The position numbers and the translations under genes were made by a program. The notes beneath the pieces were generated by a model. That model was not told the origin of the DNA. It was given only the letters and a program-made list of their open reading frames with translations, and did not search any database. From the IMG/VR virus record IMGVR_UViG_3300032241_002220, positions 25,376 through 89,375 of that record: a DNA stretch of 64,000 nucleotides. One strand, written 5' to 3'. Of the stretch, positions 1 to 64,000 are shown in pieces; the stretch's first letter is position 1, and the number at the start of each line of letters is the position of its first letter. This stretch comes from a virus. Taxonomy: Duplodnaviria > Heunggongvirae > Uroviricota > Caudoviricetes.

Positions 1-157
1 GGAGAAGAAGCAGGTTTTACAGGTGAAATGCAAGGTAAACGAGTTATGGAATCTTTCGATACTTTATTTGATACTTGGAAACCTAGAGAAAAATTTGAAC
101 TTATCAATACAAATGAAGTAAAAGAAAATGTTGTAAACCACAAATTAGTATATTAAA

Positions 158-889
158 ATGAAATTACTTGATTTATTATTGGAAGTTTATAAAGAAGAAT
201 ATGAATTGAATCTTAAAGAAGGCTTAACTAAAACTACAGAAATAGGTCAAGCAGTCAATATTCTAAAAAAACAATTCCCTGATTGGATATTTCAGTATTA
301 TAAAGGTGATAAGGATTTTACAATAGAAATTTTGAGAATAAAAAATGGTATTAACCTTGATTCTTTTGAAAAATTATTATCTTTATTAAATAATCTAGGT
401 TATTTTATTTCTTATATGGAGATATACGGTGATGATAGAGGCCGACGATTTGAAATTAAGGATAAATATGATGAAAAAATAGTTAAAAATAGTTTTCAAA
501 ATCAAGATATTTATTCCATATATTTAGAATGTGAAGCCAAATTTGATCAAACTGTTAATAAAATACCTGAATTTTTATATCATGTTGCTCCTTTAAAAAA
601 TTGGGAAAAAATCGAAAAAATAGGTTTGGTACCTAAATCAAGATCTAAAAAAGCTTTTCATCCTGATAGAGTATATTTAGGAAAAGATGAAAAAAATACA
701 TTATCTTTAGCTCCAAAATTTTATCAAATTACAGGAATAAAAGAATGGGTATTATTAAAAATAGATACAAAATCTATTCCTGGAGATTATTTTAAATTAT
801 ATTATGATCCTAATTTTAAGTATGGGTTTTATACATTAAACAATATTCCACCTTACGCTATAGAAAAAATAAAAAATATTAATATTTAA
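158..889 (+). CDS. hypothetical protein; C-terminal region weakly resembles KptA/Tpt1 RNA 2'-phosphotransferase motif
   Basis: 243 aa ORF. Segment LYHVAPLKNWEKIEKIGLVPKSRSKKAFHPDRVYL has the same spacing as KptA LYHGT..I..GL...R.YVHL, recalled from memory. Weak. Confidence 0.35.
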   Translation: MKLLDLLLEVYKEEYELNLKEGLTKTTEIGQAVNILKKQFPDWIFQYYKGDKDFTIEILRIKNGINLDSFEKLLSLLNNLGYFISYMEIYGDDRGRRFEIKDKYDEKIVKNSFQNQDIYSIYLECEAKFDQTVNKIPEFLYHVAPLKNWEKIEKIGLVPKSRSKKAFHPDRVYLGKDEKNTLSLAPKFYQITGIKEWVLLKIDTKSIPGDYFKLYYDPNFKYGFYTLNNIPPYAIEKIKNINI

Positions 890-901
890 TTAAAAAGTTA
901 T

Positions 902-2218
902 ATGAACAAACCATTATTTATAATCAGCTCACCTTTTGATACTTTTAGTGGCTATGGAGCTCGTAGTCGCGATATTATTAAGGCAATAATTAACCTAGAC
1001 AAATACGATGTTAAGTTAATCCCACAACGTTGGGGTCAAACACCTTGGGGATTCTGTGATAATAACCCAGAATGGGCATTTTTAAAAGAACACATTCTAA
1101 ATACACCTCAACTTCCAAAACAACCCGAGGTATGGATGCAAATTACAGTACCAAACGAATTTCAACCAATAGGAAAATATAACATTGGTGTTACAGCAGG
1201 TATCGAATCTACTGTTTGTTCTCCTGAATGGATTGAAGGTATCAATAAAATGAATTTAACTTTGGTATCATCAAATCACTCTAAAACAGTATTTGAAAAC
1301 AGTAAATTTGAAAAACGTAATCAACAAACTAATCAGGTTGAAGGAACAATACAACTTCAAAAACCAGTTGAAGTATTATTTGAAGGTGCAGATATTACAA
1401 CCTATTTCCCCTCGGATAATAGCAAAACCACTTATCCAGAACTATGGAATGATTTAAACGATATTAAAGAAGATTTCGCTTATCTTTTTGTAGGACATTG
1501 GATACAAGGTGATATAGGAGAGGACAGAAAAAACGTTGGATTGTTAATTAAAGCATTCTATGAGACATTTAAAAATAAAGCGAAGAAACCGGCCTTAATA
1601 TTGAAAACTGCGCTGGCTGGTTCATCATATGTTGATAGAGAAGAAATACTTAAACGTATTAAACAAATCAAGAAAACAGTTAATTCTAAAAATCTACCAA
1701 ACATTTATCTATTGATGGGTGAATTTTCAGATTCTGAAATGAATGGTTTATATAATCATCCTAAGGTAAAATCAATGGTATGTTTAACTAAAGGTGAAGG
1801 TTTTGGTCGCCCATTACTTGAATTTAGCTTGGTTAAAAAACCTATTATTACTACAAATTGGAGTGGACATACCGATTTCTTGGATAAGGAATTTTGTGTA
1901 ATGCTAGATGGTCAATTAACCAATGTTCATCCAAGTGCCGCTAACCAATTTTTACTTGCTGAAAGTCAATGGTTTTCACCTGATTTAGGACAAGTAGGGT
2001 TTTATTTAAGAGATGTATTTGAAAATTATAAAAAATATACTACTAAAGCCAAACGCCAGGCATATAAAAGCAAAACTGAATTTAGTTGGGATATGATGAA
2101 AGAAAAATTAGATTCAATATTTACACAATATATACCTGAATTTCCTAAAGAAATTGCTTTGAAATTACCTCAAATTAAAAAAATTGAATTACCAAAACTA
2201 AATAAAATAAATGGATAA
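902..2218 (+). CDS. glycosyltransferase family 1 (GT4-like)
   Basis: 438 aa. C-terminal GEGFGRPLLEFSLVKKPIITT matches the GT1 E-x7-E/EGFG motif. Confidence 0.6.
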   Translation: MNKPLFIISSPFDTFSGYGARSRDIIKAIINLDKYDVKLIPQRWGQTPWGFCDNNPEWAFLKEHILNTPQLPKQPEVWMQITVPNEFQPIGKYNIGVTAGIESTVCSPEWIEGINKMNLTLVSSNHSKTVFENSKFEKRNQQTNQVEGTIQLQKPVEVLFEGADITTYFPSDNSKTTYPELWNDLNDIKEDFAYLFVGHWIQGDIGEDRKNVGLLIKAFYETFKNKAKKPALILKTALAGSSYVDREEILKRIKQIKKTVNSKNLPNIYLLMGEFSDSEMNGLYNHPKVKSMVCLTKGEGFGRPLLEFSLVKKPIITTNWSGHTDFLDKEFCVMLDGQLTNVHPSAANQFLLAESQWFSPDLGQVGFYLRDVFENYKKYTTKAKRQAYKSKTEFSWDMMKEKLDSIFTQYIPEFPKEIALKLPQIKKIELPKLNKING

Positions 2219-2678
2219 CTTAACAATTTGTGATAGATGCGGCTCGGATGCTTGCTTTGTAAATGAAATTCCTTCAATAAATAGGGAAATGATCGAAACC
2301 CATCATTGTATGGGTTGTGGTTTTATTACAAACTCATTAATGAAAGAAGGAGAACAATTCCTTGAAGAACAAAAAACAGTTCTTCCTGATCTGTATAAAG
2401 CATTGTTTTACACCGATTCAGAAGGTAAAATATGGATGCCATCTGCTGTGAATCTTCCCCAACAAGGAATGATATTTGCTAATGGTAATAGTGCAGATAA
2501 TTGGAAATGGAGCGCTGTTAAGGCAGTACCCGTTACCGAAGAAGAAAAAACAAAATACCCAATCCCCGGTAAAAAGAACAAATACTACGAATTTAGAATG
2601 GACATGACAACCATGAAACATTTTGAAGAAAGAGAATACATAGACGCCCTAGAATTCATAGGTATTCTTCCAGAGTAG
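2211..2678 (+). CDS. hypothetical Cys-rich (zinc-ribbon-like) protein
   Basis: 155 aa. CDRCGSDAC...HHCMGCG cysteine pairs. Overlaps the previous stop by 8 nt. Confidence 0.5.
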   Translation: MDNLTICDRCGSDACFVNEIPSINREMIETHHCMGCGFITNSLMKEGEQFLEEQKTVLPDLYKALFYTDSEGKIWMPSAVNLPQQGMIFANGNSADNWKWSAVKAVPVTEEEKTKYPIPGKKNKYYEFRMDMTTMKHFEEREYIDALEFIGILPE

Positions 2679-2715
2679 ATTTGGAAATCCAAATACTCTG
2701 TCGTACATTTAATAC

Positions 2716-2979
2716 ATGGAAAAAATAACAAAAGAACAGTATTTAAATTATCTACGAAACGGAGCATTTGATGTTATTGTATTTTATGAATATTATAACG
2801 AATTTAATACTAAACCTGAATATAGTTTTAGTTTAGAAGACTTCAATAATATATTTAGCCATTATGTACAAACCGTAGGTTATAATAATGTTGTTAATAC
2901 TATTAGATCACATTATTCCCGTAAGTTTAATGTGTATGAAGTAACAGATAAAACAGGAAAAATTGTAGGTTATTACTAA
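2716..2979 (+). CDS. hypothetical protein
   Basis: 87 aa ORF, same-strand tight packing. Confidence 0.45.
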   Translation: MEKITKEQYLNYLRNGAFDVIVFYEYYNEFNTKPEYSFSLEDFNNIFSHYVQTVGYNNVVNTIRSHYSRKFNVYEVTDKTGKIVGYY

Positions 2980-2988
2980 AATACAAAT

Positions 2989-3618
2989 ATGAAAATAAGT
3001 TATACTGTAACGGTGTGTAATGAATTTGTAGAAATACAAAAATTATTACCCTACCTTCTAATAAATAAAAGACCACAAGACGAAATTGTAATTTTATATG
3101 ATTCAAAAAACGGTGATGAAGCCGTAGATGAATATTTAAGATCTCAATCAATAGCCAATCCGACTAATTTTTTGTGGGTATCTAGAGAATTCAACAACGA
3201 TTTTGGAGATTGGAAAAACCAATTAAGTGATTTATGTACTGGAGACTATATATTCCAAATAGATGCTGATGAAATACCTAATATATTTCTGATGAACTAT
3301 CTACATGAAGTAATAGAACTAAACCCAGAAATAGATATTTTATTGGTTCCCAGAGAAAATTATGTCAATGGTCTTACCCCAGAACATATTAAAAAATGGG
3401 GATGGAAAGTTGATGAAAATAAAAGAATAAATTGGCCTGATTTACAATGGCGTATTTATAAAAATATACCTGAAATTAAATGGGTAAATAAAGTACATGA
3501 ACGTTTAGAAGGTTTTAAAGTTTATACCCATTTACCTCTTATGTCTGAATGGAGTTTAAATCATACTAAAGACATTAAACGTCAAGAAAAACAAAATAAT
3601 TTTTATGATACTATATAA
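2989..3618 (+). CDS. putative glycosyltransferase family 2-like protein
   Basis: 209 aa. Rossmann-like N-terminus and an acidic DADE motif (FQIDADEIP) typical of GT-A DxD. Confidence 0.45.
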   Translation: MKISYTVTVCNEFVEIQKLLPYLLINKRPQDEIVILYDSKNGDEAVDEYLRSQSIANPTNFLWVSREFNNDFGDWKNQLSDLCTGDYIFQIDADEIPNIFLMNYLHEVIELNPEIDILLVPRENYVNGLTPEHIKKWGWKVDENKRINWPDLQWRIYKNIPEIKWVNKVHERLEGFKVYTHLPLMSEWSLNHTKDIKRQEKQNNFYDTI

Positions 3619-4531
3619 GGAAAAATTATCACATCAAACAAAATTAACGGTTGGAAGGATGTGGTATCAAAAAGGTAGAGAAGCATACTTTGGATTAAAA
3701 CACTTAACTGAATCTTTTCCTAATATAGAATTTGATATCCATCTTATAATTAATGATCATGAATATGTAGATGAATATACTAATAAAATAGATGATTTAA
3801 ATCTTAATATTACATTTTATAAAAAAGATTTCTTTAAAGAATATCTTCAAAAACATTATTTGTTAGATAAAGAAATAATAAATAATATTATTAATTTACC
3901 CCATTTTTATCATATAATAATAGGACATTATTTACGAAGAGTTCATTTAGTTGATTATATGTTAACTTATGAATATGACGTTGTATTTAAAGATACAGAC
4001 TTAAAAGAATTAAAATATTGTTTAGAAAATAAAATTCCTTTTGGTATAACTGAACCCCATAATATAGGATGTGATAAAGGATTATATCAACATTTATGTA
4101 ATTTATTTCAAACTGATTTAAAACAAGGAAACATTAATTCAGTTAACCCTGATTTTTTAGGAATAAATGCTGGATTTCAAGGTATTAATTTAGAATTATT
4201 TGATGAATTTTTATCGGTAAGTAATTTTACCTCTTTATTGAATATATTTGATTTTAAACCAATGATAAATGAAGATGGAACTAAACGACTAGAGGGGTGG
4301 AATCAAACAATGTATGAAACTCAAGAACAATCATTTTATTCTCTTTTAAATCAAGCATACTCTGAAAATTATATAATATTAAATCCGCAAGAATATTATT
4401 TTTGGCCATGTTGGGATGATATTCCTGAATTTGTAGAAAAATCATTACAATCAAAAGTATTACATTTTACAGGTCATAAAAAAAGTAAAGAATGGTATAA
4501 ATTCATGGATGAATACTTAAACGAAAAGTAA
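3605..4531 (+). CDS. hypothetical protein (glycan island)
   Basis: 308 aa ORF contiguous with glycosyltransferase genes. Confidence 0.5.
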   Translation: MILYKEKLSHQTKLTVGRMWYQKGREAYFGLKHLTESFPNIEFDIHLIINDHEYVDEYTNKIDDLNLNITFYKKDFFKEYLQKHYLLDKEIINNIINLPHFYHIIIGHYLRRVHLVDYMLTYEYDVVFKDTDLKELKYCLENKIPFGITEPHNIGCDKGLYQHLCNLFQTDLKQGNINSVNPDFLGINAGFQGINLELFDEFLSVSNFTSLLNIFDFKPMINEDGTKRLEGWNQTMYETQEQSFYSLLNQAYSENYIILNPQEYYFWPCWDDIPEFVEKSLQSKVLHFTGHKKSKEWYKFMDEYLNEK

Positions 4532-5484
4532 TGAAAAATATATATTTAACTACAAGTAATAATGTTATAACTGGAGGGGTAGAAGCTACTTATCAATTAT
4601 ACTATATTTTAAAACAACTAAGATATAATCCTAAACTACTACTCCTAAATCCAGGAATCCACCCTCAATTTCATCTTAATTGGTTGGATTTACATAAACA
4701 ATCTTTTATTAAAAATTATCCTGAAGTATATAAAAAATACAATATTGATGAAAATGATTTGGTTTGTGAAGTAGAAGATATTTCTGATAATTTTTTCTTA
4801 GTACCGGAAATATTTCCAGATATGTTATCTACTTTTAAATATATTCAAAAAGGTATATGGTGGTTGAGTGTAGATAATGGGTTAGGAACAGACCAAAGGA
4901 ATTTTATAATAGAAAGAAATACTCCGGATTTATGGCATTTTTACCAATCGGAATATGCTCATTGGTTTTTAATTAATAATGGAATAACAAAAATATCTAA
5001 ATTATCCGATTTTATATCCTCAGAATACAGAAATCTAAATATAAATTTATCTGAAAAAGAAAATACAATATTATATAATCCTAAAAAAGGAATTGAAATT
5101 ACTCAAAACTTAATTTCATCTAATCCTAATTTTACTTTTATTCCAATTCAAAACATGACTCCTGATCAAATAAAATCATTAATGTTGAGAAGTAAAATAT
5201 ATATTGATTTTGGAAACCATCCCGGTAAGGATAGAATACCACGAGAAGCAGCAATGTGTGGGTGTGTAGTAATAACAGGATTTAAAGGATCATCTATGTT
5301 TTTTGAAGACGTAAACATAAATAATGAGTATAAATTTGATAATATTGATGTATTTGAATTTAAATTATTAGTAGAAGATATATTTTTAAATTTTAAAAAT
5401 CACTATAATAATTTTAATTTTTATCGAAAACAAATTCAAATAGAAGAAGAACAATTTAAATTAGAAATTAAAAAAATATTTTAA
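4531..5484 (+). CDS. hypothetical protein (glycan island)
   Basis: 317 aa ORF; its start overlaps the previous stop. Confidence 0.5.
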   Translation: MKNIYLTTSNNVITGGVEATYQLYYILKQLRYNPKLLLLNPGIHPQFHLNWLDLHKQSFIKNYPEVYKKYNIDENDLVCEVEDISDNFFLVPEIFPDMLSTFKYIQKGIWWLSVDNGLGTDQRNFIIERNTPDLWHFYQSEYAHWFLINNGITKISKLSDFISSEYRNLNINLSEKENTILYNPKKGIEITQNLISSNPNFTFIPIQNMTPDQIKSLMLRSKIYIDFGNHPGKDRIPREAAMCGCVVITGFKGSSMFFEDVNINNEYKFDNIDVFEFKLLVEDIFLNFKNHYNNFNFYRKQIQIEEEQFKLEIKKIF

Positions 5485-5486
5485 TA

Positions 5487-6161
5487 ATGAAAAAAACAAT
5501 AAACGAATCTATTGAATTTTTAAAAACAATAGATTTTAAAAATATATCTCAAGAAGACCTAGAAACTATACTTCCAACATTAGGAATGAATGATGAATGT
5601 ACCCATCAAATGCCAGGAATATTATTAGATTATTTTGGATGGGGGTTAAAATTTTGGCAATACCCTAATCAATTAAGTAAATTAATTAAATTTATTTCTA
5701 CATTAAATATAGATTCTTATACAGAAATAGGATGTAGATGGGGAGGTACATTTGTTATTATTAATGAAGTATTAAAACAACAAAATCCTTATTTAAAATC
5801 TTGGGCCTGTGACTTAATAGATAAATCTGAAGTTCTTAATGAATATTCTAACTATTCTCCTTTTACTTATATCAAAAATAATTCTCATTCTGAAGATTTT
5901 GCATCAATATTTCCTAAAAATATAGATTTTATTTTTATTGATGGTGATCATTCATATGAAGGAGTAAAAGAAGATTATGAAATGATGTTAAAATTTAATC
6001 CTAGATATATGATGTTTCATGATATTTTATGTCCTGATATGGGTGTATATCAATTTTGGAATGAAATTAAAACACAATACAAGCATTACGAATTTACAGA
6101 TCAATATGATATTACAAACAATAAGGGTTTATTAGGAATTGGAGTTATAGAATTAAATTAA
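5487..6161 (+). CDS. class I SAM-dependent O-methyltransferase-like
   Basis: 224 aa. IGCRWGGT...FIFIDGDHSYEGVKEDYE resembles the Methyltransf_24/CmcI-type fold motif. Confidence 0.55.
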   Translation: MKKTINESIEFLKTIDFKNISQEDLETILPTLGMNDECTHQMPGILLDYFGWGLKFWQYPNQLSKLIKFISTLNIDSYTEIGCRWGGTFVIINEVLKQQNPYLKSWACDLIDKSEVLNEYSNYSPFTYIKNNSHSEDFASIFPKNIDFIFIDGDHSYEGVKEDYEMMLKFNPRYMMFHDILCPDMGVYQFWNEIKTQYKHYEFTDQYDITNNKGLLGIGVIELN

Positions 6162-6162
6162 A

Positions 6163-7257
6163 ATGATGTACGATTATATAATAATAGGATCTGGTTTTTA
6201 TGGTTCAATATGTGCTTATGAATTAAATAAAGCAGGATATAAATGTCTTGTTTTAGAAAAAAGAAACCATATTGGTGGAAATTGTTATACTGAAAATAGA
6301 GATGATATTAATATTCATATTTATGGGGCTCACATATTTCATACTTCAAATGAAGAAGTATGGAAATGGATTAATCAATTTGTTTCTTTTAATAATTATA
6401 TTAATTCACCTGTGGCTAATTATAATAATGAAATATATTCTTTACCATTTAATATGTGGACTTTCAGTAAACTATGGAATATTACTCATCCATATCAAGC
6501 TAAAGCAATTATAGAAGAACAAAGTAAAGAAATAAATGAACCAACTAATTTAGAAGAACAAGCAATTAAATTAGTAGGTAGAGACGTATATGAAAAATTA
6601 ATTAAAGGTTACACTGAAAAACAATGGAAAAAACCATGTGTTGATTTGCCTAAAGAAATTATTAAACGTTTACCCGTTAGATTTACGTACAACAATAATT
6701 ATTTTAATGATAAATATCAAGGTATTCCTATTGGTGGTTATACCCAAATATTTGGAAAATTATTAGCAGGTATTGAGGTTAAATTAAATACAGATTATTT
6801 ACAAGATAAAATATATTGGAATAACCAAGCCCGTAAAATAATTTATACTGGTCCTATTGATGCTTATTATAATTATCAATTCGGTGAGTTAGAATACAAA
6901 ACAACTTTTTTTGATCATAAAAAAATTATAACAGATAATTATCAAGGAAATGCAGTAATAAATTTCACAAATAAAGATATTCCTTACACCAGAATAATCG
7001 AACATAAACATTTTGAATTTGGAACTCAACCACATACATGGATATCATTTGAATATCCCGTTGATTACAAAATAGGAAAAACAGAACCATATTATCCGGT
7101 TAATGATAAAGAAAATAATTTAAAATATTCTCAATACAAAGAATTGTCTAATCAAGAAAAAAATATTATATTTGGGGGTCGTTTAGCTGAATATAAATAT
7201 TATGATATGCATCAAGTAATTGAATCTGCTTTAAATACAATTAAAACAATAATATGA
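6163..7257 (+). CDS. glf: UDP-galactopyranose mutase
   Basis: 364 aa. N-terminus YDYIIIGSGFYGSICAYELNKAGYKCLVLEKRNHIGGNCYTE...IHIYGAHIFHT matches the FAD-binding UGM signature closely. Confidence 0.85.
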   Translation: MMYDYIIIGSGFYGSICAYELNKAGYKCLVLEKRNHIGGNCYTENRDDINIHIYGAHIFHTSNEEVWKWINQFVSFNNYINSPVANYNNEIYSLPFNMWTFSKLWNITHPYQAKAIIEEQSKEINEPTNLEEQAIKLVGRDVYEKLIKGYTEKQWKKPCVDLPKEIIKRLPVRFTYNNNYFNDKYQGIPIGGYTQIFGKLLAGIEVKLNTDYLQDKIYWNNQARKIIYTGPIDAYYNYQFGELEYKTTFFDHKKIITDNYQGNAVINFTNKDIPYTRIIEHKHFEFGTQPHTWISFEYPVDYKIGKTEPYYPVNDKENNLKYSQYKELSNQEKNIIFGGRLAEYKYYDMHQVIESALNTIKTII

Positions 7258-7928
7258 AAATAATATACAGAATATCAGATGCTGGTTATAATAAAGTAAA
7301 ACCATATTACATAAACAATGAAAATTGTTTAGAGAATGCTAGTCAAGTATTTGATAAAGCTGATTGGTTAGTAATAGCAGACAATTGTTCCCAATCTACT
7401 TTAGATATTATATCCAAATATCAATCCAATATTATTAAAGTATCAGTAGGTCATGGTGCTGGAACATTTAATTTAGCATTAGATGAAGCACTAAAATATG
7501 ATGATGAAGAAATAATATATTTTGTAGAAAACGATTATTTACATAAACCAGGTTCTCAAGATATATTACTAGAAGGTTTTAACACAGGAGCAAATTATGT
7601 TGCTCTTTATGATCACCCCGATAAGTATATAGATGGAGCAAATCCGGAAGTAATAGATGGAGGAGAAATTACTAGAGTTGTATTAACTAATTCCTGTCAT
7701 TGGAAATTAACTAATTCAACAACAATGACTTTTGCTTCTGAAGTTAAAACATTAAAACAGGATGAAGAAATATTAAGACTTTATACAAAAGGTACTTATC
7801 CTAAAGATTTTGAAATGTTTCTTGCTTTAAGAGATAAAGGAAGAAGTCTTATAACTTCTATACCTGGATATTCTACACATGGTGAAACAGCTTGGTTAAC
7901 CCCTTTAACAAATTGGTCAAGAATATGA
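7254..7928 (+). CDS. hypothetical protein (glycan island)
   Basis: 224 aa ORF between glf and a GT2 gene. Confidence 0.5.
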   Translation: MKIIYRISDAGYNKVKPYYINNENCLENASQVFDKADWLVIADNCSQSTLDIISKYQSNIIKVSVGHGAGTFNLALDEALKYDDEEIIYFVENDYLHKPGSQDILLEGFNTGANYVALYDHPDKYIDGANPEVIDGGEITRVVLTNSCHWKLTNSTTMTFASEVKTLKQDEEILRLYTKGTYPKDFEMFLALRDKGRSLITSIPGYSTHGETAWLTPLTNWSRI

Positions 7929-8677
7929 TATCAGTAATTATTCCAACATATAAATCCCCCGATGCTCTTGATTTATGCCTTAAATCAGCAATTGAGGGAC
8001 AAATAAATAAAAATCAAATTATAGTTGTAGTTGATGGTTTTTATAATTTAAATAAAGATGTACTTGAAAAATATAAAGACAATATTGATATTCTTAATTT
8101 AGAAGAAAATGTTGGATTATGTCGAGGAACTAATTTAGGTGTTTACAATGCTCAATATAATAAAATATTAATTGTAAATGATGATAATGTATTTCCTAAT
8201 AAATGGGATATTACTTTAGAAAAAAATTATAGAGTAGAATGTGTAATATCTCCAAATCAAATAGAACCATATCCAAGTATGTTTAAACAATTTAAAATAC
8301 ATGACTTAGGAAGAGATCCTAAAACATTTGATTTAAAAGCATTTTGGGAAAGAGAAATAAAACTAAGCCAACCTAAGAATGATAATACAGGTTCAACACT
8401 CCCTATATTTATGTCTAAAATAGATTATTTAAGATTAGGTGGTTGGGATGAAAATTATGAGATGGGAATGGTTGCTGATTGGGATTTTTTATTAAAATGT
8501 CAATTATCTGGATTAAAAATGTTAAGAACATATGAATGTCATTTTTACCATTTTGCTTCAATCTCAGTAAATGGAGATAAAAGAAAACAAGCAGAACAAA
8601 ATGGTCACGAATATGCTAGATATAAATGGGGGAATTACATCAAACATAACCCTTATAATAATTTAAAATATTTATAA
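7925..8677 (+). CDS. glycosyltransferase family 2
   Basis: ISVIIPTYKSPDALDLC...VVDGF is the classic GT2 N-terminus. Start moved to the internal ATG at 7925 because the track ORF (7892) overlaps the upstream gene. Confidence 0.6.
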   Translation: MISVIIPTYKSPDALDLCLKSAIEGQINKNQIIVVVDGFYNLNKDVLEKYKDNIDILNLEENVGLCRGTNLGVYNAQYNKILIVNDDNVFPNKWDITLEKNYRVECVISPNQIEPYPSMFKQFKIHDLGRDPKTFDLKAFWEREIKLSQPKNDNTGSTLPIFMSKIDYLRLGGWDENYEMGMVADWDFLLKCQLSGLKMLRTYECHFYHFASISVNGDKRKQAEQNGHEYARYKWGNYIKHNPYNNLKYL

Positions 8678-8836
8678 TTATGAGATACGGCTTTTACTTT
8701 AGAAACGACCCCCACCAAGAAATAATAGATAAAACTATTGCTTTTTCAAGACTATCAGCAGCAAAATTATTTGCTAGTAGAAAAAAATTAGATTTAAAAT
8801 CATTTTTAAAAATATGTGGTGTAAAAAAATTATAAA

Positions 8837-9223
8837 ATGGATATAAGAAAATTTGGCCAACGATTAAAAGTTGAAGAAAATAAGGCCAATAAAACCCTTA
8901 AAGAAAAAGACATATTCATTGAAAATATTACTTTATTAGAGACCTGTATAGAACGTTCTGATAAATTGTTTAATGAAATGATGGTGGATTTTTATATGTA
9001 TGAAGAACCATTCTTGCAAATTATTGAAAATCTACTATTCATGAAATATGGAGAGATAATCAGTGAATTAATAGCATGGTATGTTTATGACCGAAAAGAA
9101 CAAGACGGAACAATTCATCCTTTAGTATTTGAAGAAGAAGGACAAGAACCAAAAGAAATAATAATCAAAACCCCAGAAGAACTGTGGAAATTTATAGATA
9201 AAAATTTAAAATTAAATAAATAA
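8837..9223 (+). CDS. hypothetical protein
   Basis: 128 aa ORF. Confidence 0.5.
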   Translation: MDIRKFGQRLKVEENKANKTLKEKDIFIENITLLETCIERSDKLFNEMMVDFYMYEEPFLQIIENLLFMKYGEIISELIAWYVYDRKEQDGTIHPLVFEEEGQEPKEIIIKTPEELWKFIDKNLKLNK

Positions 9224-9226
9224 GTT

Positions 9227-9544
9227 ATGGAAACAACACGTTATTGTAAATGCGGTGTTCAAATACCTACAGCAAGATTAAAAATTTTACCTAATACTCG
9301 AACTTGTGTTAATTGCTCAGATGCAAAAGCTAAAAAACCAGTTATAGTTCAACGAGGAGAAGGAGATCACACATATACTGAAACAGTAATATTGGAACAT
9401 GATGATTATGTTCATTATATGGAAGAAGAAACCAAGATGAGAAAACGTATGGGTATAGCCACTAAACCAGAATTGTTAGATTTTGAAAACGAATCAACAA
9501 TCCCCGCCAAAATTCCTGATGTAGACTCAGATAAAATAATCTAA
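9227..9544 (+). CDS. TraR/DksA-type C4 zinc-finger protein
   Basis: 105 aa. CKCG..x17..CVNCS C4 arrangement. Confidence 0.4.
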   Translation: METTRYCKCGVQIPTARLKILPNTRTCVNCSDAKAKKPVIVQRGEGDHTYTETVILEHDDYVHYMEEETKMRKRMGIATKPELLDFENESTIPAKIPDVDSDKII

Positions 9545-9545
9545 C

Positions 9546-10193
9546 ATGCCTAAAAGGAGAGATTTTAAAAAGGAAGAGGTCGTTGCGGCTATGGCTAAAA
9601 CCAAGTCTAACCGCGCTGCTGCTAGATACCTAAATTGCTCATATCAACATTATAAAAAATGGGCAAAATTCTATAAGGATGAAAATGGTGTAAGTTTATT
9701 TGATAAACATAAAAACCAATGCGGTAAAGGTATCCCTAAATTTTTAAGCAACTCCCCATTCGGCAGAAAAGAACCAGCACTACTGGACATAATAGAAGGT
9801 AGAATAGACGCGGCCCATTTTAGCCCTCAGAAAATCAAGTACAGGATGCTTGAACAGGGCTATTTAAAGGAAGAGTGTGGTAATTGTGGTTTTCACGAAC
9901 GTCGTGTACTCGATTATAAAGTGCCGTTAATTATGCATTTTAAGGACGGAAACAAACAACACTACAACTTAGGCAACGTCCAACTGTTATGTTACAATTG
10001 CTATTTTTTATACGTTGCTGATATATTTACTGATAAACAAGTAGACCATTTGGAAGATCATGTACCTCACATGGAAAAACAACCTACATGGGAAGTAGAT
10101 GAATATCACCTTAAACGTTTAGAAGAGTTGGGACTTAATGTTTTTGAAAAAGATGATGATGATCCATATAGTCTAGTTAGTAGGAAAAAATAA
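9546..10193 (+). CDS. HNH endonuclease-like protein
   Basis: 215 aa. CGNCGFHE...HFKDGNKQHYNLGNVQLLCYNC shows the His-Asn-His spacing between Cys pairs. Confidence 0.5.
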   Translation: MPKRRDFKKEEVVAAMAKTKSNRAAARYLNCSYQHYKKWAKFYKDENGVSLFDKHKNQCGKGIPKFLSNSPFGRKEPALLDIIEGRIDAAHFSPQKIKYRMLEQGYLKEECGNCGFHERRVLDYKVPLIMHFKDGNKQHYNLGNVQLLCYNCYFLYVADIFTDKQVDHLEDHVPHMEKQPTWEVDEYHLKRLEELGLNVFEKDDDDPYSLVSRKK

Positions 10194-10378
10194 ACAATAT
10201 TTATATGTGATGTCTAATCATAAAAAACATAAAAAATATGATGCTCTTATTCGTGATTATGAGGGACAGAAGGCTAAACATCTTGAAAAATTAGCAACTA
10301 AAATGTTGGAAAATGAAGAAAAGTTTAGTAAATTAAAAGAAAAAGAAACGAGTTTAAAATTTTTAAAGCTTTTTTAAA

Positions 10379-10714
10379 ATGGCTCTGGAACTAACGGTAA
10401 ACAACGCAGACGAATTTCAACACATGGTTGATGAAAAAGATTTCAAAATATCAGAGTCTATAGTAAACGCAATTTTAAAAAACATTAACGGGCGAAAACA
10501 ACATATCCATGTTCTTTCGGTTAATATATTAGAAGATGGTTCTGTAGTAGATATAACGCTTGAACGTAAATTTTTTGTAGAAACCTTGGAGGAAAATTTA
10601 AAATACTTTATTGAAAAGGAAAAATACGAAGAATGTCAACAGATGGTTGAAGCTATTGATAAATTAAAAAAGGTTAAAATAAAAAAAGATAATGGCAAAG
10701 TCAACAGCAAGTAG
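10379..10714 (+). CDS. hypothetical protein
   Basis: 111 aa ORF. Confidence 0.5.
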   Translation: MALELTVNNADEFQHMVDEKDFKISESIVNAILKNINGRKQHIHVLSVNILEDGSVVDITLERKFFVETLEENLKYFIEKEKYEECQQMVEAIDKLKKVKIKKDNGKVNSK

Positions 10715-11004
10715 CGATGCTCATAAAGTAACATTTGGTGTAAGAAAAAAAGGTCAAGCACAAAAAAGTTACAATAAGCATACACCCCGCCCTAAAGCTT
10801 ACAGAAGACAAGGTAGATAATTATGGAAAATATAAGAAAATTCACGGCTTTAGAAGTATTTATGTCTATGCCTGATGATTTACTGGTTGCTATGTTACAA
10901 AGAGACCCAGAAGGTATACAGATAATGTGCCTCGCTCTGGGGATCGAGCTAAGTAATGCCAAAAATGTAGAAAAAATTGAATTTTTTACACCTCTCGCGT
11001 GAGA

Positions 11005-11087
11005 AATGTAATCTCTCGCAAAAAAACGAAAAAGAACGTGGCTACCGTAAGGTAGCTTCGTATATTTACGTATAATAAAATTAAAAC
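11005..11087 (+). promoter_or_regulatory. compound promoter (two CTCTCGC boxes + GCTACC-GTAA-GGTAGC hairpin + -7 TATATTTACG)
   Basis: AATGTAATCTCTCGC box. GTAA-tetraloop hairpin immediately 5' of the -7 element. ATG 11088. Confidence 0.55.
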
Positions 11088-11372
11088 ATGACATTAGCAC
11101 AACAATTAAAAGTTACAGAATTTCCATTTATTGTTAAAGATTCAAAAGGTAACCAAATCTATTTTGAAACTTCAAATGGATATTGGTGCAAATATGAATA
11201 TGATTCAGAGGGCAATAATATATATGAGGAAAATTCAAATAAAGAATGGATGAAACGTGAATTTGATTCAAAACGTTTTGTGATATATTATGAAAATTCG
11301 TACGGATCTATTACAGATAAAAGATCAAAAAGTAATGTTTCTTCTACAAAAACAAAATTGGCTATTCAGTAA
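11088..11372 (+). CDS. hypothetical protein
   Basis: 94 aa ORF directly downstream of a conserved promoter. Confidence 0.55.
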   Translation: MTLAQQLKVTEFPFIVKDSKGNQIYFETSNGYWCKYEYDSEGNNIYEENSNKEWMKREFDSKRFVIYYENSYGSITDKRSKSNVSSTKTKLAIQ

Positions 11373-11408
11373 ATGGTTCGTATATTTACGTAAATAAAAA
11401 TAAAGGTT
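11355..11408 (+). promoter_or_regulatory. Bacteroidetes-type promoter (-33 TTGG, -7 TATATTTACGTAAATAAAAATAAA)
   Basis: Conserved motif TTCGTATATTTACGTAAATAAAAATAAA. ATG 11409. Confidence 0.6.
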
Positions 11409-11864
11409 ATGCCACTTATACAATTTTCAAACAAAAATAAATACGGTACATTACGAACTCGTATTTTATATACCGAATCAATGCCCTTTAGTATTAATCC
11501 TAAAGGATTTGGTGACACTATAATAGTTAAGGTATTTAAATACAAACATGAACATCATTTACCTCCTACCTTATTTATAGATACAAAAGGAAAAAAATAC
11601 ATTTTACCTACTTGGGTTGAAGTAGTACCGGAAACCACTTTATCTGATATAGAATGGACTCAACCTAAATTAAAAGGTGAGGTTAAACAAGTTAAAGTAG
11701 AATCTAATACTTACCGATTTGAATCTAAAAGTGAACCGGGTTCATTTTATACTGTTACTCAAAAAGGTGATAAATTAAAATGTGATTGCCCTGGAACGTG
11801 GAGAGCAAAAAATAGGGAATGTAAACATATTTTAGAAGTAAAATCAAAATTAAACATAAAATGA
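11409..11864 (+). CDS. hypothetical protein with SWIM-type zinc finger
   Basis: 151 aa. KCDCPGTWRAKNRECKH shows the CxCxnCxH pattern. Preceded by a conserved promoter. Confidence 0.5.
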   Translation: MPLIQFSNKNKYGTLRTRILYTESMPFSINPKGFGDTIIVKVFKYKHEHHLPPTLFIDTKGKKYILPTWVEVVPETTLSDIEWTQPKLKGEVKQVKVESNTYRFESKSEPGSFYTVTQKGDKLKCDCPGTWRAKNRECKHILEVKSKLNIK

Positions 11865-12592
11865 AAACAATAATATTAGGAGATACCCATGGTCGTAACT
11901 ATTGGAAAAAAATAATTGAACACGAAAATCCAAATAGAGTAATCTTTATAGGAGACTATTTTGATTCATTCGATATTCCCGGAGTAGACCAAATTCATAA
12001 TTTTAAAGAAATTATTGAATATAAACAAAATACAAAAACAGAAGTAATAATGTTAATTGGTAACCACGATTATCATTATTTCCCAGAAATTGGGGATTGT
12101 GGAACTAGTGGTTATCAAAGAGGTATTGCTCCAAATATTATTCAAGTAATAGATGAAAACAGACATCATCTTCAAATGGCTTACAATTTTGGTGATTTTG
12201 TATTTACTCATGCTGGTGTTAGTGAACAGTTCATGGATCAAACGTTTGGTAAAACAAATTGGAATGTAGAATCAATGGTGGTTGATTTAAACGAAATGTT
12301 TAAATATAAACCCTTAGCATTCATGTTTAATGGATTTAACGCGTATGGAGATGATCTATGGCAAACACCCATTTGGATTAGACCAAAATCATTAATAGAA
12401 GTAAACCGTGATTATTTAAGAAAAGAAATAATCCAAGTTGTTGGACACACCTCAATGAAACAAATAGATATTGAAGGTAAAGCAACAGGTGGTAGATATT
12501 ATTTTATAGATTGTTTGGATACCTCAGGAGAATATCTTATCATTACGGACGGAGAAGTAACTGTTAACTCGTATAAAAATTATGGAAAGTAA
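11861..12592 (+). CDS. calcineurin-like metallophosphoesterase
   Basis: 243 aa. GDTHG...GDYFD...GNHD motifs. Confidence 0.75.
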   Translation: MKTIILGDTHGRNYWKKIIEHENPNRVIFIGDYFDSFDIPGVDQIHNFKEIIEYKQNTKTEVIMLIGNHDYHYFPEIGDCGTSGYQRGIAPNIIQVIDENRHHLQMAYNFGDFVFTHAGVSEQFMDQTFGKTNWNVESMVVDLNEMFKYKPLAFMFNGFNAYGDDLWQTPIWIRPKSLIEVNRDYLRKEIIQVVGHTSMKQIDIEGKATGGRYYFIDCLDTSGEYLIITDGEVTVNSYKNYGK

Positions 12593-12800
12593 AGATTATA
12601 TTTTACGTAGAGATTTTTTAATCAAACAAATGAGAAAACAAAATTTCTATTTGGAAATGGGTCTTTATAACGAAGGTTCTAAGGGTAATAAGCGAGGTCG
12701 AAAACCTGCTCCTTCTAAAAGAATTGAACGTGAAGTTAACACTAAATTATATTCACCAAAAAAATTAACAAACCAGGAAATAGATGAATTTTGGGACTAA
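12582..12800 (+). CDS. hypothetical basic protein
   Basis: 72 aa ORF. Confidence 0.4.
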   Translation: MESKDYILRRDFLIKQMRKQNFYLEMGLYNEGSKGNKRGRKPAPSKRIEREVNTKLYSPKKLTNQEIDEFWD

Positions 12801-14430
12801 TAAATTAAACATTTTAGGTATTATAGGTGGTACCCACTCTTGTGGTGTTGCCTATGTACAACAGGGAGAAGTGATAGCTGTACTTGAAGAAGAACGCTTA
12901 TCAAGAGTTAAACCATGGAAAGATTTTGAATCAGATTTTTGGAGATATCCTCTTCAAGGTTTAATAACATTACATGACCGTTATAATGTTAATTTTGAAG
13001 ATATAGATTATTTTACTAGTTTTCTTGAATATGATGTTATAGCAAATATGTTGAAAGCAACAGTTAGTTATGATTTACCTAAAGAGAAATTTTTCAAAAC
13101 GGAACATCATGAAACACATTGTGCTTTAGCTTATTATCTATCTGGTTTTGAAGATGATACTCTAATTATAGCAATCGATGGTAGTGGAGAATATCACAGC
13201 GCTAAATATTATTTAGGCAGTAAAGGTGAAATGACTTATATTGATGGAATTGGTATTGATAGAAATTCACTAGGGATGTTTTATGCTGCTATAACGGAAC
13301 TATTAGGATTTAAGCGTTTAAAAGATGAAGGTAAAGTAGTTGGAATGGCTGCTCATGGAGTTTATTGGGAAGGTATTTACAAAGCATTCCATAATGTTCT
13401 TCAAATAGAAGATATTCAAACTAATAAATCAACATTCCCCGGAAATGATACAGCAGGTGGAGATGTTTATTTAAATACTTATAAAAATTTCTTTGAAGTA
13501 GTAGGTAGTAAATGTTGGAAAAATCCTCAAGCACTTAAAGATATAGCATATACTGGTCAGTTGGTGTTTGAAGAAAAAATACTTGAATTAATTGATAATC
13601 TTCACAAACGTTATCCTAATGTTAAAAAATTAGCATTATCTGGAGGTATATTTGCCAATGTTAAATTAAATAAACGAATAAATGAATTAAATTGGGTTGA
13701 TGAAGTATTCATTACCCCACCAATGGGCGATGAAGGATTAATGTTAGGTTCGGCCTTACTTGTAATAAAACATTTTAATCCTGAATTTAAACCTGTTCGT
13801 TTATCTGATGTTTATTTTGGTAATGAATACACTGAAGATGAAGTAAATAAAGCAGCTAAATCAATTTTAGGTACTTATAATTATGTTCCTTTTAATTTTG
13901 ATTTTATTATCAGCTTATTATTAAATAAGAAAATATTAGGTTTATATCAAGGTAAAAGTGAACATGGTCCCAGAGCATTAGGTAATAGAACTATTATGTG
14001 TGAGGCGACACATCCTGAAACATATGATATAATCAATGGTAAATTGCAGCGTAACGATTTTATGCCTTTTGCTCCTGCTGTATTGGATGAAGATGCAGAT
14101 CGTTTATTTGAAATTGATAAATCAAAATATACAGCCGAGTTTATGACTATGTTGTACGATACTAAAGATGAATGGGCTGATAAATTACCTACAGTAACTC
14201 ATCCTAAAGATAAAACAGCACGTATCCAAATAGTAAAACAAAATAGTAATCCATTATTTTATCAGATACTTAAGGAATATAAACAAAAAACAGGTGTTGG
14301 ATGTTTAGTAAATACATCTTTCAATATTCATAATGAACCTATTGTGGATAAACCTGAAGAAGCATTTACCCATTTGAAAAATGGAGTTATTGATTATTTA
14401 GTAACACCGTTTGGTGTTTATAGTATATAA
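12784..14430 (+). CDS. NodU/CmcH-family carbamoyltransferase
   Basis: 548 aa. N-terminal ILGIIGGTHSCGVAYV (ASKHA/Kae1-like) and C-terminal GGIFANVKLN...PMGDEGLMLGSAL are typical of carbamoyltransferases. Confidence 0.6.
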   Translation: MNFGTNKLNILGIIGGTHSCGVAYVQQGEVIAVLEEERLSRVKPWKDFESDFWRYPLQGLITLHDRYNVNFEDIDYFTSFLEYDVIANMLKATVSYDLPKEKFFKTEHHETHCALAYYLSGFEDDTLIIAIDGSGEYHSAKYYLGSKGEMTYIDGIGIDRNSLGMFYAAITELLGFKRLKDEGKVVGMAAHGVYWEGIYKAFHNVLQIEDIQTNKSTFPGNDTAGGDVYLNTYKNFFEVVGSKCWKNPQALKDIAYTGQLVFEEKILELIDNLHKRYPNVKKLALSGGIFANVKLNKRINELNWVDEVFITPPMGDEGLMLGSALLVIKHFNPEFKPVRLSDVYFGNEYTEDEVNKAAKSILGTYNYVPFNFDFIISLLLNKKILGLYQGKSEHGPRALGNRTIMCEATHPETYDIINGKLQRNDFMPFAPAVLDEDADRLFEIDKSKYTAEFMTMLYDTKDEWADKLPTVTHPKDKTARIQIVKQNSNPLFYQILKEYKQKTGVGCLVNTSFNIHNEPIVDKPEEAFTHLKNGVIDYLVTPFGVYSI

Positions 14431-14442
14431 AAATAAAAGGTT

Positions 14443-15021
14443 ATGAATAATACAAAATTAAGTTTTTTTAAAAAAATATACTTGTGGTGGAAATTTGAAG
14501 CAAGATATTACCACAAAGATTTTGCACACGGAGTAAAAAACCTAATCCGTTGGTTTCCAGTTATTTGGAAAGACAGGGATTGGGACGATCACTACATTTG
14601 GGAGATATGGAAGAAAAAACTAAGCTTCCAAGCCGAACACATTTACAAACACGGACACCACGTCGATAACGTTTACGATGCTGAAAGGATGAGAATATGC
14701 GTTCGTTTGATGGACGATATACAACACGAATTCTACTCAAGCGAATTCATGGATTATCACGAATCGAAGATGCACTTTATGCCTTCTGAAAAATATCCGG
14801 AATACAGCACGGTAGAAACCACCGAGCTGTGGGAGAAGTTCGATGACTATTTTGCAAAGTATCCCCATGCGTATCGTGAGGTTACAAAAACAAACAGGTA
14901 CATATTCGATAACGATTCGAAACAAAAGATAGCTATGAATATGGGTTACTATCTACACAAGAAAGCAAACAGGATATTATTTAAACTTTTAGAACGCCAC
15001 CTTGAATCTTGGTGGGATTAA
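14443..15021 (+). CDS. hypothetical protein
   Basis: 192 aa ORF, Trp/His-rich. Confidence 0.5.
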   Translation: MNNTKLSFFKKIYLWWKFEARYYHKDFAHGVKNLIRWFPVIWKDRDWDDHYIWEIWKKKLSFQAEHIYKHGHHVDNVYDAERMRICVRLMDDIQHEFYSSEFMDYHESKMHFMPSEKYPEYSTVETTELWEKFDDYFAKYPHAYREVTKTNRYIFDNDSKQKIAMNMGYYLHKKANRILFKLLERHLESWWD

Positions 15022-15025
15022 TATT

Positions 15026-15313
15026 ATGAAAAACATTATTTATATATTATTAGCATTGTTGGTTTTCTCTAGTTGTAGAACACCTAAACATGGTTGTATT
15101 TGTGATGCAAATGAATGGGATCATTTCCTTCATCATCATTCAACTTACAAGGAAAAAATATTTTATAAACCAACTAAAGTTTATAAGTACCATAAACCTG
15201 TTCCTCCTCCTGAACCTAAAATAAAGCAACCTAAAGTTAAAAAGGTAAAAGTTAAACATCACCGTCATCTTAATATAATGACTAAAGTTAAAGTATCATA
15301 TTCTAAAGACTAA
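15026..15313 (+). CDS. putative lipoprotein
   Basis: Signal peptide MKNIIYILLALLVFSSC with lipobox Cys. Start trimmed from the track ORF (15002). Confidence 0.45.
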   Translation: MKNIIYILLALLVFSSCRTPKHGCICDANEWDHFLHHHSTYKEKIFYKPTKVYKYHKPVPPPEPKIKQPKVKKVKVKHHRHLNIMTKVKVSYSKD

Positions 15314-15315
15314 TA

Positions 15316-15588
15316 ATGAATAAAATAGAACTGGTGGATAAATATAGAGACAAGAGGGGTATTAATTATATTGACGGGAAATTATGTTGTTTTATAAGTG
15401 CTGAAAGATATAATAAAGGGGGATATAGTTCTTTTCTTGATATATTTTGCAGTCATACATTTGATATTATCTTCATAGAGAGAGATGTGTATGGGAAGGT
15501 TAGGGAAGATGAACAACTTTGGCAACTGATAATGACTACGTTAGTTACTAAAGGTAAAGATATAAAAGATTGTATATTAGTTTTTTAA
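15316..15588 (+). CDS. hypothetical protein
   Basis: 90 aa ORF. Confidence 0.4.
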   Translation: MNKIELVDKYRDKRGINYIDGKLCCFISAERYNKGGYSSFLDIFCSHTFDIIFIERDVYGKVREDEQLWQLIMTTLVTKGKDIKDCILVF

Positions 15589-15598
15589 AATAAAAAAT

Positions 15599-16918
15599 AT
15601 GAATAAATTAGATAAACAATACCAAGCATTACTCCAAGACATCTTAGATAACGGAGTTAAAAAAACTGACCGCACAGGAACTGGTACTATATCAGTTTTT
15701 GGAAGACAAATACGTCACAAAATGAGTGATGGGTTTCCTTTACTTACAACAAAGAAAATGTACTTTAAAGGAATTGTAACTGAACTATTGTGGTTCTTGC
15801 AAGGTGATACAAATATTAGGTACCTTATAGATAATGGTAATACTATATGGGTAGGAGATGCTTATAAAAATTATTGTAAATTTGAACATTATAATCCTGG
15901 AACGATTATAAAATCTGATGAAAATGAGTTTGAAAGAGAAGTTATAAAGGTTGATTTAACTCAAGACGAATTTATCAACAAAATCAAAACCGATGATGAA
16001 TTTGCTAAAAAATGGGGTGAATTAGGTCCTATATATGGTGCACAATGGAGAAATTGGACTAAATTTAAAGAATATAAAGATGCTTTTGAAGTAGATATTT
16101 TAGAAGAAAATGAAGATTCAATTTCATTTTCAATGGGTACTAGTGGAATGGTTTATAAAATAGACCAAATCCAAAATCTTATTAATGACCTTAAAACAAA
16201 TCCAGATTCAAGAAGATTAATGGTTAATGCTTGGAATGTAGGTGAGTTAGACCAAATGGTTCTTCCACCATGTCATTATGGCTTTCAAGTTTATACAAGA
16301 GAGTTGAGTTTCGAAGAAAGGTGTGATTATGCCATAAAAGCAGGATGGATGTCTCCTTTGGGTGCGTTTGATTTTCCAGAAACACATTACGCATTGGATG
16401 CCTCAAAAACCCCTAAACGAGCAATCTCCCTCATGTGGAATCAACGTTCAGTAGATACATTCTTAGGTTTACCGTTCAACATCGCTTCGTACGGTTTGTT
16501 ACTTGAGATCATTGCTAAAATGGTTAACATGGTACCAGATGAACTCATAGGCAATCTCGGAGACACACACCTATATCTTAACCACATCGAACAGGCAAAG
16601 GAGCAAATCGGTAGAAAGATTTCAATAGATGAAAGAATATCTTTACTAATAAAAGCAATGGGTTATGAATCATATAAAGATGCTGTTTCAAATTTAATAC
16701 CATTTGGTGGTGGTATGAGCGAGTATTTCGAATCGTTTAAAATACCGTATTATACAAGAGAACCATATTCATTACCAAAATTGGTTCATGGTAAAACAGA
16801 TGCCTTTTATAAAACTTTATCTGAAGATTTATCTCTGTTTGGGCATTTAGATCCTGAAAATTTCACTGTGGAGAATTACCAGTCCCATCCAGCAATTAAA
16901 GCACCACTAAGTAATTAA
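15599..16918 (+). CDS. thyA: thymidylate synthase family protein with large insertions
   Basis: 439 aa. DRTGTGT, FPLLTTKK, ELLWFLQGDTN, PPCHYGFQ, LGLPFNIASYGLL and C-terminal HPAIKAPL are all present, but about 50, 30 and 45 aa insertions relative to canonical ThyA. Confidence 0.85.
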   Translation: MNKLDKQYQALLQDILDNGVKKTDRTGTGTISVFGRQIRHKMSDGFPLLTTKKMYFKGIVTELLWFLQGDTNIRYLIDNGNTIWVGDAYKNYCKFEHYNPGTIIKSDENEFEREVIKVDLTQDEFINKIKTDDEFAKKWGELGPIYGAQWRNWTKFKEYKDAFEVDILEENEDSISFSMGTSGMVYKIDQIQNLINDLKTNPDSRRLMVNAWNVGELDQMVLPPCHYGFQVYTRELSFEERCDYAIKAGWMSPLGAFDFPETHYALDASKTPKRAISLMWNQRSVDTFLGLPFNIASYGLLLEIIAKMVNMVPDELIGNLGDTHLYLNHIEQAKEQIGRKISIDERISLLIKAMGYESYKDAVSNLIPFGGGMSEYFESFKIPYYTREPYSLPKLVHGKTDAFYKTLSEDLSLFGHLDPENFTVENYQSHPAIKAPLSN

Positions 16919-16972
16919 AATAAATTTGGAGGAGCAAATAAATATTTATATCATAACCAAAAACATTAAATT

Positions 16973-17482
16973 ATGAAGAAATTAGTAATTTTACTGGGAG
17001 TTTTAGGTATTTGTTACCTGTTTGTAAACGGCAATACTATTGTATCAAGTTTGCGCGAACAGGCACCAAACAACGAAAATATTTACCTAGCATTAAAGAC
17101 ACTCAACGTTAAATATGCCGACGTTGTTTATGCCCAAATAATGCTAGAAAGCGCCAACTTACATAGTAAGTTATTCAAAACAAATAATAATCTAATGGGT
17201 ATGAAACATCCTAAAAGAAGAGAAACTACTTCATTGGGAAGCCGTAAAGGTTATGCTAGGTATGAAGATTGGTATTCATGTGTACAAGATTATTTATTAT
17301 ATCAAAATGATATATTAGAGGATAAACATATGTCTAAAAAACAATACATTGCTTATTTAGGTAAAAAATATGCTACTGATAAACATTATATTGCTAAGCT
17401 TAAAAATAAAATGAAAGAAAATAAAATTCTAGTAACAAAAATAGATTCAGTTTACTCAAATAATTACTTATGCCAAAATTAA
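16973..17482 (+). CDS. secreted glucosaminidase-domain peptidoglycan hydrolase (endolysin candidate)
   Basis: 169 aa. N-terminal signal peptide. AQIMLESANLHSKLFKTNNNLMGMK resembles the FlgJ/glucosaminidase motif (LESg...NNlFGiK). Confidence 0.55.
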   Translation: MKKLVILLGVLGICYLFVNGNTIVSSLREQAPNNENIYLALKTLNVKYADVVYAQIMLESANLHSKLFKTNNNLMGMKHPKRRETTSLGSRKGYARYEDWYSCVQDYLLYQNDILEDKHMSKKQYIAYLGKKYATDKHYIAKLKNKMKENKILVTKIDSVYSNNYLCQN

Positions 17483-17673
17483 AAATAGACATTTACTGCC
17501 ATACCTTATGGAGTAGTGAGTTTAAACAGGTTTATTTACCTAGTTTATGTTTTGTTTTAAACACAATGGATCCTGATGATTGGTTTTTTATAATTGGAGT
17601 TAATTTATTATGTTGGGATTTAGGTTTTGTAATAGGTAAAAGAAAAAACAAATGCGAGGAAGACCACCAGTAA
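17470..17673 (+). CDS. hypothetical small protein
   Basis: 67 aa ORF. Confidence 0.3.
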   Translation: MPKLKIDIYCHTLWSSEFKQVYLPSLCFVLNTMDPDDWFFIIGVNLLCWDLGFVIGKRKNKCEEDHQ

Positions 17674-17915
17674 CCGAAGATAATATTCGTCCAAATAAAT
17701 TTGAGATGCGTTATGAAAATAACGATTCAACAGAGGTATGGAAGTATGATTTGAATAAAAATCCTACTGGTCCTATTGAGGTGATAATCGAATATAAAAA
17801 AGATGTTGTTAAGAATTGGGGAAATAAACTAAAAGAAGCCAAAGCACAGAAAAAAGTGGCTAAGCAAATGAAACAAATTCAATCTAAATCAAAGAAAAAT
17901 GTCCGCAACAAGTAA
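17652..17915 (+). CDS. hypothetical small basic protein
   Basis: 87 aa ORF. Confidence 0.35.
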   Translation: MRGRPPVTEDNIRPNKFEMRYENNDSTEVWKYDLNKNPTGPIEVIIEYKKDVVKNWGNKLKEAKAQKKVAKQMKQIQSKSKKNVRNK

Positions 17916-18108
17916 ACATTATGGTGATGTAGGTATATGGATTGAAAAGATTATTGAATCTTGTAAAACTATAGAACAAGCAAATAATTGTTATACATTA
18001 GTCCATTCATTTTATAAAAAATATCACCAACATAGTGTATATAATCATTTGTATTTTTTAATGGAAAATAAATATAACGATTTATTACATCAAAAATACA
18101 AATTATAA
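17899..18108 (+). CDS. hypothetical small protein
   Basis: 69 aa ORF. Confidence 0.35.
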   Translation: MSATSKHYGDVGIWIEKIIESCKTIEQANNCYTLVHSFYKKYHQHSVYNHLYFLMENKYNDLLHQKYKL

Positions 18109-18128
18109 ATAGTTAACATTTATCGCGC

Positions 18129-18225
18129 GATAAATACAATCTCTCGCGGGTCTTTCGCAAATCTTCATAAAAAATGTGGAGAAGCGAAAGGCCCGTCGTA
18201 TATTTACGTAAATAAAAATAAAAAC
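18129..18225 (+). promoter_or_regulatory. compound promoter: conserved box ATAAATACAATCTCTCGCGG + 11-bp hairpin enclosing the -33 element + -7 TCGTATATTTACGTAAATAAAA
   Basis: GGGTCTTTCGC...GCGAAAGGCCC inverted repeat flanks AAAATGTGGAG. Core motif 20 nt before ATG 18226. Preceded by the 12-bp palindrome TATCGCGCGATA. Confidence 0.6.
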
Positions 18226-18459
18226 ATGACATTTAATTTCACATTTAAGACAGATGAAGAATATGAAGTAAAAAGAGACTCTACTACTTTTTTTGATTAT
18301 AATATAGTAAGAATGATAGTGCAACTAGAAGATGGTAGTACATTAGATTTCCCTTGCCATTCTCAAGAAGATTATGAAAATTGTTCCAAAAGATGGGAAG
18401 GTAGAATCATTGATGTATATGAAGCTGAACACTACTATGAAATGATGTTCGAATATTAA
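18226..18459 (+). CDS. hypothetical protein
   Basis: 77 aa ORF with a conserved promoter 20 nt upstream. Confidence 0.5.
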   Translation: MTFNFTFKTDEEYEVKRDSTTFFDYNIVRMIVQLEDGSTLDFPCHSQEDYENCSKRWEGRIIDVYEAEHYYEMMFEY

Positions 18460-18461
18460 AA

Positions 18462-18517
18462 ATAAGTTTGGTTACCTAAAAAACAGTTCGTATATTTACG
18501 TAAATAAAAATAAAAAC
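18462..18517 (+). promoter_or_regulatory. Bacteroidetes-type promoter (TTTGGTTACCTAAAAAAC-N-TTCGTATATTTACGTAAATAAAAATAAAAAC)
   Basis: -33 TTTGG, 19-nt spacer, -7 TATATTTAcg. ATG 18518. Confidence 0.65.
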
Positions 18518-18832
18518 ATGGCAAAATTATCAAACCAAAGTACAAACGGAACATCATTCCATAGCGACACAGTTACATGCTCTTTAAATGATTTGATAGC
18601 AATAATAGGTAAACCTGTACGTTGTTTCGATGATAAAGTAAATTTTGAATGGACATGCGAAACAGATAAAGGAGATGTATTTACAATTTATGATTGGAAA
18701 GAATATCGTAGTATTCCAGAAAATCAAAACATAGAATGGCATATCGGAGGACACAATTGGGGTGTTACATACCAAGCCAAAATTGAATTAAACGATATGC
18801 TTTATCTAGCTACTAAAGAAGGTAAAATCTAG
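18518..18832 (+). CDS. hypothetical protein
   Basis: 104 aa ORF with a conserved promoter upstream. Confidence 0.5.
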   Translation: MAKLSNQSTNGTSFHSDTVTCSLNDLIAIIGKPVRCFDDKVNFEWTCETDKGDVFTIYDWKEYRSIPENQNIEWHIGGHNWGVTYQAKIELNDMLYLATKEGKI

Positions 18833-19184
18833 ATAATGGATATAAAAGTAGGAGATAAAATCATATTCAAAAATTCTAAAAAAGATGAAGAATATGAAGT
18901 AGCAAAAATAGAAGGTGGATTGATTTGGTATAAAATTAAATACGGAATAGGTCAAACAATAGAATCAAGTATTGAAAAAGTTATTAAACCGAAAAAAAAG
19001 TTTATAAAATGAAAAAGTATAAAGTAGCTTTACTAAATTCATTAGGTGAAACGGTGTTAGAACATTATTTACTAGCAGCAAATGATGAATCAGCAAGAGT
19101 CAAATGTGAAATACTAGTAAAAGAAGCTAAAGATAATTCAGTTGTTGGATATAAATTGTTAAACTAAAAATAAAATTTTATAAA

Positions 19185-19529
19185 ATGGGATTAGATACAT
19201 CACACAATGCATGGCATGGACCTTATAGTTCATTTAATTCGTGGAGAACATTAATTTGTGAAAAAGCCGGATTAGGTTACCTTAGAAACTATATTGGTTT
19301 TGAAGGTGAAAAACAATGGGATGAAAATCATCCATTAGTACCACTATTAAACCATTCAGATTGTGACGGTGAAATTAAATGGGAAGATTGTAAAGGTATA
19401 GCCGTTGCTTTAACTGAAATACTACCTAAATTAGAACCAGAAGATTTGTATAATATTGGTAAAACAGAGGATTTTATTAATGGTTGTATAGATGCTTATA
19501 AGGCACAAGAAAACATTGACTTTCACTAA
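19185..19529 (+). CDS. hypothetical protein
   Basis: 114 aa ORF. Confidence 0.45.
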   Translation: MGLDTSHNAWHGPYSSFNSWRTLICEKAGLGYLRNYIGFEGEKQWDENHPLVPLLNHSDCDGEIKWEDCKGIAVALTEILPKLEPEDLYNIGKTEDFINGCIDAYKAQENIDFH

Positions 19530-19764
19530 AAACAAATATATGCTAAATTTTATTAAACGAAACAAGAAAAGTAACCCAATGCCACCAATGACATTTACAA
19601 CAGTTCATCCGGATACTACTCTAAATTTAGATGAATGGAAACAACATTTGAATGTTAGTGGTAAATTTACATATTTGGAAGATTCAGAATGGCTCCAAAA
19701 AGTAAGAAAAAGAGAAAATCTTTTTGCAAAAACTTGGAAACCCGAAGATGAGTTAGTATGTTGA
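19492..19764 (+). CDS. hypothetical protein
   Basis: 90 aa ORF; start uncertain. Confidence 0.35.
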   Translation: MLIRHKKTLTFTKNKYMLNFIKRNKKSNPMPPMTFTTVHPDTTLNLDEWKQHLNVSGKFTYLEDSEWLQKVRKRENLFAKTWKPEDELVC

Positions 19765-19803
19765 TAGGGTATTAAATAAGTAATCAAATAAAAAGTTATA
19801 GTT

Positions 19804-20037
19804 ATGAGTTATCAAACTAAGGTACGTGCGAATTACCTTAACCGCACAAGTAAATTGTCATTTTTTACAGCCCGCCAACGTCAAGGAGATGTTAATCGTA
19901 TTGCTGAAAACACTGGTTATTCAACCTCCCACATCAGCAATGTATTAGCTGGTCGTCGTTCAGTTCCAGCACCTATGGCTAATGAAATGTATAACATTAG
20001 CCGACGTAGAGAAAAAAATAGCGAAATTTTTGCTTAA
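19804..20037 (+). CDS. hypothetical protein, possible HTH DNA-binding
   Basis: 77 aa. Followed by a GC hairpin terminator. Confidence 0.4.
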   Translation: MSYQTKVRANYLNRTSKLSFFTARQRQGDVNRIAENTGYSTSHISNVLAGRRSVPAPMANEMYNISRRREKNSEIFA

Positions 20038-20052
20038 TTCTTTTCGAAAAAA

Positions 20053-20116
20053 TCGCTATTAGTATTTGGAGGAGCAAAAGCTCCTCCTTATTTTTACCTA
20101 AATAAAACATATAAAA
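20053..20116 (+). promoter_or_regulatory. terminator/promoter hybrid: TTTGG + GGAGGAGC-AAAA-GCTCCTCC hairpin + TTATTTTTACCTAAATAAAAC
   Basis: Perfect 8-bp GC hairpin followed by a T-run (terminator for the 19804 gene) overlapping a promoter-like motif for ATG 20117. Confidence 0.5.
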
Positions 20117-20302
20117 ATGTCAAACAATAACAGCACAAGTAACAGATTAGGATTAGGAACAATATTATTCCTCATATTCCTTATTTTAAAATTAACCAAT
20201 TTAATAACATGGAGTTGGTGGTGGGTATTTTCACCTATTTGGATACCTATTGTAGTATTAGGATTTATGGTATTATTATTACTAATAAAAAATCTACTAT
20301 AA
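20117..20302 (+). CDS. small membrane protein
   Basis: 61 aa with two hydrophobic helices (LGTILFLIFLIL...WIPIVVLGFMVLLLLI). Confidence 0.45.
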   Translation: MSNNNSTSNRLGLGTILFLIFLILKLTNLITWSWWWVFSPIWIPIVVLGFMVLLLLIKNLL

Positions 20303-20562
20303 TGAAGATATTGAGACCAGAGGTATTAAATTATATCTATACACAAACACCAGGTGGTTTGTTTCAGATATTTGATCAGATATATATGCAAGCCCTAAAC
20401 ATAACACCAGATGAATTAGATATTTTAGCCGAAAAAATGAATGATGATGAATTGGAAGATTGGTCACGGTTAACTCAAGAACATCTTCCATTCAGTAAAA
20501 GAAGACAAATAATCAAATTTAGAAACAAACACTTAAATTATTTCTATGAAAAAAGTATATGA
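20302..20562 (+). CDS. hypothetical protein
   Basis: MKILRPEVLNYIY... internal start of track ORF 20209..20562; chosen to avoid overlap. Confidence 0.35.
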   Translation: MKILRPEVLNYIYTQTPGGLFQIFDQIYMQALNITPDELDILAEKMNDDELEDWSRLTQEHLPFSKRRQIIKFRNKHLNYFYEKSI

Positions 20563-20731
20563 GTATTTAGCAGTGGCTTTGGCATTGTTTGGTATGTATA
20601 ATTTATTTACATTAACCGAAGGATGGATACATGGTAAACCAGTAGATGTAGCCAAAGTATGGATATGTGGCGGTTCTACTATTTTAGTATATATAATCAA
20701 TAAAATACTAGAAAAACAAAATAGAAAATAG
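20546..20731 (+). CDS. small membrane protein
   Basis: 61 aa, hydrophobic. Confidence 0.4.
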   Translation: MKKVYEYLAVALALFGMYNLFTLTEGWIHGKPVDVAKVWICGGSTILVYIINKILEKQNRK

Positions 20732-20744
20732 TTGGTTGTTTAAA

Positions 20745-20780
20745 ACAAGGGTTGTATATTTACAACACGGAAAAAATAAT
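20745..20780 (+). promoter_or_regulatory. promoter-like variant (GGTTGTATATTTACAACACGG)
   Basis: ATG 20781. Confidence 0.35.
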
Positions 20781-21464
20781 ATGAAACTAATACTAAATAA
20801 AGGACAACGACTCTGGTTTACGAGCGATACACACTACAACCATTCAAATATCTGTTCAGCTACTACAAAGTGGACTGATGCCGAAGATATGACTCGTGCT
20901 TTTAATTCATTGGAAGATATGAATAAAACATTAGTTGAAAATATAAATTCATGTGTTGAAGTAAATGATGTTTTGATTCATTTGGGCGATTGGTCTTTTG
21001 GTGGTTTTGATATGATTGAAGAATTTAGAAAACAAATCAAGTGCAAAAACATTCATTTGATACTAGGTAATCACGATAATCATATCCAAAACAACAAGAA
21101 TAACGTACAATCTCTGTTTAGTTCTATTCACGAATATTTGTATTTGGATTTGAGAATACCAGCTGGAAAAGAAGTAAACAAATTTAGAATGGTTTGTATG
21201 CATTATCCTCTAGCTAGTTGGAACGGAATGAATGATGGTGTTGTTCACCTTCACGGACACGTTCATCTTCCTAAAGATCTTAGAGTGGCTAAAGGTAAAG
21301 CAATGGATGTTGGTGTTGACGGAAACGATCTATACCCAATTGAATTGTTTCAAATATTGAATATTATGAAAACACAACCGGTTATGAGCTTGTCATTGCC
21401 AAAAGATCATCACGTTAAAAGAGTAGCACCAGTTGAAGAAAAAGGAGGACATTATGGATGTTAA
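20781..21464 (+). CDS. calcineurin-like metallophosphoesterase
   Basis: FTSDTHYNH...HLGDW...LGNHDNH motifs. Start set at MKLILNK after the promoter-like TGTATATTTACA. Confidence 0.6.
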   Translation: MKLILNKGQRLWFTSDTHYNHSNICSATTKWTDAEDMTRAFNSLEDMNKTLVENINSCVEVNDVLIHLGDWSFGGFDMIEEFRKQIKCKNIHLILGNHDNHIQNNKNNVQSLFSSIHEYLYLDLRIPAGKEVNKFRMVCMHYPLASWNGMNDGVVHLHGHVHLPKDLRVAKGKAMDVGVDGNDLYPIELFQILNIMKTQPVMSLSLPKDHHVKRVAPVEEKGGHYGC

Positions 21465-21846
21465 TAAATTAGAAGAATTCCTTAAAAGTGAAGAAGGACA
21501 ACGTTCTATGGATAAATGGGTTATGGATCTTGTAAATAAAAAAGAACATCTAAAACGTTGGGTTGAAAAGTTTAAAAAGTGGGCAGAACCAAATATAGAT
21601 GCTGCTTTAGAAATACTAATCACCAAATATGACTCTTCAGAATATGTTAAACGAGAATATAAAATCGGATATGAACCAAGAGAAGAATTTCTTTGGTTAG
21701 CTTTCGAGTATGCTAGAATATATTGTAAACCTTGTGAAGATGAAAAATATTTTAATATGTTTACAGGAGAGGCTTATTATATAGGTTCATATGTAATTCA
21801 ATCAATGCATGGTCAAGGTTCTGTTATAAGAATTGATAAAATATAA
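21433..21846 (+). CDS. hypothetical protein
   Basis: 137 aa ORF. Confidence 0.45.
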   Translation: MKKKEDIMDVNKLEEFLKSEEGQRSMDKWVMDLVNKKEHLKRWVEKFKKWAEPNIDAALEILITKYDSSEYVKREYKIGYEPREEFLWLAFEYARIYCKPCEDEKYFNMFTGEAYYIGSYVIQSMHGQGSVIRIDKI

Positions 21847-21856
21847 AATTAAAACA

Positions 21857-22279
21857 ATGGATAAAATATTATATCTTACAAGAGGTCTTCCAGGATCTGG
21901 AAAAACAACTCTGGCTCATCAATTAACAAATTCACATTCTATTTGTGAAGCAGATAAATTCTTCTATGATAAAGAAGGTAATTATAATTGGGATGGAGAT
22001 AAACTAAATGAGGCTCATAATTGGTGTGTAAGTGAAGTTAAAGTTCGAATGATGGATAATGCTAGAAATGAACAATTTTATCCTATAATAGTTGTTTCAA
22101 ATACTTTCACTATGGAAAGTGAAATGGAGCCTTACATAGAACTAGCTAAAAAATATGGTTATATAGTAATTTCATTAATATTGGAAAATAGACATGGCTC
22201 TGTATCAAAACATAACGTTCCTATTAAATCTTTGAACAAAATGGAACAAAGATTGCGACAAAATATAAAACTTCGTTAA
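21857..22279 (+). CDS. P-loop nucleoside/polynucleotide kinase-like protein
   Basis: Walker A LTRGLPGSGKTTLA at the N-terminus. Size and layout resemble Pnk-type kinase domains. Confidence 0.5.
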   Translation: MDKILYLTRGLPGSGKTTLAHQLTNSHSICEADKFFYDKEGNYNWDGDKLNEAHNWCVSEVKVRMMDNARNEQFYPIIVVSNTFTMESEMEPYIELAKKYGYIVISLILENRHGSVSKHNVPIKSLNKMEQRLRQNIKLR

Positions 22280-22282
22280 AAA

Positions 22283-22337
22283 AGTTTGGAGGGGCGAATA
22301 CCCCTTCGTACATTTATGTAAGTAAAAATAAAAACAT
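22283..22337 (+). promoter_or_regulatory. promoter: TTTGG + GGGGCGAATACCCC hairpin spacer + TACATTTATGTAAGTAAAAATAAAAAC
   Basis: The hairpin sits in the spacer between -33 and -7. ATG 22338. Confidence 0.6.
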
Positions 22338-23171
22338 ATGATATTAAACCTAGCATATCCTGAAGATTCTCAGGTAAATTTTCAAATATCTCAATTTCCA
22401 GATGGGCAACAATCTTTAACTATCCTTTCAGGTGTAGGACCTGAGGATTGTATTATTATAGGTTCCCATTTAAATTCATTTAAAGATTTAGAATTAATAA
22501 TCTGTGCCAATGTGGCTTTAAAAGAAATGGGAGTTAAAAATATTGAATTGTATGTTCCTTATTTTCTAGGTGCTCGTTCAGATAGGAAATTTGGTGAAGG
22601 TGGATTTAACTATTTAAAAACTGTTATTTGCCCTATAATCAATTCTCAAAATTTTAGTAAAGTAATAGTTTTAGACCCACATTCAGATGTACTTGAGGCT
22701 TGCTTAAATAATTTTGAAAAAAGAAGCAATATAGGAGTTGTATCTCATGCTCTTCAAGGCATTGATGCTGAAAAAGAAGATACAGTAATTATATCTCCTG
22801 ATGCCGGTGCATTAAAAAAGATATACGATATTGCTAAGGTATTTGACTTACCAAATGTAATTACAGCAGGTAAGGTTAGAGATATTCCAACAGGTAAAAT
22901 ATTAAAAACTGAATTGCCTAATATTACTCAATTTGAAGGTAAGAAATTCCTTATCATAGACGATATTTGCGATGGAGGTAGAACGTTTATTGAACTAGCG
23001 AAAGCAATTAAAGAACAACTCCCTGATGCTGAATGTTATTTATGTGTTACTCATGGTATTTTTAACCAGGGATTTGATGAATTATCAACTTATTTTAAAA
23101 AAATCTATTGTACAAATAGTGTAAAAGATTTTAATTGGAAACCTTTTATTAATCAACTAAATGTATTTTAA
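22338..23171 (+). CDS. ribose-phosphate pyrophosphokinase-like (PRPP synthetase family)
   Basis: 277 aa. YVPYFLGARSDRK resembles the Prs PYFGYARQDR motif. FLIIDDICDGGRT is a PRPP-binding loop. Confidence 0.6.
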   Translation: MILNLAYPEDSQVNFQISQFPDGQQSLTILSGVGPEDCIIIGSHLNSFKDLELIICANVALKEMGVKNIELYVPYFLGARSDRKFGEGGFNYLKTVICPIINSQNFSKVIVLDPHSDVLEACLNNFEKRSNIGVVSHALQGIDAEKEDTVIISPDAGALKKIYDIAKVFDLPNVITAGKVRDIPTGKILKTELPNITQFEGKKFLIIDDICDGGRTFIELAKAIKEQLPDAECYLCVTHGIFNQGFDELSTYFKKIYCTNSVKDFNWKPFINQLNVF

Positions 23172-23173
23172 TT

Positions 23174-23599
23174 ATGGACTTAACAAATAAATACGTTACC
23201 CGTCTTAGGAAAGAGTGGGAACAATATGGAAAAATTATAGTTGCAGTAGACTTTGATGACACTATTTCTCCTTGGAAATTTTCAAAAGAAGAACTTCAAG
23301 ACACAGTAGACTTAGTAAAAGAAGTACAACAAACCGGAGCTTATATTGTTATATTTACAGCCTGTTCTCCAGATAGATATGAAGAAATTTCATCTTATGT
23401 TAATTCTTTAGGTATTAAAGTAGATGCTATCAATCAAACACCAATAGAGATACCTTATGGTAATCATAATAAAATCTATGCCAATATCTTTTTAGATGAT
23501 CGCGCAGGACTTGAAGAAGCCAAAAAAATATTGCGAGAATGCATGTATCTTCAAAGAAGCTTTAAAAGATCGCAAATTACTTTGGACGAAGTTGGATAA
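23174..23599 (+). CDS. HAD-like hydrolase (DxDxT)
   Basis: IVAVDFDDTISP motif near the N-terminus. Confidence 0.35.
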   Translation: MDLTNKYVTRLRKEWEQYGKIIVAVDFDDTISPWKFSKEELQDTVDLVKEVQQTGAYIVIFTACSPDRYEEISSYVNSLGIKVDAINQTPIEIPYGNHNKIYANIFLDDRAGLEEAKKILRECMYLQRSFKRSQITLDEVG

Positions 23600-23657
23600 A
23601 AATTTGGCTACCTCAAACATTAGTCGTATATTTACGTAAATAAAAAATTAAAAAATT
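23600..23657 (+). promoter_or_regulatory. Bacteroidetes-type promoter (TTTGGCTACCTCAAACATTAGTCGTATATTTACGTAAATAAAAAATT)
   Basis: ATG 23658 (nadV). Confidence 0.65.
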
Positions 23658-25202
23658 ATGTTTAAACCAGTTAGTTTATTTTACACAGACGGATATAAGA
23701 TTGGCCACAAGAAAATGTTAGCCCCAGGAACTACAAAATTATATGGTACTTGGATTCCTCGTAGCACAAAATATGCTCCTACCGGTGTTACAAAAATAGT
23801 ATCGTTTGGTCAACAGCTTGTAGTTCGTTGGTTAAATGATGAGTTTACAGAACATTTTTTCAACCAACCAAAATCAGTAGCAACCCAATTTGGTAAAGAT
23901 ATGTCAATGTATCTTGGAATGGATTATGATGCTACCCATTTTGAAGCACTTCATGATTTAGGTTATTTACCTATTCGAATCAAAGCATTACCAGAAGGTA
24001 TTGAAACATTACCTAATGTTCCTCATATGACATTCATCAATACAGTAGATGGTTTTGCGTGGTTAACTTTATATTTGGAAACGATTATATCTTCATTAGC
24101 TTGGAAACCTTCAACATCAGCCACTATTGCTCTACAATATCGTAGGAATTTAGTTCAATGGGTTATGAAAACAGATCCGGCTAACGCGTGGTTGATTCCT
24201 TTCCTCGCACACGATTTCTCTGCTCGTGGTTTATCTCCTTGGGACATGTTATCAAGCGGTTTAGGACATGCTACTTCGTTTAGAGGTTCTGATACCATTA
24301 TTTGTATTCCTGGTGCTCGTTATTTTTATAATGAACCTGAAAATGAAGTTTGTATCAATTCGGTAAATGCTTCTGAACATAGCGTTTCAACAACTAAAAT
24401 CTTTACAGTTGGTGAACAACAAATGATTGCAGATTGGTTGGTTGATTTTCCTAAAGGAATATTATCAATTGTATCAGATACGTTTGATTTGTGGAAGTTG
24501 ATTACCGAATACTTACCTGCAAACAAAGAAGCAATCATGGCTCGTGATGGTAAGTTGGTTATCCGTCCTGACTCTGGTGATCCGGTTGATATTATTTGTG
24601 GGTTAAACACTAAAACTAAGGTTGAATATTTTCAAAATGCTGATGCTCCAGATGTTAAAGGTGTAATCGAATTACTTTGGGAAATCTTCGGTGGTACAAT
24701 CAACGAACAAGGTTACAAAGTTCTTGATCCACACATCGGAGCCATTTACGGTGACTCAATTACATTGGAACGTCAAATTCAGATTTATGAAAGGTTAGCG
24801 GCTAAAGGTTTTGCTTCAACTAATATTGTACTCGGTGTTGGTTCTTATACATACCAAATGAATACTCGTGATACTTTAGGTTTTGCTGCTAAAGGTGCCT
24901 GGTTTGAAGTTGAAGAAGAATACGATGCCACTCCAGAAGAACATGGAGAACCAGTTGTTGATTTTTATATACCTGGATTTAATAAAATAGGTTACGACAT
25001 CTACAAAGATCCAGTAACCGATTCAGGTAAAACAAAGAAATCTTTGAAAGGTCTTATCATGGTAGATGAAAATCTTGAAGTACACACCCAATGTACACCT
25101 CAACAAGAGGCTCAAGGTTTATTACAAACCATTTATATGGATGGTAAATTCTACAATCAAACAACATTAACTGAAATTCGCGCTAAACTTGAAAAGCTAT
25201 GA
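23658..25202 (+). CDS. nadV: nicotinamide phosphoribosyltransferase
   Basis: 514 aa. N-terminal LFYTDGYKIGHKKM...TKLYGTWIPRS matches the NAMPT/NadV signature. Size fits. Confidence 0.8.
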   Translation: MFKPVSLFYTDGYKIGHKKMLAPGTTKLYGTWIPRSTKYAPTGVTKIVSFGQQLVVRWLNDEFTEHFFNQPKSVATQFGKDMSMYLGMDYDATHFEALHDLGYLPIRIKALPEGIETLPNVPHMTFINTVDGFAWLTLYLETIISSLAWKPSTSATIALQYRRNLVQWVMKTDPANAWLIPFLAHDFSARGLSPWDMLSSGLGHATSFRGSDTIICIPGARYFYNEPENEVCINSVNASEHSVSTTKIFTVGEQQMIADWLVDFPKGILSIVSDTFDLWKLITEYLPANKEAIMARDGKLVIRPDSGDPVDIICGLNTKTKVEYFQNADAPDVKGVIELLWEIFGGTINEQGYKVLDPHIGAIYGDSITLERQIQIYERLAAKGFASTNIVLGVGSYTYQMNTRDTLGFAAKGAWFEVEEEYDATPEEHGEPVVDFYIPGFNKIGYDIYKDPVTDSGKTKKSLKGLIMVDENLEVHTQCTPQQEAQGLLQTIYMDGKFYNQTTLTEIRAKLEKL

Positions 25203-25597
25203 AAGAACAATTTGTTACATACGAAATAGCTATAATCTTAAAAGAAAAAGGGTTTAATGAAGATTGTTTAGGTGTATATATCGATAAAGAATTAACTATA
25301 GGTTTACCGGAAACTACATTAAATGTAATTACTAAATATTATGATATTCTTGAAAAAGAAGAATATTTATTAGCTCCATTATGGCAACAAGCAATTGATT
25401 GGTTTAGAGAAAAACATCGTTTTATTATAACTATAGATTTTTTAAACAAACAAGAATCATTACACCCTAACGATCCAGAATGGACATCAGAATTATATAA
25501 TATGGATAACTTTCATTATATCATAGCTGAATACGATAGATACTCATACGAAGACGCAAGACAAGTAACTATTGAACATGCCTTAACATTGATTTAA
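25199..25597 (+). CDS. hypothetical protein
   Basis: 132 aa ORF. Confidence 0.45.
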   Translation: MKEQFVTYEIAIILKEKGFNEDCLGVYIDKELTIGLPETTLNVITKYYDILEKEEYLLAPLWQQAIDWFREKHRFIITIDFLNKQESLHPNDPEWTSELYNMDNFHYIIAEYDRYSYEDARQVTIEHALTLI

Positions 25598-25662
25598 TAT
25601 GGTAATAAAAATCTTTATAGCAATAGTAGTAACACTTATACTTTTACCTAATTTTAAAAAAA

Positions 25663-26799
25663 ATGGAAAATAACAATAGCGTTTGCTTCATAGCAAAAAT
25701 AAACGAAATAAAAGAAATACCGGGAGCCGACAATATCGAACAGGCAATGGTAGGCAACTGGTCTTGCATCATCAAAAAAGGAGCTTATGCTGAAGGTGGT
25801 TTAGTGGTTTGTGCTACTACAGACGCTGTTATACCTGAAGACTTGGCCGAAAAGATGAACGTAACAAACTACTTACGTAAGGGCAACCGTGTGCGTACAG
25901 TAAAGCTTCGTGGTGTTTATTCCGAGTGTTTGGTTATACCTTTTGAAATCGGAGACGTTATGACTAAAGACGAGTTACACGAAGGTAAAGACATGATGGC
26001 TATATTGGGTATTATAAAGTTTGAACCTCCCGTAAAGCAAATTCAACTCGCTTCAGGTAAAAAGATACGCTATAGTGAAAATCCAAATTTTCATATATAT
26101 TATAAATTTCCAAATCTTAAAAACGTATCATGTATGTTTACAGAAGAGGACTCGGTTCAAATCACACGCAAGATACACGGCACTTCATCTAGGTATGGTA
26201 TAGTGAAAAAGAATAAATTATCTTTTTGGGATAAATTCAGAAAGTTCTTTAGGATAGCTAATGAATGGATTGATTACGAGTTTGTAGTAGGTTCACATAA
26301 CGTTGAAAAGGGATCCGATTCTCAAGGTTTCTATGATACAAATGTTTGGTATGAAATAGCCAACAAATATAAGATCAAAGAAAAGCTTTGGGATTATGTA
26401 AAAAAGTATATGTCTTTAGAAGAACTAGGTTCTGGTGTTGTAATATATGGTGAAATCTATGGAGCCGGTATTCAAAAGGGTTATGATTATGGTCTTAAGG
26501 ATATTCAATTTGCTGGATTTGATGTTATGGAAAATGGGCAATATTTGAGTGCATTTAATACTCTTCTTGTTTTAAAATGTATGATAGATTTACCTCATGT
26601 CCCTGTATTATACGATGGTCATTGGTCTCAAGAAATTCAAGATAAGTATGTATTTAATAACTTTATTGAAGGTACAAAAGTACCACACGAAGGTATTGTT
26701 ATCAAGCATACTTCAGGTAATCGTTTTAAAGTCGCAAAAGTGATTAATCCAGACTATTTAATTTATGGAGAAAAACATGATATAGGAGACTCACACTAA
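25663..26799 (+). CDS. Rnl2-family RNA ligase
   Basis: 378 aa. Nucleotidyltransferase motif I RKIHGTSSRYG (T4 Rnl2 has EKIHGTN). GEIYGAGIQKGYDYG parallels Rnl2 GEFAGPGIQKNVDY. Confidence 0.75.
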   Translation: MENNNSVCFIAKINEIKEIPGADNIEQAMVGNWSCIIKKGAYAEGGLVVCATTDAVIPEDLAEKMNVTNYLRKGNRVRTVKLRGVYSECLVIPFEIGDVMTKDELHEGKDMMAILGIIKFEPPVKQIQLASGKKIRYSENPNFHIYYKFPNLKNVSCMFTEEDSVQITRKIHGTSSRYGIVKKNKLSFWDKFRKFFRIANEWIDYEFVVGSHNVEKGSDSQGFYDTNVWYEIANKYKIKEKLWDYVKKYMSLEELGSGVVIYGEIYGAGIQKGYDYGLKDIQFAGFDVMENGQYLSAFNTLLVLKCMIDLPHVPVLYDGHWSQEIQDKYVFNNFIEGTKVPHEGIVIKHTSGNRFKVAKVINPDYLIYGEKHDIGDSH

Positions 26800-26809
26800 A
26801 ATTAAGGTT

Positions 26810-27148
26810 ATGTACAGAAAAGATGGTGAACGTGATATGCGTTTTAAAGAAAACAAGGATTGGGCTAGCGGTTTAACAATGCTAGCCTATATCCTTATAA
26901 TAGGGGTTGTATTATATTTAGGTTGGCAAGGTATATTTAAATTATTTTCAAATCGAAAAAATGATGATAGGCCTTTAATAGTAGCCGGTATTCATAGTTT
27001 GATTTTAATAATCATATTTGTGTGTGGATTTGTTACTGACGGAGATACACAAAAATGGTTTATCGGCGCTTTTGTATATTCTATTATGCATAGTATTATA
27101 TTTACGTTAATTGGGTTTGTACTTAATATGGTAATTAAAGATAAATAA
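26810..27148 (+). CDS. membrane protein
   Basis: 112 aa, three predicted TM helices. Confidence 0.45.
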   Translation: MYRKDGERDMRFKENKDWASGLTMLAYILIIGVVLYLGWQGIFKLFSNRKNDDRPLIVAGIHSLILIIIFVCGFVTDGDTQKWFIGAFVYSIMHSIIFTLIGFVLNMVIKDK

Positions 27149-27160
27149 CTACTATTGCGC

Positions 27161-27251
27161 AGATAAATACAATCTCTCGCGGATTTTTTTACAAAAAACG
27201 TGGAAAAGCGTAAAACCCGTCGTACATTTACGTCAATAAAGAATTAAGGTT
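27161..27251 (+). promoter_or_regulatory. compound promoter (box ATAAATACAATCTCTCGCGG + hairpin + -7 TACATTTACG)
   Basis: Same architecture as 18129. CGGATTTTT...AAAACCCG inverted repeat around ACGTGGAAAAG. ATG 27252. Confidence 0.6.
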
Positions 27252-27575
27252 ATGAAACAATATACAATAGAAGAAATCCGCAATTACATTAAATCTCAAG
27301 ACAGTTTAGGTGATGTATTATACAACTTAACAGAGGAAAAAATAGACGAAGCCAACAAAGTGATAGAAATAGTTGGCTGTTTAGAGACTGTAGATAATTG
27401 GGGTAGAGAAGAACAATATGACGCCCAAGAAACATATAAGTTACTAACTAACCCCGATGAATGGACTGATGATCAAAGATTTTATGATGAATGTAATAGA
27501 TGTTTCTTTATTGAAGAATTAATTGGTAAAAAAATTAAAGTAGGTCCATTTACCTTTACCTTAACCGAAGATTAA
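27252..27575 (+). CDS. hypothetical protein
   Basis: 107 aa. Conserved box + promoter upstream. Confidence 0.5.
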   Translation: MKQYTIEEIRNYIKSQDSLGDVLYNLTEEKIDEANKVIEIVGCLETVDNWGREEQYDAQETYKLLTNPDEWTDDQRFYDECNRCFFIEELIGKKIKVGPFTFTLTED

Positions 27576-27589
27576 TATAATATTATTTG

Positions 27590-27638
27590 GTTATTTAAAA
27601 ATAAATTCGTACATTTACGTAAATAAAAAATTAAGGTT
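27590..27638 (+). promoter_or_regulatory. promoter (TTCGTACATTTACGTAAATAAAAAATTAAGGTT)
   Basis: ATG 27639. Confidence 0.55.
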
Positions 27639-28046
27639 ATGAATAAAATTACACTACAACAACAACTCGAAGCATTTGATAAAGGAATCATTTTAGATTT
27701 TGATGGTAATGTAGATGAAAATTATAATTTTTATGATTGGTTTTGTAAAAGAACCTCACTAAAAGCAAAATCGGAAAAACTTTTTAAAATAGTAAAACGT
27801 TGGGCTAAAAATAAAAATATAGATACTACTAAGTTCTATTGTTTTTTTAAAAATAACTGCCCTCTTAACGGACCATTATACGATGATTTTAGAATATGTG
27901 ATATTGAAACAGGTGACGTTATGTGGACTGTAATTCCTAAAAGTGGATTTACAAATCAAGCAGAAATTTGGGGTTATCCAAACGATTTTAAAGGCCCTAT
28001 TGTTACAGGTAAAAATATGAACGAAATCTTTAAACAATCCTTTTAA
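27639..28046 (+). CDS. hypothetical protein
   Basis: 135 aa. Conserved promoter upstream. Confidence 0.5.
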   Translation: MNKITLQQQLEAFDKGIILDFDGNVDENYNFYDWFCKRTSLKAKSEKLFKIVKRWAKNKNIDTTKFYCFFKNNCPLNGPLYDDFRICDIETGDVMWTVIPKSGFTNQAEIWGYPNDFKGPIVTGKNMNEIFKQSF

Positions 28047-28047
28047 T

Positions 28048-28425
28048 ATGAAATTTGAATCAGGAAAAGAATACGCTAAAGCATTAGTTAATGGTATAGT
28101 ACAATCCGAATCAGAAACACCAGCCGAATCAAGGATTCCAGATGAATTGTTGGAATATTTTTTCAAAAATATTGAAGATTTATGTGATCAAAAATATTAT
28201 AATTACATAGTTGGTGCCGTTGAAAGTTATATTTTAACAGATACAGAATTGGAAGAAGCGTTTAATAGTGCTAACCAATCATATATTGAAGTAATATTAG
28301 ATGGTTTGGTTGATAAAAATATGCTTGAAGTTTCTGTTGGTGAAGGTGGAGATATACTTTATGGTTTAACTCCTCAAGGTGAACAAGTTGTTAAAAAACT
28401 AAATCAAAATCCTTTGGAAAATTAA
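28048..28425 (+). CDS. hypothetical acidic protein
   Basis: 125 aa ORF. Confidence 0.45.
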   Translation: MKFESGKEYAKALVNGIVQSESETPAESRIPDELLEYFFKNIEDLCDQKYYNYIVGAVESYILTDTELEEAFNSANQSYIEVILDGLVDKNMLEVSVGEGGDILYGLTPQGEQVVKKLNQNPLEN

Positions 28426-28464
28426 AATATTAGTCGTACATTTACGTTAATAAAAAAATAAAAC
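28420..28464 (+). promoter_or_regulatory. promoter (GTCGTACATTTACGTTAATAAAAAAATAAAAC)
   Basis: ATG 28465. Confidence 0.55.
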
Positions 28465-28692
28465 ATGCTCGAAGGTAAAAAAGTAAATTGGGGTAAAAAA
28501 CAAGAAATAGCTGTTGCTACTGCTGAAACAAAGAAATCAGGTACCACAGTTAAAGTATCTAAGCTAATAGATAAACTAGAGGAGTTTCTAGCACTATCTG
28601 AAATAGCTTATGAAAATAAACCAACATCGGAATTATATGGTGTTATTACCTCTACTAGAATTAATTTAGCAGAATTAAATAGATTAAACTAA
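28465..28692 (+). CDS. hypothetical protein
   Basis: 75 aa. Conserved promoter upstream. Confidence 0.45.
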   Translation: MLEGKKVNWGKKQEIAVATAETKKSGTTVKVSKLIDKLEEFLALSEIAYENKPTSELYGVITSTRINLAELNRLN

Positions 28693-28697
28693 ATCAT

Positions 28698-28976
28698 ATG
28701 ATAGTAATATTATTAATTGCCTTATACGTAGCATGCGTTTTGTATATGCGAAATTGGATTAAAATAGCTCATTCTAAAGATAGAAGATTTAAAATAGCTC
28801 ATTCTAAAGATGGAATATTTAGTAATTTAGATGTGGAGTTTATGGATTTCTTTTATACATTTATGCCTATAGCTAATACAGTATGTTCTTTTGTATTTTT
28901 CTTTATATCACCTTATGAAAATAAGCCATATAGAAAACCGATTAATTATAATAAAATTTTTGGAGTTAAAAAATAA
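28698..28976 (+). CDS. small membrane protein with internal tandem duplication
   Basis: 92 aa. KIAHSKDRRF/KIAHSKDGIF duplication encoded by a 26-bp tandem repeat. Confidence 0.4.
   Translation: MIVILLIALYVACVLYMRNWIKIAHSKDRRFKIAHSKDGIFSNLDVEFMDFFYTFMPIANTVCSFVFFFISPYENKPYRKPINYNKIFGVKK
28772..28823 (+). repeat. 26-bp direct tandem duplication
   Basis: AAAATAGCTCATTCTAAAGATAGAAGAT / TTAAAATAGCTCATTCTAAAGATGGAATAT inside the CDS at 28698. Confidence 0.6.
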
Positions 28977-28982
28977 AAGAAT

Positions 28983-29204
28983 ATGACAACACTATTAGTA
29001 ATCGTACTGTACGTTTTAAATGTACTATTGAATCGCTGGATGTATTTTGTACTGTGTAAACACGATGATGATTGGTATCCGAATCCGCCTTTTATATTTA
29101 CCCTGTTTCTCGGTCCTCTCGGAACAGTTGTAGTAGGCATGTTTTTATTAAATTATGCAAAAAATTCATTTTTTACACCACCTCACTTAAGAGATAAAAA
29201 ATAA
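28983..29204 (+). CDS. small membrane protein
   Basis: 73 aa, two TM helices. Confidence 0.4.
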   Translation: MTTLLVIVLYVLNVLLNRWMYFVLCKHDDDWYPNPPFIFTLFLGPLGTVVVGMFLLNYAKNSFFTPPHLRDKK

Positions 29205-29409
29205 AGTTATGAAAAATACCATTATATATTTATTATTGTTTTTTGTAATATTATATCTATTATTTGCTTTTGTGATTAATGATTTTAATTTTACAAAATG
29301 GAGTGAAGAAGCAAGGTTTGGTGTAGCAGCAATTTGGGCATGTTTTACTCCTCTTATAATTGTTTTTGTAAAAGACCATAATTTGTAAAAAACCATAAAA
29401 AATAAAGTT

Positions 29410-29646
29410 ATGAAAAAGATATTATCAATATTATTACTAACGAGTTTAGTAACATCGTGTGGACCAGGAACTTCACTTAGAGATACCTCAAACTATGAAA
29501 TATTAGTCGGCTCGGGAAATTCTATGGTGGTTTATTTTACAAATTCATATACCTTGGATTCAAACAAATGCATTTCGTTTAACGCTTTAGACGAAGGTGG
29601 GTTGGTTAAAATTTGTGGAAGTTATACCCTTTTAACGCTTAAATAA
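29410..29646 (+). CDS. putative lipoprotein
   Basis: MKKILSILLLTSLVTSC signal + lipobox. Confidence 0.45.
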   Translation: MKKILSILLLTSLVTSCGPGTSLRDTSNYEILVGSGNSMVVYFTNSYTLDSNKCISFNALDEGGLVKICGSYTLLTLK

Positions 29647-29663
29647 AATAAAACAATAAAGTT

Positions 29664-30704
29664 ATGTCGATTATTAAACAAGGTAGTCAATACACATTTG
29701 CTGATATCACTGCTAGTTATGAAGTACTGCCTAAGGGAGTGTATTTGATGAAACAGGATCAACAGGGAAACTTCTACCTAACACAGAAAGAGGATTTCGT
29801 TATGCCTAAAAAAATCTATGGCGATCATTCCATCACTAAACGTTGGTTGAAGTCATATAATGAGAACTCTGAAAAGAATATGGGTATTATCTTATCTGGT
29901 ATTAAAGGTTCGGGTAAAACCATTACTGCACAACAGTTTTGTATTCAATCAGGCTTACCAGTTGTTATTATTAATGAACCTTTCTCAGGACAGAATTTTG
30001 TTGATTTTTTAACAAACCCTAAACTTGGTAAATGCGTTATTTTCATTGATGAATTTGAAAAGATATATCCTGATAGTGGTAGGGATTCAACTAACGCAAA
30101 CGAGTTGTTGTCTTTGATGGACGGTAACTTCGCAACGCGCCTTATATTTTTACTTACTGTTAACGAGTTCAGGATAAACGAATACCTTGTAAACCGATTA
30201 AACCGTATCAAGTACCGTAAACACTACGAAGATTTAGATGAAAGCGTGGTTAGTGAAGTAATAGAGGATTTGCTTATAAACAAAGCACATACCGACTCCA
30301 TATACCAATTCTTTGATAGGATAAATATGTGTACTTTTGATTTGCTAGTTAATATAATCAAGGAAATGAACTTATTTGGTGAAGATGCTATATCATGTGG
30401 TAAACATCTAAACCTAAAAAGCGAAAATAAGTATTACGAGGTATTTGAAATATTTAAAGGTAAAGAATATCCATGCAATACTATAAATATGTGTGCTGGT
30501 GAAACTGAATTAGAAATTGAAAGAACAACAACTAATTATCTACCAGAACCTGATAAAGATTACCATTATATAACAATATCATTGATAGATTATCCACTTA
30601 AGAAATTATCAAATAAAACATCTATATTAAAAGCTAAAGATGTTGATGGTAAAGATGTGGAATTTAAATTAAAAGCACGTAGTTTTAATACTATGGTATT
30701 TTAA
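29664..30704 (+). CDS. AAA+ ATPase
   Basis: 346 aa. Walker A GIILSGIKGSGKT, Walker B VIFIDEFEK. Confidence 0.6.
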   Translation: MSIIKQGSQYTFADITASYEVLPKGVYLMKQDQQGNFYLTQKEDFVMPKKIYGDHSITKRWLKSYNENSEKNMGIILSGIKGSGKTITAQQFCIQSGLPVVIINEPFSGQNFVDFLTNPKLGKCVIFIDEFEKIYPDSGRDSTNANELLSLMDGNFATRLIFLLTVNEFRINEYLVNRLNRIKYRKHYEDLDESVVSEVIEDLLINKAHTDSIYQFFDRINMCTFDLLVNIIKEMNLFGEDAISCGKHLNLKSENKYYEVFEIFKGKEYPCNTINMCAGETELEIERTTTNYLPEPDKDYHYITISLIDYPLKKLSNKTSILKAKDVDGKDVEFKLKARSFNTMVF

Positions 30705-30711
30705 TAAGAAT

Positions 30712-30877
30712 AGTCAGGTGGCGGAATGTTAGACGCTATTAATCTTTGTTTTTAGTTCAGACGGATAGGCAAACGTAACATAAGACAGTGGAATATATTC
30801 TAGGATACGAAAGCCAAAGTTACTAGACAAACTGTTAAAAAAAATCTGAACGTGTGGGTTCAAGTCCCACCAGAATG
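30712..30877 (+). ncRNA. tRNA-like element (class II tRNA 5' acceptor/D-arm ... T-arm) with about 110-nt intervening sequence; not a foldable tRNA
   Basis: AGTCAGGTGGCGGAATGTTAGACGC is a canonical Leu/Ser-type acceptor + D-arm. GTGGGTTCAAGTCCCAC is a canonical T-arm 140 nt downstream. No 3' strand complementary to the acceptor. Confidence 0.3.
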
Positions 30878-30912
30878 GCATGAATTAAAAGCTAAAATAG
30901 AAAAATTAGAAA

Positions 30913-31356
30913 ATGAAAATGAAAACATATCAAGGTAAAATAAGGAATTTAGAACCAAACCAAGTATTTTGTTTTGGCTCTAATCCACTCGGAATTAACG
31001 GTTCGTTAAGAACTGGTAAGGGTGGATCAGCTTTATTTGCCTTAAAAAAAGGTTGGGTTAGACAAGGTGAAAGAATGAATAATTGTTTATCTTCTTGTGG
31101 TAAAGCATGGGGTATAGTCACCGTGACTGGACCTGGAAAGAAAAAATCTAAAACTCCGGAACAAATACAAGCGAATATATTAAAATTATATAGACATGCA
31201 GAAGCTAATTTTGGACAAGAGTTTTTAATTGCTTATACTGGAATTAACAATTATAATTTAAATGGGTATTCTAATAAAGAATTAGCAAAAATGTTTTCAA
31301 CTTTTCCAATACCTGATAATATAGTATTTGAAGAAGAATTCAGCACATTATTATGA
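30913..31356 (+). CDS. hypothetical protein
   Basis: 147 aa ORF. Confidence 0.45.
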   Translation: MKMKTYQGKIRNLEPNQVFCFGSNPLGINGSLRTGKGGSALFALKKGWVRQGERMNNCLSSCGKAWGIVTVTGPGKKKSKTPEQIQANILKLYRHAEANFGQEFLIAYTGINNYNLNGYSNKELAKMFSTFPIPDNIVFEEEFSTLL

Positions 31357-31445
31357 GCACCAAAATATACAATGCCGTTAGAATATCTAAAAAACTAGAT
31401 AAAGAAGCAAAAAGTGGGATGAATTAAAATTAAAAATACAACAAT

Positions 31446-31637
31446 ATGAGTGAAGTATTAACAGAATTACTAAAACAACGACAAGATGCTCAAAACAAAC
31501 TATACCAATTGGGTAAAGACGCAGTGCATCAACAACATGAAATAGCAGAAACTATCAAATCAATTGATAAAGCTATTACATCCATAAGCAATCATTCAGA
31601 GTACGATAAAGAATATGACGAAGATATTCACGATTAG
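31446..31637 (+). CDS. hypothetical coiled-coil protein
   Basis: 63 aa ORF. Confidence 0.35.
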   Translation: MSEVLTELLKQRQDAQNKLYQLGKDAVHQQHEIAETIKSIDKAITSISNHSEYDKEYDEDIHD

Positions 31638-31644
31638 TGAAATA

Positions 31645-31747
31645 GATATAATCTCTCGCGGGTTTTGTGTAAATCTCTATAAAAAGTTTGGAGAAACATA
31701 AAACCCGTCGTACATTTACGTCAATAAAGAAATAAAAAATAAACAAA
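31645..31747 (+). promoter_or_regulatory. compound promoter (box ATAATCTCTCGCGGG + hairpin + -7 TACATTTACG)
   Basis: CGGGTTTTGTG...CATAAAACCCG inverted repeat around AGTTTGGAG. ATG 31748. Confidence 0.6.
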
Positions 31748-32008
31748 ATGATACACGAATTAAAAACATTACCACAATATTTTCATCGAGTTTTCACAGG
31801 TGAAAAAACATTTGAAATACGTAAAAACGACAGAGATTTCCAAACAGGGGATGTATTACTTTTACAAGAATATCTACCAGAAGATGAAATATACAGTGGT
31901 CAAACAATCCGTGCTTCAGTAACCTATATCTTACAAGGTGGACAATTTGGAATTGAGCCGGGATATTGCGTTTTAGGAATCAAAGTATTTGGTGTAAATA
32001 AAAAATAA
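31748..32008 (+). CDS. ASCH/PUA-like small protein
   Basis: 86 aa. FEIRKNDRDFQTGD resembles the ASCH/DUF3850 motif. Conserved box + promoter upstream. Confidence 0.4.
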   Translation: MIHELKTLPQYFHRVFTGEKTFEIRKNDRDFQTGDVLLLQEYLPEDEIYSGQTIRASVTYILQGGQFGIEPGYCVLGIKVFGVNKK

Positions 32009-32049
32009 TTCCAAACCAACCGAAATCGGGGTAATTAAAATGATAAACT

Positions 32050-32268
32050 ATGTTTAAAAAGAAATACACAAAATGGATGCCATTAGGTAATTATAGTTGG
32101 GCTGGGGTAGATTTCATAGTCTTTGTACGAAGAAATATGAAAAATGGACTTTGCCAATTCAAAACAATACGAGTTCACACACGTTTTCGATTAGATTTAG
32201 TACCCAACGTATTGCCATCAACTTTAATAGACACTCGTAAAGCATGGAACGAATTAATTAACCAATAA
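32050..32268 (+). CDS. hypothetical protein
   Basis: 72 aa ORF. Confidence 0.35.
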   Translation: MFKKKYTKWMPLGNYSWAGVDFIVFVRRNMKNGLCQFKTIRVHTRFRLDLVPNVLPSTLIDTRKAWNELINQ

Positions 32269-32278
32269 AACATAAACT

Positions 32279-32587
32279 ATGCACAAAGAAATTGATATCG
32301 ATATAGTTGCTAAAGGCGAGGAATTGTACCCAATTGATATACACGGTGTGTCAGCTGATGTTTATGAAGGGCGTGAAGAAGAAATGGATTATAACTTTCA
32401 AGAACGCCAAGCCTACCAACAAGGCGCAATGGATGAACGCCAAAGAATAAATGAAGAAATATCCAAAATAGAAAGTTGGATAACAGAAAATAGACCACAC
32501 TTAACAGGCTTAGGCGCATTAACCGCTATGTTAAAACAAGTTAAGGCAGTTGAAACATTACCTTTACAAATCACTAAATCAAACTAA
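32279..32587 (+). CDS. hypothetical protein
   Basis: 102 aa ORF. Confidence 0.4.
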   Translation: MHKEIDIDIVAKGEELYPIDIHGVSADVYEGREEEMDYNFQERQAYQQGAMDERQRINEEISKIESWITENRPHLTGLGALTAMLKQVKAVETLPLQITKSN

Positions 32588-32597
32588 AATTAAACAT

Positions 32598-32843
32598 ATG
32601 GGATTCAATTACAATTTAGGAGACGACCAAATGCGAATGATTAATAAATTTGGTAAGGTAAGTAAAAATAATAATGATGAAACAGATCGTAACAGTCCAC
32701 GTTTTGATCCAACTACTTTACCTTTAAAAGAACAATTAGAATGGTTTGAGGAAAAGAAAGCAAAAGCCGCAGAAGCAAAATATAAAGCAGCTGCTGAAGC
32801 TAGATCAGCTAAACCAATTGTACGAACTACATTACGTAAATAA
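32598..32843 (+). CDS. hypothetical protein
   Basis: Internal ATG of track ORF 32550..32843 (MGFNYNLGDD...), chosen to avoid overlap. Confidence 0.35.
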   Translation: MGFNYNLGDDQMRMINKFGKVSKNNNDETDRNSPRFDPTTLPLKEQLEWFEEKKAKAAEAKYKAAAEARSAKPIVRTTLRK

Positions 32844-32884
32844 TTACATAATATGAAAGAAAAACTATCGGACAAATTAATGAT

Positions 32885-33091
32885 GTGTTGGATGAATATT
32901 TCCAATTAGATCAACTTAGATTTATTGACAAATGGGTGAGAGACCCTAACAATAAATGGAAACAAGAAAGGGTTGATAAAGCTATTAACCTATTAGACGA
33001 ATATAGAGAAAAACGTGCTAATCTAATCAAAGAAGATAAAGAAAAAAACGGAATGGCAATGGCGGGGCGACTACAAACAATACCACTATAA
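32885..33091 (+). CDS. hypothetical protein
   Basis: 68 aa ORF. Confidence 0.35.
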   Translation: MLDEYFQLDQLRFIDKWVRDPNNKWKQERVDKAINLLDEYREKRANLIKEDKEKNGMAMAGRLQTIPL

Positions 33092-33232
33092 TAAATCCAG
33101 ATACAACCAACGCCCATACACCAAACGAGATAGATAATAAAATAAATCAACTATATACACCGACGAGGAAAACACCCAATGATATAGATGATATAACACG
33201 AGTAAAACGCCCAACTAGTAGATAGATAGCAA

Positions 33233-33321
33233 TAACCGAATGGGTGAGGATCGACGTTGTTTTAGGCCTGTAATGTGTGACCAACGGTGGGGAAACGGGT
33301 GGGTGAATGGGTGGGTGAGGG
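33233..33321. repeat. G-rich short tandem repeats (AATGGGTGAGG, ACGGGTGGGTGA, ATGGGTGGGTGAGGG) with G-quadruplex potential
   Basis: GGTGGGG...GGGTGGGTGAATGGGTGGGTGAGGG: at least 5 GGG runs within 35 nt, inside a 380-bp ORF-free segment. Confidence 0.6.
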
Positions 33322-33399
33322 TATAGTATGTGGAAGTTATATGGCGGAACGTGGAGATGGTGATTTTCGCGGAGATAACCCTTTTTCCTCGCGCATCCA

Positions 33400-33486
33400 A
33401 CCACCTCCGATCGATAAAGTATATACGAGAATCGCGTGGAAATGCGATTTTCTTGTCGTATATTTACGTCAAATAATAAAAAACAT
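33400..33486 (+). promoter_or_regulatory. promoter with AATCGC-GTGGAAAT-GCGATT hairpin over the -33 region + -7 TATATTTACG
   Basis: Same hairpin-over--33 architecture. ATG 33487. Confidence 0.5.
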
Positions 33487-33589
33487 GAAAAAATTAACTG
33501 GATTAGAAATGATTATGTTGGCCTCTATGGTGATAGTTGGAACAGGAGTGCTATGGTTTATAATGTTTCTAATAGCTTTGGTGGGATAA
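33487..33589 (+). CDS. very small membrane protein
   Basis: MKKLTGLEMIMLASMVIVGTGVLWFIMFLIALVG. ATG 20 nt after a conserved promoter. The track ORF 33287 extends upstream into a non-coding G-rich repeat. Confidence 0.4.
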
Positions 33590-33894
33590 TTGCGATTTTC
33601 CCATATCTTCCCATATGTATAACCGATAAGCGAATTCGACTTTGGGATAACGCTGGTTTCCCCAACAAAGTAGCACGGCCTAGGCACGCAAAATGTTATA
33701 GCTTAATATTATCATGAGGTCGGACGGATAAATCCTCACAATAACGTTCAAAGAGAATAGGCAGCTCAACATAATGTCTCAGGAATAGATACCTGGTCAA
33801 ATGCTCTAACGGTAAAAAATTTAAAACTTGCATATAAATGCAGGCTATCATACTGCTCGGCACGATAAATAAACCTTATCACAGAAATATTTGG

Positions 33895-33944
33895 TAAATC
33901 GAAACACCGGTCGTATATTTACGTCAATAAAGAAATAAAGCGAT
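33895..33944 (+). promoter_or_regulatory. promoter (GTCGTATATTTACGTCAATAAAGAAATAAAG)
   Basis: ATG 33945. Confidence 0.55.
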
Positions 33945-34139
33945 ATGAATATACAAGAATTAAAAGAAAAAGTGGTATTAACAGCCGAAGAGCGTGATTT
34001 GGTAAATTCAGTAAACCCGGAATGGGTTGAAGAGTTTTTGTTTCACCATTCATGGAATAACACTTATCTAAATTTATCTGTATATTCAGAAGTTGAACAT
34101 GACCGACGTCAGTTTGAAATGGAAACGGGTATTTTTTAA
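33945..34139 (+). CDS. hypothetical protein
   Basis: 64 aa. Conserved promoter upstream. Confidence 0.45.
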   Translation: MNIQELKEKVVLTAEERDLVNSVNPEWVEEFLFHHSWNNTYLNLSVYSEVEHDRRQFEMETGIF

Positions 34140-34213
34140 AAATAGTTTGGTTACCTGAAGAAATGGTCGTAGATTTAACACATAATAATAATAACAATAA
34201 AAATAAAACAGTT

Positions 34214-34468
34214 ATGAAAAACACAGAAACACAATCAGTAAAACGCGGTCGTCCAGTTAGCACAAATAGTGCTCGTCAAGCAAGATTAGCAGCATGGGAA
34301 GCTAAACGTGCTAGCGGAATGGAAGTAAAACGCGGTCGTCCGGCTAAAGCAAAAACAACAAACGATGCTCCTAAAACACCGGAAATGCCTGTTGCTCGTA
34401 GGAAATCAGCAGTAAACAAAAACACAGATGTGGTAGTGATAGATAATATCAACCCAGAAAATAATTAA
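34214..34468 (+). CDS. AT-hook-like DNA-binding protein
   Basis: Two KRGRP motifs. Start set at the internal ATG after a promoter-like variant. Confidence 0.35.
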   Translation: MKNTETQSVKRGRPVSTNSARQARLAAWEAKRASGMEVKRGRPAKAKTTNDAPKTPEMPVARRKSAVNKNTDVVVIDNINPENN

Positions 34469-34523
34469 AGATACATTCAGTAAGCAGGGGCAAAGTCTGA
34501 ATTAAAACAAAATGTTGCCCATA

Positions 34524-34605
34524 TAGTCAGGTGGTGGAATTGGATAGACACAACCTCGCTCGGAGGTATAAGCGCAAACTTACAGGTTCGAATCCTGTCC
34601 TGACT
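34524..34605 (+). ncRNA. tRNA-like gene (class II architecture) with defective anticodon arm
   Basis: Acceptor AGTCAGG/CCTGACT is perfect. D-arm GTG..CAC. Variable hairpin TAAGCGCAAACTTA. T-arm ACAGGTTCGAATCCTGT. The anticodon stem ACCTC/GAGGT encloses only 5 nt (GCTCG). Confidence 0.4.
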
Positions 34606-34714
34606 ACAGATACTCTAACAGGCGCCAACCTGTCCCTATGGCGGGGCTAAGTAGAGTCAGTATTTTAAAACATAAAAATCAAAAAATAGGGCCTTTGTTT
34701 TTTATTATAATACG

Positions 34715-34870
34715 TTCCGGGCCGGTGCCGGGGTAAGATCTGGTGCCGGCCGTACGGCGTATATATTATGATAGTATTAGGATACCACGCGCGCTGATGT
34801 CCATCGATACGGCGGGCGGTGGAGAAAAGGATTAGATTAAAAGACAGAGCCTCTACAAATCCTCCACCAC
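34715..34870. repeat. GC-rich palindromic island (CCGGGCCGGTGCCGGGG / GGTGCCGGCCG, CGCGCGC, GGTGGAG...CTCCACC long hairpin)
   Basis: About 60% GC over 150 bp in a roughly 30% GC genome. Repeated GGTGCCGG. Non-coding. Confidence 0.55.
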
Positions 34871-34973
34871 CGATTGTATATACCTATATACTACCCCCAT
34901 TCATGGATTGGTTTTTCGAAATGGCAAACTTTTCTAAAATCCACAAAAAACAAAAAGAAAGATCTTTATAAAA

Positions 34974-35025
34974 AATTTGGAAACCACAAAATATATACGT
35001 ATATTTAAGTATAAATTAAAACAAT
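34974..35025 (+). promoter_or_regulatory. promoter variant (TTTGGAAACCACAAAATATATACGTATATTTAAGTATAAATTAAAAC)
   Basis: ATG 35026. Shares the TATATTTAAGTATAA form with the tRNA-array promoters. Confidence 0.5.
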
Positions 35026-35412
35026 ATGAAAAAATTCGATTTACAAACAGCATTAAATCATCCCGAAAAAGTAACAGATAGTTGTAACAATAAATTTGTA
35101 AAATTCTATCTTATTAAAGAATTAAAAAAACAAACCCAATTAATAGGAATACAAGAGGATGGTTGTGGGATGTGGTATACTGAAAAAGGAAATGTATATC
35201 ATAATTCTATATCAAATTTTGATTTATGTATGCGCCCAGAAGAAAAAGTGAGTTATGTAAATGTTTATGAAAATGGTGATACGGGACCAGCCCATGATTC
35301 TATAGAATTAGTTAAAAAAAATATGGCTACGGGAGAGGTTGTGTTATGTATTTTAAAGATCACTATCACAGATGGTAAGGATGTAACTACAGAAATCGTT
35401 CACAAATATTAA
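35026..35412 (+). CDS. hypothetical protein
   Basis: 128 aa. Promoter variant upstream. Confidence 0.5.
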   Translation: MKKFDLQTALNHPEKVTDSCNNKFVKFYLIKELKKQTQLIGIQEDGCGMWYTEKGNVYHNSISNFDLCMRPEEKVSYVNVYENGDTGPAHDSIELVKKNMATGEVVLCILKITITDGKDVTTEIVHKY

Positions 35413-35413
35413 T

Positions 35414-35737
35414 ATGAAAAAACTTATACTAATACCGTTATTGGCTTTATATTCCAGTATTCAAGCCCAGTGTGTGGTTGCTTTACCAACGGCTTTTACG
35501 CCAAATAAAGATGGTTTAAATGATACTTTTAAAGCCATTGGAAGTGGTTATATAGTTCACGATTTTATTATCTTTAACCGTTGGGGAAACAAGGTGTTTG
35601 AATCAACAAACAATATGGGTTGGAATGGTGTAACCAATGGAATAGAACAAGATCCGGGTGTATATATGTACTATCTAGTGTATGATTGTAATGGTGAGGA
35701 AAAATATATAAAGTCAACAGTAAATCTAATTCGATAA
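35414..35737 (+). CDS. secreted protein with T9SS/gliding-motility C-terminal sorting domain
   Basis: 107 aa. Signal peptide. FTPNKDGLNDTF...IFNRWGNKVFEST...WNG matches the Bacteroidetes type-B CTD motif. Confidence 0.55.
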   Translation: MKKLILIPLLALYSSIQAQCVVALPTAFTPNKDGLNDTFKAIGSGYIVHDFIIFNRWGNKVFESTNNMGWNGVTNGIEQDPGVYMYYLVYDCNGEEKYIKSTVNLIR

Positions 35738-35741
35738 AATT

Positions 35742-36191
35742 ATGAACATAGTAGAAACACCAGGGCAATATGGCACTGTTAAAAAATCATACGCAAATGT
35801 TGATTTAAAATATAAAAACTTCGCCAAACAAGTAAGAGTGTTACCAGCACCTTACTTTGACCAGCCCCACGTTTATTTCACCTTAAAAGCGATTCATGAG
35901 CCGGGTGAAAAAGGATGGCCAAAAGGAGGAATTGAGGTTTACAGTGATGGAGGAGGAGTTTATAACTATGAATTAGATCAAGTTATAGTACATCCGTATG
36001 TTTTGGGTGTTAAAAAGTTTGGTCCCGAAAAAGAACCAAAACCGGAAAATACAACAAGCAAATATGTTGCAACCGGTGGTAAAAGAGGTCGTAAACCGTT
36101 GGATCCGGAAACCAAAGCTCAACGCGAAGCCGATAAAGCTCAACGAGCAGCAAAAAGTGGAGGAAAACGCGGTCGTCCTAAAAAGAAATAG
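35742..36191 (+). CDS. hypothetical protein with C-terminal AT-hook-like basic tail
   Basis: GGKRGRKP...GGKRGRPKKK. Confidence 0.45.
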   Translation: MNIVETPGQYGTVKKSYANVDLKYKNFAKQVRVLPAPYFDQPHVYFTLKAIHEPGEKGWPKGGIEVYSDGGGVYNYELDQVIVHPYVLGVKKFGPEKEPKPENTTSKYVATGGKRGRKPLDPETKAQREADKAQRAAKSGGKRGRPKKK

Positions 36192-36213
36192 TAGTCATGT
36201 TTTGTTTTTGAAG

Positions 36214-36235
36214 AGGTCTTTTCTAAGACCTTTTC
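36214..36235 (+). terminator. rho-independent terminator
   Basis: AGGTCTT-ttct-AAGACCT + TTTCG. Confidence 0.5.
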
Positions 36236-36317
36236 GCATCTACCCAATATATACGTATATCTTGCTGTTAGATCAAAATTATTAAAATATTTATATAAGT
36301 AATAAATTAAACCCAGA

Positions 36318-36719
36318 ATGCTTCGTTTATCTAAAACAAAGTTTAGACGCATATCCAATCAAATATTGGATTTATGCCCTCACTATATGGGTTACCCTCA
36401 TATGTCTAAATCTGTGTTTATTTTACCGAAATTAAGCATTCATTATAGTGATGTTCCGTGGTGTGGTGTGTTTCATAATTATGATTTGATTATTAGAATA
36501 TATCCTCGTCGTATCAAATCTAAAATGGATTTGGTTCGAACTATAATACATGAATATACTCATTATGTTCAGATGTATAATTCTCCGAGAATGGATCATA
36601 GATATACAAAATTAAATGATTTGCTGGGATATAAGGATAATCCGTTTGAAATTGAGGCTAGGGAAAATGAGATTAAACATATGCGCAAGGTATATGCAAG
36701 AGTGGCTCATATATTTTAG
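36318..36719 (+). CDS. putative zinc metallopeptidase (HExxH)
   Basis: TIIHEYTHYVQ motif. Confidence 0.35.
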   Translation: MLRLSKTKFRRISNQILDLCPHYMGYPHMSKSVFILPKLSIHYSDVPWCGVFHNYDLIIRIYPRRIKSKMDLVRTIIHEYTHYVQMYNSPRMDHRYTKLNDLLGYKDNPFEIEARENEIKHMRKVYARVAHIF

Positions 36720-36804
36720 TATATACGTATTTAAGTGGAGGGGAGTATGTAATGCAGCATTGCGGGGTTGAAAATATATAATATTTATAATAAAAGAAAA
36801 AATT

Positions 36805-37062
36805 ATGGATTACCCTAAAATTGTAAACGGCGCCCTTACTGTGGTTGCTGAATTTGAAGAAGGATGTTTAGATCCTCTTAGTCTTTATTCTATTGCTTTC
36901 ATTAATGGTGAAGGTGGAATTTCTTTCTATGGTGCAGAAACTGATGCTGAATTTGTAGCTTTGGCTAATCATTTAGGTGGTTCATGTACTGATGTTGCTA
37001 GTGCTACTGCTTATGTACATAGTTTAGGACATAAACCGTTTTTCAACGGTACAGCACTGTAA
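36805..37062 (+). CDS. hypothetical protein
   Basis: 85 aa ORF. Confidence 0.4.
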   Translation: MDYPKIVNGALTVVAEFEEGCLDPLSLYSIAFINGEGGISFYGAETDAEFVALANHLGGSCTDVASATAYVHSLGHKPFFNGTAL

Positions 37063-37083
37063 AGGCTTTTGAAATTTATGGAA

Positions 37084-37136
37084 AAATGTGTGGAGGAGCG
37101 AAAGCTCCTTCGTATATTTACATAAATAAAAAGCTT
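37084..37136 (+). promoter_or_regulatory. promoter: TGTGG + GGAGGAGC-GAAA-GCTCCTTC hairpin + TATATTTACATAAATAAAAAGCTT
   Basis: GNRA-loop hairpin in the spacer. ATG 37137. Confidence 0.55.
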
Positions 37137-37919
37137 ATGAAAAATTTAAATTTTATTCCACTTAACAACGATGTGAACAAATTAATTGCTTTTACACCTT
37201 CATTAGATGGTGGATGGCGGAAAAACCAAAGGATTGAATCTAAACCTTTTTATACTGAAACATTGGATGTTGTAAAAATGTTACAAAAGGAAGGATGGAG
37301 AGTAGATGGTTCGTATGAAAATAGAAATAAAGCATCTCGTAAAATAGGTAAACATTGTGTTCGTTTATCTCATCCTGATTTAGGAATAAAAATTCAGGGT
37401 AAAAATGAAGGTTTTGCTAGTATGTACTTAACTAATAGCTGTAATGGTTCATCTCCATTAAATATGGATTTTGGAATGTATCGCCAAGTTTGTTCAAATG
37501 GTTTAGTTGTTAAAGATATTTATGCTGATTCAAAAATCAAACATACTGAAAAAGATTATAATCGTTTACCTCAAATTATTGCAGGTTTGGAATCTAAGAT
37601 TCAACCTATGTTTCGAAAATTTGAACATTTAAAAAATGTTACTTTAACAGATAAACAAATGAGAGATCTTGCTAAAGAAGCATCACTTATTCGTTTTGAA
37701 CAAGATCATAAAATCAATACAGATCAATTGCTTAGTGTTCGTCGTGTTGAAGATGAAGGAAACAATCTATGGGCTGTTTATAATCGCATACAAGAAAATT
37801 TAACACAGCCTAATATGTTAATAGATGAAAAAGGTAATTTAATTAGTGATATATCTAATCCGTTAGTTGACATTAGTATTAATCAAGGTTTATACGATCT
37901 TGTTGAAGCTTATGCATAG
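37137..37919 (+). CDS. hypothetical protein, paralog A (DUF932-like?)
   Basis: Start placed after the conserved promoter (track ORF 37086 runs through it). Shares LTNSxxG...F..VC.NGLV with the next gene. Confidence 0.5.
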   Translation: MKNLNFIPLNNDVNKLIAFTPSLDGGWRKNQRIESKPFYTETLDVVKMLQKEGWRVDGSYENRNKASRKIGKHCVRLSHPDLGIKIQGKNEGFASMYLTNSCNGSSPLNMDFGMYRQVCSNGLVVKDIYADSKIKHTEKDYNRLPQIIAGLESKIQPMFRKFEHLKNVTLTDKQMRDLAKEASLIRFEQDHKINTDQLLSVRRVEDEGNNLWAVYNRIQENLTQPNMLIDEKGNLISDISNPLVDISINQGLYDLVEAYA

Positions 37920-37937
37920 TTAAAAAACTATGTACAG

Positions 37938-38003
37938 GAAATTTGGTTATCTAAAAAATCGTTCGTATATTTACGTATATTAAAAAATTAAAAAATCAAG
38001 GTT
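37938..38003 (+). promoter_or_regulatory. Bacteroidetes-type promoter (TTTGGTTATCTAAAAAATCGTTCGTATATTTACGTATATTAAAAAATTAAAAAATC)
   Basis: ATG 38004. Confidence 0.6.
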
Positions 38004-38804
38004 ATGTTAAACTTAAACAATTCAGAATTCTTAAATCAAGAACAAATCCGCAAAATCGCTCCAAGCGTATTTACAAAACAAGGTTCAGATACTACCTCAG
38101 AAAAGTATGCTCATATTCCCACTAATCGTATTATCGAAGATATGGAAACCTTGGGTTGGGGTGTTGTTGATGCTAAAGAGGTTAAAGCTCGTAGGCAAAT
38201 AGGATACCAAAAACATTTGGTTGTATTTCGCAATAACGATATTGTTATCGAAGGTTCAGATAATGATACTGTTTATCCTCAAATCTTGTTAACCAATAGC
38301 CATGATGGTAAAAATGCTTTTACTTTCACAGCTGGTTTGTTTCGTATGGTTTGTGAAAATGGTTTGGTTATATCCAGCCAAGAATTCAACGATATGAAGA
38401 TTCGTCACTATGGTTATGATTTTGAAACTCTTCAAAACACAATCAAAGAAATGGTTGAAAAATTGCCTTTGACAGTTGAATCGATGAACAAATTTAAGCA
38501 AACTGAGCTTGATCAAGAAGCTGCTTTGGATTTTGCTAAACGAGCTGTTGGATGTCGTTTTAGTGAAGAAGAAATTGAAAATGTTAAAATCAATTGGGAA
38601 GATTTGTTAACACCAACCCGCGTTGAAGATAAAGGAAACGATCTTTGGAGTGTGTTTAATGTAGTTCAAGAAAAATTAGTTCACGGTATGTTCAATTATA
38701 CCTACGGTAATAAACACCGTAAAGCTCGTAAAATCAAAAACTTCAAACAAGATATGGTTTTGAACGAGAAATTGTATGATTTGGCTTTAGAATACGCTAA
38801 CTAA
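38004..38804 (+). CDS. hypothetical protein, paralog B (DUF932-like?)
   Basis: 266 aa. LLTNSHDGKNAFTFTAGLFRMVCENGLV parallels paralog A. Promoter upstream, terminator downstream. Confidence 0.5.
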   Translation: MLNLNNSEFLNQEQIRKIAPSVFTKQGSDTTSEKYAHIPTNRIIEDMETLGWGVVDAKEVKARRQIGYQKHLVVFRNNDIVIEGSDNDTVYPQILLTNSHDGKNAFTFTAGLFRMVCENGLVISSQEFNDMKIRHYGYDFETLQNTIKEMVEKLPLTVESMNKFKQTELDQEAALDFAKRAVGCRFSEEEIENVKINWEDLLTPTRVEDKGNDLWSVFNVVQEKLVHGMFNYTYGNKHRKARKIKNFKQDMVLNEKLYDLALEYAN

Positions 38805-38812
38805 ACAAACAA

Positions 38813-38841
38813 GGGGCGGTTAACGCCGCCCCACAATTTTT
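38813..38841 (+). terminator. rho-independent terminator
   Basis: GGGGCGG-ttaacg-CCGCCCC + ACAATTTTT. Confidence 0.6.
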
Positions 38842-38846
38842 ATAAT

Positions 38847-39311
38847 ATGAACATTCAAAGAATTACACCCGAAGAAGCTCAACAATATATTAGTTGCAAA
38901 GACGATTTGTTAGGTTACCCTTCAGAATTTTATACTTTGACTCCTTCAATCGAACTGGGTTGGGAAGATGTTACATATTATACCGCTAGAAAGAAAAATA
39001 TGGTTAATCGTGAAGGAGAAGGTAAATATTGGATTTACGTTTTATCTAACGATTCCGTGCCTAATATGATTAAAATTGGATACACGAAGCAATCGCCCGA
39101 AGAACGCGCAAATCAATTATCTGCTGCCACAGGTGTTGCTACTCCATTTAAAGTTGAATATGTTTTTAAATGCCATGAAGGTGAATTTTTAGAATCTGAG
39201 GTGCATAAACATTTAGATGCGTATCGTGTTAGTAACAATAGGGAGTTTTTTACTATTAGTGTAAAAGAAGCACAAGAAATTATTGAAGAACTTGGAAAAA
39301 AATACATTTAA
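38847..39311 (+). CDS. GIY-YIG-like (T5orf172/MUG113-type) domain protein
   Basis: WIYVLSN...IKIGYT...ERANQL...PFKV pattern. Confidence 0.45.
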   Translation: MNIQRITPEEAQQYISCKDDLLGYPSEFYTLTPSIELGWEDVTYYTARKKNMVNREGEGKYWIYVLSNDSVPNMIKIGYTKQSPEERANQLSAATGVATPFKVEYVFKCHEGEFLESEVHKHLDAYRVSNNREFFTISVKEAQEIIEELGKKYI

Positions 39312-39363
39312 AATTTGGAAAATTAAAAAATCGTTCGTATATTTACGTAAATAAAATGATAAA
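39312..39363 (+). promoter_or_regulatory. Bacteroidetes-type promoter (TTTGGAAAATTAAAAAATCGTTCGTATATTTACGTAAATAAAATGATAAA)
   Basis: ATG 39364. Confidence 0.6.
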
Positions 39364-39564
39364 ATGAAAAATATAACATTAAAAATAATACTTCTTTTAC
39401 TAGACATATCATTAATATTGGTTGGTATCAATATTGGGTTTTGGATGATGAATCAAGCAAATACTATATTGTTTATTTTAGGTATAGCTGTAACAGTATT
39501 ATCTATATTAGGGCCTATTGAAATAGCTTATCGTCGTTGGATTTCTAAAAAAATAAAAAAATAA
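39364..39564 (+). CDS. small membrane protein
   Basis: 66 aa, two TM helices. Promoter upstream. Confidence 0.4.
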   Translation: MKNITLKIILLLLDISLILVGINIGFWMMNQANTILFILGIAVTVLSILGPIEIAYRRWISKKIKK

Positions 39565-39568
39565 AAAT

Positions 39569-39808
39569 ATGATTTACTTTTTAATCTTTTACGTTCTACC
39601 TGCTTTCCTTATGTGGAGGTACATTCACGTCAATTTCTCAAAAGGGGGAAGAGAGGAGGGTAAAGAAATACTACCTGTACTTTTGCTTTTTGTTTTCCTA
39701 CCTGTAATTAATTTTTTTGGTAGTGTCTTTTTTTGGTTAACAGAATATCCAAAAAAACGTGCAGGTAGAAACATTGGAGTAGATAAATTCTTTAGAATCA
39801 AAAAATAA
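39569..39808 (+). CDS. small membrane protein
   Basis: 79 aa hydrophobic. Confidence 0.4.
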   Translation: MIYFLIFYVLPAFLMWRYIHVNFSKGGREEGKEILPVLLLFVFLPVINFFGSVFFWLTEYPKKRAGRNIGVDKFFRIKK

Positions 39809-39814
39809 AATATT

Positions 39815-40042
39815 ATGTCTAATACAAAAATGAGATTACTTAGAGCATTATCTGTACCGGCTATTATATTCTTACCTTACTTTGCAGGACAGTTTGTATG
39901 CTCACCAGGTGTACCTAAAATCATAGTGTGGATTGGGGGAGTATTTGTAGTAAGTGTTTCTGCGGGAGTTTTAGCTCTTGTAGTTGCAGTTTTGCATGAT
40001 TTTTTTGAATGGATTTGGTATGGATCAAAAAAAAGATATTGA
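39815..40042 (+). CDS. small membrane protein
   Basis: 75 aa hydrophobic. Confidence 0.4.
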   Translation: MSNTKMRLLRALSVPAIIFLPYFAGQFVCSPGVPKIIVWIGGVFVVSVSAGVLALVVAVLHDFFEWIWYGSKKRY

Positions 40043-40075
40043 TTATTAAAATTAAAAAATAAATAAAAATCAAAA

Positions 40076-40945
40076 ATGAAAAGGTTTACGTATGTGCTAG
40101 CTCTCGCACTTTCTTTGAGCACTATTTTTTCAATGCAATCTTGTGAACGAATTAGTCCTACTGAGGCTGGTTTTAAGATTAGCAATTCAGGAAATTATCG
40201 CGGTATTGATAGTTTACCACTTTTAACAGGTTGGCAATTTTACACTCCCGGTTTTAATTACATTGTAACCATTCCTACAGTAATGCAACATGAAGTTTGG
40301 ACTGATTCCAAAGAGGGTCAAGAGGGTATGAATGCAATTACAATCGCTTGTATGGGTGGTGCCGGTTTTAGGGTTGATGTTGGTCTAAACTACCACGTTG
40401 ATGCAAATAAAGCTTCCCATATTTACCTTAAATGGAGGAATGATGATCTAAACCAGATTACAAACCAGTATATTAAGAATATTGTTCGTGGTTGTATGCA
40501 AGATGTTTCCGGTCATATTACAGTTGATAGTATTCTAACAAATCTACCGGCTTATGAACATGAAGTTGCATCTAATATAACTAAGAAACTAGGTGCTGAT
40601 GGGTTTATTGTAGACGGTTTTAACATTACATCTCAACCACGTCCTACAGATGCTAACTTGGCTGCTTCAATCAACGCTAAGGTAAAAGCAAAACAGGATG
40701 CCGAAACCTCGGTTATGGAACTACAAAAATCAATTGCTGAAGCAAACAAGAAAATTGCTGATGCTCGTGGTGATAGCGCCTCTAAGGTAATCGAATCAGC
40801 TGGTGAAGCCGCAGCTATACGTTTGAAACAACAAGTGGTTACACCAACATATGTTGAGTATATCAAAGCTAGTTCTTGGGACGGTAAATTACCAAGTGTT
40901 ATGACTGGTTCTGGTGGTACAATGTTGAATATAAGTACAAAATAA
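40076..40945 (+). CDS. lipoprotein with SPFH/band-7-like domain
   Basis: 289 aa. Lipobox FSMQSC. Central region resembles prohibitin/stomatin. Ala/Lys-rich coiled-coil C-terminus. Confidence 0.4.
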   Translation: MKRFTYVLALALSLSTIFSMQSCERISPTEAGFKISNSGNYRGIDSLPLLTGWQFYTPGFNYIVTIPTVMQHEVWTDSKEGQEGMNAITIACMGGAGFRVDVGLNYHVDANKASHIYLKWRNDDLNQITNQYIKNIVRGCMQDVSGHITVDSILTNLPAYEHEVASNITKKLGADGFIVDGFNITSQPRPTDANLAASINAKVKAKQDAETSVMELQKSIAEANKKIADARGDSASKVIESAGEAAAIRLKQQVVTPTYVEYIKASSWDGKLPSVMTGSGGTMLNISTK

Positions 40946-40947
40946 TT

Positions 40948-40993
40948 GAATCGACTGGGTTAAAGGGCGGGTTCGACTCCCGCCCCGATTCCA
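40948..40993 (+). ncRNA. tRNA-like minihelix (acceptor + T-arm only) resembling the tmRNA 3' domain
   Basis: GAATCG-ACTGGGTTAAAG-GGGCGGG TTCGACT CCCGCCC-CGATTC-CA. Same T-loop TTCGACT as the tmRNA at 48426. 13 bp coaxial stem. Sits between two genes. Confidence 0.4.
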
Positions 40994-41006
40994 AAAAACA
41001 AATATT

Positions 41007-41327
41007 ATGAAAAAAATATATCATTTAGTAGACTCAAAACTCAAAATTAACGAATATGATTTTGAAGTAGAATCAATAAATTCAGATAGAACAATCTATA
41101 GGTTAAAAAGATCTGAAGTAAAAGAACAATGGACATTACCTGGAGAATTGTTATTAGAGATTGAAGATAATGGAAATGGTTTTGAACTTATAGTTTTTCA
41201 ATTCCCTAATCAATACGATACATTTGCCGAATTATCAGTGTTAATGAATTGTATTAGAGCATTAGATACAGGTATTACTAATACTTTTGAACTTATTGAA
41301 TCAAATCCAATAGCAACAAATTTATAA
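41007..41327 (+). CDS. hypothetical protein
   Basis: 106 aa ORF. Confidence 0.45.
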   Translation: MKKIYHLVDSKLKINEYDFEVESINSDRTIYRLKRSEVKEQWTLPGELLLEIEDNGNGFELIVFQFPNQYDTFAELSVLMNCIRALDTGITNTFELIESNPIATNL

Positions 41328-41348
41328 ACTTTAAAAAATACAAATACA

Positions 41349-41573
41349 ATGGGATTCTTATTATTTTTATTATTTTGGATTAGCGGAATGTGCGTTCAAT
41401 ATGTTAGGGTACACACTACCCATAAAGATTGGTTAGAACAAAGAAAAGAGATAGCTGATGATATAGAGCAACCTTTATTCCTGCCTTATATGGCTATTGC
41501 CCTTTCTTGGTTTGCTTTTCTAGCAATGACAATCAAACGCTTTTTAGACAAAACATTTATAAACAAAAAATAA
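41349..41573 (+). CDS. small membrane protein
   Basis: 74 aa. Confidence 0.4.
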   Translation: MGFLLFLLFWISGMCVQYVRVHTTHKDWLEQRKEIADDIEQPLFLPYMAIALSWFAFLAMTIKRFLDKTFINKK

Positions 41574-41582
41574 ACACATATT

Positions 41583-41771
41583 ATGGCCGACACAATCAAT
41601 GTTCAGAAATCAGATTTGATAAATCAACTTTTCTTTTTAAACGAAATAAAACAAGATCTTTGGGTATTTCATCCAAACAATCCCGAACAAATTAATGTTG
41701 TTCAAGAATATGAAGCTATAGTGGAAGAAATGAAATCTATAGAAGAAAAAATAGAAAGTTTGGAAAATTAA
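41583..41771 (+). CDS. hypothetical protein
   Basis: 62 aa. Confidence 0.35.
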   Translation: MADTINVQKSDLINQLFFLNEIKQDLWVFHPNNPEQINVVQEYEAIVEEMKSIEEKIESLEN

Positions 41772-41990
41772 AAAAACATTTGTATATTTATCGCGGAAAC
41801 AAGAAATTATATATATTTATATTAAACAATTAAAAATGCAATTAATATCATTACATACAAGCTGGCCTATAGAACGTAGAGATACGTTATCGCTAGGGTA
41901 TTGCTTTAGTGCGAATATTAATGTGCAAGGCAAACCAATACCAAACCAGGATACAATGGAAAAAGGGTAAGATATAAATACCAAAACATT

Positions 41991-42022
41991 AGCTCCTGGT
42001 TCAAAAGATCAGGAGCTTTTTT
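41991..42022 (+). terminator. rho-independent terminator
   Basis: AGCTCCTG-gttcaaaagat-CAGGAGCT + TTTTT, just upstream of the tRNA array. Confidence 0.65.
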
Positions 42023-42029
42023 AATTTAC

Positions 42030-42102
42030 GGTGCCTAAGCTAATCTGGTGAAAGCGCTAGACTGAAAATCTAGAGAGATAGGGTCGAAACCTATAGGTAC
42101 CA
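42030..42102 (+). tRNA. tRNA-Phe (GAA)
   Basis: Acceptor GGTGCCT/AGGTACC. Anticodon stem CTAGA/TCTAG with loop CTGAAAA. Confidence 0.75.
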
Positions 42103-42172
42103 CAAAAACATAAAAATGAAACGAAAACAGTAACGCCGCTCTGAAATACGAGTGGCATAATAGAAATAAAAT

Positions 42173-42245
42173 GCGCTCGTAGCTCAATTGGTAGAGTAGC
42201 TGGCTTTTAACCAGCGGGTTGTAGGTTCGAACCCTACCGGGCGCA
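42173..42245 (+). tRNA. tRNA-Lys (TTT)
   Basis: GCGCTCG...TAGCTCAATTGGTAGAG. Anticodon stem GCTGG/CCAGC, loop CTTTTAA. T-arm GTAGGTTCGAACCCTAC. Confidence 0.85.
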
Positions 42246-42263
42246 CTTAAAAATATAACACAG

Positions 42264-42338
42264 ACGCGTGTGTAGCTCAATTTGGTAGAGTGTCGGTCTC
42301 CAAAACCGAAGATGAGGGTTCGAGTCCCTACATGCGTG
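42264..42338 (+). tRNA. tRNA-Trp (CCA)
   Basis: Anticodon stem TCGGT/ACCGA, loop CTCCAAA. T-loop TTCGAGT. Confidence 0.8.
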
Positions 42339-42345
42339 CAAGATT

Positions 42346-42418
42346 GCCTTCATAGTTCAATGGATTAGAACACTTGGCTACGGACCAAGAAATAGGAGTT
42401 CGAATCTCTTTGAAGGTA
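42346..42418 (+). tRNA. tRNA-Arg (ACG)
   Basis: Acceptor GCCTTCA/TGAAGGT. Anticodon stem CTTGG/CCAAG, loop CTACGGA. Confidence 0.8.
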
Positions 42419-42423
42419 CAAAA

Positions 42424-42496
42424 GGTCAAATGGCCGAGATGGCGTAGGCGTATGTCTGCAAAACATACCACAACAGTTCGAATCTGTTTTTGACCT
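42424..42496 (+). tRNA. tRNA-Cys (GCA)
   Basis: Acceptor GGTCAAA/TTTGACC. Anticodon stem TATGT/ACATA, loop CTGCAAA. T-arm AACAGTTCGAATCTGTT. Confidence 0.8.
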
Positions 42497-42506
42497 CTTA
42501 AAAAAA

Positions 42507-42560
42507 ATGTTTGGCTACCTAAAAAAACAGTCGTACATTTAAGTATAAGAAGATCTTTGA
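42507..42560 (+). promoter_or_regulatory. tRNA-array internal promoter (TTTGGCTACCTAAAAAAACAGTCGTACATTTAAGTATAAGAAG)
   Basis: Same -33/-7 architecture, 20 nt 5' of tRNA-Pro. Confidence 0.55.
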
Positions 42561-42579
42561 CATATTGGGATTAATTCAA

Positions 42580-42656
42580 TCGAGAGGTCGGGCAGATGGT
42601 TATACCCGCGTGCTTTGGGAGCACGATATCGCTGGTTCGAATCCAGTTCTCTCGAC
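42580..42656 (+). tRNA. tRNA-Pro (TGG)
   Basis: Acceptor TCGAGAG/CTCTCGA. Anticodon stem CGTGC/GCACG, loop TTTGGGA. T-loop TTCGAAT. Has its own promoter-like motif upstream. Confidence 0.75.
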
Positions 42657-42663
42657 ATAAAAT

Positions 42664-42738
42664 GGGCTGGCATGTTCCAAGGCTTGGCGATTCTCCTTTG
42701 CACGGAGAGTGTGAAGAGTTCGATTCTCTTCTGGTCCA
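42664..42738 (+). tRNA. tRNA-Ala (TGC), atypical D region
   Basis: Anticodon stem TCTCC/GGAGA, loop TTTGCAC. T-arm AAGAGTTCGATTCTCTT. The acceptor needs 3 G-U pairs. Confidence 0.5.
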
Positions 42739-42743
42739 CATTC

Positions 42744-42814
42744 AGTCCCTTAGCTCAACGGAAGAGCGCTTGTTTTACATGCAAGAGGCTGTGATATCGT
42801 AATTCACAGGGACT
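42744..42814 (+). tRNA. tRNA-Val (TAC)
   Basis: Acceptor AGTCCCT/AGGGACT. D-arm GCTC..GAGC. Anticodon loop TTTACAT. T-loop ATCGTAA. Confidence 0.7.
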
Positions 42815-42891
42815 ACTCATGGTTTATTAGTATACAATGTCAATCATAGGAACTAATATTGGAGTTATACCAATTAAAAAATATAACAAAC

Positions 42892-42963
42892 GCAGATATC
42901 GTATAGCGGTTATTACTCTGGTCTTCCAAACCGGAGACGTCGGTTCGATTCCGACTATCTGCT
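42892..42963 (+). tRNA. tRNA-Gly (TCC)
   Basis: Acceptor GCAGATA/TATCTGC. Anticodon loop CTTCCAA. T-arm GTCGGTTCGATTCCGAC. Confidence 0.85.
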
Positions 42964-42968
42964 CTTAT

Positions 42969-43041
42969 AGTCCAATGATGTAACTGGCAACATGGCGTGT
43001 TTTGAGCTCGCTCTTCTAGGTTCGAATCCTGGTTGGACTAC
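42969..43041 (+). tRNA. tRNA-Gln (TTG)
   Basis: Acceptor AGTCCAA/TTGGACT. D-stem ATGT/ACAT. Anticodon loop TTTTGAG. T-arm CTAGGTTCGAATCCTGG. Confidence 0.75.
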
Positions 43042-43045
43042 ATTT

Positions 43046-43135
43046 GGAAGCATAGCCTAATTGGTAAGACAGCAGTCTTGAAAACTGCCGTGTCGGTGAT
43101 GAATCGGCTTATAGGTTCGAGTCCTATTGCTTCCG
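43046..43135 (+). tRNA. tRNA-Ser (TGA), class II
   Basis: Acceptor GGAAGCA/TGCTTCC. Anticodon stem GCAGT/ACTGC, loop CTTGAAA. About 22-nt variable arm. T-arm ATAGGTTCGAGTCCTAT. Confidence 0.85.
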
Positions 43136-43488
43136 CTAAAATAAACTAGACACTGTAAAAACCAGTGGTTGACTTAATAACTATAGGAGTAATTACCTAT
43201 GTATGCGAACAGCAATTAATCCTGACAGCAATGTTTATTTTAATATGGGTCTTTAAGCTTTAAGGTGAAGCGCATGTTTGTGGAGCATGAGAACTCGGTT
43301 CAATACCGTGATGGACCCCAACAAGGAAAGTAAAGCAACGAGGTTGTTGCCACCACCTGCTAAGTGAGTGGATCATTAAATTGATTGTGTTTCGACTACA
43401 CTGCTTTCCGCGAAATCCAATGTGTGCTGCTGCTAGCCGGAGACACAAAACAGAAGTGAAGGAACTGTTCCACATTTGGATTTTTATT

Positions 43489-43561
43489 GGAGATATAGTA
43501 GAATGGTTCAGCACACCTGTCTGATACGCAGGTAATCCAAGTTCGAGTCTTGGTATCTCCA
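43489..43561 (+). tRNA. tRNA-Ile (GAT)
   Basis: Acceptor GGAGATA/TATCTCC. Anticodon loop CTGATAC. T-arm CCAAGTTCGAGTCTTGG. Confidence 0.8.
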
Positions 43562-43571
43562 CTTATAAATT

Positions 43572-43644
43572 GGACTTGTAGCTCAGAGGCAGAGCAGGCG
43601 GCTGTTAACCGTCAGGTCGGTGATTTCGAAATTCCCCAAGTCCG
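43572..43644 (+). tRNA. tRNA-Asn (GTT), degenerate T-arm
   Basis: Acceptor GGACTTG/CAAGTCC is perfect. D-arm GCTC..GAGC. Anticodon loop CTGTTAA. T-stem pairs poorly (GGTGA TTTCGAA ATTCC). Confidence 0.55.
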
Positions 43645-43651
43645 CAAAATT

Positions 43652-43740
43652 GAGAGTAAGGTAACTATTGGTTGGTTATCAACGGCTGTAACCCGTCAGG
43701 CCCAGAAAGGGGGTAGGTTCGATTCCTACTACTCTCACCA
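43652..43740 (+). tRNA. tRNA-Tyr (GTA), class II, CCA encoded
   Basis: Acceptor GAGAGTA/TACTCTC followed by A-CCA. Anticodon loop CTGTAAC. Variable arm CCCAGAAAGGG. T-arm GTAGGTTCGATTCCTAC. Confidence 0.75.
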
Positions 43741-43761
43741 AAATAAAAAAACTTCTTAAAA

Positions 43762-43820
43762 AGAGGTTGGCTTATAGAAATCTTGTTCGTATATTTAGGT
43801 ATAAGAAAAAAGATAAGAAG
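43762..43820 (+). promoter_or_regulatory. tRNA-array internal promoter (TTGGCTTATAGAAATCTTGTTCGTATATTTAGGTATAAGAAAAAAGATAAGAAG)
   Basis: After tRNA-Tyr, before the second tRNA sub-cluster. Confidence 0.5.
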
Positions 43821-43835
43821 CTCTTTGAAAATATT

Positions 43836-43910
43836 GAAACTGTGGTAATAAGTTGAGTTACTTCGTATGGCTTATATAAAATGAACTCACTTAAGCATTC
43901 CCGGTTAAAA
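43836..43910 (+). repeat. conserved hairpin element copy 1 (GTAATAAGTTGAGTTACTTCGT ... AACTCACTTAAGC)
   Basis: A near-identical 22-nt arm recurs at 44622. Stem AAGTTGAGTT/AACTCACTT. Confidence 0.5.
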
Positions 43911-43941
43911 TCATTTAGGTGGTTAATTAGAAAGTTACTTC

Positions 43942-44015
43942 GCACGAATAGTTCAATGGTTGAACATTTTCATATCCAGAAAAAGTAACGGGTTCAATTC
44001 CCGTTTCATGCCCCA
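43942..44015 (+). tRNA. tRNA-like gene with non-standard anticodon loop ATATCCA (anticodon ATC?), CCA encoded
   Basis: Acceptor GCACGAA/TTCATGC (one C-A mismatch) + C-CCA. Canonical D-arm TAGTTCAATGGTTGAAC. Anticodon stem TTTTC/GAAAA. T-arm ACGGGTTCAATTCCCGT. Confidence 0.45.
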
Positions 44016-44067
44016 AAAAAACTTTCTTAAACATTCCCCTAAACTTATTTGATGAATAGTAAGGACC

Positions 44068-44145
44068 AGCGTTACTTCGCGTGCAAGGTGCACATTTAAA
44101 TTTGGCTTTTAAAAATCGCGGTTCAATTCCGCCTGAAACGCTACC
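44068..44145 (+). ncRNA. degenerate tRNA-like element ending in ACCA
   Basis: T-arm GCGGTTCAATTCCGC and a terminal ...GAAACGCTACCA. 5' AGCGTTA pairs with AAACGCT, but the D/anticodon region (GTGCAAGGTGCAC hairpin) does not fold as a tRNA. Confidence 0.3.
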
Positions 44146-44168
44146 AATGTTCTTTCATCATTTTTTAT

Positions 44169-44241
44169 GTTCCTGAGGACAAAATGGTTGAGTCGTCACC
44201 CTTTCAAGGTGAAGGAGCGGGATCGTTACCCGTCAGGAATA
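44169..44241 (+). tRNA. tRNA-Glu (TTC)
   Basis: Acceptor GTTCCTG/CAGGAAT (one G-U). Anticodon stem TCACC/GGTGA, loop CTTTCAA. T-arm GCGGGATCGTTACCCGT. Confidence 0.7.
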
Positions 44242-44247
44242 CAACAA

Positions 44248-44318
44248 GGTCTATTAGTGAATTGGTATCATATCTCACTGTCTATGAGAAGTGCTCGGAT
44301 CGTAACCGTGATAGACCG
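44248..44318 (+). tRNA. tRNA-Asp (GTC)
   Basis: Acceptor GGTCTAT/ATAGACC. Anticodon stem TCTCA/TGAGA, loop CTGTCTA. T-loop ATCGTAA. Confidence 0.7.
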
Positions 44319-44327
44319 CCAACAAAT

Positions 44328-44400
44328 GCTTCTATAGCTCAATGGTCAGAGCAGGACGCTTATATCGTCAAGGCTACAGGTTCGAGTCCTGTTAGAAGTA
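44328..44400 (+). tRNA. tRNA-Ile (TAT) (AUA-reading, UAU anticodon)
   Basis: Acceptor GCTTCTA/TAGAAGT. D-arm GCTC AATGGTCA GAGC. Anticodon loop CTTATAT with U33 and A37. T-arm ACAGGTTCGAGTCCTGT. Confidence 0.65.
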
Positions 44401-44417
44401 CTAAAAACAAAAATAAA

Positions 44418-44609
44418 ATGAAAAAAATAGTAATCTACAAAGATGTAGAAAATGTAAACGGTAAAAAAGAACGTCATATTCTTCGTTCAATCCAGCCTAG
44501 TTATGATTGGCAAGGATATGCGAAAAATAAAAACAGTATGATAGATTCTGAAGTTAGGAATTTAGCACGTGCTTTAGAACCTAGTTTTACAGGATTCTAT
44601 GTAGCATAA
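44418..44609 (+). CDS. hypothetical small protein
   Basis: MKKIVIYKDVENVNGKK... The track ORF 44184..44609 starts inside tRNA genes, so it is trimmed to the first ATG after tRNA-Ile(TAT). Confidence 0.4.
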   Translation: MKKIVIYKDVENVNGKKERHILRSIQPSYDWQGYAKNKNSMIDSEVRNLARALEPSFTGFYVA

Positions 44610-44621
44610 AGATATTTGCTG

Positions 44622-44690
44622 TAGTAATAAGTTGAGTTACTTCGTCTGACTTTTTAATTCATAAATGAAAAAACAACTCACTTAAACTTT
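44622..44690 (+). repeat. conserved hairpin element copy 2 (GTAATAAGTTGAGTTACTTCGT ... AACTCACTTAAAC)
   Basis: Second copy, upstream of the tRNA-Met/Thr/Arg/Leu sub-cluster. Confidence 0.5.
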
Positions 44691-44712
44691 CTCAGTAAAC
44701 TTATTTTAAAAT

Positions 44713-44787
44713 TGTGGGATGCGTAGAAAATGGTTATCTCGTCAGTCTCATAAGCTGAAGTTCCCGGTTCAAGTCCGGGTCCCGCAA
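44713..44787 (+). tRNA. tRNA-Met (CAT)
   Basis: Acceptor TGTGGGA/TCCCGCA (one G-U). Anticodon stem TCAGT/GCTGA, loop CTCATAA. T-arm CCCGGTTCAAGTCCGGG. Confidence 0.7.
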
Positions 44788-44911
44788 CATAAGTCCTTGA
44801 TCAGGAACCGAAGATATGGTCGGCCTCTTGTGTAAACAATGCACACTGCTACCATCTAAACCGTAGGTTAGCACAGTTCACAACTCTGGGGATATTTTAA
44901 AAGTTGTATTT

Positions 44912-44986
44912 GGACGCATAGTTTAGTTGGAAAAACACTTGCCTTGTAAGCATGAGTTCTCGGGTCGGTTCCGGGTGTGTCCTCCA
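44912..44986 (+). tRNA. tRNA-Thr (TGT), CCA encoded, unusual T-loop
   Basis: Acceptor GGACGCA/TGTGTCC + T-CCA. Anticodon loop CTTGTAA (stem has one U-U). T-arm CTCGG GTCGGTT CCGGG. Confidence 0.6.
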
Positions 44987-44991
44987 CGCAT

Positions 44992-45064
44992 GGTTCTATC
45001 GTTCAATGGATTAGGACAATTGCCTTCTAAGCAATTTATGCTGGTTCGAATCCAGCTAGAACTA
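44992..45064 (+). tRNA. tRNA-Arg (TCT)
   Basis: Acceptor GGTTCTA/TAGAACT. Anticodon stem ATTGC/GCAAT, loop CTTCTAA. T-arm GCTGGTTCGAATCCAGC. Confidence 0.85.
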
Positions 45065-45070
45065 CAACCC

Positions 45071-45152
45071 GCTCCGATGGTGTAATTGGCAGCCACGCTA
45101 GACTTAGGATCTAGTGTCGTAAGACGTAAGGGTTCGAGTCCCTTTTGGAGCA
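45071..45152 (+). tRNA. tRNA-Leu (TAG), class II
   Basis: Acceptor GCTCCGA/TTGGAGC. Anticodon stem CTAGA/TCTAG, loop CTTAGGA. Variable hairpin GTCGTAAGACG. T-arm AAGGGTTCGAGTCCCTT. Confidence 0.8.
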
Positions 45153-45162
45153 CTTAACAAAA

Positions 45163-45248
45163 TATTTGGCTAAGCAAAAAATTGGTCTTATATTTACGAC
45201 ATAATAAAGCAATTAAAAATTCTCTAACAATAAAAAATTAGTAGTAAA
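45163..45248 (+). promoter_or_regulatory. promoter for the Ro60-like gene (TTTGGCTAAGCAAAAAATTGGTCTTATATTTACGACATAATAAAG)
   Basis: ATG 45249. Confidence 0.5.
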
Positions 45249-46790
45249 ATGGCACGTTACAATTCAAAAGCAACAACAGTTACTCCAACAGTAACAAACC
45301 ACCAAGGTGGAACAGGGTACAAATACGACCCAAAAACAGAATTAATCTCAATATTAGCAACAGGCTTGGATAACAAGTATTATGAAAAAGTAGGTGAACG
45401 TGAACAACGTTTGGCCAAAGTCATAGAAGAAGTAGCTAAAAAAGACAAACTATTTGCTGCAAAAGCTCTAGTGTATGCTCGTACCGTAATGGGACAAAGA
45501 ACAGTAACACACTTTGGTGCTGTAGAATTAGCTAAAGTATTAGGAGGTGATTCTCTAGGTTCTCGTTTCTTTTCAAAGCGTGAACGTAAACAAAACAAAG
45601 GTGGTATTATCTTCCGTTTGGATGATATGCTTGAAATTGCTGCTTGTTATCAAGCACGTAATGAAGGTAAACCATTTTCAAATGCAATCAAGAAAGGTTT
45701 TAAATCCGCTCTTGAATCAGCAGATGAATATGAATTAGCTAAATATCAAGCTAAAAATCGCGATTTATCTTTAGTTGACATCGTTAACTTAGTACACCCA
45801 AAACCATCACCAAGAATGGCTCCAGTGTTTGCTAAATTGATGAAAGGTGAACTTAAACAGTTTAATACTGTAGAAGATAAAAATACTAAAGCTGGTCAAG
45901 AAGTTGCTGCTAAAGTAAAAGAAGGTAAAATTACTAAAGAAGAAGCAGCAGTTGAATTAGCGCAAGCTAAAGAAGACAACTATGCCGAATTGATTAAAAC
46001 ACGTAAAATCGGTTATTTAGCTTTATTACGTAATTTACGCAATATTCTAAAAACAGGTGCCGATAAAGAAATTATAAACGGTGCTTGTGAACTATTAACT
46101 GATCAAAAGTTAATTAAACAATCTTTAGTGTTTCCACACCAAATAGATTTAGCATTAGAAATAATGTTGGATGAATTTGGTTCAAGTAAAGTTAAACCAT
46201 TTGTTAAAGCATTAAACACCGCTTACGAACTAGCGATACCAAACCTAACAGAATTATTTCCAAATGGCCGCACAGCGGTTGTATTTGACAGTTCAGGTTC
46301 AATGTCAACATCTATTAGTTTAGCTAATAAAAATAATGGTTCAGAATCAGCCATTTCAAAAGCAGCATTAATTGCCGCTACTTTAGCTAAAGGTATTGAA
46401 GCCGATGTTTATCACTTTGCTGATCGTTGTGATGAAATCAAGTTTAACCCACTTGATACAGTTAACACACTTAAGAATCAATTTTTAAATAAACAAGGTT
46501 CAGTTGGTTATGGTACTGCCTTTGCCAGTATTATGAAAAAATTAGGTGATCAATATGACCGTGTGTTTGTAATATCGGATATGCAAGGTAGTGATTATCT
46601 TGAAAGAGCTAATTACAAAAATCTTCACATATATTCAATCGATATTGCCGGTTATGGTACAACAATGTTCAAACCAGGAAACAAAGTTTATTCATTGTTT
46701 GGTTATTCTGCCGATATTTATGAATTGATAAAGAAAGTGGAAATCGATCCAAAAGCGTTAATCGCCGAAATCGAAGCAATAGAAATTTAA
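45249..46790 (+). CDS. rsr: Ro60-like TROVE domain + vWA domain RNA-binding protein
   Basis: 513 aa. N-terminal QGGTGYKYDPKTELISILATGLDNKYYE resembles the TROVE signature. C-terminal TAVVFDSSGSMS is a vWA MIDAS DxSxS. Domain order as in Ro60/Rsr. Confidence 0.6.
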   Translation: MARYNSKATTVTPTVTNHQGGTGYKYDPKTELISILATGLDNKYYEKVGEREQRLAKVIEEVAKKDKLFAAKALVYARTVMGQRTVTHFGAVELAKVLGGDSLGSRFFSKRERKQNKGGIIFRLDDMLEIAACYQARNEGKPFSNAIKKGFKSALESADEYELAKYQAKNRDLSLVDIVNLVHPKPSPRMAPVFAKLMKGELKQFNTVEDKNTKAGQEVAAKVKEGKITKEEAAVELAQAKEDNYAELIKTRKIGYLALLRNLRNILKTGADKEIINGACELLTDQKLIKQSLVFPHQIDLALEIMLDEFGSSKVKPFVKALNTAYELAIPNLTELFPNGRTAVVFDSSGSMSTSISLANKNNGSESAISKAALIAATLAKGIEADVYHFADRCDEIKFNPLDTVNTLKNQFLNKQGSVGYGTAFASIMKKLGDQYDRVFVISDMQGSDYLERANYKNLHIYSIDIAGYGTTMFKPGNKVYSLFGYSADIYELIKKVEIDPKALIAEIEAIEI

Positions 46791-46813
46791 AATTTTCCAA
46801 TAAAGTAAAATGA

Positions 46814-46838
46814 CTGGGTGTTTCTACACCCGGTTTTT
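46814..46838 (+). terminator. rho-independent terminator after the Ro60-like gene
   Basis: CTGGGTG-tttcta-CACCCGG + TTTTT. Confidence 0.65.
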
Positions 46839-47035
46839 ATTTAAAGTTCTTTGAAATATTATACTATAGTAAGGGTTTGTGAGGTACTTCGTATTTATAA
46901 ACTAGCTTAGAAATAAGCATTTTAATTATACACATATCAGATAAAAACCTCGTACTAGGTGCCTCTTGAAAATAACCAACAACAAGAGCAAATAAGTACA
47001 AACTCACCCCAGTAATCTTAGTATATTTTTTTTTT

Positions 47036-47120
47036 GCCTGGGTGTCGTAAAGGTAGCCGAGGTGGACTTAAAATCCACTGAACTGTAAGGTTCGTGCGGG
47101 TTCGATTCCCGCTCCAGGTA
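47036..47120 (+). tRNA. tRNA-Leu (TAA), class II
   Basis: Anticodon stem GTGGA/TCCAC, loop CTTAAAA. Variable hairpin GAACTGTAAGGTTC. T-arm GCGGGTTCGATTCCCGC. Acceptor GCCTGGG/TCCAGGT has G-U at both ends. Confidence 0.75.
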
Positions 47121-47122
47121 CT

Positions 47123-47584
47123 ATGAAAAAAGCAATTTATCTAGACGACGTCAGAACACCAATCAATGGTGATGTTGAATGGATTGTGGTTAGAAATTAT
47201 AATGAATTTGTATCTAAAGTTCAAGAAATTGGATTGGAAAATATTGATGTAATTTCTTTAGATCATGATCTTGGGGATAGTGCTATGAATGAATATTTTA
47301 AAAATGTTGCTCCTAATTATACTTTGGATTACAATAATATTACCGAAAAAACGGGATATGATTGTGCAAAATGGTTAGTTGAATATTTTTATATAAAAAA
47401 TCCTAATTGGAAATATAAAAGTAGAGATGTTAAACAAGGAAGTCTATTTCGATTTCCAAAAGTATTTACCCATTCAGCTAATCCTATAGGTTCAGCTAAT
47501 ATTATGGGTTATATAAATAATTTTTTAATGAATGAAGTTCAAAGCCAAACCTGTGTAAGAGTTCAAATTCAACACACAATTTAA
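47123..47584 (+). CDS. hypothetical protein
   Basis: 153 aa. ATG 3 nt after tRNA-Leu(TAA). Confidence 0.5.
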   Translation: MKKAIYLDDVRTPINGDVEWIVVRNYNEFVSKVQEIGLENIDVISLDHDLGDSAMNEYFKNVAPNYTLDYNNITEKTGYDCAKWLVEYFYIKNPNWKYKSRDVKQGSLFRFPKVFTHSANPIGSANIMGYINNFLMNEVQSQTCVRVQIQHTI

Positions 47585-47595
47585 AAATTTATGAA

Positions 47596-48051
47596 ATGAA
47601 ACAGTTTAAAACATTAAGCGCTCATAGAAAAGTCGACTTAATACCATACATAAGAGAATATGTTGCTAATCATCCAGAAACAGAAGTTTTAATTGGTTGT
47701 GACTCTCAAAACAGAAAAAAAGAAACTGTTTATGCTATTGTGGTAGGTTTATATACACCTGGAAAAGGCGCTCACGTTTTGTATTCTAAATTTTTTATTC
47801 AACGTGAACGAGATAACGTAGTTCGTTTATTAAACGAAGTATGGAATTCTGTTGAAACCGCAGAACAAATTAAAAATGAAATAGGAATAAAAGCAACTTG
47901 GATTGATATTGACTTAAACCCAGATCCAAAATATCGTTCAAACCAAGCACTGGCGAGTGCAGTTGGTGTTGTAACAGGTATGGGTTATAATGTAAGACAT
48001 AAAGGTAATTCACCTGTTATGACTTATGCAGCAGATCATCTTGTTAAATAA
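47596..48051 (+). CDS. hypothetical protein
   Basis: 151 aa. Stop 2 nt before the tmRNA 5' end. Confidence 0.5.
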   Translation: MKQFKTLSAHRKVDLIPYIREYVANHPETEVLIGCDSQNRKKETVYAIVVGLYTPGKGAHVLYSKFFIQRERDNVVRLLNEVWNSVETAEQIKNEIGIKATWIDIDLNPDPKYRSNQALASAVGVVTGMGYNVRHKGNSPVMTYAADHLVK

Positions 48052-48052
48052 C

Positions 48053-48448
48053 GGGGTCGACCGGTTTTGACAGCAATTGAAGTAGAGAAAGATGATGCAG
48101 GCAGTGTTAGTATTGGAAACACTTAAATAACCTATACAAACAATAAACGCAAACGTAGAATTATCTACTTGGACAATCGAAGATGCTTTGGCATTTGTAG
48201 ATGGTGAATTCGCACTAGCTGCCTAGTTCACCCAGGGGCTTCACACACGCGCCTTGCAACAGAAGTGTATTTAAAAAGGAACTAAGAGGCTTACCTTTTC
48301 AAAAAAGAGTACTCGGTAGGTTTTCAGTCCCAATCGTCCGAGAAGCGGAACTGGTATTTTGTCTAGTTAGAAAACGAGACTAAGCCTGTGAATGAGTCGA
48401 TTTAGACTTATTGTTTGGACGGGAGTTCGACTCTCCCCGACTCCACAA
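48053..48448 (+). ncRNA. ssrA: tmRNA (ssrA)
   Basis: 5' GGGGTCG pairs with 3' CGACTCC-A. The 3' tRNA-like domain GGACGGGAGTTCGACTCTCCCCGACTCCAC matches the tmRNA TLD consensus. Internal reading frame 48149-48226 encodes ANVELSTWTIEDALAFVDGEFALAA then TAG, the characteristic ...ALAA-stop tag. No overlapping CDS on either strand. Confidence 0.8.
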
Positions 48449-48452
48449 ATTA

Positions 48453-48481
48453 ACACCAACATTTCTGTTGGTGTTTTTTTA
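48453..48481 (+). terminator. rho-independent terminator after tmRNA
   Basis: ACACCAACA-tttc-TGTTGGTGT + TTTTTTT. Confidence 0.8.
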
Positions 48482-48504
48482 TCTTTATTATATATTTATA
48501 TATA

Positions 48505-48932
48505 TGGACATCAATAAAATTTTCAATTTATTTGACGAAAACAACGATTTAAAAAATGAGGACATACAGATCATTAACTTGTATGAGCAGCCGTTGTTTT
48601 GGGTTGGTATGTTTGAAAAATTGATAAGAAATAATGGTATATTCAAAAAACAACTTTCAAGTTTTTTACAAGAATATGATCCTGAATACAGTAATGAGGT
48701 TATGAAAGAAACAGGTGATCATTTAGTATTCAACAGAGCCTGGATATTTATTAAGCAAATAAATTTAGAAGAAGAATTACATCAAACCGCAATTAAAGCC
48801 AGGGCAAAACACCCTTATTTATCCTCAGCATTAGAAAAAGCATTGGAACATTTTATAATGCTTGAAGAATATGAAAAATGTGCTCATCTTAAAAAAATAC
48901 AAGAATTTATAAAAACAAATTTGGAAGCCTAA
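48505..48932 (+). CDS. hypothetical protein
   Basis: MDINKIFNLFDEN... The track ORF 48411 starts inside the tmRNA/terminator, so it is trimmed. Confidence 0.45.
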
Positions 48933-49049
48933 AATACCTTTATTAACTTCGGAGACGGGGGTTAAGGGGAAAAGGGGGGAATGAGAGATGGGGGATGAGA
49001 CGGGTGATGAGACCGTGGGTATAACAGTTAAAACAATAAAATATATAAT

Positions 49050-49253
49050 ATGGTAAATCGTGAAATTATTAGACGTAAATTAGAGAAAGTTGAGTCTAAT
49101 TTAACAAAATTAGATTTCATTTTGAAACGTACAGGTAATTTAGAAGAATTCCTTAATACAACCTCTGAAATGAAAGAATTAGTGAAAGAATTAAAAGCAT
49201 ATATTGAGTATGAACCTCGTAGTGCTAATGAAATAAATTCATCTGCTCGATAA
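49050..49253 (+). CDS. hypothetical protein
   Basis: 67 aa. Confidence 0.35.
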   Translation: MVNREIIRRKLEKVESNLTKLDFILKRTGNLEEFLNTTSEMKELVKELKAYIEYEPRSANEINSSAR

Positions 49254-49269
49254 AATCAAAATAAAAGTT

Positions 49270-50058
49270 ATGAATATTACTGCTGAACAAATTCAAGAAA
49301 ATTGGGAAAAGTTAATGTTGATGATTGATCAATTTATTACATTCCCACGTAAAGAAAATCTGGTTGCTTTCTATGAAAAATACCAAAGTCGTTTAATGAT
49401 GATGCCTGCATCACATAAAAAGGAATACCATAATGCTTTCCCTGGAGGGTATGTTGATCATGTTCTGAGAGTAATGGAATGTGCTATTCGTTTACATAAA
49501 GTATGGGAAGATATGGGTGTTGATACTAGTACCTATACATTTGAAGAATTGATATTTTCCGCTTTAAATCATGATCTGGGTAAATTAGGTAGTGAAACAG
49601 AAGATGCTTTCATACCTCAGACCGACCAATGGAGAAAGGATAAATTAGGTGAAGATTATATGTTTAATAATAGTATCCCTTTTGCATCTGTTCCCGATCG
49701 TGGTTTATTTTTCCTTCATTCTAATAACATCCAGTACACATTTAATGAAATGGTTGCTATTCAGACTCATGATGGTTTATATGATGAAGCCAATAAGAAA
49801 TATCTTATGGGTTACCTCCCAGAACAAAAACCACGTACAGCCCTACCTCTTATATTACACCAAGCTGATTTAATGGCTGCTCGAATTGAATTTGAAAAAG
49901 AATGGTTACCTAAATTCCAGAAAAATTTGGAAGAACCAAAGAAGAATTTTACCTTGTCAGGAAATAAACCCAACACTAAATCTCCCAATGCTCAAAAAAA
50001 TAAAGCATTAAGTAATATTAAGTCGGAGGGATTAAAAAATCTATTAAATAATATATGA
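49270..50058 (+). CDS. HD-domain phosphohydrolase
   Basis: 262 aa. H...ALNHDLGK...D HD motif. Confidence 0.5.
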   Translation: MNITAEQIQENWEKLMLMIDQFITFPRKENLVAFYEKYQSRLMMMPASHKKEYHNAFPGGYVDHVLRVMECAIRLHKVWEDMGVDTSTYTFEELIFSALNHDLGKLGSETEDAFIPQTDQWRKDKLGEDYMFNNSIPFASVPDRGLFFLHSNNIQYTFNEMVAIQTHDGLYDEANKKYLMGYLPEQKPRTALPLILHQADLMAARIEFEKEWLPKFQKNLEEPKKNFTLSGNKPNTKSPNAQKNKALSNIKSEGLKNLLNNI

Positions 50059-50333
50059 CAACAGTAATAATTGTAATTTTATCGATAATGGTTGTTGTAC
50101 TTGGGTACACAACCTTTAATCTTCTACGAAAAAACGAAAAACAAGAAGACATCTTGATGGGTTATATGACCTATCTAAACAAATTCTCAGAAATAATAGC
50201 ATATTCAGATAAGAAACTAAAAGAAATAGATGCTAAAGGTTCATTTGAAAGCGATGATGAGGTTGGTTTCTTCTTCCAATCGTTGAAAGCTATACAAGAA
50301 ATATTAAATACTTTCAACGTTAAGAATTTATAG
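50055..50333 (+). CDS. hypothetical protein with N-terminal TM helix
   Basis: 92 aa. Confidence 0.4.
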   Translation: MTTVIIVILSIMVVVLGYTTFNLLRKNEKQEDILMGYMTYLNKFSEIIAYSDKKLKEIDAKGSFESDDEVGFFFQSLKAIQEILNTFNVKNL

Positions 50334-50334
50334 A

Positions 50335-51054
50335 ATGGATACAAAAGTAAAGAAAAGAAAGAAAAAAAATTCTAATGTGTATTTTACACAGGAAACAGAA
50401 AATGCTATTGTAGCCTATAATTCTACAAATGATCCTATTGAACGTAATAGATTATATAATGATGAAATACATCATGCCTTTTTCAAATTAACCGAAAATA
50501 TTATTCATACCTTTAAATTTTATTATACTGAGGTAGATAATATTGAGGATTTACAACATGAGGTAATTACGTTTTTACTATCAAAGATACATTTGTTTGA
50601 TCCAAGCAAAGGAGCCAAAGCATTTTCATATTTTGGAACAATAGCAAAACGCTATTTAATTCTATCAAACCAGAAAAACTATAAAAAACGTGTTGAAACA
50701 TCATCTATTACCTCAATTGAAGAAGATGAAAAATTTTCATATCAATTAGATGATTCAAAATCTACATTTGAAACAAATTTATCACGTTTTGTAGACGAAT
50801 ATGTAAATCATTGTACTAATAATATATTTGATTTATTTCCAAAAGAATCAGATGCTCAAGTAGCCGACGCTATTTTGGAATTATTTCGCAAAAGGGAAAG
50901 TCTAGATGTATTTAACAAAAAAGCACTTTATATATACATTCGTGAAATGATAGATGTTAAAACACCTAAAATTACCAAAGTAGCCGATAAATTATATGGT
51001 ATATTTAAAGAAAAATATGTTTTTTATTTAGAACAAGGATATACAAATTTTTAG
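50335..51054 (+). CDS. putative late-transcription sigma factor-like protein
   Basis: 239 aa. Region AFSYFGTIAKRYLI resembles sigma region 2. Sits immediately upstream of the structural module. Confidence 0.35.
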   Translation: MDTKVKKRKKKNSNVYFTQETENAIVAYNSTNDPIERNRLYNDEIHHAFFKLTENIIHTFKFYYTEVDNIEDLQHEVITFLLSKIHLFDPSKGAKAFSYFGTIAKRYLILSNQKNYKKRVETSSITSIEEDEKFSYQLDDSKSTFETNLSRFVDEYVNHCTNNIFDLFPKESDAQVADAILELFRKRESLDVFNKKALYIYIREMIDVKTPKITKVADKLYGIFKEKYVFYLEQGYTNF

Positions 51055-51084
51055 GTACAATATTTATAGTCAAAAATAAAACGT

Positions 51085-51438
51085 ATGAATTCGTTAGAAA
51101 ACGTAGTTTTTGGCAAGAAAACATTTAGTTCTATATTAGAAGAGATATATGACAATCAAAAGAAAAAAGATAAACAAATATCTGCTTTAATATCTGAACT
51201 TAAACCGTTGATTGAAAGTATAGGTGACGCCACTTTAATAGTTCCGCTTATCAAAGAATACTTAGAAATAAGTGTTAAAAATGACGAGCAACTTATTAAA
51301 ATGGCCACCATTATCCAACGTGCTTTAAACTCCTCATCATCTTCGGAAGATGGTGGTTTAGGCATATCGGATGAAGAAAAAGCTCAATTACTTGCTGAAA
51401 TAGATAAAATACACGAGGAGAATAAAAATGGCAACTAA
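51085..51438 (+). CDS. hypothetical protein
   Basis: 117 aa. Confidence 0.45.
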   Translation: MNSLENVVFGKKTFSSILEEIYDNQKKKDKQISALISELKPLIESIGDATLIVPLIKEYLEISVKNDEQLIKMATIIQRALNSSSSSEDGGLGISDEEKAQLLAEIDKIHEENKNGN

Positions 51439-52654
51439 ATACGGGTTTGAAGCCTTTAATAACATAATACAGAACCAAGAAATAACATCTCAGGTATTGG
51501 CTGGTTTTCAACCAACAATAACATCTGTTCGTGTTAAAAGTATTGTATTAGATGCTTCCCATCCTAGATTTAAAGAATTAGGTGAATGGAATGCTTTGGG
51601 TGTTATTGAATATCAATCTATAATAAATCCCCAAGAGTCTACTACCTATCCTATAGCTTATTCCCTTATTCCTAATAATAAAACATTACCCTTAGTAAAC
51701 GAGATTGTTTTTTTATTAGTTTTACCTGATACTAGTATAGGAGAATTACCATCGCCCACAAAATCATATTATTTTACCTCAATTTCATTATGGAATCATC
51801 CCCACCATAATGCCTATCCTTTTGATTCAAATAAATTACCTTCTCCTCAACAAAAAGATTATACCCAAACTCAATTAGGTAGTGTTAGACGTGTAACTGA
51901 TGGTTCTACTGAAATTTATTTAGGTTATACTTTTAAAGAACGTTCAAATATTCATCCACTTTTACCTTTTGAAGGTGATGTTATTCAAGAAGGTAGATGG
52001 GGTAACAGTATAAGATTTGGTTCAACGGTTCAAAATACTCCAAACAACTGGTCAAGTACTGGAACCAATGGTGATCCTATCACTATTATAAGAAATGGTC
52101 AACGTGTAGATGCAAATAGTGAAGGTTGGGTACCTATTACTGAAGATATAAATCAAGACTTATCTTCAATATATGCTACCTCAACTCAACAAATACCATT
52201 AAATGCGGCTTCTACAAATTATACTAGTTATAAAACAGCACCTACTACCCCAAACCAATATTCAGGAAATCAAGTAATTATAAATTCTGGTCGTTTAGTA
52301 TTTAACAGTAGTGCAGATCATATTTTACTTAGTTCAACTAAAACCATTAACTTAAACGCTGTATCTTCTGTAAATATTGATACTCCTACCACTATAATTC
52401 AATCAAATGAGGTATATTTGGGATCAAAAGATGCTACTGAACCTGTATTATTAGGTGATTCAACTGTTAACTTATTACATACTTTAGTTCAAAATTTAAA
52501 AGCATTTACTGATATTTGCAGTACAGTTGTAGGAACAGCTCCTGGAGTACCATTAGGTCCTTTAAACGCTGCTGCCTCTCAATTATCAGTTACATTAGCT
52601 CAATTAGATATAAATTTAGATAGTACAAAATCAAAATACGTTAAAACAGCATAA
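51428..52654 (+). CDS. virion structural protein (baseplate/tail module)
   Basis: 408 aa. Ser/Thr/Asn-rich. First gene of a co-linear structural block. Confidence 0.5.
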   Translation: MATKYGFEAFNNIIQNQEITSQVLAGFQPTITSVRVKSIVLDASHPRFKELGEWNALGVIEYQSIINPQESTTYPIAYSLIPNNKTLPLVNEIVFLLVLPDTSIGELPSPTKSYYFTSISLWNHPHHNAYPFDSNKLPSPQQKDYTQTQLGSVRRVTDGSTEIYLGYTFKERSNIHPLLPFEGDVIQEGRWGNSIRFGSTVQNTPNNWSSTGTNGDPITIIRNGQRVDANSEGWVPITEDINQDLSSIYATSTQQIPLNAASTNYTSYKTAPTTPNQYSGNQVIINSGRLVFNSSADHILLSSTKTINLNAVSSVNIDTPTTIIQSNEVYLGSKDATEPVLLGDSTVNLLHTLVQNLKAFTDICSTVVGTAPGVPLGPLNAAASQLSVTLAQLDINLDSTKSKYVKTA

Positions 52655-53889
52655 TGGCAACACCTCAACAAATAGATGCTCAACGAGCTCAAGAAACAGC
52701 TCAACGTTTATCATCCCAATTAAGAATTGTGGGTGTTAACGCTACAGCTATTCAAAATGCAACTCCGGGAGAACAACAACCTCAAGGAAGTGCTAAGTTA
52801 AGTGTTACTATAACTAATTTAGGTAAAAAAATTATAGTTGGACTTATACCTATCGCTATTGATATGGTCAAACAATTTATTACGGAAATAGTAGAAAATG
52901 AAATAACTAAAGCAAAAGAAAAAGCAATAGCAGAACAACAAAAAATTCAAGACCAAATTAATACTTTAGAGGCTAAACGAAAAAGTGGTACTAAAGGATT
53001 AGATGTACAAATAGGTACATTAATTGCTAAAAAAGAAGCAATACCTGTAGCTACACAAGCTATCGAAGATAATTTACGTGCTCAAATAATAAATTTTGGA
53101 TCTTTTTCATTTGCTGAACTTCCTAAACAAATACCTCCTATATTAAAAACAGTATTTGCTAGTGGTTGTCCTAATCCAAATAGTCCTACTATTAAAAAAA
53201 TTATTACAATTAGGAATGGTTTAGTAGTATCATTAAATTCAATAGGTAATCAATTAAATACTTTAACTATAGCTATTACTGGTTTATCTTCATTTTTAGC
53301 TATATCTGAAACTGTTATATCAGCTTTAGATATTGCTAAAGCACTAATATCAGCAGGATCGAAACTAATACCCTCACCCCCGGGTGTTCCTGGAGCTGTT
53401 ACTTCTAAATTGGCTGATTTAGAAGATACCATAATTAAACTATTATTTGATGATTTAGGACAGCCTAGATTACCTATAATAGCCGGTTCTATTGCTTCTT
53501 CAGCTTTATCCATTTCTATAGTAAATGGGTATATACAACAAATAGTAGCTATACTTGAAGCAATAGATTTAAAATTACAACAATGTGCTCCTGATTTAAC
53601 TAGTCCTACATCTTTACCTGGATTAGTATCTATAAGTTCCGATTTAGTACAAATAGCATTATTACAAACCAAAGCACAACAAACACAAAATCAAGTAACA
53701 TATAAAGGATTTGTAATTGAAATCGAAACAGTACCATATACTCCAACCGTAAATCGTCATAGAGCTGTAGGTAAAAATCAAAGTGGTATAGTTTTAGTTG
53801 AAACCGAATTATCTTTTACAACAGAATTTCAATTACTTATAAATGAACTTAAACTAATTATTGACGCAAACAATTTAAAAGCTTATTAA
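52654..53889 (+). CDS. virion structural protein
   Basis: 411 aa. Ala/Ile/Leu-rich, possible coiled coil. Confidence 0.5.
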   Translation: MATPQQIDAQRAQETAQRLSSQLRIVGVNATAIQNATPGEQQPQGSAKLSVTITNLGKKIIVGLIPIAIDMVKQFITEIVENEITKAKEKAIAEQQKIQDQINTLEAKRKSGTKGLDVQIGTLIAKKEAIPVATQAIEDNLRAQIINFGSFSFAELPKQIPPILKTVFASGCPNPNSPTIKKIITIRNGLVVSLNSIGNQLNTLTIAITGLSSFLAISETVISALDIAKALISAGSKLIPSPPGVPGAVTSKLADLEDTIIKLLFDDLGQPRLPIIAGSIASSALSISIVNGYIQQIVAILEAIDLKLQQCAPDLTSPTSLPGLVSISSDLVQIALLQTKAQQTQNQVTYKGFVIEIETVPYTPTVNRHRAVGKNQSGIVLVETELSFTTEFQLLINELKLIIDANNLKAY

Positions 53890-53908
53890 TTTTAATATTT
53901 ATAATACG

Positions 53909-54268
53909 ATGGACACAAAACAATTTAAAAAAATCATCAAAGAAGCGGTAAAAGAAGTATTTCAAGAAGAAATGCGTGAAATATTGCTAGAAGCTGTAAA
54001 AGCACCTAAAGCAACTATTGTTACTGAAAGTACTAACACCAGTGGTAATAATAGTATGTTACAAACAGGTACATCAACCAAAACATTAACCGCGGCTGAA
54101 CGTAAAGCAATGTTTGGTGGAATGCTTGAAGAAATGCAAAATGGAACTTTATCAGCAACAAGCAACAATATACCTTTTAGACCCGTACCTGGTAGAGACA
54201 CCACAAGTGGCGCTTTACCTCCAGGCGAAGTTGATTTTAGTCAAATAATGGGATTAATGAGTAAATAA
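53909..54268 (+). CDS. hypothetical structural-module protein
   Basis: 119 aa. Confidence 0.45.
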   Translation: MDTKQFKKIIKEAVKEVFQEEMREILLEAVKAPKATIVTESTNTSGNNSMLQTGTSTKTLTAAERKAMFGGMLEEMQNGTLSATSNNIPFRPVPGRDTTSGALPPGEVDFSQIMGLMSK

Positions 54269-54675
54269 TGGCATTCGGAGCGAAAAAAATATTTCCAATA
54301 GATACTAAACCGGGAACTGCGGTTGGAGTATCTATTCCTTTTAATGCCCCTGCTGTATTTTATTCAACATATTTTACTAAGGATGCTATTAGAAATAATT
54401 TATTGAATTTTTTTCTAACTAATCAACCTGAAAGATATTTAAATCCAACATTTGGTGCTAATTTAAGAGCATTCATATTCCAACAAATTACTGATGGTAA
54501 TTTAGAGGGATTAAAAGAAAATGTACAATCGCAACTAGCAACTTATTTTCCAAATGTTATAGTAGCATCCTTGGATATTTTACAAGACCCTGATGATAAT
54601 ACTATTACTATGGTTTTAAAATATAATATAGCAGATACCGGTATAACAGATCAATTACAAATTTCATTTCAATAA
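54268..54675 (+). CDS. baseplate wedge protein, gp25/GPW-like
   Basis: 135 aa. PERYLNPTFGANLRAFIFQ matches the gp25-family ERxxxPxFGxxL..LIFEP motif. Confidence 0.7.
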   Translation: MAFGAKKIFPIDTKPGTAVGVSIPFNAPAVFYSTYFTKDAIRNNLLNFFLTNQPERYLNPTFGANLRAFIFQQITDGNLEGLKENVQSQLATYFPNVIVASLDILQDPDDNTITMVLKYNIADTGITDQLQISFQ

Positions 54676-56540
54676 TGGCTACTACTAATACAGCAAAAAA
54701 CATAACCTATATAAATAAAGACTTTACCGAGTTAAGGGCAAGTTTGATAGATTATGCTAAAACATATTTTCCAACAACTTACAATGACTTTACACCAGCT
54801 TCACCTGGTATGATGTTTATTGAAATGGCAGCTTATGTAGGTGATATCTTATCATTTTATTTAGATAATCAATTCCAGGAAAACTATTTACAATATGCTC
54901 GCCAAACAAATAATTTATTTGAATTGGCTTATATGTTTGGTTATAGACCAAATGTAACTCAAGTAGCGACTACTGAAATTACTTTTTATCAACAAGTACC
55001 TGCTATTTTATCGGGCTCAGTTTATGTTCCCGATTATAGTTATGCTTTATTTATCCCAGCAAATACAACTGTAAGTTCAACTTTAACTAATATACCAACA
55101 TTTTTAGTAGAAGATCCTGTTGATTTTACTGTTTCATCTTCACAAGATCCTACAGTAGCAACAGTATATACTGTATCTGGTGGTAATCCCACATATTATT
55201 TATTAACTAAAACTAGAAAATCAATATCGGCTACTATTAATACTACAACATTTAGTTTTGGAGCTCCGGTTCAATTTTCGACAGTTAATATAAATTCTCC
55301 TCAAATCATTGATATATTAGATATATTCGATTCTAATGGTAACCAATGGTATGAAGTAGATTATTTAGGACAAGAAATGGTTTATACACCTATTAAAAAC
55401 ACAAATCCTAATGATCCTAATTATTATAAAGACCAAGGTAATGCCCCTTATCTTTTAAAATTAGAAAAACAACAACGCAGATTTGCAACTAAATTTATAA
55501 ACTCAGGATCACTACAAATCCAGTTTGGTGCTGGTATAGCAAATGATACTGATGAAAATATAACCCCTAATCCAAATAATGTTGGTATAGGTTTACCTTT
55601 TGAAAAAACAAAATTAACTACAGCTTATTCACCTTCAAATTTCCTATTTACAGGAACTTATGGTATTGCTCCTTCAAATACAACTTTAACAGTTAGATAT
55701 TTGACAGGAGGTGGTGTTGCCTCAAATGTTCAATCTAATGTTTTAAATACATTAAATACTAATCCTACATTTTTAAACGCCAATTTAAATCTAACTACAG
55801 CCAACGCTGTTTTTAATTCATTAGCCGTTACAAATTTAATAGCTGCTGATGGTGGTGGTGATGGAGATACAGTAGACGAAATTAGACAAAATGCAATGGC
55901 TAATTTTGCCTCTCAATTACGTAATGTAACCCAAGACGATTATTTAGTAAGAGCATTATCTATGCCAGCCAAATATGGTGTTGTAGCTAAAGCATATATT
56001 GAATCTACAAAACGCACTTTAGTATCTGAAGGTGAATCTAATTCAGTTTTAGATTTATATATCTTAAGTTATGATGCTAATAAAAATTTACAAACAGCAT
56101 CTAATGCTTTAAAACAAAACCTAACAACATATTTAAGCCAATACAGAATGATTGGTGATGCTGTTAATATTAAAGATGGTTTTGTTATTAATATTGGTGT
56201 AAATTTTGAAATAATAGTATTACCTAATTACAACAATAATGACGTTTTAATTAGATGTATAGCGGCTTTACAAACATATTTTTCAATAGATCAATGGTCT
56301 ATTAATCAACCTATTTTATTGAGAGATTTATATGTTTTATTAGATCAAATACAAGGAGTTCAAACAGTAAAAAACATAACAATAACAAATTTAGTTGGAA
56401 CTAATTTAGGATATAGCCCATATGCTTATGATATTAACGCGGCTACTTCAAACGAGGTAATCTATCCTTCACTTGATCCTTCTATCTTTGAAGTTAAATA
56501 TTTAAATCAAGATATTCAAGGTAAAGTAGTACCATTATAA
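54675..56540 (+). CDS. baseplate J-like (gp6-like) protein
   Basis: 621 aa. Immediately follows the gp25-like gene, as in T4-like baseplate cassettes. Confidence 0.5.
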   Translation: MATTNTAKNITYINKDFTELRASLIDYAKTYFPTTYNDFTPASPGMMFIEMAAYVGDILSFYLDNQFQENYLQYARQTNNLFELAYMFGYRPNVTQVATTEITFYQQVPAILSGSVYVPDYSYALFIPANTTVSSTLTNIPTFLVEDPVDFTVSSSQDPTVATVYTVSGGNPTYYLLTKTRKSISATINTTTFSFGAPVQFSTVNINSPQIIDILDIFDSNGNQWYEVDYLGQEMVYTPIKNTNPNDPNYYKDQGNAPYLLKLEKQQRRFATKFINSGSLQIQFGAGIANDTDENITPNPNNVGIGLPFEKTKLTTAYSPSNFLFTGTYGIAPSNTTLTVRYLTGGGVASNVQSNVLNTLNTNPTFLNANLNLTTANAVFNSLAVTNLIAADGGGDGDTVDEIRQNAMANFASQLRNVTQDDYLVRALSMPAKYGVVAKAYIESTKRTLVSEGESNSVLDLYILSYDANKNLQTASNALKQNLTTYLSQYRMIGDAVNIKDGFVINIGVNFEIIVLPNYNNNDVLIRCIAALQTYFSIDQWSINQPILLRDLYVLLDQIQGVQTVKNITITNLVGTNLGYSPYAYDINAATSNEVIYPSLDPSIFEVKYLNQDIQGKVVPL

Positions 56541-56549
56541 TATTAACCC

Positions 56550-57725
56550 ATGGCAGTATATAAAATATTCCCTACCAAAGACGCAACAATATATTCTCTA
56601 TTTCCTAACATGAATACGGGATTAGATGAAATAATTGAATCAACCCAAACCCAAATTAGCACAGCTAATGATGGTAATCCTCAAGTTAGTCGTTTTTTAG
56701 TACAATTTGATCAAAGTGAAATAGATGATGTTCTACATAATAAAATAGGAATTAGTAGTTCTGCTCAATTATTGAATACATCTTCATGGACAGCTAATCT
56801 ACAATGCTTTGTTGCTACAGCCACTGGTTTAGCACTAAACACAACTTTATACCTATACCCAGCTTATGGTAATTGGGGAATGGGAACAGGACACTATTTA
56901 GATGAACCTGAAATAACAGATGGTACTAGTTGGATTTGGTTAGATTATTCTGGTTCTACAGCATGGTTAACTAATAGTTATCCTACTTGTGTAACTGGTT
57001 CTTATAATACAAATTTTGCTTATGCGGGTGGAGGTAATTGGTGGACAGGTTCAACAGTTTCTTGGTTTAATTCTGATACTTATCCTATTACTCAATCTCA
57101 AACATTTGATTATTTTAGCGATAAGGATATAAATATGGATATATCCAATATTGTTAGAGCATGGTATACTGGTTCTATTTCATCAGATGGTGTTATAATA
57201 AAATTATCAGATGCAACTGAGTGGGTTAACAATATTAATGTTCAACCTGAATTAAAATTCTTTAGTAGAGATACTCACACTATTTATCCTCCTCAACTTC
57301 AATTTAGTTGGATAGATTATTCATATAATACTGGTTCACTTACCGTTTTAAATCAACTACCTGCAACAGTAGTATTGGCTGAAAACCCTGGTTTCTTTTA
57401 TTCTAGTAGTATTAATCAATTTAGAGTAAATGCTAGACCTCAATATCCTGCTCAAACATGGCAAACAGCTTCTGTTTATACTCAAAATTATGCTTTACCT
57501 TCTACTTCATATTATGCTATCAAAGATTTAGATACTAATGAGTATGTAATTAATTTTGATACTAAATTTACACAATTAAGTTGTGATGCTACAGGTAGTT
57601 ATTTTACTTTATATATGAATGGTTTAGAACCTGAAAGATATTATACAATATTAATTCAAACAACTATAGCAGGAACAACAATAGTATATAACGATCAATA
57701 TTCATTTAAAGTCATTAACGGATAA
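56550..57725 (+). CDS. baseplate/tail structural protein
   Basis: 391 aa, Ser/Thr/Tyr-rich. Confidence 0.45.
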   Translation: MAVYKIFPTKDATIYSLFPNMNTGLDEIIESTQTQISTANDGNPQVSRFLVQFDQSEIDDVLHNKIGISSSAQLLNTSSWTANLQCFVATATGLALNTTLYLYPAYGNWGMGTGHYLDEPEITDGTSWIWLDYSGSTAWLTNSYPTCVTGSYNTNFAYAGGGNWWTGSTVSWFNSDTYPITQSQTFDYFSDKDINMDISNIVRAWYTGSISSDGVIIKLSDATEWVNNINVQPELKFFSRDTHTIYPPQLQFSWIDYSYNTGSLTVLNQLPATVVLAENPGFFYSSSINQFRVNARPQYPAQTWQTASVYTQNYALPSTSYYAIKDLDTNEYVINFDTKFTQLSCDATGSYFTLYMNGLEPERYYTILIQTTIAGTTIVYNDQYSFKVING

Positions 57726-58081
57726 TGTCAGACCAAATAGTATTAGTAAAACCTTCGTTTAATAAAAACTCTTACGAGCAAGTAATTAACACTCAATTTA
57801 CACAATTAGTACAACCTGTTACTTCTAGTGTAGTGACCCCTACTATTTCTGTTCAACAATTTTTTGAATATTATCAACAATTGTTTTATATCATCCCTAA
57901 ACTTGGAGATATTAATTCTCATCAGTACCTTGCTCAGACAAGTTTGGATTATATAGGAGCAAACACAACAACCGATGACCTAACACAATCTTTACTTACA
58001 GAAATAAATGATTTAAGACAAGAAAATTTAGGTTTACAACAACAAATATTAAACATCACAACCTCATCTTCAATCGCTTAA
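57725..58081 (+). CDS. structural-module small protein
   Basis: 118 aa. Confidence 0.4.
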   Translation: MSDQIVLVKPSFNKNSYEQVINTQFTQLVQPVTSSVVTPTISVQQFFEYYQQLFYIIPKLGDINSHQYLAQTSLDYIGANTTTDDLTQSLLTEINDLRQENLGLQQQILNITTSSSIA

Positions 58082-58086
58082 TATAG

Positions 58087-61000
58087 ATGGCAGAAATAGT
58101 AAACATACAACAACTAAATCCTACTACTTTTGAATTACAAGAGTATTCTGTCCAAGATATTAGTCTTATTCCTATAACTGATACTTTTGATACTTTTGAC
58201 CCTACTGTAGATCATATCGAATATTTTATATTTGATTTAAATGGTAATACTTTATATTCAAATGTAGTTGGTTATCCTAATTTTAGTTTAATTAACAACA
58301 ATGTTGTAATTGATCCTGAAAATGATTTAAAATCTCAAGGATATACTGAAGGTAATTATAATACATTATATAATTTCCTGAAAAATAGAGTATCATCTTC
58401 TCCTACATTTAAATATTATATACAACAAATTAGCACTGATAGAACTGAGGTTAGATTAAATACTACTTCTATTTCTAATGCTAATGTTATAGCTGGTGCT
58501 ACTGATTTTATAAACTATAGAGCTAGTAGTAGTGTATTTATAGATTTTTATCTTGATTTTGGAAACAACAATTTAGTAATAGCTAATAACATTTTACTAG
58601 ATACTACTAATCCAGACAATGCTACTGTATTAATTAAATTATATGAACCTTTACCTGCTCAATTTGATACAAATTCTCAATGTTGGGTAGTAGAAACAAT
58701 CGCTGTACCTCGCGCGTATAATATTAATATAACTCAAACATTCGATGTTTTAAGCAACAATATACCTTTAAAAGGGCCTAATTTAAATATAGCCGTTAAA
58801 GATCAAATTAACAATTCAACTCCTTTTTACAGTTACAATCAATTAACATCAAATAATTCTTCTTTAGGTACAGGAAGTTTACAATACCAAATTAACAGTA
58901 TATTGGCTGAAAAAGGTATTGAAATTAACATTGACTATTCTGACTATTCTCAATTTGTGTTTTTTGCTTCCTCACAAACACAATTAGAAAATTTCTATTA
59001 TAAATTATCTTTACTTGAACAATACCAATACAGTGCAAGTATAGCAGGTCCAAGCACCATAAATCCCTATATTTCATCAAGTAATAACGTTTGGTTAGAT
59101 CAAATAAATGCTATTATGACTGGATTTAGTGGATATGAATATTACCTATACTACAATTCAGGTAGTACATCTTGGCCTAAAACAAACTCAACTTATCCCT
59201 ATACCAATGCTGGATCTAATTCAGTTGCTGGTTTAGCATTTTTAACTTCTCAATCTATTGTTGCTGAAAATTATGATTCTCAAAACAATAATCGTTTAAT
59301 AAATGCTATTCCTTCATATTTAACCTCTGATCCTTCAAACGACCAATATATGTTGTTTGTGGATATGGTTGGTCAAAATTTTGATAGTGTATGGGTTTAT
59401 TTGAAAGATGTTACAAATAAATTTGATGCAGACAACCGTTTAAATTATGGTGTATCTAAAGATTTAATAGCCGAAATTTTAAGAGATTTAGGTGTTAAAA
59501 TTTACCAAAATAATTTTTCAGTAAACGATTTATACTCTGCTTTCTTAGGTATTACACCTTCAGGTAGTTTATATAATTTACCTTATACAACAGGTTCTTT
59601 ACCTACTCCTCAAGGTTATGAATACATAAACAATTATGTAACAGCTTCTGCAACAGGCTCTTTAATGCCTACCTATGACATTAATGCTGAAACATACAAA
59701 CGTATTTACAACAATTTACCTTACCTACTTAAGAAAAAAGGTACAGTTGAAGGTTTAAGAGCATTGATTACTTTATATGGTGTTCCTGATACTATTTTAC
59801 GTATAAACGAATTTGGTGGTAAAGATAAAAATCCAAATACATGGGATAATTGGCAATACGAATACAATTATGCTTTAGTAAACAATAACCCAAGTTATAG
59901 TAATTCAGCTGTTGTAACTCCATGGCAATTAGATCCCAATTGGAATACTAGTGCTATATATAATAGACCTCAAACCATAGAATTTAGATTTAAACCTACA
60001 AGTTTACAATATGGTATTTCTAATCCAAGTCAAAGCCTATGGGTTCTAGATAATGGAAATAGTCCTGAAGCTCTATTAGCTATACTTTATACAGGTTCAG
60101 GATACACAAGTGGTTCCTATAATGGTTCTATTCCTGATCCTTATAATCAATATGCAAATTTAGTTTTTTATATTGATAATACAACCACAAACACAGCAAG
60201 TGTTTATTTACCATTTTATAATGGTGATTGGTGGTCTGTTGCTGTAACTACAACAGATGGTATTACCTATAATCTATATGCTGGTAATAGCCAATATGAT
60301 GGATTTGATGGAAATATTTTAGGATATTTTGCTTCATCTTCCGTTACATTAGGTGGTATAGCTTCCTCTTGGACTACAGCAACAACATCATCTTTTCTTC
60401 CAGGAAATGGATATGTTGCTCGTGGATATTCATATAGTGGATTTTCTGGTTCTTTACAAGAAATCAGATATTACAACACAGCTTTAAATCCCTTATCTTT
60501 CCAAGACTATATAATGAATTCAGATTCAATAGAGGGAAATGGAATAGATGGGGGTGCAAGTCAAATTGCTTTTAGAGCTGCTTTAGGTGGTGAATTATAT
60601 ACTGGTTCAAAATCAATTCATCCTTATATAACTGGATCTTGGGTTCCAACCCAATCTTTTAGTAATGGTAATAGCAATTTTACTGTTACAAATAGTATAT
60701 TTGTTCCAAATGTAGAAACTCATTTTTATACCCAAGTACCAGCAGGCATTCAAAATGCTATATCTGATAAAATTCAAAACAAAAATATAGTATTACCTTT
60801 TACAAGCAGTAATACAAATTATACAAATATTCCTAACAATAATGTTTTATCTCCATTTATCTCAATACAACAAAATGTAGTAGCAAGTAGTTCTTATACC
60901 GCTAATGTTGATTATGTTGAGGTAGCTTTTTCACCACAAAATGAAATAAATGAAGATATAAACGATTCACTTGGATATTTTAATATAGGTGAATTTATAG

Positions 61001-61857
61001 GTGATCCTAGAGAAATACCTTCACGTAATACTCACTATCCAGAACTAGATGCTCTAAGAGATTATTATTTTGAAAAATACACAAGTAATTATAATATCTG
61101 GGATTATATAAGACTTATCAAATATTTTGATAACTCTTTATTTAAAATGATCCAAGATTGGGTTCCTGCTCACACTGACCTAGCATCCGGTGTTGTTATA
61201 AAACAACATTTACTTGAAAGAAATAGATACCCTTCACCTTTAGTTAACATTCAAACTACCCAATCATATTATGGTAGTGGTAGCAATCCTGGAATATATT
61301 GGGATTCACCAAATACTTTTGAAGATATTACAATTACTGCCTCTATTAGAACCATTCCTGGTATTTTAGATGGACAAAGAATATTTACTTCATCTACTCA
61401 ATACGAATCTTTTCCAATAGAATTAGTAAGTGGTAGTTCTGGAGGTGTAATGCCTGAATTTAATGGTACAGCTTCAACCAATTTATATTCTAATATAGTA
61501 CAGGTTTGGACAGGTTCTACTCCAAGTTTACTTGGACCTGTAGGATTTGTTGAATCATACCAATATGAATTTTTCAATGGTGAATTAAGTGGTTCTATAA
61601 TAACTGTAGATAATGGAAATTTAACAGACCCAGCAAATAGAATTTATTTAAACGCTAGTACAGCTGAAACACCTTATGAAATTATATTTTACAAATCTAC
61701 CAACTTAGGTGGATCAGGAAACGCACAAGCAATATTTTTAAATGCAAATACAGCACCAGGAAATGGTGAAATGTATATTTATTGGGATTCAGGCAGTTAT
61801 TACAGTCCAATACCTTATTATAATCCTGCTAATGTTGCTAATGCTTATCACCCTTAA
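58087..61857 (+). CDS. large tail fibre / baseplate-associated protein
   Basis: 1256 aa. Asn/Ser/Thr/Tyr/Gly-rich, typical of fibre proteins. Confidence 0.55.
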   Translation: MAEIVNIQQLNPTTFELQEYSVQDISLIPITDTFDTFDPTVDHIEYFIFDLNGNTLYSNVVGYPNFSLINNNVVIDPENDLKSQGYTEGNYNTLYNFLKNRVSSSPTFKYYIQQISTDRTEVRLNTTSISNANVIAGATDFINYRASSSVFIDFYLDFGNNNLVIANNILLDTTNPDNATVLIKLYEPLPAQFDTNSQCWVVETIAVPRAYNINITQTFDVLSNNIPLKGPNLNIAVKDQINNSTPFYSYNQLTSNNSSLGTGSLQYQINSILAEKGIEINIDYSDYSQFVFFASSQTQLENFYYKLSLLEQYQYSASIAGPSTINPYISSSNNVWLDQINAIMTGFSGYEYYLYYNSGSTSWPKTNSTYPYTNAGSNSVAGLAFLTSQSIVAENYDSQNNNRLINAIPSYLTSDPSNDQYMLFVDMVGQNFDSVWVYLKDVTNKFDADNRLNYGVSKDLIAEILRDLGVKIYQNNFSVNDLYSAFLGITPSGSLYNLPYTTGSLPTPQGYEYINNYVTASATGSLMPTYDINAETYKRIYNNLPYLLKKKGTVEGLRALITLYGVPDTILRINEFGGKDKNPNTWDNWQYEYNYALVNNNPSYSNSAVVTPWQLDPNWNTSAIYNRPQTIEFRFKPTSLQYGISNPSQSLWVLDNGNSPEALLAILYTGSGYTSGSYNGSIPDPYNQYANLVFYIDNTTTNTASVYLPFYNGDWWSVAVTTTDGITYNLYAGNSQYDGFDGNILGYFASSSVTLGGIASSWTTATTSSFLPGNGYVARGYSYSGFSGSLQEIRYYNTALNPLSFQDYIMNSDSIEGNGIDGGASQIAFRAALGGELYTGSKSIHPYITGSWVPTQSFSNGNSNFTVTNSIFVPNVETHFYTQVPAGIQNAISDKIQNKNIVLPFTSSNTNYTNIPNNNVLSPFISIQQNVVASSSYTANVDYVEVAFSPQNEINEDINDSLGYFNIGEFIGDPREIPSRNTHYPELDALRDYYFEKYTSNYNIWDYIRLIKYFDNSLFKMIQDWVPAHTDLASGVVIKQHLLERNRYPSPLVNIQTTQSYYGSGSNPGIYWDSPNTFEDITITASIRTIPGILDGQRIFTSSTQYESFPIELVSGSSGGVMPEFNGTASTNLYSNIVQVWTGSTPSLLGPVGFVESYQYEFFNGELSGSIITVDNGNLTDPANRIYLNASTAETPYEIIFYKSTNLGGSGNAQAIFLNANTAPGNGEMYIYWDSGSYYSPIPYYNPANVANAYHP

Positions 61858-61867
61858 AATTTAAAAA

Positions 61868-63952
61868 ATGGCAAATACACCATCATATACACAAGGAATT
61901 AAATACATTAAAATATCTAAAAAAGATGCTAATGGAAATGATCAAACAAATGAATTACAAAATTTAAATGATATTAGAGTATTATTTGGTGATATAATTT
62001 CTCCTGTTGATTATTTTGTAGCTTCGATAAATGAATATCCATCCTATTATTTATATGTTATTGCTCCAACAAATGTTACTTCATCTGTTGATGATGAAAT
62101 TTTAAATTATCAAGTTTCTGCTAGTTCAAATACTTTAGATTCTTCTACTGGAAATATTATATCTTATTCTGTAGTATCTAATCCTACAAATTATTTTACA
62201 GCATCTTCGGGTTATTGGACTTTAGGAAATACACCAAATATTTCTCCTTTAAATATAACTTGTTCTATAAGCTTTAGTGTAATTCCTACAGGTTTTGGAA
62301 ATTCATTTTTAGGAGGAGCTATTCTTGCTTCTCTTAATTTACACCAAATATCAAATGGAGTAGACACTATAATAAATTCTTCAACAGTAGGTATATCTTT
62401 AAACCCTTATCCTGGAGCAACTGCTGGACCTTATACTCTAAGTTTAAATTCAGCTTTATATCCTGTTGAAAATTCATCATATTATTTATCTTTTACTCCT
62501 ACTCCTACTGGTTTAAATACATTTACTAGTTATTGTTACATATATAGTGTAAATAATTCCCAATTTCAAGTAACACAATCTATTGCTCCATATACCTCAC
62601 CAGGCAATAACTTGGTAGTATTAGAACCTTATATTGATGGTCAATTTGAAGGAAGTGATGCTAATGTTTTACAAAACAATGTAATAACTAACCAAATAGA
62701 TCCACTATACATGATGGTGGATTATAATAATAATTCTATAATTGCTGAAAACCAAGCCGCTATTTTAAATGGTTCAGCAACAAGAGCTCAAGTTCAGCCA
62801 TGGAATTATACATACGCTTCTCAAATAAGTGGTAGATATATTGGTAGAGAACAAAACGCAATAGCTTACAACACATATACAAGTGCAAGTCAATTTGCAA
62901 CTTCTTCTGCTTTTGGATTCTCTGGTTCTTGGCCTGGTGATACAACATCTCCCTCAGTAAATGGTAGTGTTGTTATTGAACAATTAGACAGTTGTATTTA
63001 CGAAATAAATTGGGGAGGTGGAGGTTATCCTGAAAATTCAAATGGTGGTGGATTTAGTTTAAACAATATTCTTTTAGTAGGATCTAATAAAGATGATGTT
63101 ACTGTAATATCACCGGATAATCCTTTATATTATGATACTATAACTAAAAATCTTCCTTATCTTTCTCAACTTTTAGTTAGACAATATAACCCAACTTCAA
63201 ATTCTACATTAATTGCTACTTCACTTTATCCTGGTATTAGTTTAAATGATGCTGTTTATTGGATACCTTCTGATTATTCTGAAAATTCAGCATATACAGG
63301 CTATTTTTACCCAACAGGGTCTGGATCAATTGTTAATCAACCTCTTATCCAATTATATTCTACAGGAAGTACTGGAAATTATAATTTTATACCTCCCGGA
63401 ACTAGAATTAATGGAGTACAACAAATAGTTCGTCCATATTATCCTATGGATCAAGCTATGATTACTATAAGTAGTAGTTTATCCCCTAGTAATCCGTGGT
63501 TTGCTAGTTTATATTATGGAAGCGGAATTATAGGAGCTTCAGGAAGTATACCTGGATTAGGAGAAATAGCTAGTGGAAGTTCTACATATCAGATAGGTTA
63601 TCCTTTTGAAATAACTTCTATCTATTATGATCCTACTGTTATAGGTCCTAGTAGTCAATCAAAGGCATGGAATATTTTTATAAAAAATGCAAATCCTAAT
63701 TTATTTACTAATTTATCATCTATTAATCCTATAGGAACTAATGGTACTACTGTTTATCAACTTGGTTTAATACTTACTAATGGGAATAACCCAAATACTT
63801 CTATTGTAGTTTATATACCTTCACCTCAAGGTGCATGGAATCAATTTAGTGGTATAGGAACAGGTTACATAACAACCCAATACCCAACAGAAACAATTCA
63901 ACAGAACATAAATTATATTACTAAAAAATATGGTAATAATCCAAACCCTTAA
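61868..63952 (+). CDS. tail fibre protein
   Basis: 694 aa. Ser/Thr/Asn/Gly-rich repetitive composition. Confidence 0.5.
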   Translation: MANTPSYTQGIKYIKISKKDANGNDQTNELQNLNDIRVLFGDIISPVDYFVASINEYPSYYLYVIAPTNVTSSVDDEILNYQVSASSNTLDSSTGNIISYSVVSNPTNYFTASSGYWTLGNTPNISPLNITCSISFSVIPTGFGNSFLGGAILASLNLHQISNGVDTIINSSTVGISLNPYPGATAGPYTLSLNSALYPVENSSYYLSFTPTPTGLNTFTSYCYIYSVNNSQFQVTQSIAPYTSPGNNLVVLEPYIDGQFEGSDANVLQNNVITNQIDPLYMMVDYNNNSIIAENQAAILNGSATRAQVQPWNYTYASQISGRYIGREQNAIAYNTYTSASQFATSSAFGFSGSWPGDTTSPSVNGSVVIEQLDSCIYEINWGGGGYPENSNGGGFSLNNILLVGSNKDDVTVISPDNPLYYDTITKNLPYLSQLLVRQYNPTSNSTLIATSLYPGISLNDAVYWIPSDYSENSAYTGYFYPTGSGSIVNQPLIQLYSTGSTGNYNFIPPGTRINGVQQIVRPYYPMDQAMITISSSLSPSNPWFASLYYGSGIIGASGSIPGLGEIASGSSTYQIGYPFEITSIYYDPTVIGPSSQSKAWNIFIKNANPNLFTNLSSINPIGTNGTTVYQLGLILTNGNNPNTSIVVYIPSPQGAWNQFSGIGTGYITTQYPTETIQQNINYITKKYGNNPNP

Positions 63953-64000
63953 TTAAAAAATTAAATTCTTTATATATTTATAATAAAAATACACTAAAAA

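Follow-up and report, generated by a model that had tools for sequence, protein, structure and literature searches.

What does a bacterial virus build with a long run of sugar-transferring enzymes, and on which acceptor is the product built? This question is raised by a 12-gene operon of a large aquatic phage, which encodes soluble sugar-adding enzymes and in which an exchangeable outer part follows a conserved core of four genes. All but the first of its genes lie entirely within the 64,000-nt stretch of DNA analysed here (the window). A sequence-only reading had described the locus as a glycan biosynthesis island with a UDP-galactopyranose mutase (Glf), placed at the genome edge and carrying a cargo unusual for phages, and had offered serotype-converting modification of the host surface, glycosylation of virion proteins or hypermodification of DNA as possible functions. 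The gene block, the island and a genuine Glf were borne out by our analysis; the edge, the number of glycosyltransferases (GTs) and the rarity of the galactofuranose (Galf) cargo were not.

Window positions 158 to 8677 form a single tight block of co-linear + strand ORFs, which mostly overlap and are intact, with no pseudogenes (Table 1). The supposed genome edge merely reflects where the window starts: on the phage's own contig (L086, of which position 7763 is window position 1) the first island gene, encoding a 478-aa GT-B protein, begins ~1.3 kb (1281 nt) before the window, ends at window position 156 and is preceded by genes for GroES/GroEL, a clamp-loader-like AAA protein and a PD-(D/E)XK nuclease. 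The island is internal to the ~160-kb genome of an immuto-like myovirus and is surrounded by early/middle genes of replication and nucleotide metabolism; Flavobacterium phage immuto has an equivalent locus at the same internal position. The lineage is one of abundant large aquatic myoviruses, kin to immuto and to Microcystis phage Mel-JY01. The capsid and tail-tube genes of this phage lie outside the window. Seven island genes encode GTs. A GT1-type GT-B enzyme (902-2218) and GT2 enzymes (2989-3618 and 7892/7925-8677), of the kinds that the sequence-only reading had named, were confirmed, and two further GTs (3605-4531, GT8-like fold; 4531-5484, GT-B-like) were among the three proteins that it had called unknown. 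No transmembrane segment was found in any island protein, and neither a flippase nor an acetyltransferase, both of which that reading had proposed to look for, is encoded in the island.

Table 1. Features of the glycan-assembly locus (window positions unless the contig is named)
Feature	Position	Strand	Remarks
GT-B (GT4-like) glycosyltransferase, 478 aa, first core gene	L086 6482-7918; 3' end at window 1..156	+	
243-aa protein between the two core GT-B genes	158..889	+	Weak Tpt1/KptA resemblance
Core GT-B glycosyltransferase, 438 aa	902..2218	+	PHROG 2170 2e-18
Zn-ribbon + C-terminal-domain protein, 155 aa	2211..2678	+	Start overlaps core GT-B stop
Promoter-like element: TTTGG, 17 nt, TCGTACATTTA	2680..2711	+	5 nt upstream of ATG 2716
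87-aa ORF	2716..2979	+	85-aa ORF at equivalent position in close relative L085
Core GT2 (GT-A) glycosyltransferase, 209 aa	2989..3618	+	PF00535 26.2 bits
GT8-like retaining GT-A glycosyltransferase, 308 aa; opens variable cassette	3605..4531	+	
GT-B-like protein, 317 aa; glf-coupled, Pfam-less family	4531..5484	+	
SAM-dependent methyltransferase, TylF/CmcI sugar O-methyltransferase type	5487..6161	+	PF13578 36 bits, PF04989 18 bits
UDP-galactopyranose mutase (Glf), UDP-galactofuranose supply	6163..7257	+	PF03275 3.5e-73
GT2-like protein, 224 aa, weak assignment	7254..7928	+	PF00535 20.5 bits, below cut-off
GT2 glycosyltransferase, last gene of the island	7892..8677	+	PF00535 47.4 bits

The core set common to the lineage comprises the two GT-B enzymes of 478 and 438 aa, the Zn-ribbon protein and the 209-aa GT2. 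The GT-B enzymes are paralogous, both score below cut-off against Pfam GT1 (23.9 bits and only 23 bits, respectively), and for both the nearest relative of solved structure is a chlorovirus GT, B736L of NY-2A, matched by the profile of the 478-aa enzyme (28 homologues) at 5.5e-18 and ranking top among the PDB matches of the 438-aa profile at 5e-5; T4 alpha-GT and beta-GT are absent from the PDB matches of both profiles at E <= 0.1. The 478-aa enzyme is present in all 77 related loci and adjoins the next GT in 75. Its 438-aa paralogue, found in 80 of 80 loci by construction of the locus set, is the most conserved gene product of the island, with 59% identity to immuto gene 91, 45% to its Mel-JY01 homologue and at least 8000 metagenomic homologues, none of them from named bacteria; its AF2 model is poor (pLDDT 55). 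In a tblastn search of 50,697 phage records the core GT matched only immuto and Mel-JY01, and in the phage reported on a cyanobacterium core GTs and baseplate wedge alike are kept at 45% identity. The core GT2 is 53% identical to immuto gene 93 and was found in 60 of 80 loci. The Zn-ribbon protein, which adjoins the core GT in 55 of 80 loci, shows only weak Zn-ribbon matches, stands alone in every one of 467 representative clusters (~150 aa) and has no invariant acidic or His residues; it is probably a non-catalytic partner. Two further ORFs accompany the core: the 243-aa protein (PF01885 17.6 bits, below cut-off; GC 0.231; no useful match in PDB) is restricted to this phage and its closest relatives, just one of the 80 loci having a homologue, and the 87-aa ORF matches no family in Pfam or NCBIfam.

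Among the cassette genes, the identity of Glf is, as judged by homology, certain: it passes the profile searches that the earlier reading had asked for, scoring 406 bits against a cut-off of 303.75 for the NCBIfam equivalog TIGR00031, and is 56% identical to E. coli K-12 Glf over its full length. It is common in viruses, with a PHROG of its own (PHROG 9677, 2.5e-130) and close relatives on 429 IMG/VR contigs. The 317-aa protein belongs to a family of 4502 homologues, the profile of which matches the GT-B enzyme AmGGT (8xsg) at 4.7e-4. Of 80 loci from bacteria or archaea, 48 have glf at most 8 kb from this family (<100 bp separate both matches in 36 of those 48), and we therefore consider the 317-aa protein a candidate galactofuranosyltransferase; no similarity to WbbI was detected. 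The closest bacterial context examined for the family is an LPS-core cluster, that of Flavobacterium faecale, in which it and glf accompany a Kdo kinase and a GT9 heptosyltransferase. The GT8-like protein has WbbM and LgtC as its top fold matches and sits within a different cassette in L085. The proposed SAM methyltransferase was confirmed as Methyltransf_24/CmcI-like, and TylF/Methyltransf_24 genes occupy its position in L170 and L172. The 224-aa GT2-like protein is paired with the following GT2 in L076, L079, L170, L172, L193, L220 and L231. This last GT2 probably starts at the ATG at 7925, which gives an ATGA overlap with the preceding stop and the 250 aa of the public gene call; it is 24% identical to immuto gene 102, and its NCBIfam matches are among LPS, O-antigen and EPS transferases.

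The outer part differs strongly from phage to phage. In 42 loci the 9.5 kb that follow the core GT-B contain 506 ORFs in 182 clusters, and in the 31 loci with 8.5 kb available on each side the downstream flank holds 132 clusters and the upstream one 69, with 29% and 56% of ORFs, respectively, in widely shared clusters, so that the region past the core is about twice as diverse. The cassettes, always downstream of the conserved core, include GT2, several methyltransferase classes, cytidylyltransferase, epimerase/dehydratase, DegT, PseB-like, PIG-L, formyl- and acetyltransferases, and amount to a nucleotide-sugar toolbox; none of the 506 ORFs encodes a polytopic membrane protein (>=2 hydrophobic segments). 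Transcription of the variable cassette, together with that of the 87-aa ORF and the core GT2, would start from the promoter-like element. This element includes one of 19 copies of CGTAYATTTA in the window (0.63 expected), every one on the + strand and upstream of starts. As the motif lies ahead of the variable half and is missing at the structural module (49-64 kb), there is no obvious co-regulation with virion genes.

Could the variable half be a passenger, that is, host polysaccharide genes captured recently and without a phage-specific role? It is compositionally distinct (GC 0.251 against 0.317 in the remaining window; codon-usage distance 0.109 against a null of 0.064 +/- 0.015, ~3 sd), and two of its families, the 317-aa protein and Glf, have bacterial relatives. 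However, the recent insertion from a host that the sequence-only reading had considered is not borne out: no bacterial Glf from the 80 genome loci examined exceeds 61% identity, the block of 317-aa protein, methyltransferase, Glf, GT2-like protein and GT2 recurs in order in related phages (L170, L172, L193, L220 and L231, in which middle genes differ) at 47-87% protein identity, and the intact, tightly overlapping ORFs and the position of cassettes, invariably behind the conserved core, make this reading very improbable. A less remote but still unlikely reading is that the soluble GTs work at the inner membrane face on a lipid-linked intermediate of the host (lipid A-core or an undecaprenyl-PP unit), the altered glycan being displayed by the host's own export machinery; superinfection would then be blocked, or loss of progeny on cell debris prevented. 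LPS-core and O-unit transferases are soluble or peripheral too, and thus the lack of membrane proteins is compatible with such an acceptor. Like O-antigen, capsule and LPS-core loci (E. coli K-12 rfb with glf and wbbI; the Klebsiella WbbM galactan), the island has a hypervariable middle, of the low GC typical for surface-polysaccharide loci, between conserved flanks, and combines a Glf, a WbbM/LgtC-like GT8 fold, GT2 enzymes akin to LPS, O-antigen and EPS transferases, O-methyltransferase capping and a family that adjoins glf in such loci, including the F. faecale cluster. The early-type motif ahead of the variable half is also consistent with this reading, and selection at the cell surface would yield hypervariable cassettes. 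Unlike the bacterial loci, the island is carried by a virus, its candidate Galf transferase shows no detectable similarity to WbbI, and an initiating phosphoglycosyltransferase, flippase (Wzx), polymerase (Wzy), ligase (WaaL), ABC exporter (Wzm/Wzt) or Gtr was found neither in the island nor among the 506 cassette ORFs of 42 relatives. Host export systems would need to accept a foreign glycan of ~seven sugars, no named bacterial genome was seen to contain a member of the core GT family, and the core GTs are conserved across phages whose reported hosts are Bacteroidota and a cyanobacterium, groups that differ in their envelope glycolipids. Neither an integrase nor a lysogeny gene came to light in the window. 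Classical serotype conversion, with no Gtr, Wzx, Wzy, WaaL or acetyltransferase gene and no membrane protein in the island, is likewise disfavoured.

That the GTs assemble an oligosaccharide on a modified base in the phage DNA, evading restriction systems and DNA glycosylases, seems less probable again. There is precedent for a phage Glf linked to DNA glycosylation, as Rhizobium phage RL38J1 encodes Glf and carries galactosyl-glucosyl chains on 5-hydroxycytosine (PMC13326640). The GTs that act on phage DNA are of the GT-B and GT-A types and were recruited from LPS/teichoic-acid pathways (bioRxiv 10.1101/2023.12.21.572611). The island shares with known DNA-sugar clusters (T4 a-gt/b-gt; RB69 and DLP3 arabinosyl-5hoC; RL38J1 galactosyl-glucosyl-5hoC; MT-5mYOX-GT) soluble enzymes of LPS-like ancestry, a phage nucleotide-sugar supply including Glf (PMC13326640) and a position among early replication and nucleotide-metabolism genes, 3' of the early-type motif; the immuto annotation lists a DpdA/preQ 7-deazaguanine DNA-modification pathway, an NTP pyrophosphohydrolase and a thymidylate kinase. 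Unlike in those clusters, no enzyme that would make a hydroxyl handle was found: a TET/JBP dioxygenase, C5-methyltransferase or hydroxymethylase appears neither among the window ORFs scanned nor in the immuto annotation nor among the 25 commonest of 72 Pfam families in the cassettes, and the window ORFs scanned include no 5hoC synthase. The sole ThyA homologue (15599-16918), orthologues of which neighbour the island at just 5 of 160 loci, looks canonical, matching thymidylate synthases of E. faecalis and E. coli with E-values of 3e-68 to 1e-63 and retaining the PPCH cysteine, the dUMP-specific Asn of FNIAS and the IKAP C-terminus. The T4 enzymes are missing from the PDB matches of the core profiles, as stated above. 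With seven GTs here, and with nonulosonic-acid-type, formyl and amino-sugar genes in relatives, such loci far exceed the needs of any known DNA glycan, the largest of which is, to our knowledge, a trisaccharide.

The locus is best explained as a self-contained, cytoplasmic glycan-assembly operon, and to the view that it glycosylates phage proteins autonomously, in the manner of chloroviruses and mycobacteriophages, we assign a probability of about 0.45; among the options of the sequence-only reading, virion glycosylation would fit best. The acceptor, which we infer, is the weakest link of this account. Phage proteins are the likeliest acceptor because the enzymes are all soluble and genes for lipid carrier, flippase, polymerase or ligase never lie alongside, and conservation of the core GTs between a Bacteroidota phage and one reported on a cyanobacterium argues for an acceptor that is phage-intrinsic or universal. 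Among the closest known systems are the capsid glycosylation of chloroviruses, in which soluble virus-encoded GTs build glycans whose core is conserved, whose outer parts are virus-specific and whose cap is methylated (PMC7019647), and, grouped with it, the clade-specific glycosylation clusters of mimiviruses. As with the PBCV-1 Vp54 glycans and their GTs (A064R, A546L/B736L), the enzymes lack a signal peptide or membrane anchor and the genes suggest a glycan with a conserved inner part, a variable outer part and methylation. No acceptor has, however, been assigned to B736L (PMC9614988), the best match of solved structure for the two core GT-Bs, and it is also among the HHpred matches of T4 DNA glucosyltransferases (PMC6024577). 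Unlike the dispersed chlorovirus genes, those described here form a clustered operon in a bacterial virus, with a small Zn-ribbon partner and Galf chemistry. Glycosylated capsid and tail-tube subunits are reported for mycobacteriophages of the Che8, Corndog and Myrna type (Freeman et al. 2023, as cited in PMC12619734 and PMC11256854), in which, as here, the GT operon is located outside the structural module. No sequence relationship to mycobacteriophages was detected in the tblastn search; moreover, the present locus, with its seven GTs and its sugar-nucleotide enzymes, is much larger, has a core/cassette architecture and belongs to phages of Gram-negative, aquatic hosts.

In the mechanism that we propose for phage-protein glycosylation, the core enzymes would place a conserved inner sugar stub on the acceptor and then lengthen it. 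Glf would convert host UDP-galactopyranose into UDP-galactofuranose, from which the 317-aa GT-B-like enzyme may add Galf, the remaining transferases adding further residues and the methyltransferase capping or modifying a sugar. The product would be a Galf-containing, partly O-methylated oligosaccharide of up to ~seven residues, attached in the cytoplasm to at least one of the phage's own (virion) proteins either ahead of assembly or while it proceeds. If so, the diversity of the cassettes would translate into strain-specific glycans on the virion surface.

ORF analysis of the window places eleven plus-strand ORFs, whose ends overlap or nearly abut, between positions 158 and 8677. In a public assembly, the contig of this phage (L086; its position 7763 corresponds to window position 1) places before them a gene for a 478-aa GT-B enzyme whose 3' end lies at window position 156; genes for GroES/GroEL, a clamp-loader-like AAA protein and a PD-(D/E)XK nuclease are found farther upstream. 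The island is therefore internal to the genome, starts about 1.3 kb before the window and comprises twelve genes, so that its earlier placement at a genome edge has to be abandoned; the observation itself is real, and its general label, a phage glycan biosynthesis island, was right. Seven predicted glycosyltransferases lie within this one plus-strand block. The last GT2 gene probably starts at the ATG at 7925, in agreement with the public gene call of 250 aa. PDB searches with the methyltransferase and with the 243-aa ORF returned nothing useful.

Features of the glycosylation island and of the rest of the window
Feature	Coordinates	Strand	Evidence or remark
243-aa ORF, weakly Tpt1/KptA-like	158-889	+	lies between both core glycosyltransferases; counted with the RNA-repair-type set
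GT-B (GT1/GT4-type)	902-2218	+	PHROG 2170 2e-18, full length; Pfam GT1 23 bits, below cut-off
Zn-ribbon protein, 155 aa	2211-2678	+	Zn ribbon at N-terminus
Promoter-like element	2680-2711	+	ahead of 87-aa ORF, core GT2 and cassette
GT2	2989-3618	+	26 bits
GT8-like protein	3605-4531	+	structure route
317-aa protein, candidate galactofuranosyltransferase	4531-5484	+	gene neighbourhood
Methyltransf_24 / CmcI-like methyltransferase	5487-6161	+	profile search
Glf, predicted UDP-galactopyranose mutase	6163-7257	+	profile searches
Weak GT2-like protein	7254-7928	+	20.5 bits, below cut-off
GT2	7892-8677	+	47 bits
NodU/CmcH-type carbamoyltransferase	12784-14430		Carbam_trans_C 4e-53; 4 kb downstream of island
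Thymidylate synthase, 439 aa	15599-16918		canonical
NAD-salvage pair (PRPP-synthetase-like protein; nicotinamide/nicotinate phosphoribosyltransferase)	22338-25202
Scattered RNA-repair-type set (RNA ligase; TROVE/Ro-like protein; cREC_REC, a cyclic-phosphate receiver domain, beside RNaseH-like protein)	25663-26799; 45249-46790; 47123-48051
Array of 21 tRNA genes and a 394-nt tmRNA	34525-48446		tag peptide EDALAFVDGEFALAA

Related viral loci share a core, formed by the two GT-B genes, the Zn-ribbon protein gene and the first GT2 gene, which is followed by a variable cassette. For the core GT-B encoded within the window, IMG/VR yielded 108 confirmed relatives, on contigs as long as 210 kb, and a large protein collection at least 8000 homologues, the best 120 of which are all at least 73% identical to it, with none from a named bacterium. 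Of the best 80 loci carrying this gene, 60 have the core GT2 and 55 the Zn-ribbon protein, and the 478-aa GT-B was present in all 77 loci with enough upstream sequence, directly adjacent in 75. An AF2 model of the core GT-B, built from 27 sequences of 73-99% identity, was too poor for a fold search (pLDDT 55). Downstream of the core GT-B, the 9.5 kb of 42 loci contained 506 ORFs in 182 clusters. In the 31 loci with both flanks, the upstream 8.5 kb, taken as a control, yielded 69 clusters, and widely shared ones accounted for 56% of its ORFs, versus 132 clusters and 29% for the downstream 8.5 kb.

To judge from their sequences, the cassette families make up a putative nucleotide-sugar toolbox. 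A Pfam census of the 25 commonest of 72 families includes GT2 enzymes, at least four methyltransferase classes, CTP_transf_3 cytidylyltransferases, epimerase/dehydratases, DegT aminotransferases, PseB-like dehydratases, PIG-L deacetylases, and formyl- and hexapeptide acyltransferases. The cassettes also appear to be reshuffled as modules. That of L085, a close relative, consists of a DegT gene, a GT8-like gene (87% identical), TylF, an unknown gene and a GT2 gene, and the block of 317-aa glycosyltransferase, methyltransferase, Glf, GT2-like protein and GT2 recurs with different middle genes in five further viral loci (L170, L172, L193, L220 and L231). The sequence-only reading had named a recent host-derived insertion with host-like GC and codon usage as what would refute it. 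In composition the core matches the rest of the genome (GC 0.315 vs 0.317), whereas the cassette is richer in AT (GC 0.251; GC3 0.121) and its codon usage deviates by about 3 sd from the null.

The identification of Glf, made at first from the sequence alone, withstood profile searches. The protein scores 406.2 bits with the TIGR00031 equivalog profile (cut-off 303.75; residues 2-364 covered), 246 bits with PF03275 (3.5e-73) and 2.5e-130 with PHROG 9677. It carries an FAD-binding Rossmann motif (GxGxxG) at its N-terminus (IIIGSGFYGS, residues 6-15; NAD_binding_8 5.9e-22) and is 56% identical to E. coli K-12 Glf over 364 residues with no large gaps (E 2e-158). We thus predict it to be a UDP-galactopyranose mutase interconverting UDP-Galp and UDP-Galf. 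Galf is absent in mammals, and its pathway is therefore a drug target. Glf genes are common in the cassettes: close relatives were detected on 429 IMG/VR contigs, and island core genes lie within 9 kb upstream of Glf in at least 23-28 of the best 80 of these contigs. A preliminary view that Glf was unique to this phage, based on its occurrence in 0 of 80 core-GT-B loci, was overturned by this Glf-centred scan.

The 317-aa protein has 4502 homologues, none of them with a Pfam domain. A profile from 26 of its homologues matches the GT-B enzyme AmGGT (8xsg; PMC12159676) at 4.7e-4; single-sequence PDB searches for this protein and for the GT8-like protein gave noise only. Of 80 bacterial and archaeal genome loci spread over many phyla, 48 have glf at most 8 kb from the 317-aa homologue; in 36 of those 48 the two matches are less than 100 bp apart, with glf nearly always upstream and on the same strand. 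Relatives of about 320-340 aa were seen beside glf in Bacteroidota, Proteobacteria, Firmicutes, Spirochaetes, Elusimicrobia, Aquificae and an archaeon. The Flavobacterium faecale homologue overlaps glf at the end of that gene, and the cluster around the pair also encodes a Kdo kinase, a GT9 heptosyltransferase and several GT2 enzymes. These Pfam-less proteins look like an unrecognised glf-coupled glycosyltransferase family, and since the family is coupled to glf in gene neighbourhood, the phage protein becomes a candidate galactofuranosyltransferase. Among characterised Galf transferases, no homology to E. coli WbbI was detected, and kinship with that enzyme was rejected (hhalign probability 0.2%, BLASTP E 0.15); GlfT2 and GfsA surfaced solely as distant GT-A folds, for the GT8-like protein. 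A widespread Pfam-less family would in this way gain a testable function.

The GT8-like protein has no Pfam (including Glyco_transf_8), NCBIfam or PDB sequence match; profile search having failed, a structure-based route predicted a GT-A fold nearest to GT8 members. Motifs such as NAGFQGINL and HFTGHKK in it recall GT8. The start of the Zn-ribbon protein gene overlaps the stop of the core GT-B gene. This protein stands alone, at about 150 aa, in all 467 representative clusters, with no fusion from which its partner could be read; it has no invariant catalytic-type residue, and a PDB profile search returned only generic Zn ribbons below significance. We take it to be a non-catalytic partner.

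The decamer CGTAYATTTA, detected by k-mer enrichment, has 19 copies in the window where 0.63 would be expected; all lie on the plus strand, just upstream of start codons and only between 2.7 and 43.8 kb (e.g. 11059, 18197, 23625 and 37964). The full element consists of TTTGG, 16-18 nt and TCGTAYATTTACGTAAATAAAAA, located 15-35 nt before start codons at sites spanning 2680-43797. Its copy within the island occupies a position that is not conserved in L085, L170 and L172, and the decamer is absent from the structural module at 49-64 kb and from the 7.7 kb upstream of the window. The layout resembles the Bacteroidetes -33 TTTG / -7 TAnnTTTG promoter type, which points to a host in the Bacteroidota and to a class of early/middle genes. 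A generic sigma-70 and terminator scan of 1-12 kb performed no better than shuffles.

Baseplate and fibre genes at 51-64 kb match those of the cultured Flavobacterium phage immuto (MW353175; 160 kb) at 26-63% protein identity, and the island is syntenic with immuto genes 90-102. The window also contains genes for a canonical thymidylate synthase, a carbamoyltransferase, NAD salvage and RNA repair-type functions. The carbamoyltransferase could O-carbamoylate a sugar; just 2 of 80 relatives have a homologue close to the island (L060, 39%; L038, 26%). Compared with solved enzymes, the thymidylate synthase has insertions at about 155-187, 236-276 and 343-409 and keeps all catalytic motifs; this long form also occurs in immuto and several metagenomic relatives. 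In immuto, positions 18607-37015 hold an annotated 7-deazaguanine DNA-modification set (FolE, QueD, QueE, QueC, QueF and DpdA), homologues of which were not seen in the window.

As acceptor of the glycan we favour, with a probability of roughly 0.45, phage proteins. More tentatively, the two GT-B enzymes, the Zn-ribbon partner and the GT2 would act as a primer module that starts the glycan on phage structural proteins in the cytoplasm, and freely exchanged cassettes, here the galactofuranose block, would finish it without host export machinery. A search of 50,697 phage records detected the core GT-B in two phages only, immuto, whose host is Flavobacterium, and the Microcystis phage Mel-JY01 (PP395634; 45% identity), which has the same locus layout and a baseplate wedge 45% identical. 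Since the core enzymes are conserved across phages reported on hosts of different phyla, the acceptor would be phage-supplied or universal. The arrangement resembles that of the chloroviruses, in which soluble virus-encoded enzymes make capsid glycans whose inner core is conserved, whose outer parts differ between viruses and which end in a methylated cap (PMC7019647). Among solved structures, both core GT-B enzymes match the chlorovirus glycosyltransferase B736L best, at 5.5e-18 (next match 5e-9) and 5e-5; B736L itself has no known acceptor (PMC9614988) and is also among the HHpred matches of T4 DNA glucosyltransferases (PMC6024577). Mycobacteriophage capsid and tail-tube subunits are reported to bear glycans, in a passage of PMC12619734 citing Freeman et al. 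2023. Against phage proteins we count that the variable half follows the early-type promoter-like element and nothing common to structural genes. The literature yielded nothing on glycosylation of immuto or Mel-JY01, and a marine phage proteomics paper contained no phage glycan data. The genes for capsid and tail tube lie beyond the window; its fibre-like proteins have Ser/Thr-rich stretches, which are so common that the scan is not discriminating. In immuto, a 546-aa protein with 34% Ser+Thr is encoded directly after the major capsid gene (128874-130514), and a 474-aa protein with a low-complexity Ser/Thr/Gly/Gln tract near lectin- and cohesin-domain genes (14444-15868); that these are O-glycosylation acceptors is speculation. 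In the virion module of Mel-JY01, a 1226-aa protein annotated as FkbM methyltransferase is encoded beside a structural protein gene (4750-8430).

The glycan might instead be attached to the host envelope, which we regard as unlikely. LPS-core transferases are likewise soluble, and the bacterial context examined for the 317-aa family, that of F. faecale, is an LPS-core cluster. However, neither the island nor the cassettes of the 42 relatives encode an initiating phosphoglycosyltransferase, flippase, ABC exporter, polymerase, ligase or Gtr protein (GtrA, GtrB, GtrC); the island also has no O-acetyltransferase (Oac), and no acetyltransferase family match was obtained for it. No island protein has a 19-mer with a Kyte-Doolittle mean above 1.6 (maximum 1.38), as sought for a membrane-spanning stretch, and none of the 506 cassette ORFs of the 42 relatives has two or more hydrophobic segments. 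These absences make autonomous surface-polysaccharide synthesis or Gtr-type conversion unlikely, and the serotype-converting role entertained in the sequence-only reading, which had advised looking for a flippase or acetyltransferase, loses ground accordingly. Modification of DNA is less probable still. Known DNA sugar modifications all need a hydroxyl handle, provided by a hydroxymethylase, a 5hoC synthase, or a methyltransferase with a TET/JBP dioxygenase (PMC13326640; bioRxiv 10.1101/2023.12.21.572611). Neither a dCMP/dUMP hydroxymethylase, a 5hoC synthase nor a C5-methyltransferase with TET/JBP dioxygenase was found in the scanned window ORFs, and no handle-making enzyme appears in the immuto annotation or among the 25 commonest of the 72 cassette families, a weak negative since the window leaves about 100 kb of the genome outside and the census covers 25 of 72 families. 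The sole ThyA homologue of the window is canonical, and just 5 of 160 loci have an orthologue of it close to the island. The remaining probability goes to a passenger role or to an acceptor outside those considered.

Phage-encoded glycosylation is, to our knowledge, known from three narrow settings, namely DNA glucosylation/arabinosylation, serotype conversion by temperate phages, and mycobacteriophage virion glycans. The design here is different: a conserved core is followed by an O-antigen-like exchangeable cassette, in this phage a galactofuranose block. Both glycosyltransferase clusters and Glf genes have been described in phages before; what is notable is the architecture and its abundance, the carrier myovirus lineage being very common in aquatic metagenomes by the numbers of core GT-B homologues and Glf-bearing viral contigs. 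It is possible, though we hold it more tentatively than the choice of phage proteins as acceptor, that the cassettes give rise to strain-specific virion "glyco-serotypes" in an abundant lineage of large aquatic phages. If so, the locus would be a bacterial-virus counterpart of the autonomous glycosylation of giant viruses, and phage biology would gain an O-antigen-like diversity-generating locus. With two relatives in culture, immuto and Mel-JY01, the identity of the acceptor can be tested directly, and a glycan carried on virions would influence how the phage adsorbs and is recognised in natural waters, as well as its stability and the stickiness of its particles.

Follow-up and report, generated by a model that had tools for sequence, protein, structure and literature searches.

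The sigma-A promoters of Bacteroidota consist of a -33 element, TTTG, and a -7 element, TAnnTTTG (PMC6847099; PMC7366714), and the G at position -5 is nearly invariant in Flavobacterium johnsoniae (PMC6847099). Among phages, the Flavobacterium phage immuto, the closest cultured relative of the phage studied here, has more than 25 promoters of the layout described below, in the form AGTTGC-N16-TTCn-TAT[AC]TTTA. The unrelated Flavobacterium phage 11b uses TATATTTG, which has the G form at -5.

The window, which is the whole stretch of 64,000 nt analysed here, contains 24 copies of a two-box motif, all on the plus strand. They were scored at 29.4-59.7 bits with a weight matrix of 52 columns (positions -9 to +42) that was built from 23 copies. 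The score distribution in the window was bimodal, with the range from 8 to 29 bits empty, and the highest score in 50 Markov shuffles was 10.2 bits. The regular expression [TG]TGG-N19-TA[CT][AT]TTTA gave about 24 matches on the plus strand of the window, with a gap of 19 nt in all of them, and none on the minus strand. The same motif family was recovered independently by a repeat finder (families D1-D8). The sequence-only reading had reported about 22 copies; the motif was found where it had been placed, far above chance, but the count was slightly low. The 23 copies of the main block lie at 11,037-45,201 and a single one at 2,680, and zero copies were found at 45.2-64 kb of the window, in the 7.9 kb before it and in the 10 kb after it.

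The motif is composed of an A-tract, tTTGG, 16 nt, TCG, TAyATTTA and cgt, and the length of the spacer is invariant. The consensus that had been read from the letters is correct. Invariant are the TTTG ending at -33 and the bases T-12, A-11, T-8, T-7 and T-6, without a G at -10/-9, and position -5 is an A in 24/24 copies. By the published 4-5 nt rule, the predicted transcription start falls on an A, with the G of TTTG at -33. The invariant bases are the near-invariant bases of the Bacteroidota sigma-A consensus, except for the A that replaces the G at -5. No published host consensus includes the second G of TTGG or the TCG at -15 to -13, and the canonical form TTG-N20/21-TAHHTTTG showed no enrichment in the window phage or in immuto.

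The motif can also be read as an ordinary sigma-70 promoter (TTGGnn at -35, a 17-nt spacer and TAyATT at -10), where it scores 9 of 12, and the host would then be an AT-rich marine bacterium outside the Bacteroidota. The relative Mel-JY01 is indeed recorded as a Microcystis phage, but it carries TTGC-N19-TAnnTTTG promoters itself. The -10 hexamer of sigma-70 assigns no function to the invariant T at -6 and A at -5, and sigma-70-like sites were not enriched (97 versus 117 in shuffles; 90 versus 85). The Shine-Dalgarno sequences GGAG/GAGG/AGGA were found upstream of 3 of the 96 genes versus about 8 expected by chance, which is a depletion and agrees with the absence noted earlier, and the leaders of these genes are A-rich at -12/-11, -6/-5 and -3. 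The ORF 35414-35737 encodes a type IX secretion sorting domain (CHU_C, E 3.3e-14). Together with the infection of Flavobacterium by immuto, the depletion and the sorting domain support a Bacteroidota host independently of the motif. Among 185,579 bacterial genomes the strict motif occurred in 15 places only, of which 8 were in Bacteroidota, one of them before an OmpA-like gene in Fluviicola. We regard the sigma-70 reading as very improbable; the evidence supports a promoter of the Bacteroidota type and not of the E. coli type, and with it the host phylum, both as originally claimed.

Twenty-one copies precede protein genes, two precede tRNA sub-clusters and one precedes the TROVE/Ro60 gene, the three kinds of target that had been named before. 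In the following, the coordinates run from -36 to the predicted +1. Copy 1 (2680..2716; 34.0 bits; TTTGG/TCG/TACATTTA), the sole copy outside the main block, has the ATG of an 87-aa ORF exactly at the predicted start site and its mRNA would therefore be leaderless. Copies 2 (11037..11073; GTGG variant; 41.2 bits) and 3 (11357..11393; 47.5 bits) lie upstream of ATG 11088 (94 aa) and ATG 11409 (151 aa), and the promoter of copy 3 is kept before the orthologs in the relatives L071, L004, L075, L032, L116 and L065. Then follow copy 4 (18175..18211; GTGG variant; 59.7 bits; ATG 18226, 77 aa), copy 5 (18467..18503; 55.6 bits; ATG 18518, 104 aa) and copy 6 with the degenerate boxes CCT and TATTTTTA (20065..20101; 36.7 bits; ATG 20117, 61 aa). 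A 227-aa metallophosphatase (ATG 20781; Pfam Metallophos) is preceded by copy 7 (20731..20767; 35.3 bits), where TTG replaces TCG. Copy 8 (22285..22321; 50.9 bits) precedes a ribose-phosphate pyrophosphokinase-like protein (ATG 22338; 277 aa; Pfam) and copy 9 (23603..23639; 54.5 bits) a member of the nicotinate phosphoribosyltransferase family (ATG 23658; 514 aa; Pfam NAPRTase).

Further downstream are copy 10 (27199..27235; GTGG variant of the CGTCAATAAAG sub-class; 57.9 bits; ATG 27252, 107 aa), copy 11 (27586..27622; 45.1 bits; ATG 27639, 135 aa), copy 12 (28413..28449; 45.6 bits; ATG 28465, 75 aa) and copy 13 (31687..31723; 56.8 bits; ATG 31748, 86 aa). Copies 4, 10 and 13 have an extended upstream homology in common (repeat family D5). 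Copy 14 (33435..33471; GTGG variant; 35.8 bits) precedes a hydrophobic peptide of 34 aa (ATG 33485), copy 15 (33890..33926; 57.4 bits) a 64-aa ORF (ATG 33945) and the weakest, copy 16 (34146..34182; 29.4 bits; -7 box TAGATTTA), an AT-hook protein of 84 aa (ATG 34214; Pfam AT_hook). In copy 17 (34976..35012; 33.9 bits) TCG is replaced by ACG; it precedes ATG 35026 (128 aa), and the next gene is the sorting-domain ORF 35414-35737. Two DUF932 genes, ATG 37137 (260 aa; Pfam) and ATG 38004 (266 aa), stand behind copies 18 (37089..37125; GTGG variant; 55.4 bits) and 19 (37942..37978; 52.0 bits), and copy 20 (39314..39350; 51.3 bits) precedes ATG 39364 (66 aa).

Copy 21 (41759..41795; 33.5 bits; TTG replacing TCG) has a 44-aa ORF at 41836 downstream, followed by a terminator-like hairpin with a T-run at 41991-42017 and by the first tRNA sub-cluster at 42030-42497. 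The second and third sub-clusters, at 42581-43740 and 43942-45153, are preceded by copies 22 (42510..42546; 52.3 bits) and 23 (43766..43802; 41.4 bits). Since these two copies precede tRNA clusters, and copy 22 has no ATG at the usual distance, the motif is a transcription signal and not a translation signal. Copy 24 (45165..45201; 47.7 bits; TCT replacing TCG) precedes TROVE/Ro60 (ATG 45249; 513 aa; Pfam TROVE, E 1.8e-11) with a predicted leader of 48 nt. A terminator-like hairpin was also seen 3' of the Ro60 gene, at 46812. Between the -7 box and the ATG there are 16-23 nt in 16 of the 22 protein-gene copies, Ro60 included; in the other six there are 4 nt (leaderless), 29, 30, 36, 45 and 52 nt.

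A stem-loop of -14 to -31 kcal/mol was found in 8 of the 24 copies, and all eight end at +19 to +22, corresponding to -16 to -13 in promoter numbering, just before the -7 box. In copy 1 it ends at +19 (dG -18.4), in copy 2 the hairpin GCTACC-GTAA-GGTAGC ends at +22 and was also flagged as terminator-like, and the hairpins of copies 8 and 14 end at +21 and +22. Copies 4 and 13 have 13-bp stems ending at +20 (dG -31.1, z -5.3 and dG -24.3, z -5.4, respectively), and the -33 box of copy 4 lies inside the stem. The spacer of copy 6 forms GGAGGAGC-AAAA-GCTCCTCC, followed by TTATTTTTA, and is the top terminator-like site of the region; copy 18 has GGAGGAGC-GAAA-GCTCCTTC, ending at +21. With the T-rich -7 box as a tail, the stem-loops would probably stop or attenuate transcripts coming from upstream, but the sequence that follows is UCGUAUAUUUA and not a clean U-run, which counts against a terminator. 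Each of these copies would act as a combined stop-and-restart signal, similar to the PeSLs of T4-type phages, which are composite terminator/promoter cassettes.

The core could instead be mainly an operator: a dimeric regulator of the phage would bind the palindrome of 14 nt, TATTTACGTAAATA, that spans the start site, and would turn the full set of genes on or off jointly. The palindrome is perfect in 8/24 copies and the CGT after the -7 box is kept in 17-19 of the 23 matrix copies. However, the right half-site is only weakly conserved within the window (14-18 of the 23 matrix copies) and not conserved in the relatives (36-60% at positions 33-36), and immuto has GGTATCAATAAT at this place. An operator also leaves the strictly spaced TTGG and the single orientation of all copies unexplained, and we consider it improbable.

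The strict motif was found in at least 117 viral loci or contigs of IMG/VR, nearly all from the same phage family (104 of 117 from the window phage's own family), and in 116 of the 117 loci every copy lies on a single strand. When 2 nt were added to the spacer of the strict pattern, 2 loci matched. Before the orthologs of the DUF932 gene behind copy 19, both boxes and their spacing are kept in 21/21 cases (52-87% aa identity), while the spacer, the flanks and the leader have diverged. The near identity of the copies, and the position of one of them on an insertion/deletion cassette that varies among close relatives, might also be explained by a repeat that is no promoter at all, for example a recombination site, a packaging signal or the end of a transposon. 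But all copies run in the direction of the genes and sit in the stretches that separate genes or RNA genes from one another, most of them at a nearly fixed distance to a start codon, and the two blocks are conserved around a free spacer at orthologous sites in diverged phages. The transposon end was rejected; the copies have no inverted partners, and no transposase was seen. A non-promoter repeat is hardly credible, and the motif is a real promoter family, probably early or middle.

The reader of the promoter could be specified by the phage, either as its own sigma-like protein or as a host RNA polymerase modified by a phage factor, and the copies would then be middle promoters. In the A at -5, the TCG and the TTGG the phage would have a means of distinguishing its promoters from those of the host. 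In favour of this, the A is found in every copy against the G of the host consensus, the canonical form with G shows no enrichment, and the A form (at least 117 loci in IMG/VR versus 11 with G, more than 10-fold) is the hallmark of one phage family, in which each member seen has a sigma-like gene. Since the unrelated phage 11b uses the G form, the A is a trait of the phage family and not of the host genus. The scarcity of the strict motif in bacterial genomes points the same way, and a dksA/traR zinc finger (ORF 9227) and the AT-hook (ORF 34214) are encoded nearby. The structure model of the sigma-like protein has two helical domains, with which recognition of a two-box site is conceivable. 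On the other hand, no other class of host-type promoters that would start the infection programme is enriched in the window with its flanks, which together span about 82 kb of a genome that is longer, and the full strict motif stands at a few chromosomal genes of Bacteroidota. The window phage, immuto and Mel-JY01, three diverged lineages, have exactly the A-tract, TTG, 19-20 nt and TAnnTTT in common, and the other motif bases differ by lineage. These common bases amount to the host consensus and nothing more, which supports reading by host sigma-A.

The sigma-like gene itself (50335..51054, plus strand) encodes a candidate late sigma factor of 239 aa. The protein matched Pfam Sigma70_r2 with an E of 0.0017, as did 8 of its 23 orthologs (best E 5.6e-5), and PHROG 234, 'late sigma transcription factor', with an E of 5e-4; in a fold search the best matches were sigma factors, none of them significant. 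It is 49% identical to an immuto protein and the gene is present in every family member seen. It heads the structural module, where the weight-matrix scan found no two-box motif at the baseplate and tail genes. The baseplate genes are found behind the sigma-like gene and behind ATATTTATA, a second motif that is conserved separately. One copy of this single-block motif, AATATTTATA (51059..51068, plus strand), lies 16 nt before ATG 51085, the start of the gene that directly follows the sigma-like one, and ATATTTATA or a one-base variant precedes this gene in 20/20 orthologs (43-91% identity) and in immuto. The position of the gene and the adjoining ATATTTATA point to a late role, like that of T4 gp55 (PHROG 234).

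A weak composite site, TTGG-N19-TATATTTATA (48467..48500, plus strand), lies before ATG 48504 at the head of the block with the sigma-like gene. It overlaps ATATTTATA and lacks TCG but keeps the spacing of the two boxes; it matched the regular expression and scored below the weight-matrix threshold. In L083, L070 and L009 the site at the orthologous position is a full TTTGG-N16-TCG-TATATTTATAA composite, so that in some relatives the two-box motif precedes the sigma block itself, which also argues against a phage-specified reader. We regard such a reader as rather unlikely. ATATTTATA is probably the late promoter, and the late genes would use it, probably through the phage's own sigma-like protein. 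The early/middle regulon proposed from the sequence is supported by the baseplate module and both flanks, which lack the two-box motif, and by the sigma-like gene and ATATTTATA that are found there instead; the timing is a prediction.

Taken together, the 24 copies are likely to be one strong phage promoter that the primary sigma factor of the host, Bacteroidota sigma-A in its unmodified form, recognises shortly after infection. The A-rich tract (-45 to -38) may act like an UP element, and sigma would contact TTTG(G) ending at -33 and TAyATTT(A) spanning -12 to -5; a fixed gap of 19 nt between TTGG and TA is expected if one protein touches both boxes. Transcription would start at the A 4-5 nt past the -7 box, giving A-rich leaders without Shine-Dalgarno sequence (12-19 nt in 16 of the 22 protein-gene copies) that suit the Bacteroidota style of translation initiation. 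The units driven in the 34-kb block would be short and comprise small ORFs, nucleotide/NAD-salvage genes, DUF932 genes, three tRNA sub-clusters and Ro60. In conclusion, the motif is an ordinary sort of phage control element, yet a clean example, in an uncultured marine phage, from a little-studied host phylum.

The window contains a repeated two-box module, of which the sequence-only reading had counted about 22 copies. The regular expression [TG]TGG-N19-TA[CT][AT]TTTA matched about 24 times on the + strand, always with a gap of 19 nt, and not at all on the - strand. A scan of the window with a weight matrix built from 23 of the copies gave 24 matches of 29-60 bits and left the range of 8-29 bits empty, and the shuffled sequences reached a maximum of 10.2 bits. 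The same motif family was found by an independent repeat finder. The presence of the module, far above the shuffles, was thereby confirmed. A blastn search with the 58-nt consensus promoter gave no match, probably because the query was masked as low complexity.

The consensus consists of an A-tract, tTTGG, 16 variable nt with a central A, TCG, TAyATTTA, CGT and an A-rich leader. The bases TGG are invariant; 19 copies read TTGG and 5 read GTGG. Counted from TTGG, the positions -7 to -4 hold an A in 17-19 of the 23 copies of the matrix. If -12 is assigned to the first T of the -7 box, the G of TTTG falls on -33. T-12, A-11, T-8, T-7 and T-6 are invariant in the 23 matrix copies and also in the 24th, copy 34147. 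This weakest copy has a G at -10, whereas the other 23 have a pyrimidine there and either A or T at -9. Position -5 is an A in 24/24 copies.

The window belongs to an uncultured tailed phage, has 30% G+C and is coding almost wholly on the + strand. Glycosyltransferase genes occupy 1-10.7 kb, and at 11-41 kb small ORFs are found together with genes for thymidylate synthase, a PRPP-synthetase-like protein, NAPRTase, RNA ligase, carbamoyltransferase, phosphoesterases and two DUF932 proteins. The TROVE/Ro60 gene starts at 45,249 and the baseplate genes follow from about 51 kb. ARAGORN called 21 tRNA genes and Rfam 24, plus a tmRNA. Motif copies lie at 11,037-45,201 in 23 cases, within the block of small ORFs and auxiliary genes (11-45 kb), and at 2,680 in one case. 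None was found in 45.2-64 kb or in the flanks of the window, covered for 7.9 kb on the upstream side and 10 kb on the downstream side, and copy 2680 is the sole exception in about 46 kb of otherwise motif-free flanking replication, glycosyltransferase and structural genes.

All copies are intergenic, in spacers between genes or RNA genes, and each is directly followed by a gene start or a tRNA cluster. Ahead of protein genes, the distance from the end of the -7 box to the ATG is 16-23 nt in 16 of 22 copies. Two copies precede tRNA clusters, and the motif is therefore a transcription signal and not a translation signal. Shine-Dalgarno motifs are depleted (3 of 96 genes, about 8 expected), and their place is occupied by A-rich leaders with peaks at -12/-11, -6/-5 and -3. 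The start-codon context AA(A/T)AAA(A/G)GTTATG is shared by numerous genes of the window and of related loci, operon-internal ones included, which suggests a preferred translation-initiation context other than Shine-Dalgarno.

Several further elements were observed among the RNA genes and in non-coding DNA. tRNA-like 3' halves at 30705-30915 and 40946-41009 (GGGTTCAAGTCCCACC; GGGCGGGTTCGACTCCCGCCC) were called by neither tRNA tool; the first could be a tRNA split by an insertion of about 110 nt, and 40967-40983 was aligned by Rfam to the tmRNA 3' end. The sequence (G/A)(C/T)TCTTTGA(A/C)A(A)TATT occurs at 42556-42570, 43819-43835 and 46843-46857, after two tRNA promoters and before the tRNA-Leu at 47036. 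We presume it to resemble the boxA antitermination site of rRNA operons; statistically, it is not distinct within the window. G-rich non-coding stretches (e.g. GGGTGGGTGAATGGGTGGGTGAGGG) lie at 32844-33440, 34608-34980 and 48933-49052 despite the 30% G+C of the phage, and gave no Rfam match. The TROVE/Ro60 locus (45249-47036) is served by a promoter of its own, and a terminator-like hairpin lies at 46812. Rfam searches for a Y RNA in its flanks, at the gathering threshold and at E<=1, returned tRNAs and tmRNA only.

The primary-sigma (sigma-ABfr/sigma-A) promoter of Bacteroidota reportedly has the boxes -33 TTTG and -7 TAnnTTTG, and its -7 box is said to have been analysed by mutagenesis. This consensus is also found in later studies (Baez 2019, PMC6847099; Ryan 2020, PMC7366714; Guerin 2021, PMC9723704). 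In the TAHHTTTG form, T-12, A-11, T-8, T-7, T-6 and G-5 are near-invariant and G is absent from -10/-9 (PMC6847099), and by the published rule transcription starts 4-5 nt past the -7 box. The window motif shares the TTTG ending at -33, the TA at -12/-11, the TTT at -8 to -6 and the AT-rich spacer and upstream region, as well as short A-rich leaders that lack a Shine-Dalgarno sequence. By the 4-5 nt rule the predicted +1 is an A in 18 of 24 copies. In copy 2680 the ATG coincides with the predicted start at 2716, so that its mRNA would be leaderless, as occasionally happens in Bacteroidota. The motif differs from the host consensus in the A at -5 in every copy, in its rigid spacer length and in two extras, the invariant second G of TTGG and the TCG at -15 to -13. 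In hosts the spacing varies, and F. johnsoniae shows hardly any trace of a -33 box. The canonical TAHHTTTG form was not enriched.

An E. coli-type sigma-70 promoter (TTGACA, 16-18 nt, TATAAT) was considered and rejected. The best such reading, TTGGnn-17-TAyATT, agrees at 9 of 12 positions and leaves the invariant T-6 and A-5 unexplained, and sigma-70-like sites were not enriched over shuffles. A palindrome acting as a general operator was also rejected, since its right half is not kept in relatives. The possibility that the repeat is a transposon end or another non-promoter repeat, by which the sequence-only reading would have fallen, does not agree with the regular-expression copies being on one strand only and kept at orthologous sites, and was discarded. 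The two-box motif is a real and highly significant promoter family of the Bacteroidota type. The claimed -33/-7 layout holds, as the invariant bases coincide with the published near-invariant ones with the exception of the A at -5.

The strict pattern TTGG-N16-TCGTAYATTTACGT was found at at least 117 IMG/VR loci. Among the matches listed, all have 26-37% G+C, 116 of 117 carry every copy on one strand, and 104 of 117 are kin to the window phage, to immuto (Flavobacterium phage vB_FspM_immuto) or to the relative Mel-JY01; the strict form thus characterizes a single phage family. A spacer longer by 2 nt was found at 2 IMG/VR loci, and the form with G at -5 at 11, compared with at least 117 for the A form. 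Upstream of DUF932 orthologs (52-87% identity), both boxes and their spacing are kept in 21/21 loci, whereas spacer, flanks and leader diverge. Several of these sites fail the search pattern, so they were not selected by it. In 185,579 bacterial genomes only 15 strict matches were obtained, 8 of them in Bacteroidota MAGs, 4 representing one conserved Clostridia locus and 1 on a phage contig of the window's family, which excludes the strict motif as a general host promoter. One of the Bacteroidota matches precedes an OmpA-like gene in Fluviicola.

A megablast of 25 kb against cultured phages showed no DNA-level match, and an exact-sequence look-up of the last complete ORF of the window found no match. 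The closest cultured relative is immuto (NC_055915), with 32-49% amino-acid identity. Ahead of its small ORFs, more than 25 promoters read aaaAGTTGC-N16-TTCn-TAT[AC]TTTA-GGTATCAATAATTAAAAC. The layout is that of the window motif, with an A-tract, TTG, 19-20 nt, a T-rich stretch, TAT[AC]TTTA and the A at -5, but the lineage-specific bases are others: immuto has AGTTGC where the window has TTTGG, TTCn where it has TCG, and GGTATCAATAATTAAAAC where it has CGTAAATAAAAATAAAAAC. The bases common to the window, immuto and Mel-JY01 are exactly the A-tract, TTG, 19-20 nt and TAnnTTT, and the extra bases are lineage-specific. The unrelated Flavobacterium phage 11b has GTTG-TATATTTG, with G at -5; the A at -5 is thus not a general trait of Flavobacterium phages and is specific to the window's phage family. 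No description of promoter motifs of Flavobacterium or Cellulophaga phages, immuto or Mel-JY01 was found in the literature.

The Mel-JY01 locus (PP395634.1, 'Microcystis phage Mel-JY01', 138812-179483) shows 36-45% amino-acid identity and has a cyanobacterial host on record. Its genes are preceded by AAAAAGTTCTTGC-N19-TA(nn)TTTG modules, the canonical Bacteroidota promoter type, and the recorded host may deserve a second look.

For the host of the window phage, four lines agree on the phylum Bacteroidota, as the motif had been claimed to indicate: a CHU_C domain, the Shine-Dalgarno depletion, the promoters of immuto and its Flavobacterium host, and the genome matches, among which Bacteroidota are enriched (8/15). 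The CHU_C type IX secretion C-terminal sorting domain (E 3.3e-14) is encoded by ORF 35414-35737 (107 aa), whose protein, judged from this domain, the phage apparently sends through the host type IX secretion system. To our knowledge, this system occurs only in Bacteroidota and their close allies.

The baseplate module is headed by ORF 50335-51054, which encodes a divergent sigma-70-family-like protein of 239 aa. Of 23 orthologs, 8 matched Pfam region 2, the best of them with E 5.6e-5, the PHROG family 'late sigma transcription factor' was matched with E 5e-4, and relatives are named 'sigma24 family' by JGI. No solved structure was matched in sequence or profile searches. The AlphaFold model is moderate (pLDDT 65) and has two helical domains; Foldseek found no significant match to it, and the best ones were sigma factors. 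The protein has at least 8000 metagenome relatives, so this family of phages is highly abundant.

Another conserved motif, ATATTTATA, occurs ten times on the + strand, at 8668, 10197, 16942, 36287, 36781, 41813, 48492, 51060, 53895 and 63974. At nine of these sites a start codon follows after 3-22 nt; the tenth, at 63,974, precedes the gene immediately beyond the end of the window. Upstream of the orthologs of ORF 51085 the motif is present in 20/20 cases, as such or with one base changed, and it also stands before immuto structural genes. ATATTTATA is a candidate late promoter that may be read by the sigma-like protein. In T4, early promoters are read by the host sigma-70 and the late promoter TATAAATA is read by gp55. 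Similarly, the window has two promoter classes, the two-box motif in the accessory region and the short single-block AT-rich ATATTTATA before structural genes, as well as a small sigma-like protein matching a PHROG family annotated as late sigma factor. This protein has weak homology to gp55 (E 5e-4) and is longer, with its two helical domains. The putative late motif has another sequence than that of T4. No counterpart of MotA/AsiA, the T4 system of middle promoters, was detected. Of the early/middle regulon proposed by the sequence-only reading, the split from the structural genes is supported, as these are motif-free and have the sigma-like gene and ATATTTATA, whereas the timing itself is what we infer.

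A stable stem-loop is present in 8 of the 24 two-box copies (2680, 11037, 18175, 20065, 22285, 31687, 33435 and 37089; dG -14 to -31 kcal/mol) and lacking in the other 16. In all 8 its 3' arm ends at +19 to +22 of the matrix, directly before TCG-TAyATTTA. immuto has the same arrangement, with some spacer hairpins followed by clear T-runs. Composite terminator/promoter cassettes, the PeSLs (promoter-early stem-loops), are known from the T4-type phages phi1, RB49, PST and nt-1; their stem-loop lies mostly between -35 and -10, and transcription termination was demonstrated (PMC2839356; PMC4122927). Like PeSLs, the window copies are many near-identical strong promoters of the host primary-sigma consensus with an AT-rich tract upstream, and are concentrated among small accessory ORFs with the start codon close behind. 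In the copies that have a stem-loop, it lies mostly between the two promoter boxes. Unlike PeSLs, they have Bacteroidota -33/-7 boxes instead of sigma-70 -35/-10 boxes, a stem-loop in a third of the copies only, and at the 3' end of the cassette an A-rich leader instead of a Shine-Dalgarno sequence.

As in PeSLs, one copy of the family sits on an indel cassette by which close relatives differ. Compared with the window at 25198-25204, a relative with 94-97% DNA identity has an extra cassette of 950 nt (L099, 3897-4851). It holds a promoter copy, a 157-aa ORF and a paralog of window ORF 25199, and is absent from the window; its ends are not both promoter copies. This single case is compatible with modular shuffling of a cassette with its own promoter, short of proof. 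A PeSL-like terminator, recombination or mini-circle activity of the window copies is putative. In conclusion, the window copies are probably early promoters of the phage, some of them built like composite PeSLs.

The most likely reader of the two-box motif, judged from its bases, is the host sigma-A, and we consider this probable. It is favoured because the bases common to three diverged lineages are the A-tract, TTG, 19-20 nt and TAnnTTT, because no other host-type class able to start the infection programme was enriched, and because the block of the sigma-like gene is preceded by the two-box motif in some relatives. The full strict motif also occurs at a few chromosomal Bacteroidota sites, which are putative promoters. 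Two points stand against the host sigma-A, the A at -5 in 24/24 copies where the host has a near-invariant G, and the restriction of this A to the family, with G in the unrelated phage 11b. They therefore leave a small probability to a reader or modifier specified by the phage. It is likewise rather unlikely that A-5, TCG at -15 to -13 and TTGG form a family-wide recognition mark for a phage-encoded factor; this factor could be the sigma-like protein, a DksA-like zinc-finger protein or another early protein. Such a mark would steer the RNA polymerase to phage promoters and away from the TAnnTTTG promoters of the host, and would be a promoter-discrimination and host shut-off mechanism so far undescribed for Bacteroidota phages, in a very abundant marine family. 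Alternatively, one may speculate that the A at -5 tunes open-complex stability or promoter escape.

Small early proteins with repeated KRGRP (AT-hook) motifs are encoded at 34214-34468 and 36136-36190, directly after promoter copies, and ORF 9227-9544 has a dksA/traR zinc finger (E 4.6e-5). The three products are possible transcription or nucleoid factors.

The 24 copies are natural graded variants of a strong Bacteroidota promoter whose spacer is fixed, whose -5 base is unusual and whose -7 element is apparently extended. They could serve as probes of how the divergent Bacteroidota sigma-A reads DNA, and also as expression parts for Flavobacteriia. The motif itself is a marker of the host phylum that is readable straight from phage DNA. 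The stop-and-restart design of the T4-type coliphages, with a stem-loop inside the promoter spacer, would be extended to a different promoter chemistry. With the two-box early class, the candidate late class and the sigma-like gene, a sequence-level regulatory map is obtained for abundant and almost wholly uncultured marine flavobacterial phages.

Follow-up and report, generated by a model that had tools for sequence, protein, structure and literature searches.

Three promoters in a 64,000-nucleotide stretch of phage DNA (the window) are preceded by an identical or nearly identical 20-nt box, and at two of them the box runs into a large inverted repeat that covers the -33 element. What do the box and the repeat do, and what links the sites that carry them? 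The account that we slightly favor combines promoter cassettes, hairpin terminators, recombination linkers, and an operator at the box. For convenience, cassettes are named by their approximate positions (11k, 18k, 27k, 31k, and 33.4k); coordinates are collected in Table 1.

Promoter cassettes and recombination among relatives

The window fits a segment of a large phage with a Bacteroidota host. It contains an ORF with a T9SS CHU_C domain, and searches yielded only distant phage relatives (Flavobacterium, Microcystis, and uncultured phages); the domain and the Flavobacterium phage matches agree with the host assignment. About 23 copies of a promoter family, TTTGG-N17-TCGTAYATTTACGT, occur in the window, all on the + strand. 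Matches to the promoter core number 19, again all on the + strand, compared with 0.66 expected, and repeat families of 17-19 copies each precede ORFs and tRNAs. The cassette consists of an A-rich tract, the -33 TTTGG, a 17-nt spacer, TCGTAYATTTACGT, an A-rich leader, and the ATG. The ORFs flanking the cassettes mostly have no family assignment. The family resembles in sequence the Bacteroidota -33/-7 promoter type, the consensus of which is TTTG/TAHHTTTG (PMC6847099). However, position -5 of the core, a near-invariant G in the host consensus, is A, and recognition by unmodified host sigma-A is therefore uncertain.

Metagenomic relatives of the window are recombinants, with crossovers within the box, the -33 element, and the promoter core. 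L226 (930 bp) fuses the gene upstream of the 27k box to the hairpin and gene of 18k, the crossover point lying within a 21-nt shared box. This 27k-to-18k order is expected at the junction of an excised circle; a variant gene order is equally possible. In L227, the 27k cassette is fused to the 31k gene through a crossover in a 32-nt shared core. L184 lacks ORF 27252-27575, the junction being in the core, and both L184 and L218 have a different spacer and a different gene beyond the -33 element that follows the 31k box. Among the relatives, four different genes lie downstream of the 27k box, an argument against regulation tied to a particular gene. The box always keeps its upstream neighbor even as the gene downstream changes, a linkage expected in any case if the crossovers lie in the shared promoter core. 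The relatives are 87-100% identical to the window and thus too close for purifying selection to be visible.

At the level of sequence, these comparisons show that the cassettes serve as recombination patches among relatives. Located in the early/middle region, they provide short patches of homology where relatives swap, gain, or lose small ORFs. A dedicated cassette recombinase acting at the box is disfavored, as the crossovers are spread across the whole cassette. That the sites are copies of an approximately 23-member promoter cassette acting as a recombination linker is the main context missing from an earlier description of the locus (the sequence-only reading).

Table 1 Positions of boxes, hairpins, and promoters in the window
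Feature	Position	Strand	Details
Degenerate bipartite box, 11k	10990-11021	+	CCTCTCGCG 10990-10998; AGAAATGTAATCTCTCGCAA 11002-11021, 15/20; period 21
Box copy 1, ATAAATACAATCTCTCGCGG, exact	18130-18149	+	Distal degenerate repeat ATCGCG 18122-18127, within palindrome 18121-18132
Box copy 2, exact	27163-27182	+	Distal degenerate repeat ATTGCG 27154-27159
Box copy 3, ATAGATATAATCTCTCGCGG, 2 mismatches	31642-31661	+	
Doubtful fifth box site	33366-33393	+	TTCGCG 33366; CTCGCG 33388; 22 nt apart
Two-tier hairpin, 18k	18146-18196	+	Outer arms 18146-18158 / 18184-18196; AAA 18159-18161
18k hairpin, inner part		+	Inner arms 18162-18169 / 18175-18182; loop 18170-18174
Two-tier hairpin, 31k	31658-31708	+	Outer arms 31658-31670 / 31696-31708; inner arms 31674-31679 / 31689-31694; -33 TTGG 31688-31691
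Promoter -7 core TCGTATATTTACGT, 18k	18196-18209	+	Upstream of ORF 18226-18459
Promoter of 27k cassette	27200-27233	+	-33 GTGG 27200-27203; core TCGTACATTTACGT 27220-27233; ORF 27252-27575
Promoter core TCGTACATTTACGT, 31k	31708-31721	+	Upstream of ASCH/DUF3850 ORF 31748-32008
Promoter with spacer hairpin, 11k	11038-11071	+	-33 GTGG 11038-11041; GGCTACC-GTAA-GGTAGCT 11040-11057; core 11058-11071
Hairpin and promoter, 33.4k	33427-33469	+	GAGAATCGCGT-GGAA-ATGCGATTTTC 33427-33452 around -33 GTGG 33436-33439; core 33456-33469
Box-less promoter, example of spacer-hairpin class	37092-37123	+	Hairpin GGAGGAGC-GAAA-GCTCCTTC 37092-37111; core 37110-37123
Spacer hairpin, AAAA loop	20068-20087		
Spacer hairpin	22288-22307		
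Spacer hairpin class member	2671-2700		

Hairpins over the -33 element and spacer

The box-bearing promoters had been credited with an 8-11 bp inverted repeat holding the -33 TGG in its loop. At 18k and 31k, the only sites where it is strong, the repeat is present and larger, with an outer stem of 13 bp, an AAA internal loop, an inner stem of 6-8 bp, and a loop of 5-9 nt. The -33 element (GTGG or TTGG) belongs to the inner stem's 3' arm rather than to the loop (18176-18179 at 18k), and the 3' end of the 18k hairpin adjoins the -7 box. The free energies are -34 and -27 kcal/mol (z = -6.0 and -5.4, respectively). The two hairpins have 19 pairs in common, of which four are altered on both sides, three on one side via G·U, and none is broken; 11 of the 13 differences between them are located in pairs. 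The + strand folds more stably than the - strand (-32 versus -22 kcal/mol at 18k, -24.5 versus -18.6 kcal/mol at 31k). The G·U pairs favor the sense strand, indicating that the structure is an RNA hairpin.

The claim does not hold for 27k, where a stable hairpin is absent (z = -0.4). The sequence downstream of the box up to 27219 is a decayed hairpin, in which the 3' arm GCGTAAAACCCG is intact and the inner 5' arm is gone. The 9-10 bp step in spacing between box copies looks like deletion of the inner 5' arm rather than selection for helical phase. With no stable hairpin at 27k, and with the 31k hairpin lost from relatives through recombination, the structure is dispensable at both sites.

Spacer hairpins reported for other promoters are indeed present, at 37092 (GAAA loop), 11040 (GTAA), 20068 (AAAA), and 22288, and 9 of the 23 cassettes in the window (~40%) carry a stem-loop. 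Across the family, a hairpin that ends at the -7 box (dG <= -12, end within 4 nt of the core TCG) occurs in 17 of the 90 unique promoters, compared with 1.2 (maximum 3) in shuffled sequences, and the + strand is the more stable one in 16 of 20 cases. Downstream of both large hairpins and of the GNRA spacer hairpins comes UCGUAUAUUUA (TCGTAYATTTA in the window), without a clean U-run. In a scan with a rule for T-rich terminators, the hairpins at 20068 and 11040 pass and those of 18k and 31k fail; canonical terminators are located at 41991, 46812, and 48452. In relatives, T-runs often come after such hairpins, in the manner of terminators; L017, L018, L054, L048, and L232 have a hairpin with a T-run at the same position, with the -33 element in the loop or an arm.

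On this comparison, the hairpins would act as terminators or insulators in the sense-strand RNA that arises when transcription of the upstream gene reads through. They would be built over the -33 element and the unconstrained spacer of the next promoter, saving space, and would end exactly at the -7 box. The suggestion of the sequence-only reading that they terminate or attenuate read-through thus gains support from the compensatory changes, the stability of the sense strand, and the T-runs in relatives. Taken jointly, the predicted roles of the hairpins as terminators or insulators and of the cassettes as homology patches are probable.

Two other functions of the hairpins have to be weighed. 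The large two-tier hairpins may be RNase III-type processing sites or 3' stabilizers at which polycistronic read-through RNA is cut between genes, as in T7 early RNA; a small internal loop divides their 21 bp, about two helical turns, into two helices, no U-run follows the stem, and the stability is specific to the sense strand. We consider this quite unlikely, given the plain hairpin and T-run terminators at the same position in relatives, the spacer hairpins in the window, which at 6-8 bp are too short for RNase III, and the two of these that satisfy the simple terminator rule. A role in DNA, as a cruciform masking the -33 element or as a hairpin promoter like those that the virion RNA polymerase of phage N4 reads, would agree with an inverted repeat that covers the -33 element and the spacer, but is extremely unlikely. 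On the other strand, the G·U pairs become C·A mismatches, at a cost of 6-11 kcal/mol; the majority of promoters in the family lack a hairpin; and no phage RNA polymerase was seen within the window. In N4 promoters, the hairpin stem is 5-7 bp long and the loop 3 nt.

The upstream box

Of the five boxes in the sequence-only reading, those at 18130, 27163, and 31642 were recovered, 1-3 nt from where they had been placed. The one at 11005 exists but is degenerate (15/20), and the one at 33400 has only the CTCGCG core (33388) in common with the box and lies 15-25 nt farther from its promoter than the others. The 20-mer has 0 matches in shuffled sequence (0 expected). The CTCGCG core occurs six times on the + strand of the window, five of them upstream of promoters, and never on the - strand. 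The box begins 4-21 nt past the upstream stop codon. A distance of about 75 nt to the start had been given; measured here, the box starts 89-106 nt and ends 70-87 nt before the ATG. CTCGCG and the TGG of the -33 element are 23, 24, 33, 33, and 48 nt apart. The 12-bp palindrome described at the 18k copy, TATCGCGCGATA, is present there and at no other copy, overlapping the box by 3 nt.

A second, degenerate box repeat is positioned 21-22 bp, or two helical turns, upstream of the proximal repeat. TCGCG pairs with a spacing of 21-22 nt number two, compared with 0.003 in shuffled sequences; at 11k, a second CTCTCGCG at 10991 lies 21 nt upstream. In addition, the box is associated with a variant -33 element. 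GTGG replaces TTGG at four of five box sites and at one of 18 other promoters (Fisher p = 0.0027; p = 0.021 without the 33.4k site), although, with paralogous cassettes among the box sites, these are not fully independent events. Family-wide, the -33 element is TTGG in 85 promoters and GTGG in eight.

The box is conserved above its flanks at several promoters and has repeat symmetry, as is characteristic of an operator. The earlier proposal of a regulator site is plausible and the best reading of the box, with indirect support from the lack of a conserved RNA fold, the repeat two helical turns upstream, and the link to the non-consensus -33 element; even so, the case for a DNA operator bound by a sequence-specific regulator is evenly balanced. 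In this least certain part of the account, the box would be a lineage-specific primary-sequence element with a strong proximal and a degenerate upstream repeat, and a candidate regulator would set apart the four to five promoters with the sub-optimal GTGG. An activator is likelier than a repressor because the box promoters carry this sub-optimal element. Among candidate DNA-binding proteins, a weak HTH_31 match is found only in 19804-20037 and an AT-hook in 34163-34468. It is unlikely, though conceivable, that a phage-encoded factor uses the box as its operator and redirects host RNA polymerase to the GTGG promoter sub-class. If so, it would constitute a temporal switch, functionally like the sigma appropriation by MotA/AsiA at T4 middle promoters and evolved for the divergent Bacteroidota sigma-A.

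Alternatively, the box may have no function of its own and be the 5' end of a longer cassette sub-family, copied to three or four places by the short-homology recombination that also reshuffles the cassettes, and identical because it spread recently or through gene conversion. Paralogy among the three main box cassettes extends over ~95 nt (repeat family D5, 62-79% identity), which leaves room for descent or gene conversion; crossovers fall inside the box and all along the cassette; and the relatives are too near to reveal purifying selection. The box is also confined to one phage lineage. As to its restriction to the window, on which the sequence-only reading had staked the box, the answer lies halfway: this phage and its near relatives carry copies at orthologous sites, but none was found in the wider phage family. 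We consider a functionless box somewhat unlikely, however, as the box is 18-20/20 identical while the adjacent stem arms, evolving by compensation, are ~60% identical, as its core persists at 11k, where the surroundings are otherwise unrelated, along with a second repeat that has the same 21-nt period, and as it is associated with the rare GTGG. The box could also act in RNA: within the 3' UTR of the upstream gene, it would be a single-stranded site recognized by an RNA-binding protein or an endonuclease (antitermination, processing, or stability). Its position just past the upstream stop codon, its terminal bases GCGG at the base of the hairpin, its constant upstream and variable downstream gene, and the location of every copy on the sense strand are consistent with this. 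But the box is kept at 27k and 11k without a large hairpin, its overlap with the terminator stem is just 4 nt (GCGG), and no conserved fold or compensatory change was found within it; the linkage to the upstream gene is expected anyway from crossovers in the shared core, and the link to the -33 variant indicates a function in the promoter. An RNA-acting box is therefore improbable.

Comparison with known systems

A linear conserved box directly 5' of a transcript hairpin is reminiscent of lambda nut (boxA and boxB) and of RAT/terminator elements. Unlike in those systems, the box lies upstream of its own promoter and also occurs without the hairpin, and the hairpin is not the 5-bp GNRA-like boxB of nut. 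Rfam gave no match for the box and hairpin, and proteins resembling N or BglG were not found. Like intrinsic (Rho-independent) terminators, the hairpins are G+C-rich, are located on the sense strand at a gene end, and are followed by a T-run in relatives; the box-bearing copies differ in having a 21-bp two-tier stem, a 5-9 nt loop, and a tail formed by the -7 box (UCGUAUAUUUA) in place of a U-run.

Like class I CAP-type sites and the T4 MotA box, the box marks a subset of promoters with an off-consensus upstream element (GTGG instead of TTGG). Its center, ~60-70 bp upstream of the inferred start, and the weaker repeat two helical turns off resemble upstream activator sites, although its spacing is variable. 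The MotA box takes the place of the -35 element at -30, whereas this box is ~25-45 nt upstream of the -33 element.

The closest parallel is with the PeSL (promoter-early stem-loop) cassettes of the T4-type phages RB49/phi1, T4/PST, and KVP40/nt-1 (Arbiol et al. 2010, PMC2839356; Comeau et al. 2014, PMC4122927). In both, a strongly conserved early-type promoter, known here from sequence alone, is repeated between small ORFans and joined to a stem-loop, which in PeSL terminates or attenuates upstream transcription and here is predicted to do so. In both, indel or replacement breakpoints of close relatives (here L184, L218, L226, and L227 versus the window) lie inside the cassettes; the L226 order likewise fits the mini-circles formed in PeSL by recombination between cassettes, with the two readings given above. 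The differences are several. PeSL has sigma-70 -35/-10 promoters, whereas the promoters here are Bacteroidota-like -33/-7 ones for another host phylum, and T4 hallmark genes were not detected in PHROG or Pfam scans. The PeSL stem-loop is just upstream of the -35 element, whereas here it overlaps the -33 element and spacer and is present in only ~40% of cassettes. A sub-family with an extra conserved upstream box has no described PeSL counterpart. By this analogy, the cassettes would work like an overlapping form of the PeSL-like promoter/terminator cassette.

Promoter cassettes of the window and their phage

The window contains a family of repeats composed of an A-rich tract, TTTGG, 17 nt, the core TCGTAYATTTACGT, an A-rich leader and ATG, in that order, with the boxes standing upstream of some members. 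Core matches within 3 mismatches number 19, all on the + strand, compared with 0.66 expected, and a repeat finder groups 17-19 copies. Once weaker ones are counted, the copies number ~23. They precede small ORFs, metabolic genes, and tRNA clusters, and the structural-gene block of the window after 47 kb has none. The motif is carried by 62 fetched loci of related phages, and an exact 21-mer of core with leader (TCGTATATTTACGTAAATAAA) is present in 20 IMG/VR contigs.

The motif is similar to the consensus of Bacteroidota promoters, -33 TTTG and -7 TAHHTTTG, in which the G at -5 is near-invariant in Flavobacterium johnsoniae (PMC6847099), but A replaces this G in all cores of the window and in the related loci L001-L020. 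The deviant core may need a phage factor for recognition, not plain host sigma-A. T4-late-like TATAAATA occurs 7 times and is not positioned ahead of late genes.

The G+C content of the window is ~30%, and practically every plausible gene lies on the + strand. The genes encode nucleotide-metabolism enzymes, an RNA ligase, a baseplate J-like protein, 21 tRNAs, and a tmRNA. Sequenced relatives are distant protein matches only (Flavobacterium phages at 35% identity, a Microcystis phage, and an uncultured phage), and no nucleotide match to sequenced phages was found; over 16571-28459, the window is 100% identical to a metagenomic scaffold (L228, ERZ28594341). The ORF with a CHU_C sorting domain and the promoter type together point to a Bacteroidota host. 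A TROVE (Ro60-like) ORF adjoins the tRNA cluster, and the 250-nt non-coding stretch after it (46780-47140) has no Y-RNA-like Rfam match.

Features of the window and terminators at promoters of related loci
Feature	Position in window	Detail
Box, 18k cassette	18130	20-mer ATAAATACAATCTCTCGCGG, exact
Box, 27k cassette	27163	exact
Box, 31k cassette	31642	two mismatches
Box, 11k	11002-11021	15/20; second CTCTCGCG 21 nt upstream
33.4k site	33388	CTCGCG; TTCGCG 22 nt upstream
Palindrome	18121-18132	
Core, example	18196-18209	includes inverted repeat CGTA..TACG
Cassettes inside tRNA cluster	42531, 43787, 45186	three copies
tRNAs	34525-34607, 42030-45153, 47036-47121	large set, counted by ARAGORN
tRNA-like matches	42030-42102, 44169-44241, 44720-44787	three, added by Rfam
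TROVE ORF	45249-46790	
tmRNA	48053-48446	phage-encoded; tag peptide EDALAFVDGEFALAA (ARAGORN and Rfam, 100 bits)
Canonical terminator	48452-48475	after tmRNA
CHU_C sorting domain ORF and T5orf172 ORF	35414-35737; 38847-39311	type IX secretion, domain specific to Bacteroidota; GIY-YIG-related
G-rich non-coding tracts	33270-33340, 48940-49020	GGGTGGGTGA-type repeats; GGGGG runs; genome otherwise 30% G+C
ORFs with common KRGRP (AT-hook) coding repeats	34163-34468, 35998-36190	direct repeats D14, D18; small basic DNA-binding candidates
ORF with weak HTH_31 match	19804-20037	
L017 terminator		TGTGGCCTCC-GTTT-GGAGACCACA-TTTTTTTTT-CG
L018 terminator		GGGGTGGC-TTT-GCCACCCC-TTTTT-CG
Further T-run terminators of this type		L054, L048, L232

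Hairpins overlapping the promoters

The cassettes of ORFs 18226-18459 (18k) and 31748-32008 (31k) contain the hairpin described in the sequence-only reading, but it is larger than the 8-11 bp given there. Folding predicts ~21 bp, with an outer stem of 13 bp and an inner stem of 6-8 bp on either side of an AAA internal loop (at 18k, dG -34 kcal/mol and z -6.0; at 31k, dG -27 kcal/mol and z -5.4). The -33 element, which had been placed in the loop, is part of the 3' arm of the inner stem, and pairing ends with the T of TCGTA. Of the 19 pairs common to both hairpins, 4 differ on both sides and 3 on one side, with G.U preserving the pairing; no pair is disrupted. The two 55-nt segments have 13 differences, 11 of which are in pairs. 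Owing to the G.U pairs, the fold of the + strand is more stable than that of the - strand by 6-10 kcal/mol, which points to selection on sense-strand RNA. Such RNA would be made by read-through out of the upstream gene, because transcription from the promoter itself begins downstream of the hairpin. The 27k copy (ORF 27252-27575) has no stable hairpin (z -0.4) and looks like the 31k type minus the inner 5' arm, a 10-nt deletion.

Hairpins ending at the -7 box are a trait of the entire promoter family. They are found at 9 of the 23 window promoters. Across all loci, 17 of 90 unique promoters reach dG <= -12, compared with 1.2 (maximum 3) in shuffles, and the + strand is the more stable one in 16 of 20. 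Many relatives carry plain terminators, with a T-run filling the spacer and the -33 element in the loop or an arm. Ordinary terminators also occur elsewhere in the window, as do the GNRA-type spacer hairpins reported earlier. The earlier suggestion that the hairpins could act as terminators gains support from the compensatory pairs, the + strand stability, and the T-runs in relatives, and we infer that they are terminators or insulators overlaid on the next promoter. For the two long hairpins, RNase III-type processing sites are a reasonable alternative.

Distribution and possible role of the box

The sequence-only reading is largely right, with corrections. The copies at 18k, 27k, and 31k and the palindrome are present, compared with 0 copies of the 20-mer in shuffles. 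Of the two degenerate copies, the one at 11k is real, and the 33.4k site has the core alone in common. The + strand has six occurrences of CTCGCG, five of them upstream of promoters, and the - strand has none. A G-rich tract (33270-33340) sits in the ~390-nt non-coding gap upstream of the 33456 promoter.

Restriction to the window had been named as evidence against a regulatory box. In all searches, the box is found only in this phage and in near relatives, at orthologous sites: exact and degenerate scans of IMG/VR give no real copy, an nhmmer profile of the 30-nt box finds nothing in 100 loci of more distant relatives (64-92% identical RNA ligase), and no additional copy lies in the 7.9 kb that precede the window (L240). 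Neither an Rfam family nor an isolate phage matches it. The best outside match (L155) is chance, being sigma-70 region 4.2 coding sequence (DKYNLSR). Among 120 loci from a metagenome scan, L184 and L218 are the only relatives, the rest being chance 16-mer matches. Loci L232 and L235 share with the box just ATCTCTCGC next to -33, and in L243-L245 CTCGCG is part of an ordinary terminator stem.

Three points suggest that the box is more than shared ancestry. It is identical at 18-20 of 20 positions, compared with ~60% identity of the adjoining stem arms. Every box site has a weaker hTCGCG repeat 21-22 nt upstream, and exact TCGCG pairs at this spacing number 2, compared with 0.003 in shuffles. 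Finally, GTGG takes the place of TTGG at -33 in 4 of 5 box sites, compared with 1 of 18 promoters lacking the box (p = 0.0027, or 0.021 if the 33.4k site is left out); across the whole family, TTGG is counted 85 times and GTGG 8 times. An activator-dependent sub-class would be expected to show such a pairing of a box with a weakened upstream promoter element. Against a regulator site, the box-to--33 spacing varies, the 27k box precedes four different genes in relatives, and the three main cassettes are paralogues, so that the box events are not independent. An argument from helical phase (spacing 23-24 versus 33 nt) was given up, since the 27k copy seems to have arisen by a 10-nt deletion of the inner 5' arm.

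Three other readings of the box were rejected. A small RNA hairpin inside it is weak, with pairs broken and no compensatory change, and no conserved RNA fold of the box was found. An antisense promoter in its reverse complement matches just 7 of 14 phage-core positions and was rejected by eye. The boxes are not part of duplicated genes, the flanking genes upstream and downstream being mutually unrelated. A regulator site is the best available reading, with about an even chance of being correct. Candidate box-binding proteins are only two, the weak HTH_31 match and the AT-hook protein at 34163-34468.

Recombination at the cassettes and comparison with PeSL

Close metagenomic relatives are mosaics with junctions inside the cassettes. 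In L226 (930 bp, JGI 3300043550), the gene upstream of the 27k box and the box are followed by the 18k hairpin and gene (26810-27148, box, 18226-18459), with the crossover within the common 21 nt GATAAATACAATCTCTCGCGG. A ~9-kb circle or tandem duplication formed between the boxes at 18k and 27k would have this order at its junction; the contig may also reflect a variant gene order. In L227, the 27k cassette is joined to the 31k gene, with the crossover in a common 32-nt core. ORF 27252-27575 is missing from L184 and four further contigs, leaving the 27k cassette to drive the next gene. L184 and L218 have the 31k box, 5' arm, and TTTGG, followed by another spacer and another gene, and the 31k hairpin is lost; L218 additionally links 35.4k to 28.7k.

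Assembly chimeras are an unlikely source of these junctions, because the 20-32 nt repeats are shorter than the k-mers of common assemblers, but contigs of 739-930 bp could be exceptions. The promoter repeats seem to interrupt assemblies made with short k: two contigs of the same phage (L241, L242; Logan ERR2848514) start 46-298 nt upstream of cassette-driven genes. The junction sites are scattered over box, -33, core, and leader, which fits short-patch homologous recombination, not a site-specific system. In addition, the contigs L021-L023, about 93-96% identical in nucleotides to 20776-26800, have the counterpart of 1-3103 ~2.8 kb downstream of the RNA ligase gene, as opposed to ~22 kb upstream of it in the window. 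Either a large rearrangement or a different permutation accounts for this difference.

To our knowledge, the transcription signals of Bacteroidota phages are poorly mapped. The promoter consensus derived from the window is clean and testable, and many freshwater metagenomic phages conserve it. The design is also unusually compact, with a probable terminator hairpin spanning the -33 element and spacer of the promoter that follows. The box matters only if it is a regulator site; if so, it would open a route to studying how these phages time gene expression.

PeSL (promoter-early stem-loop) cassettes of T4-type phages combine a strong early promoter with a terminator stem-loop, contain indel breakpoints, and give rise to mini-circles (PMC2839356; PMC4122927). 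The window cassettes likewise have a promoter, a stem-loop, and mosaic junctions, but hairpin and promoter overlap, and the phage is a Bacteroidota phage. The natural recombinants are evidence for a gene-shuffling linker role here and carry the concept of promoter/terminator linkers beyond T4-type coliphages and vibriophages, into a phage group unrelated to them. Judged by sequence comparison, the whole system is a set of PeSL-like promoter/terminator cassettes in an overlapping form.
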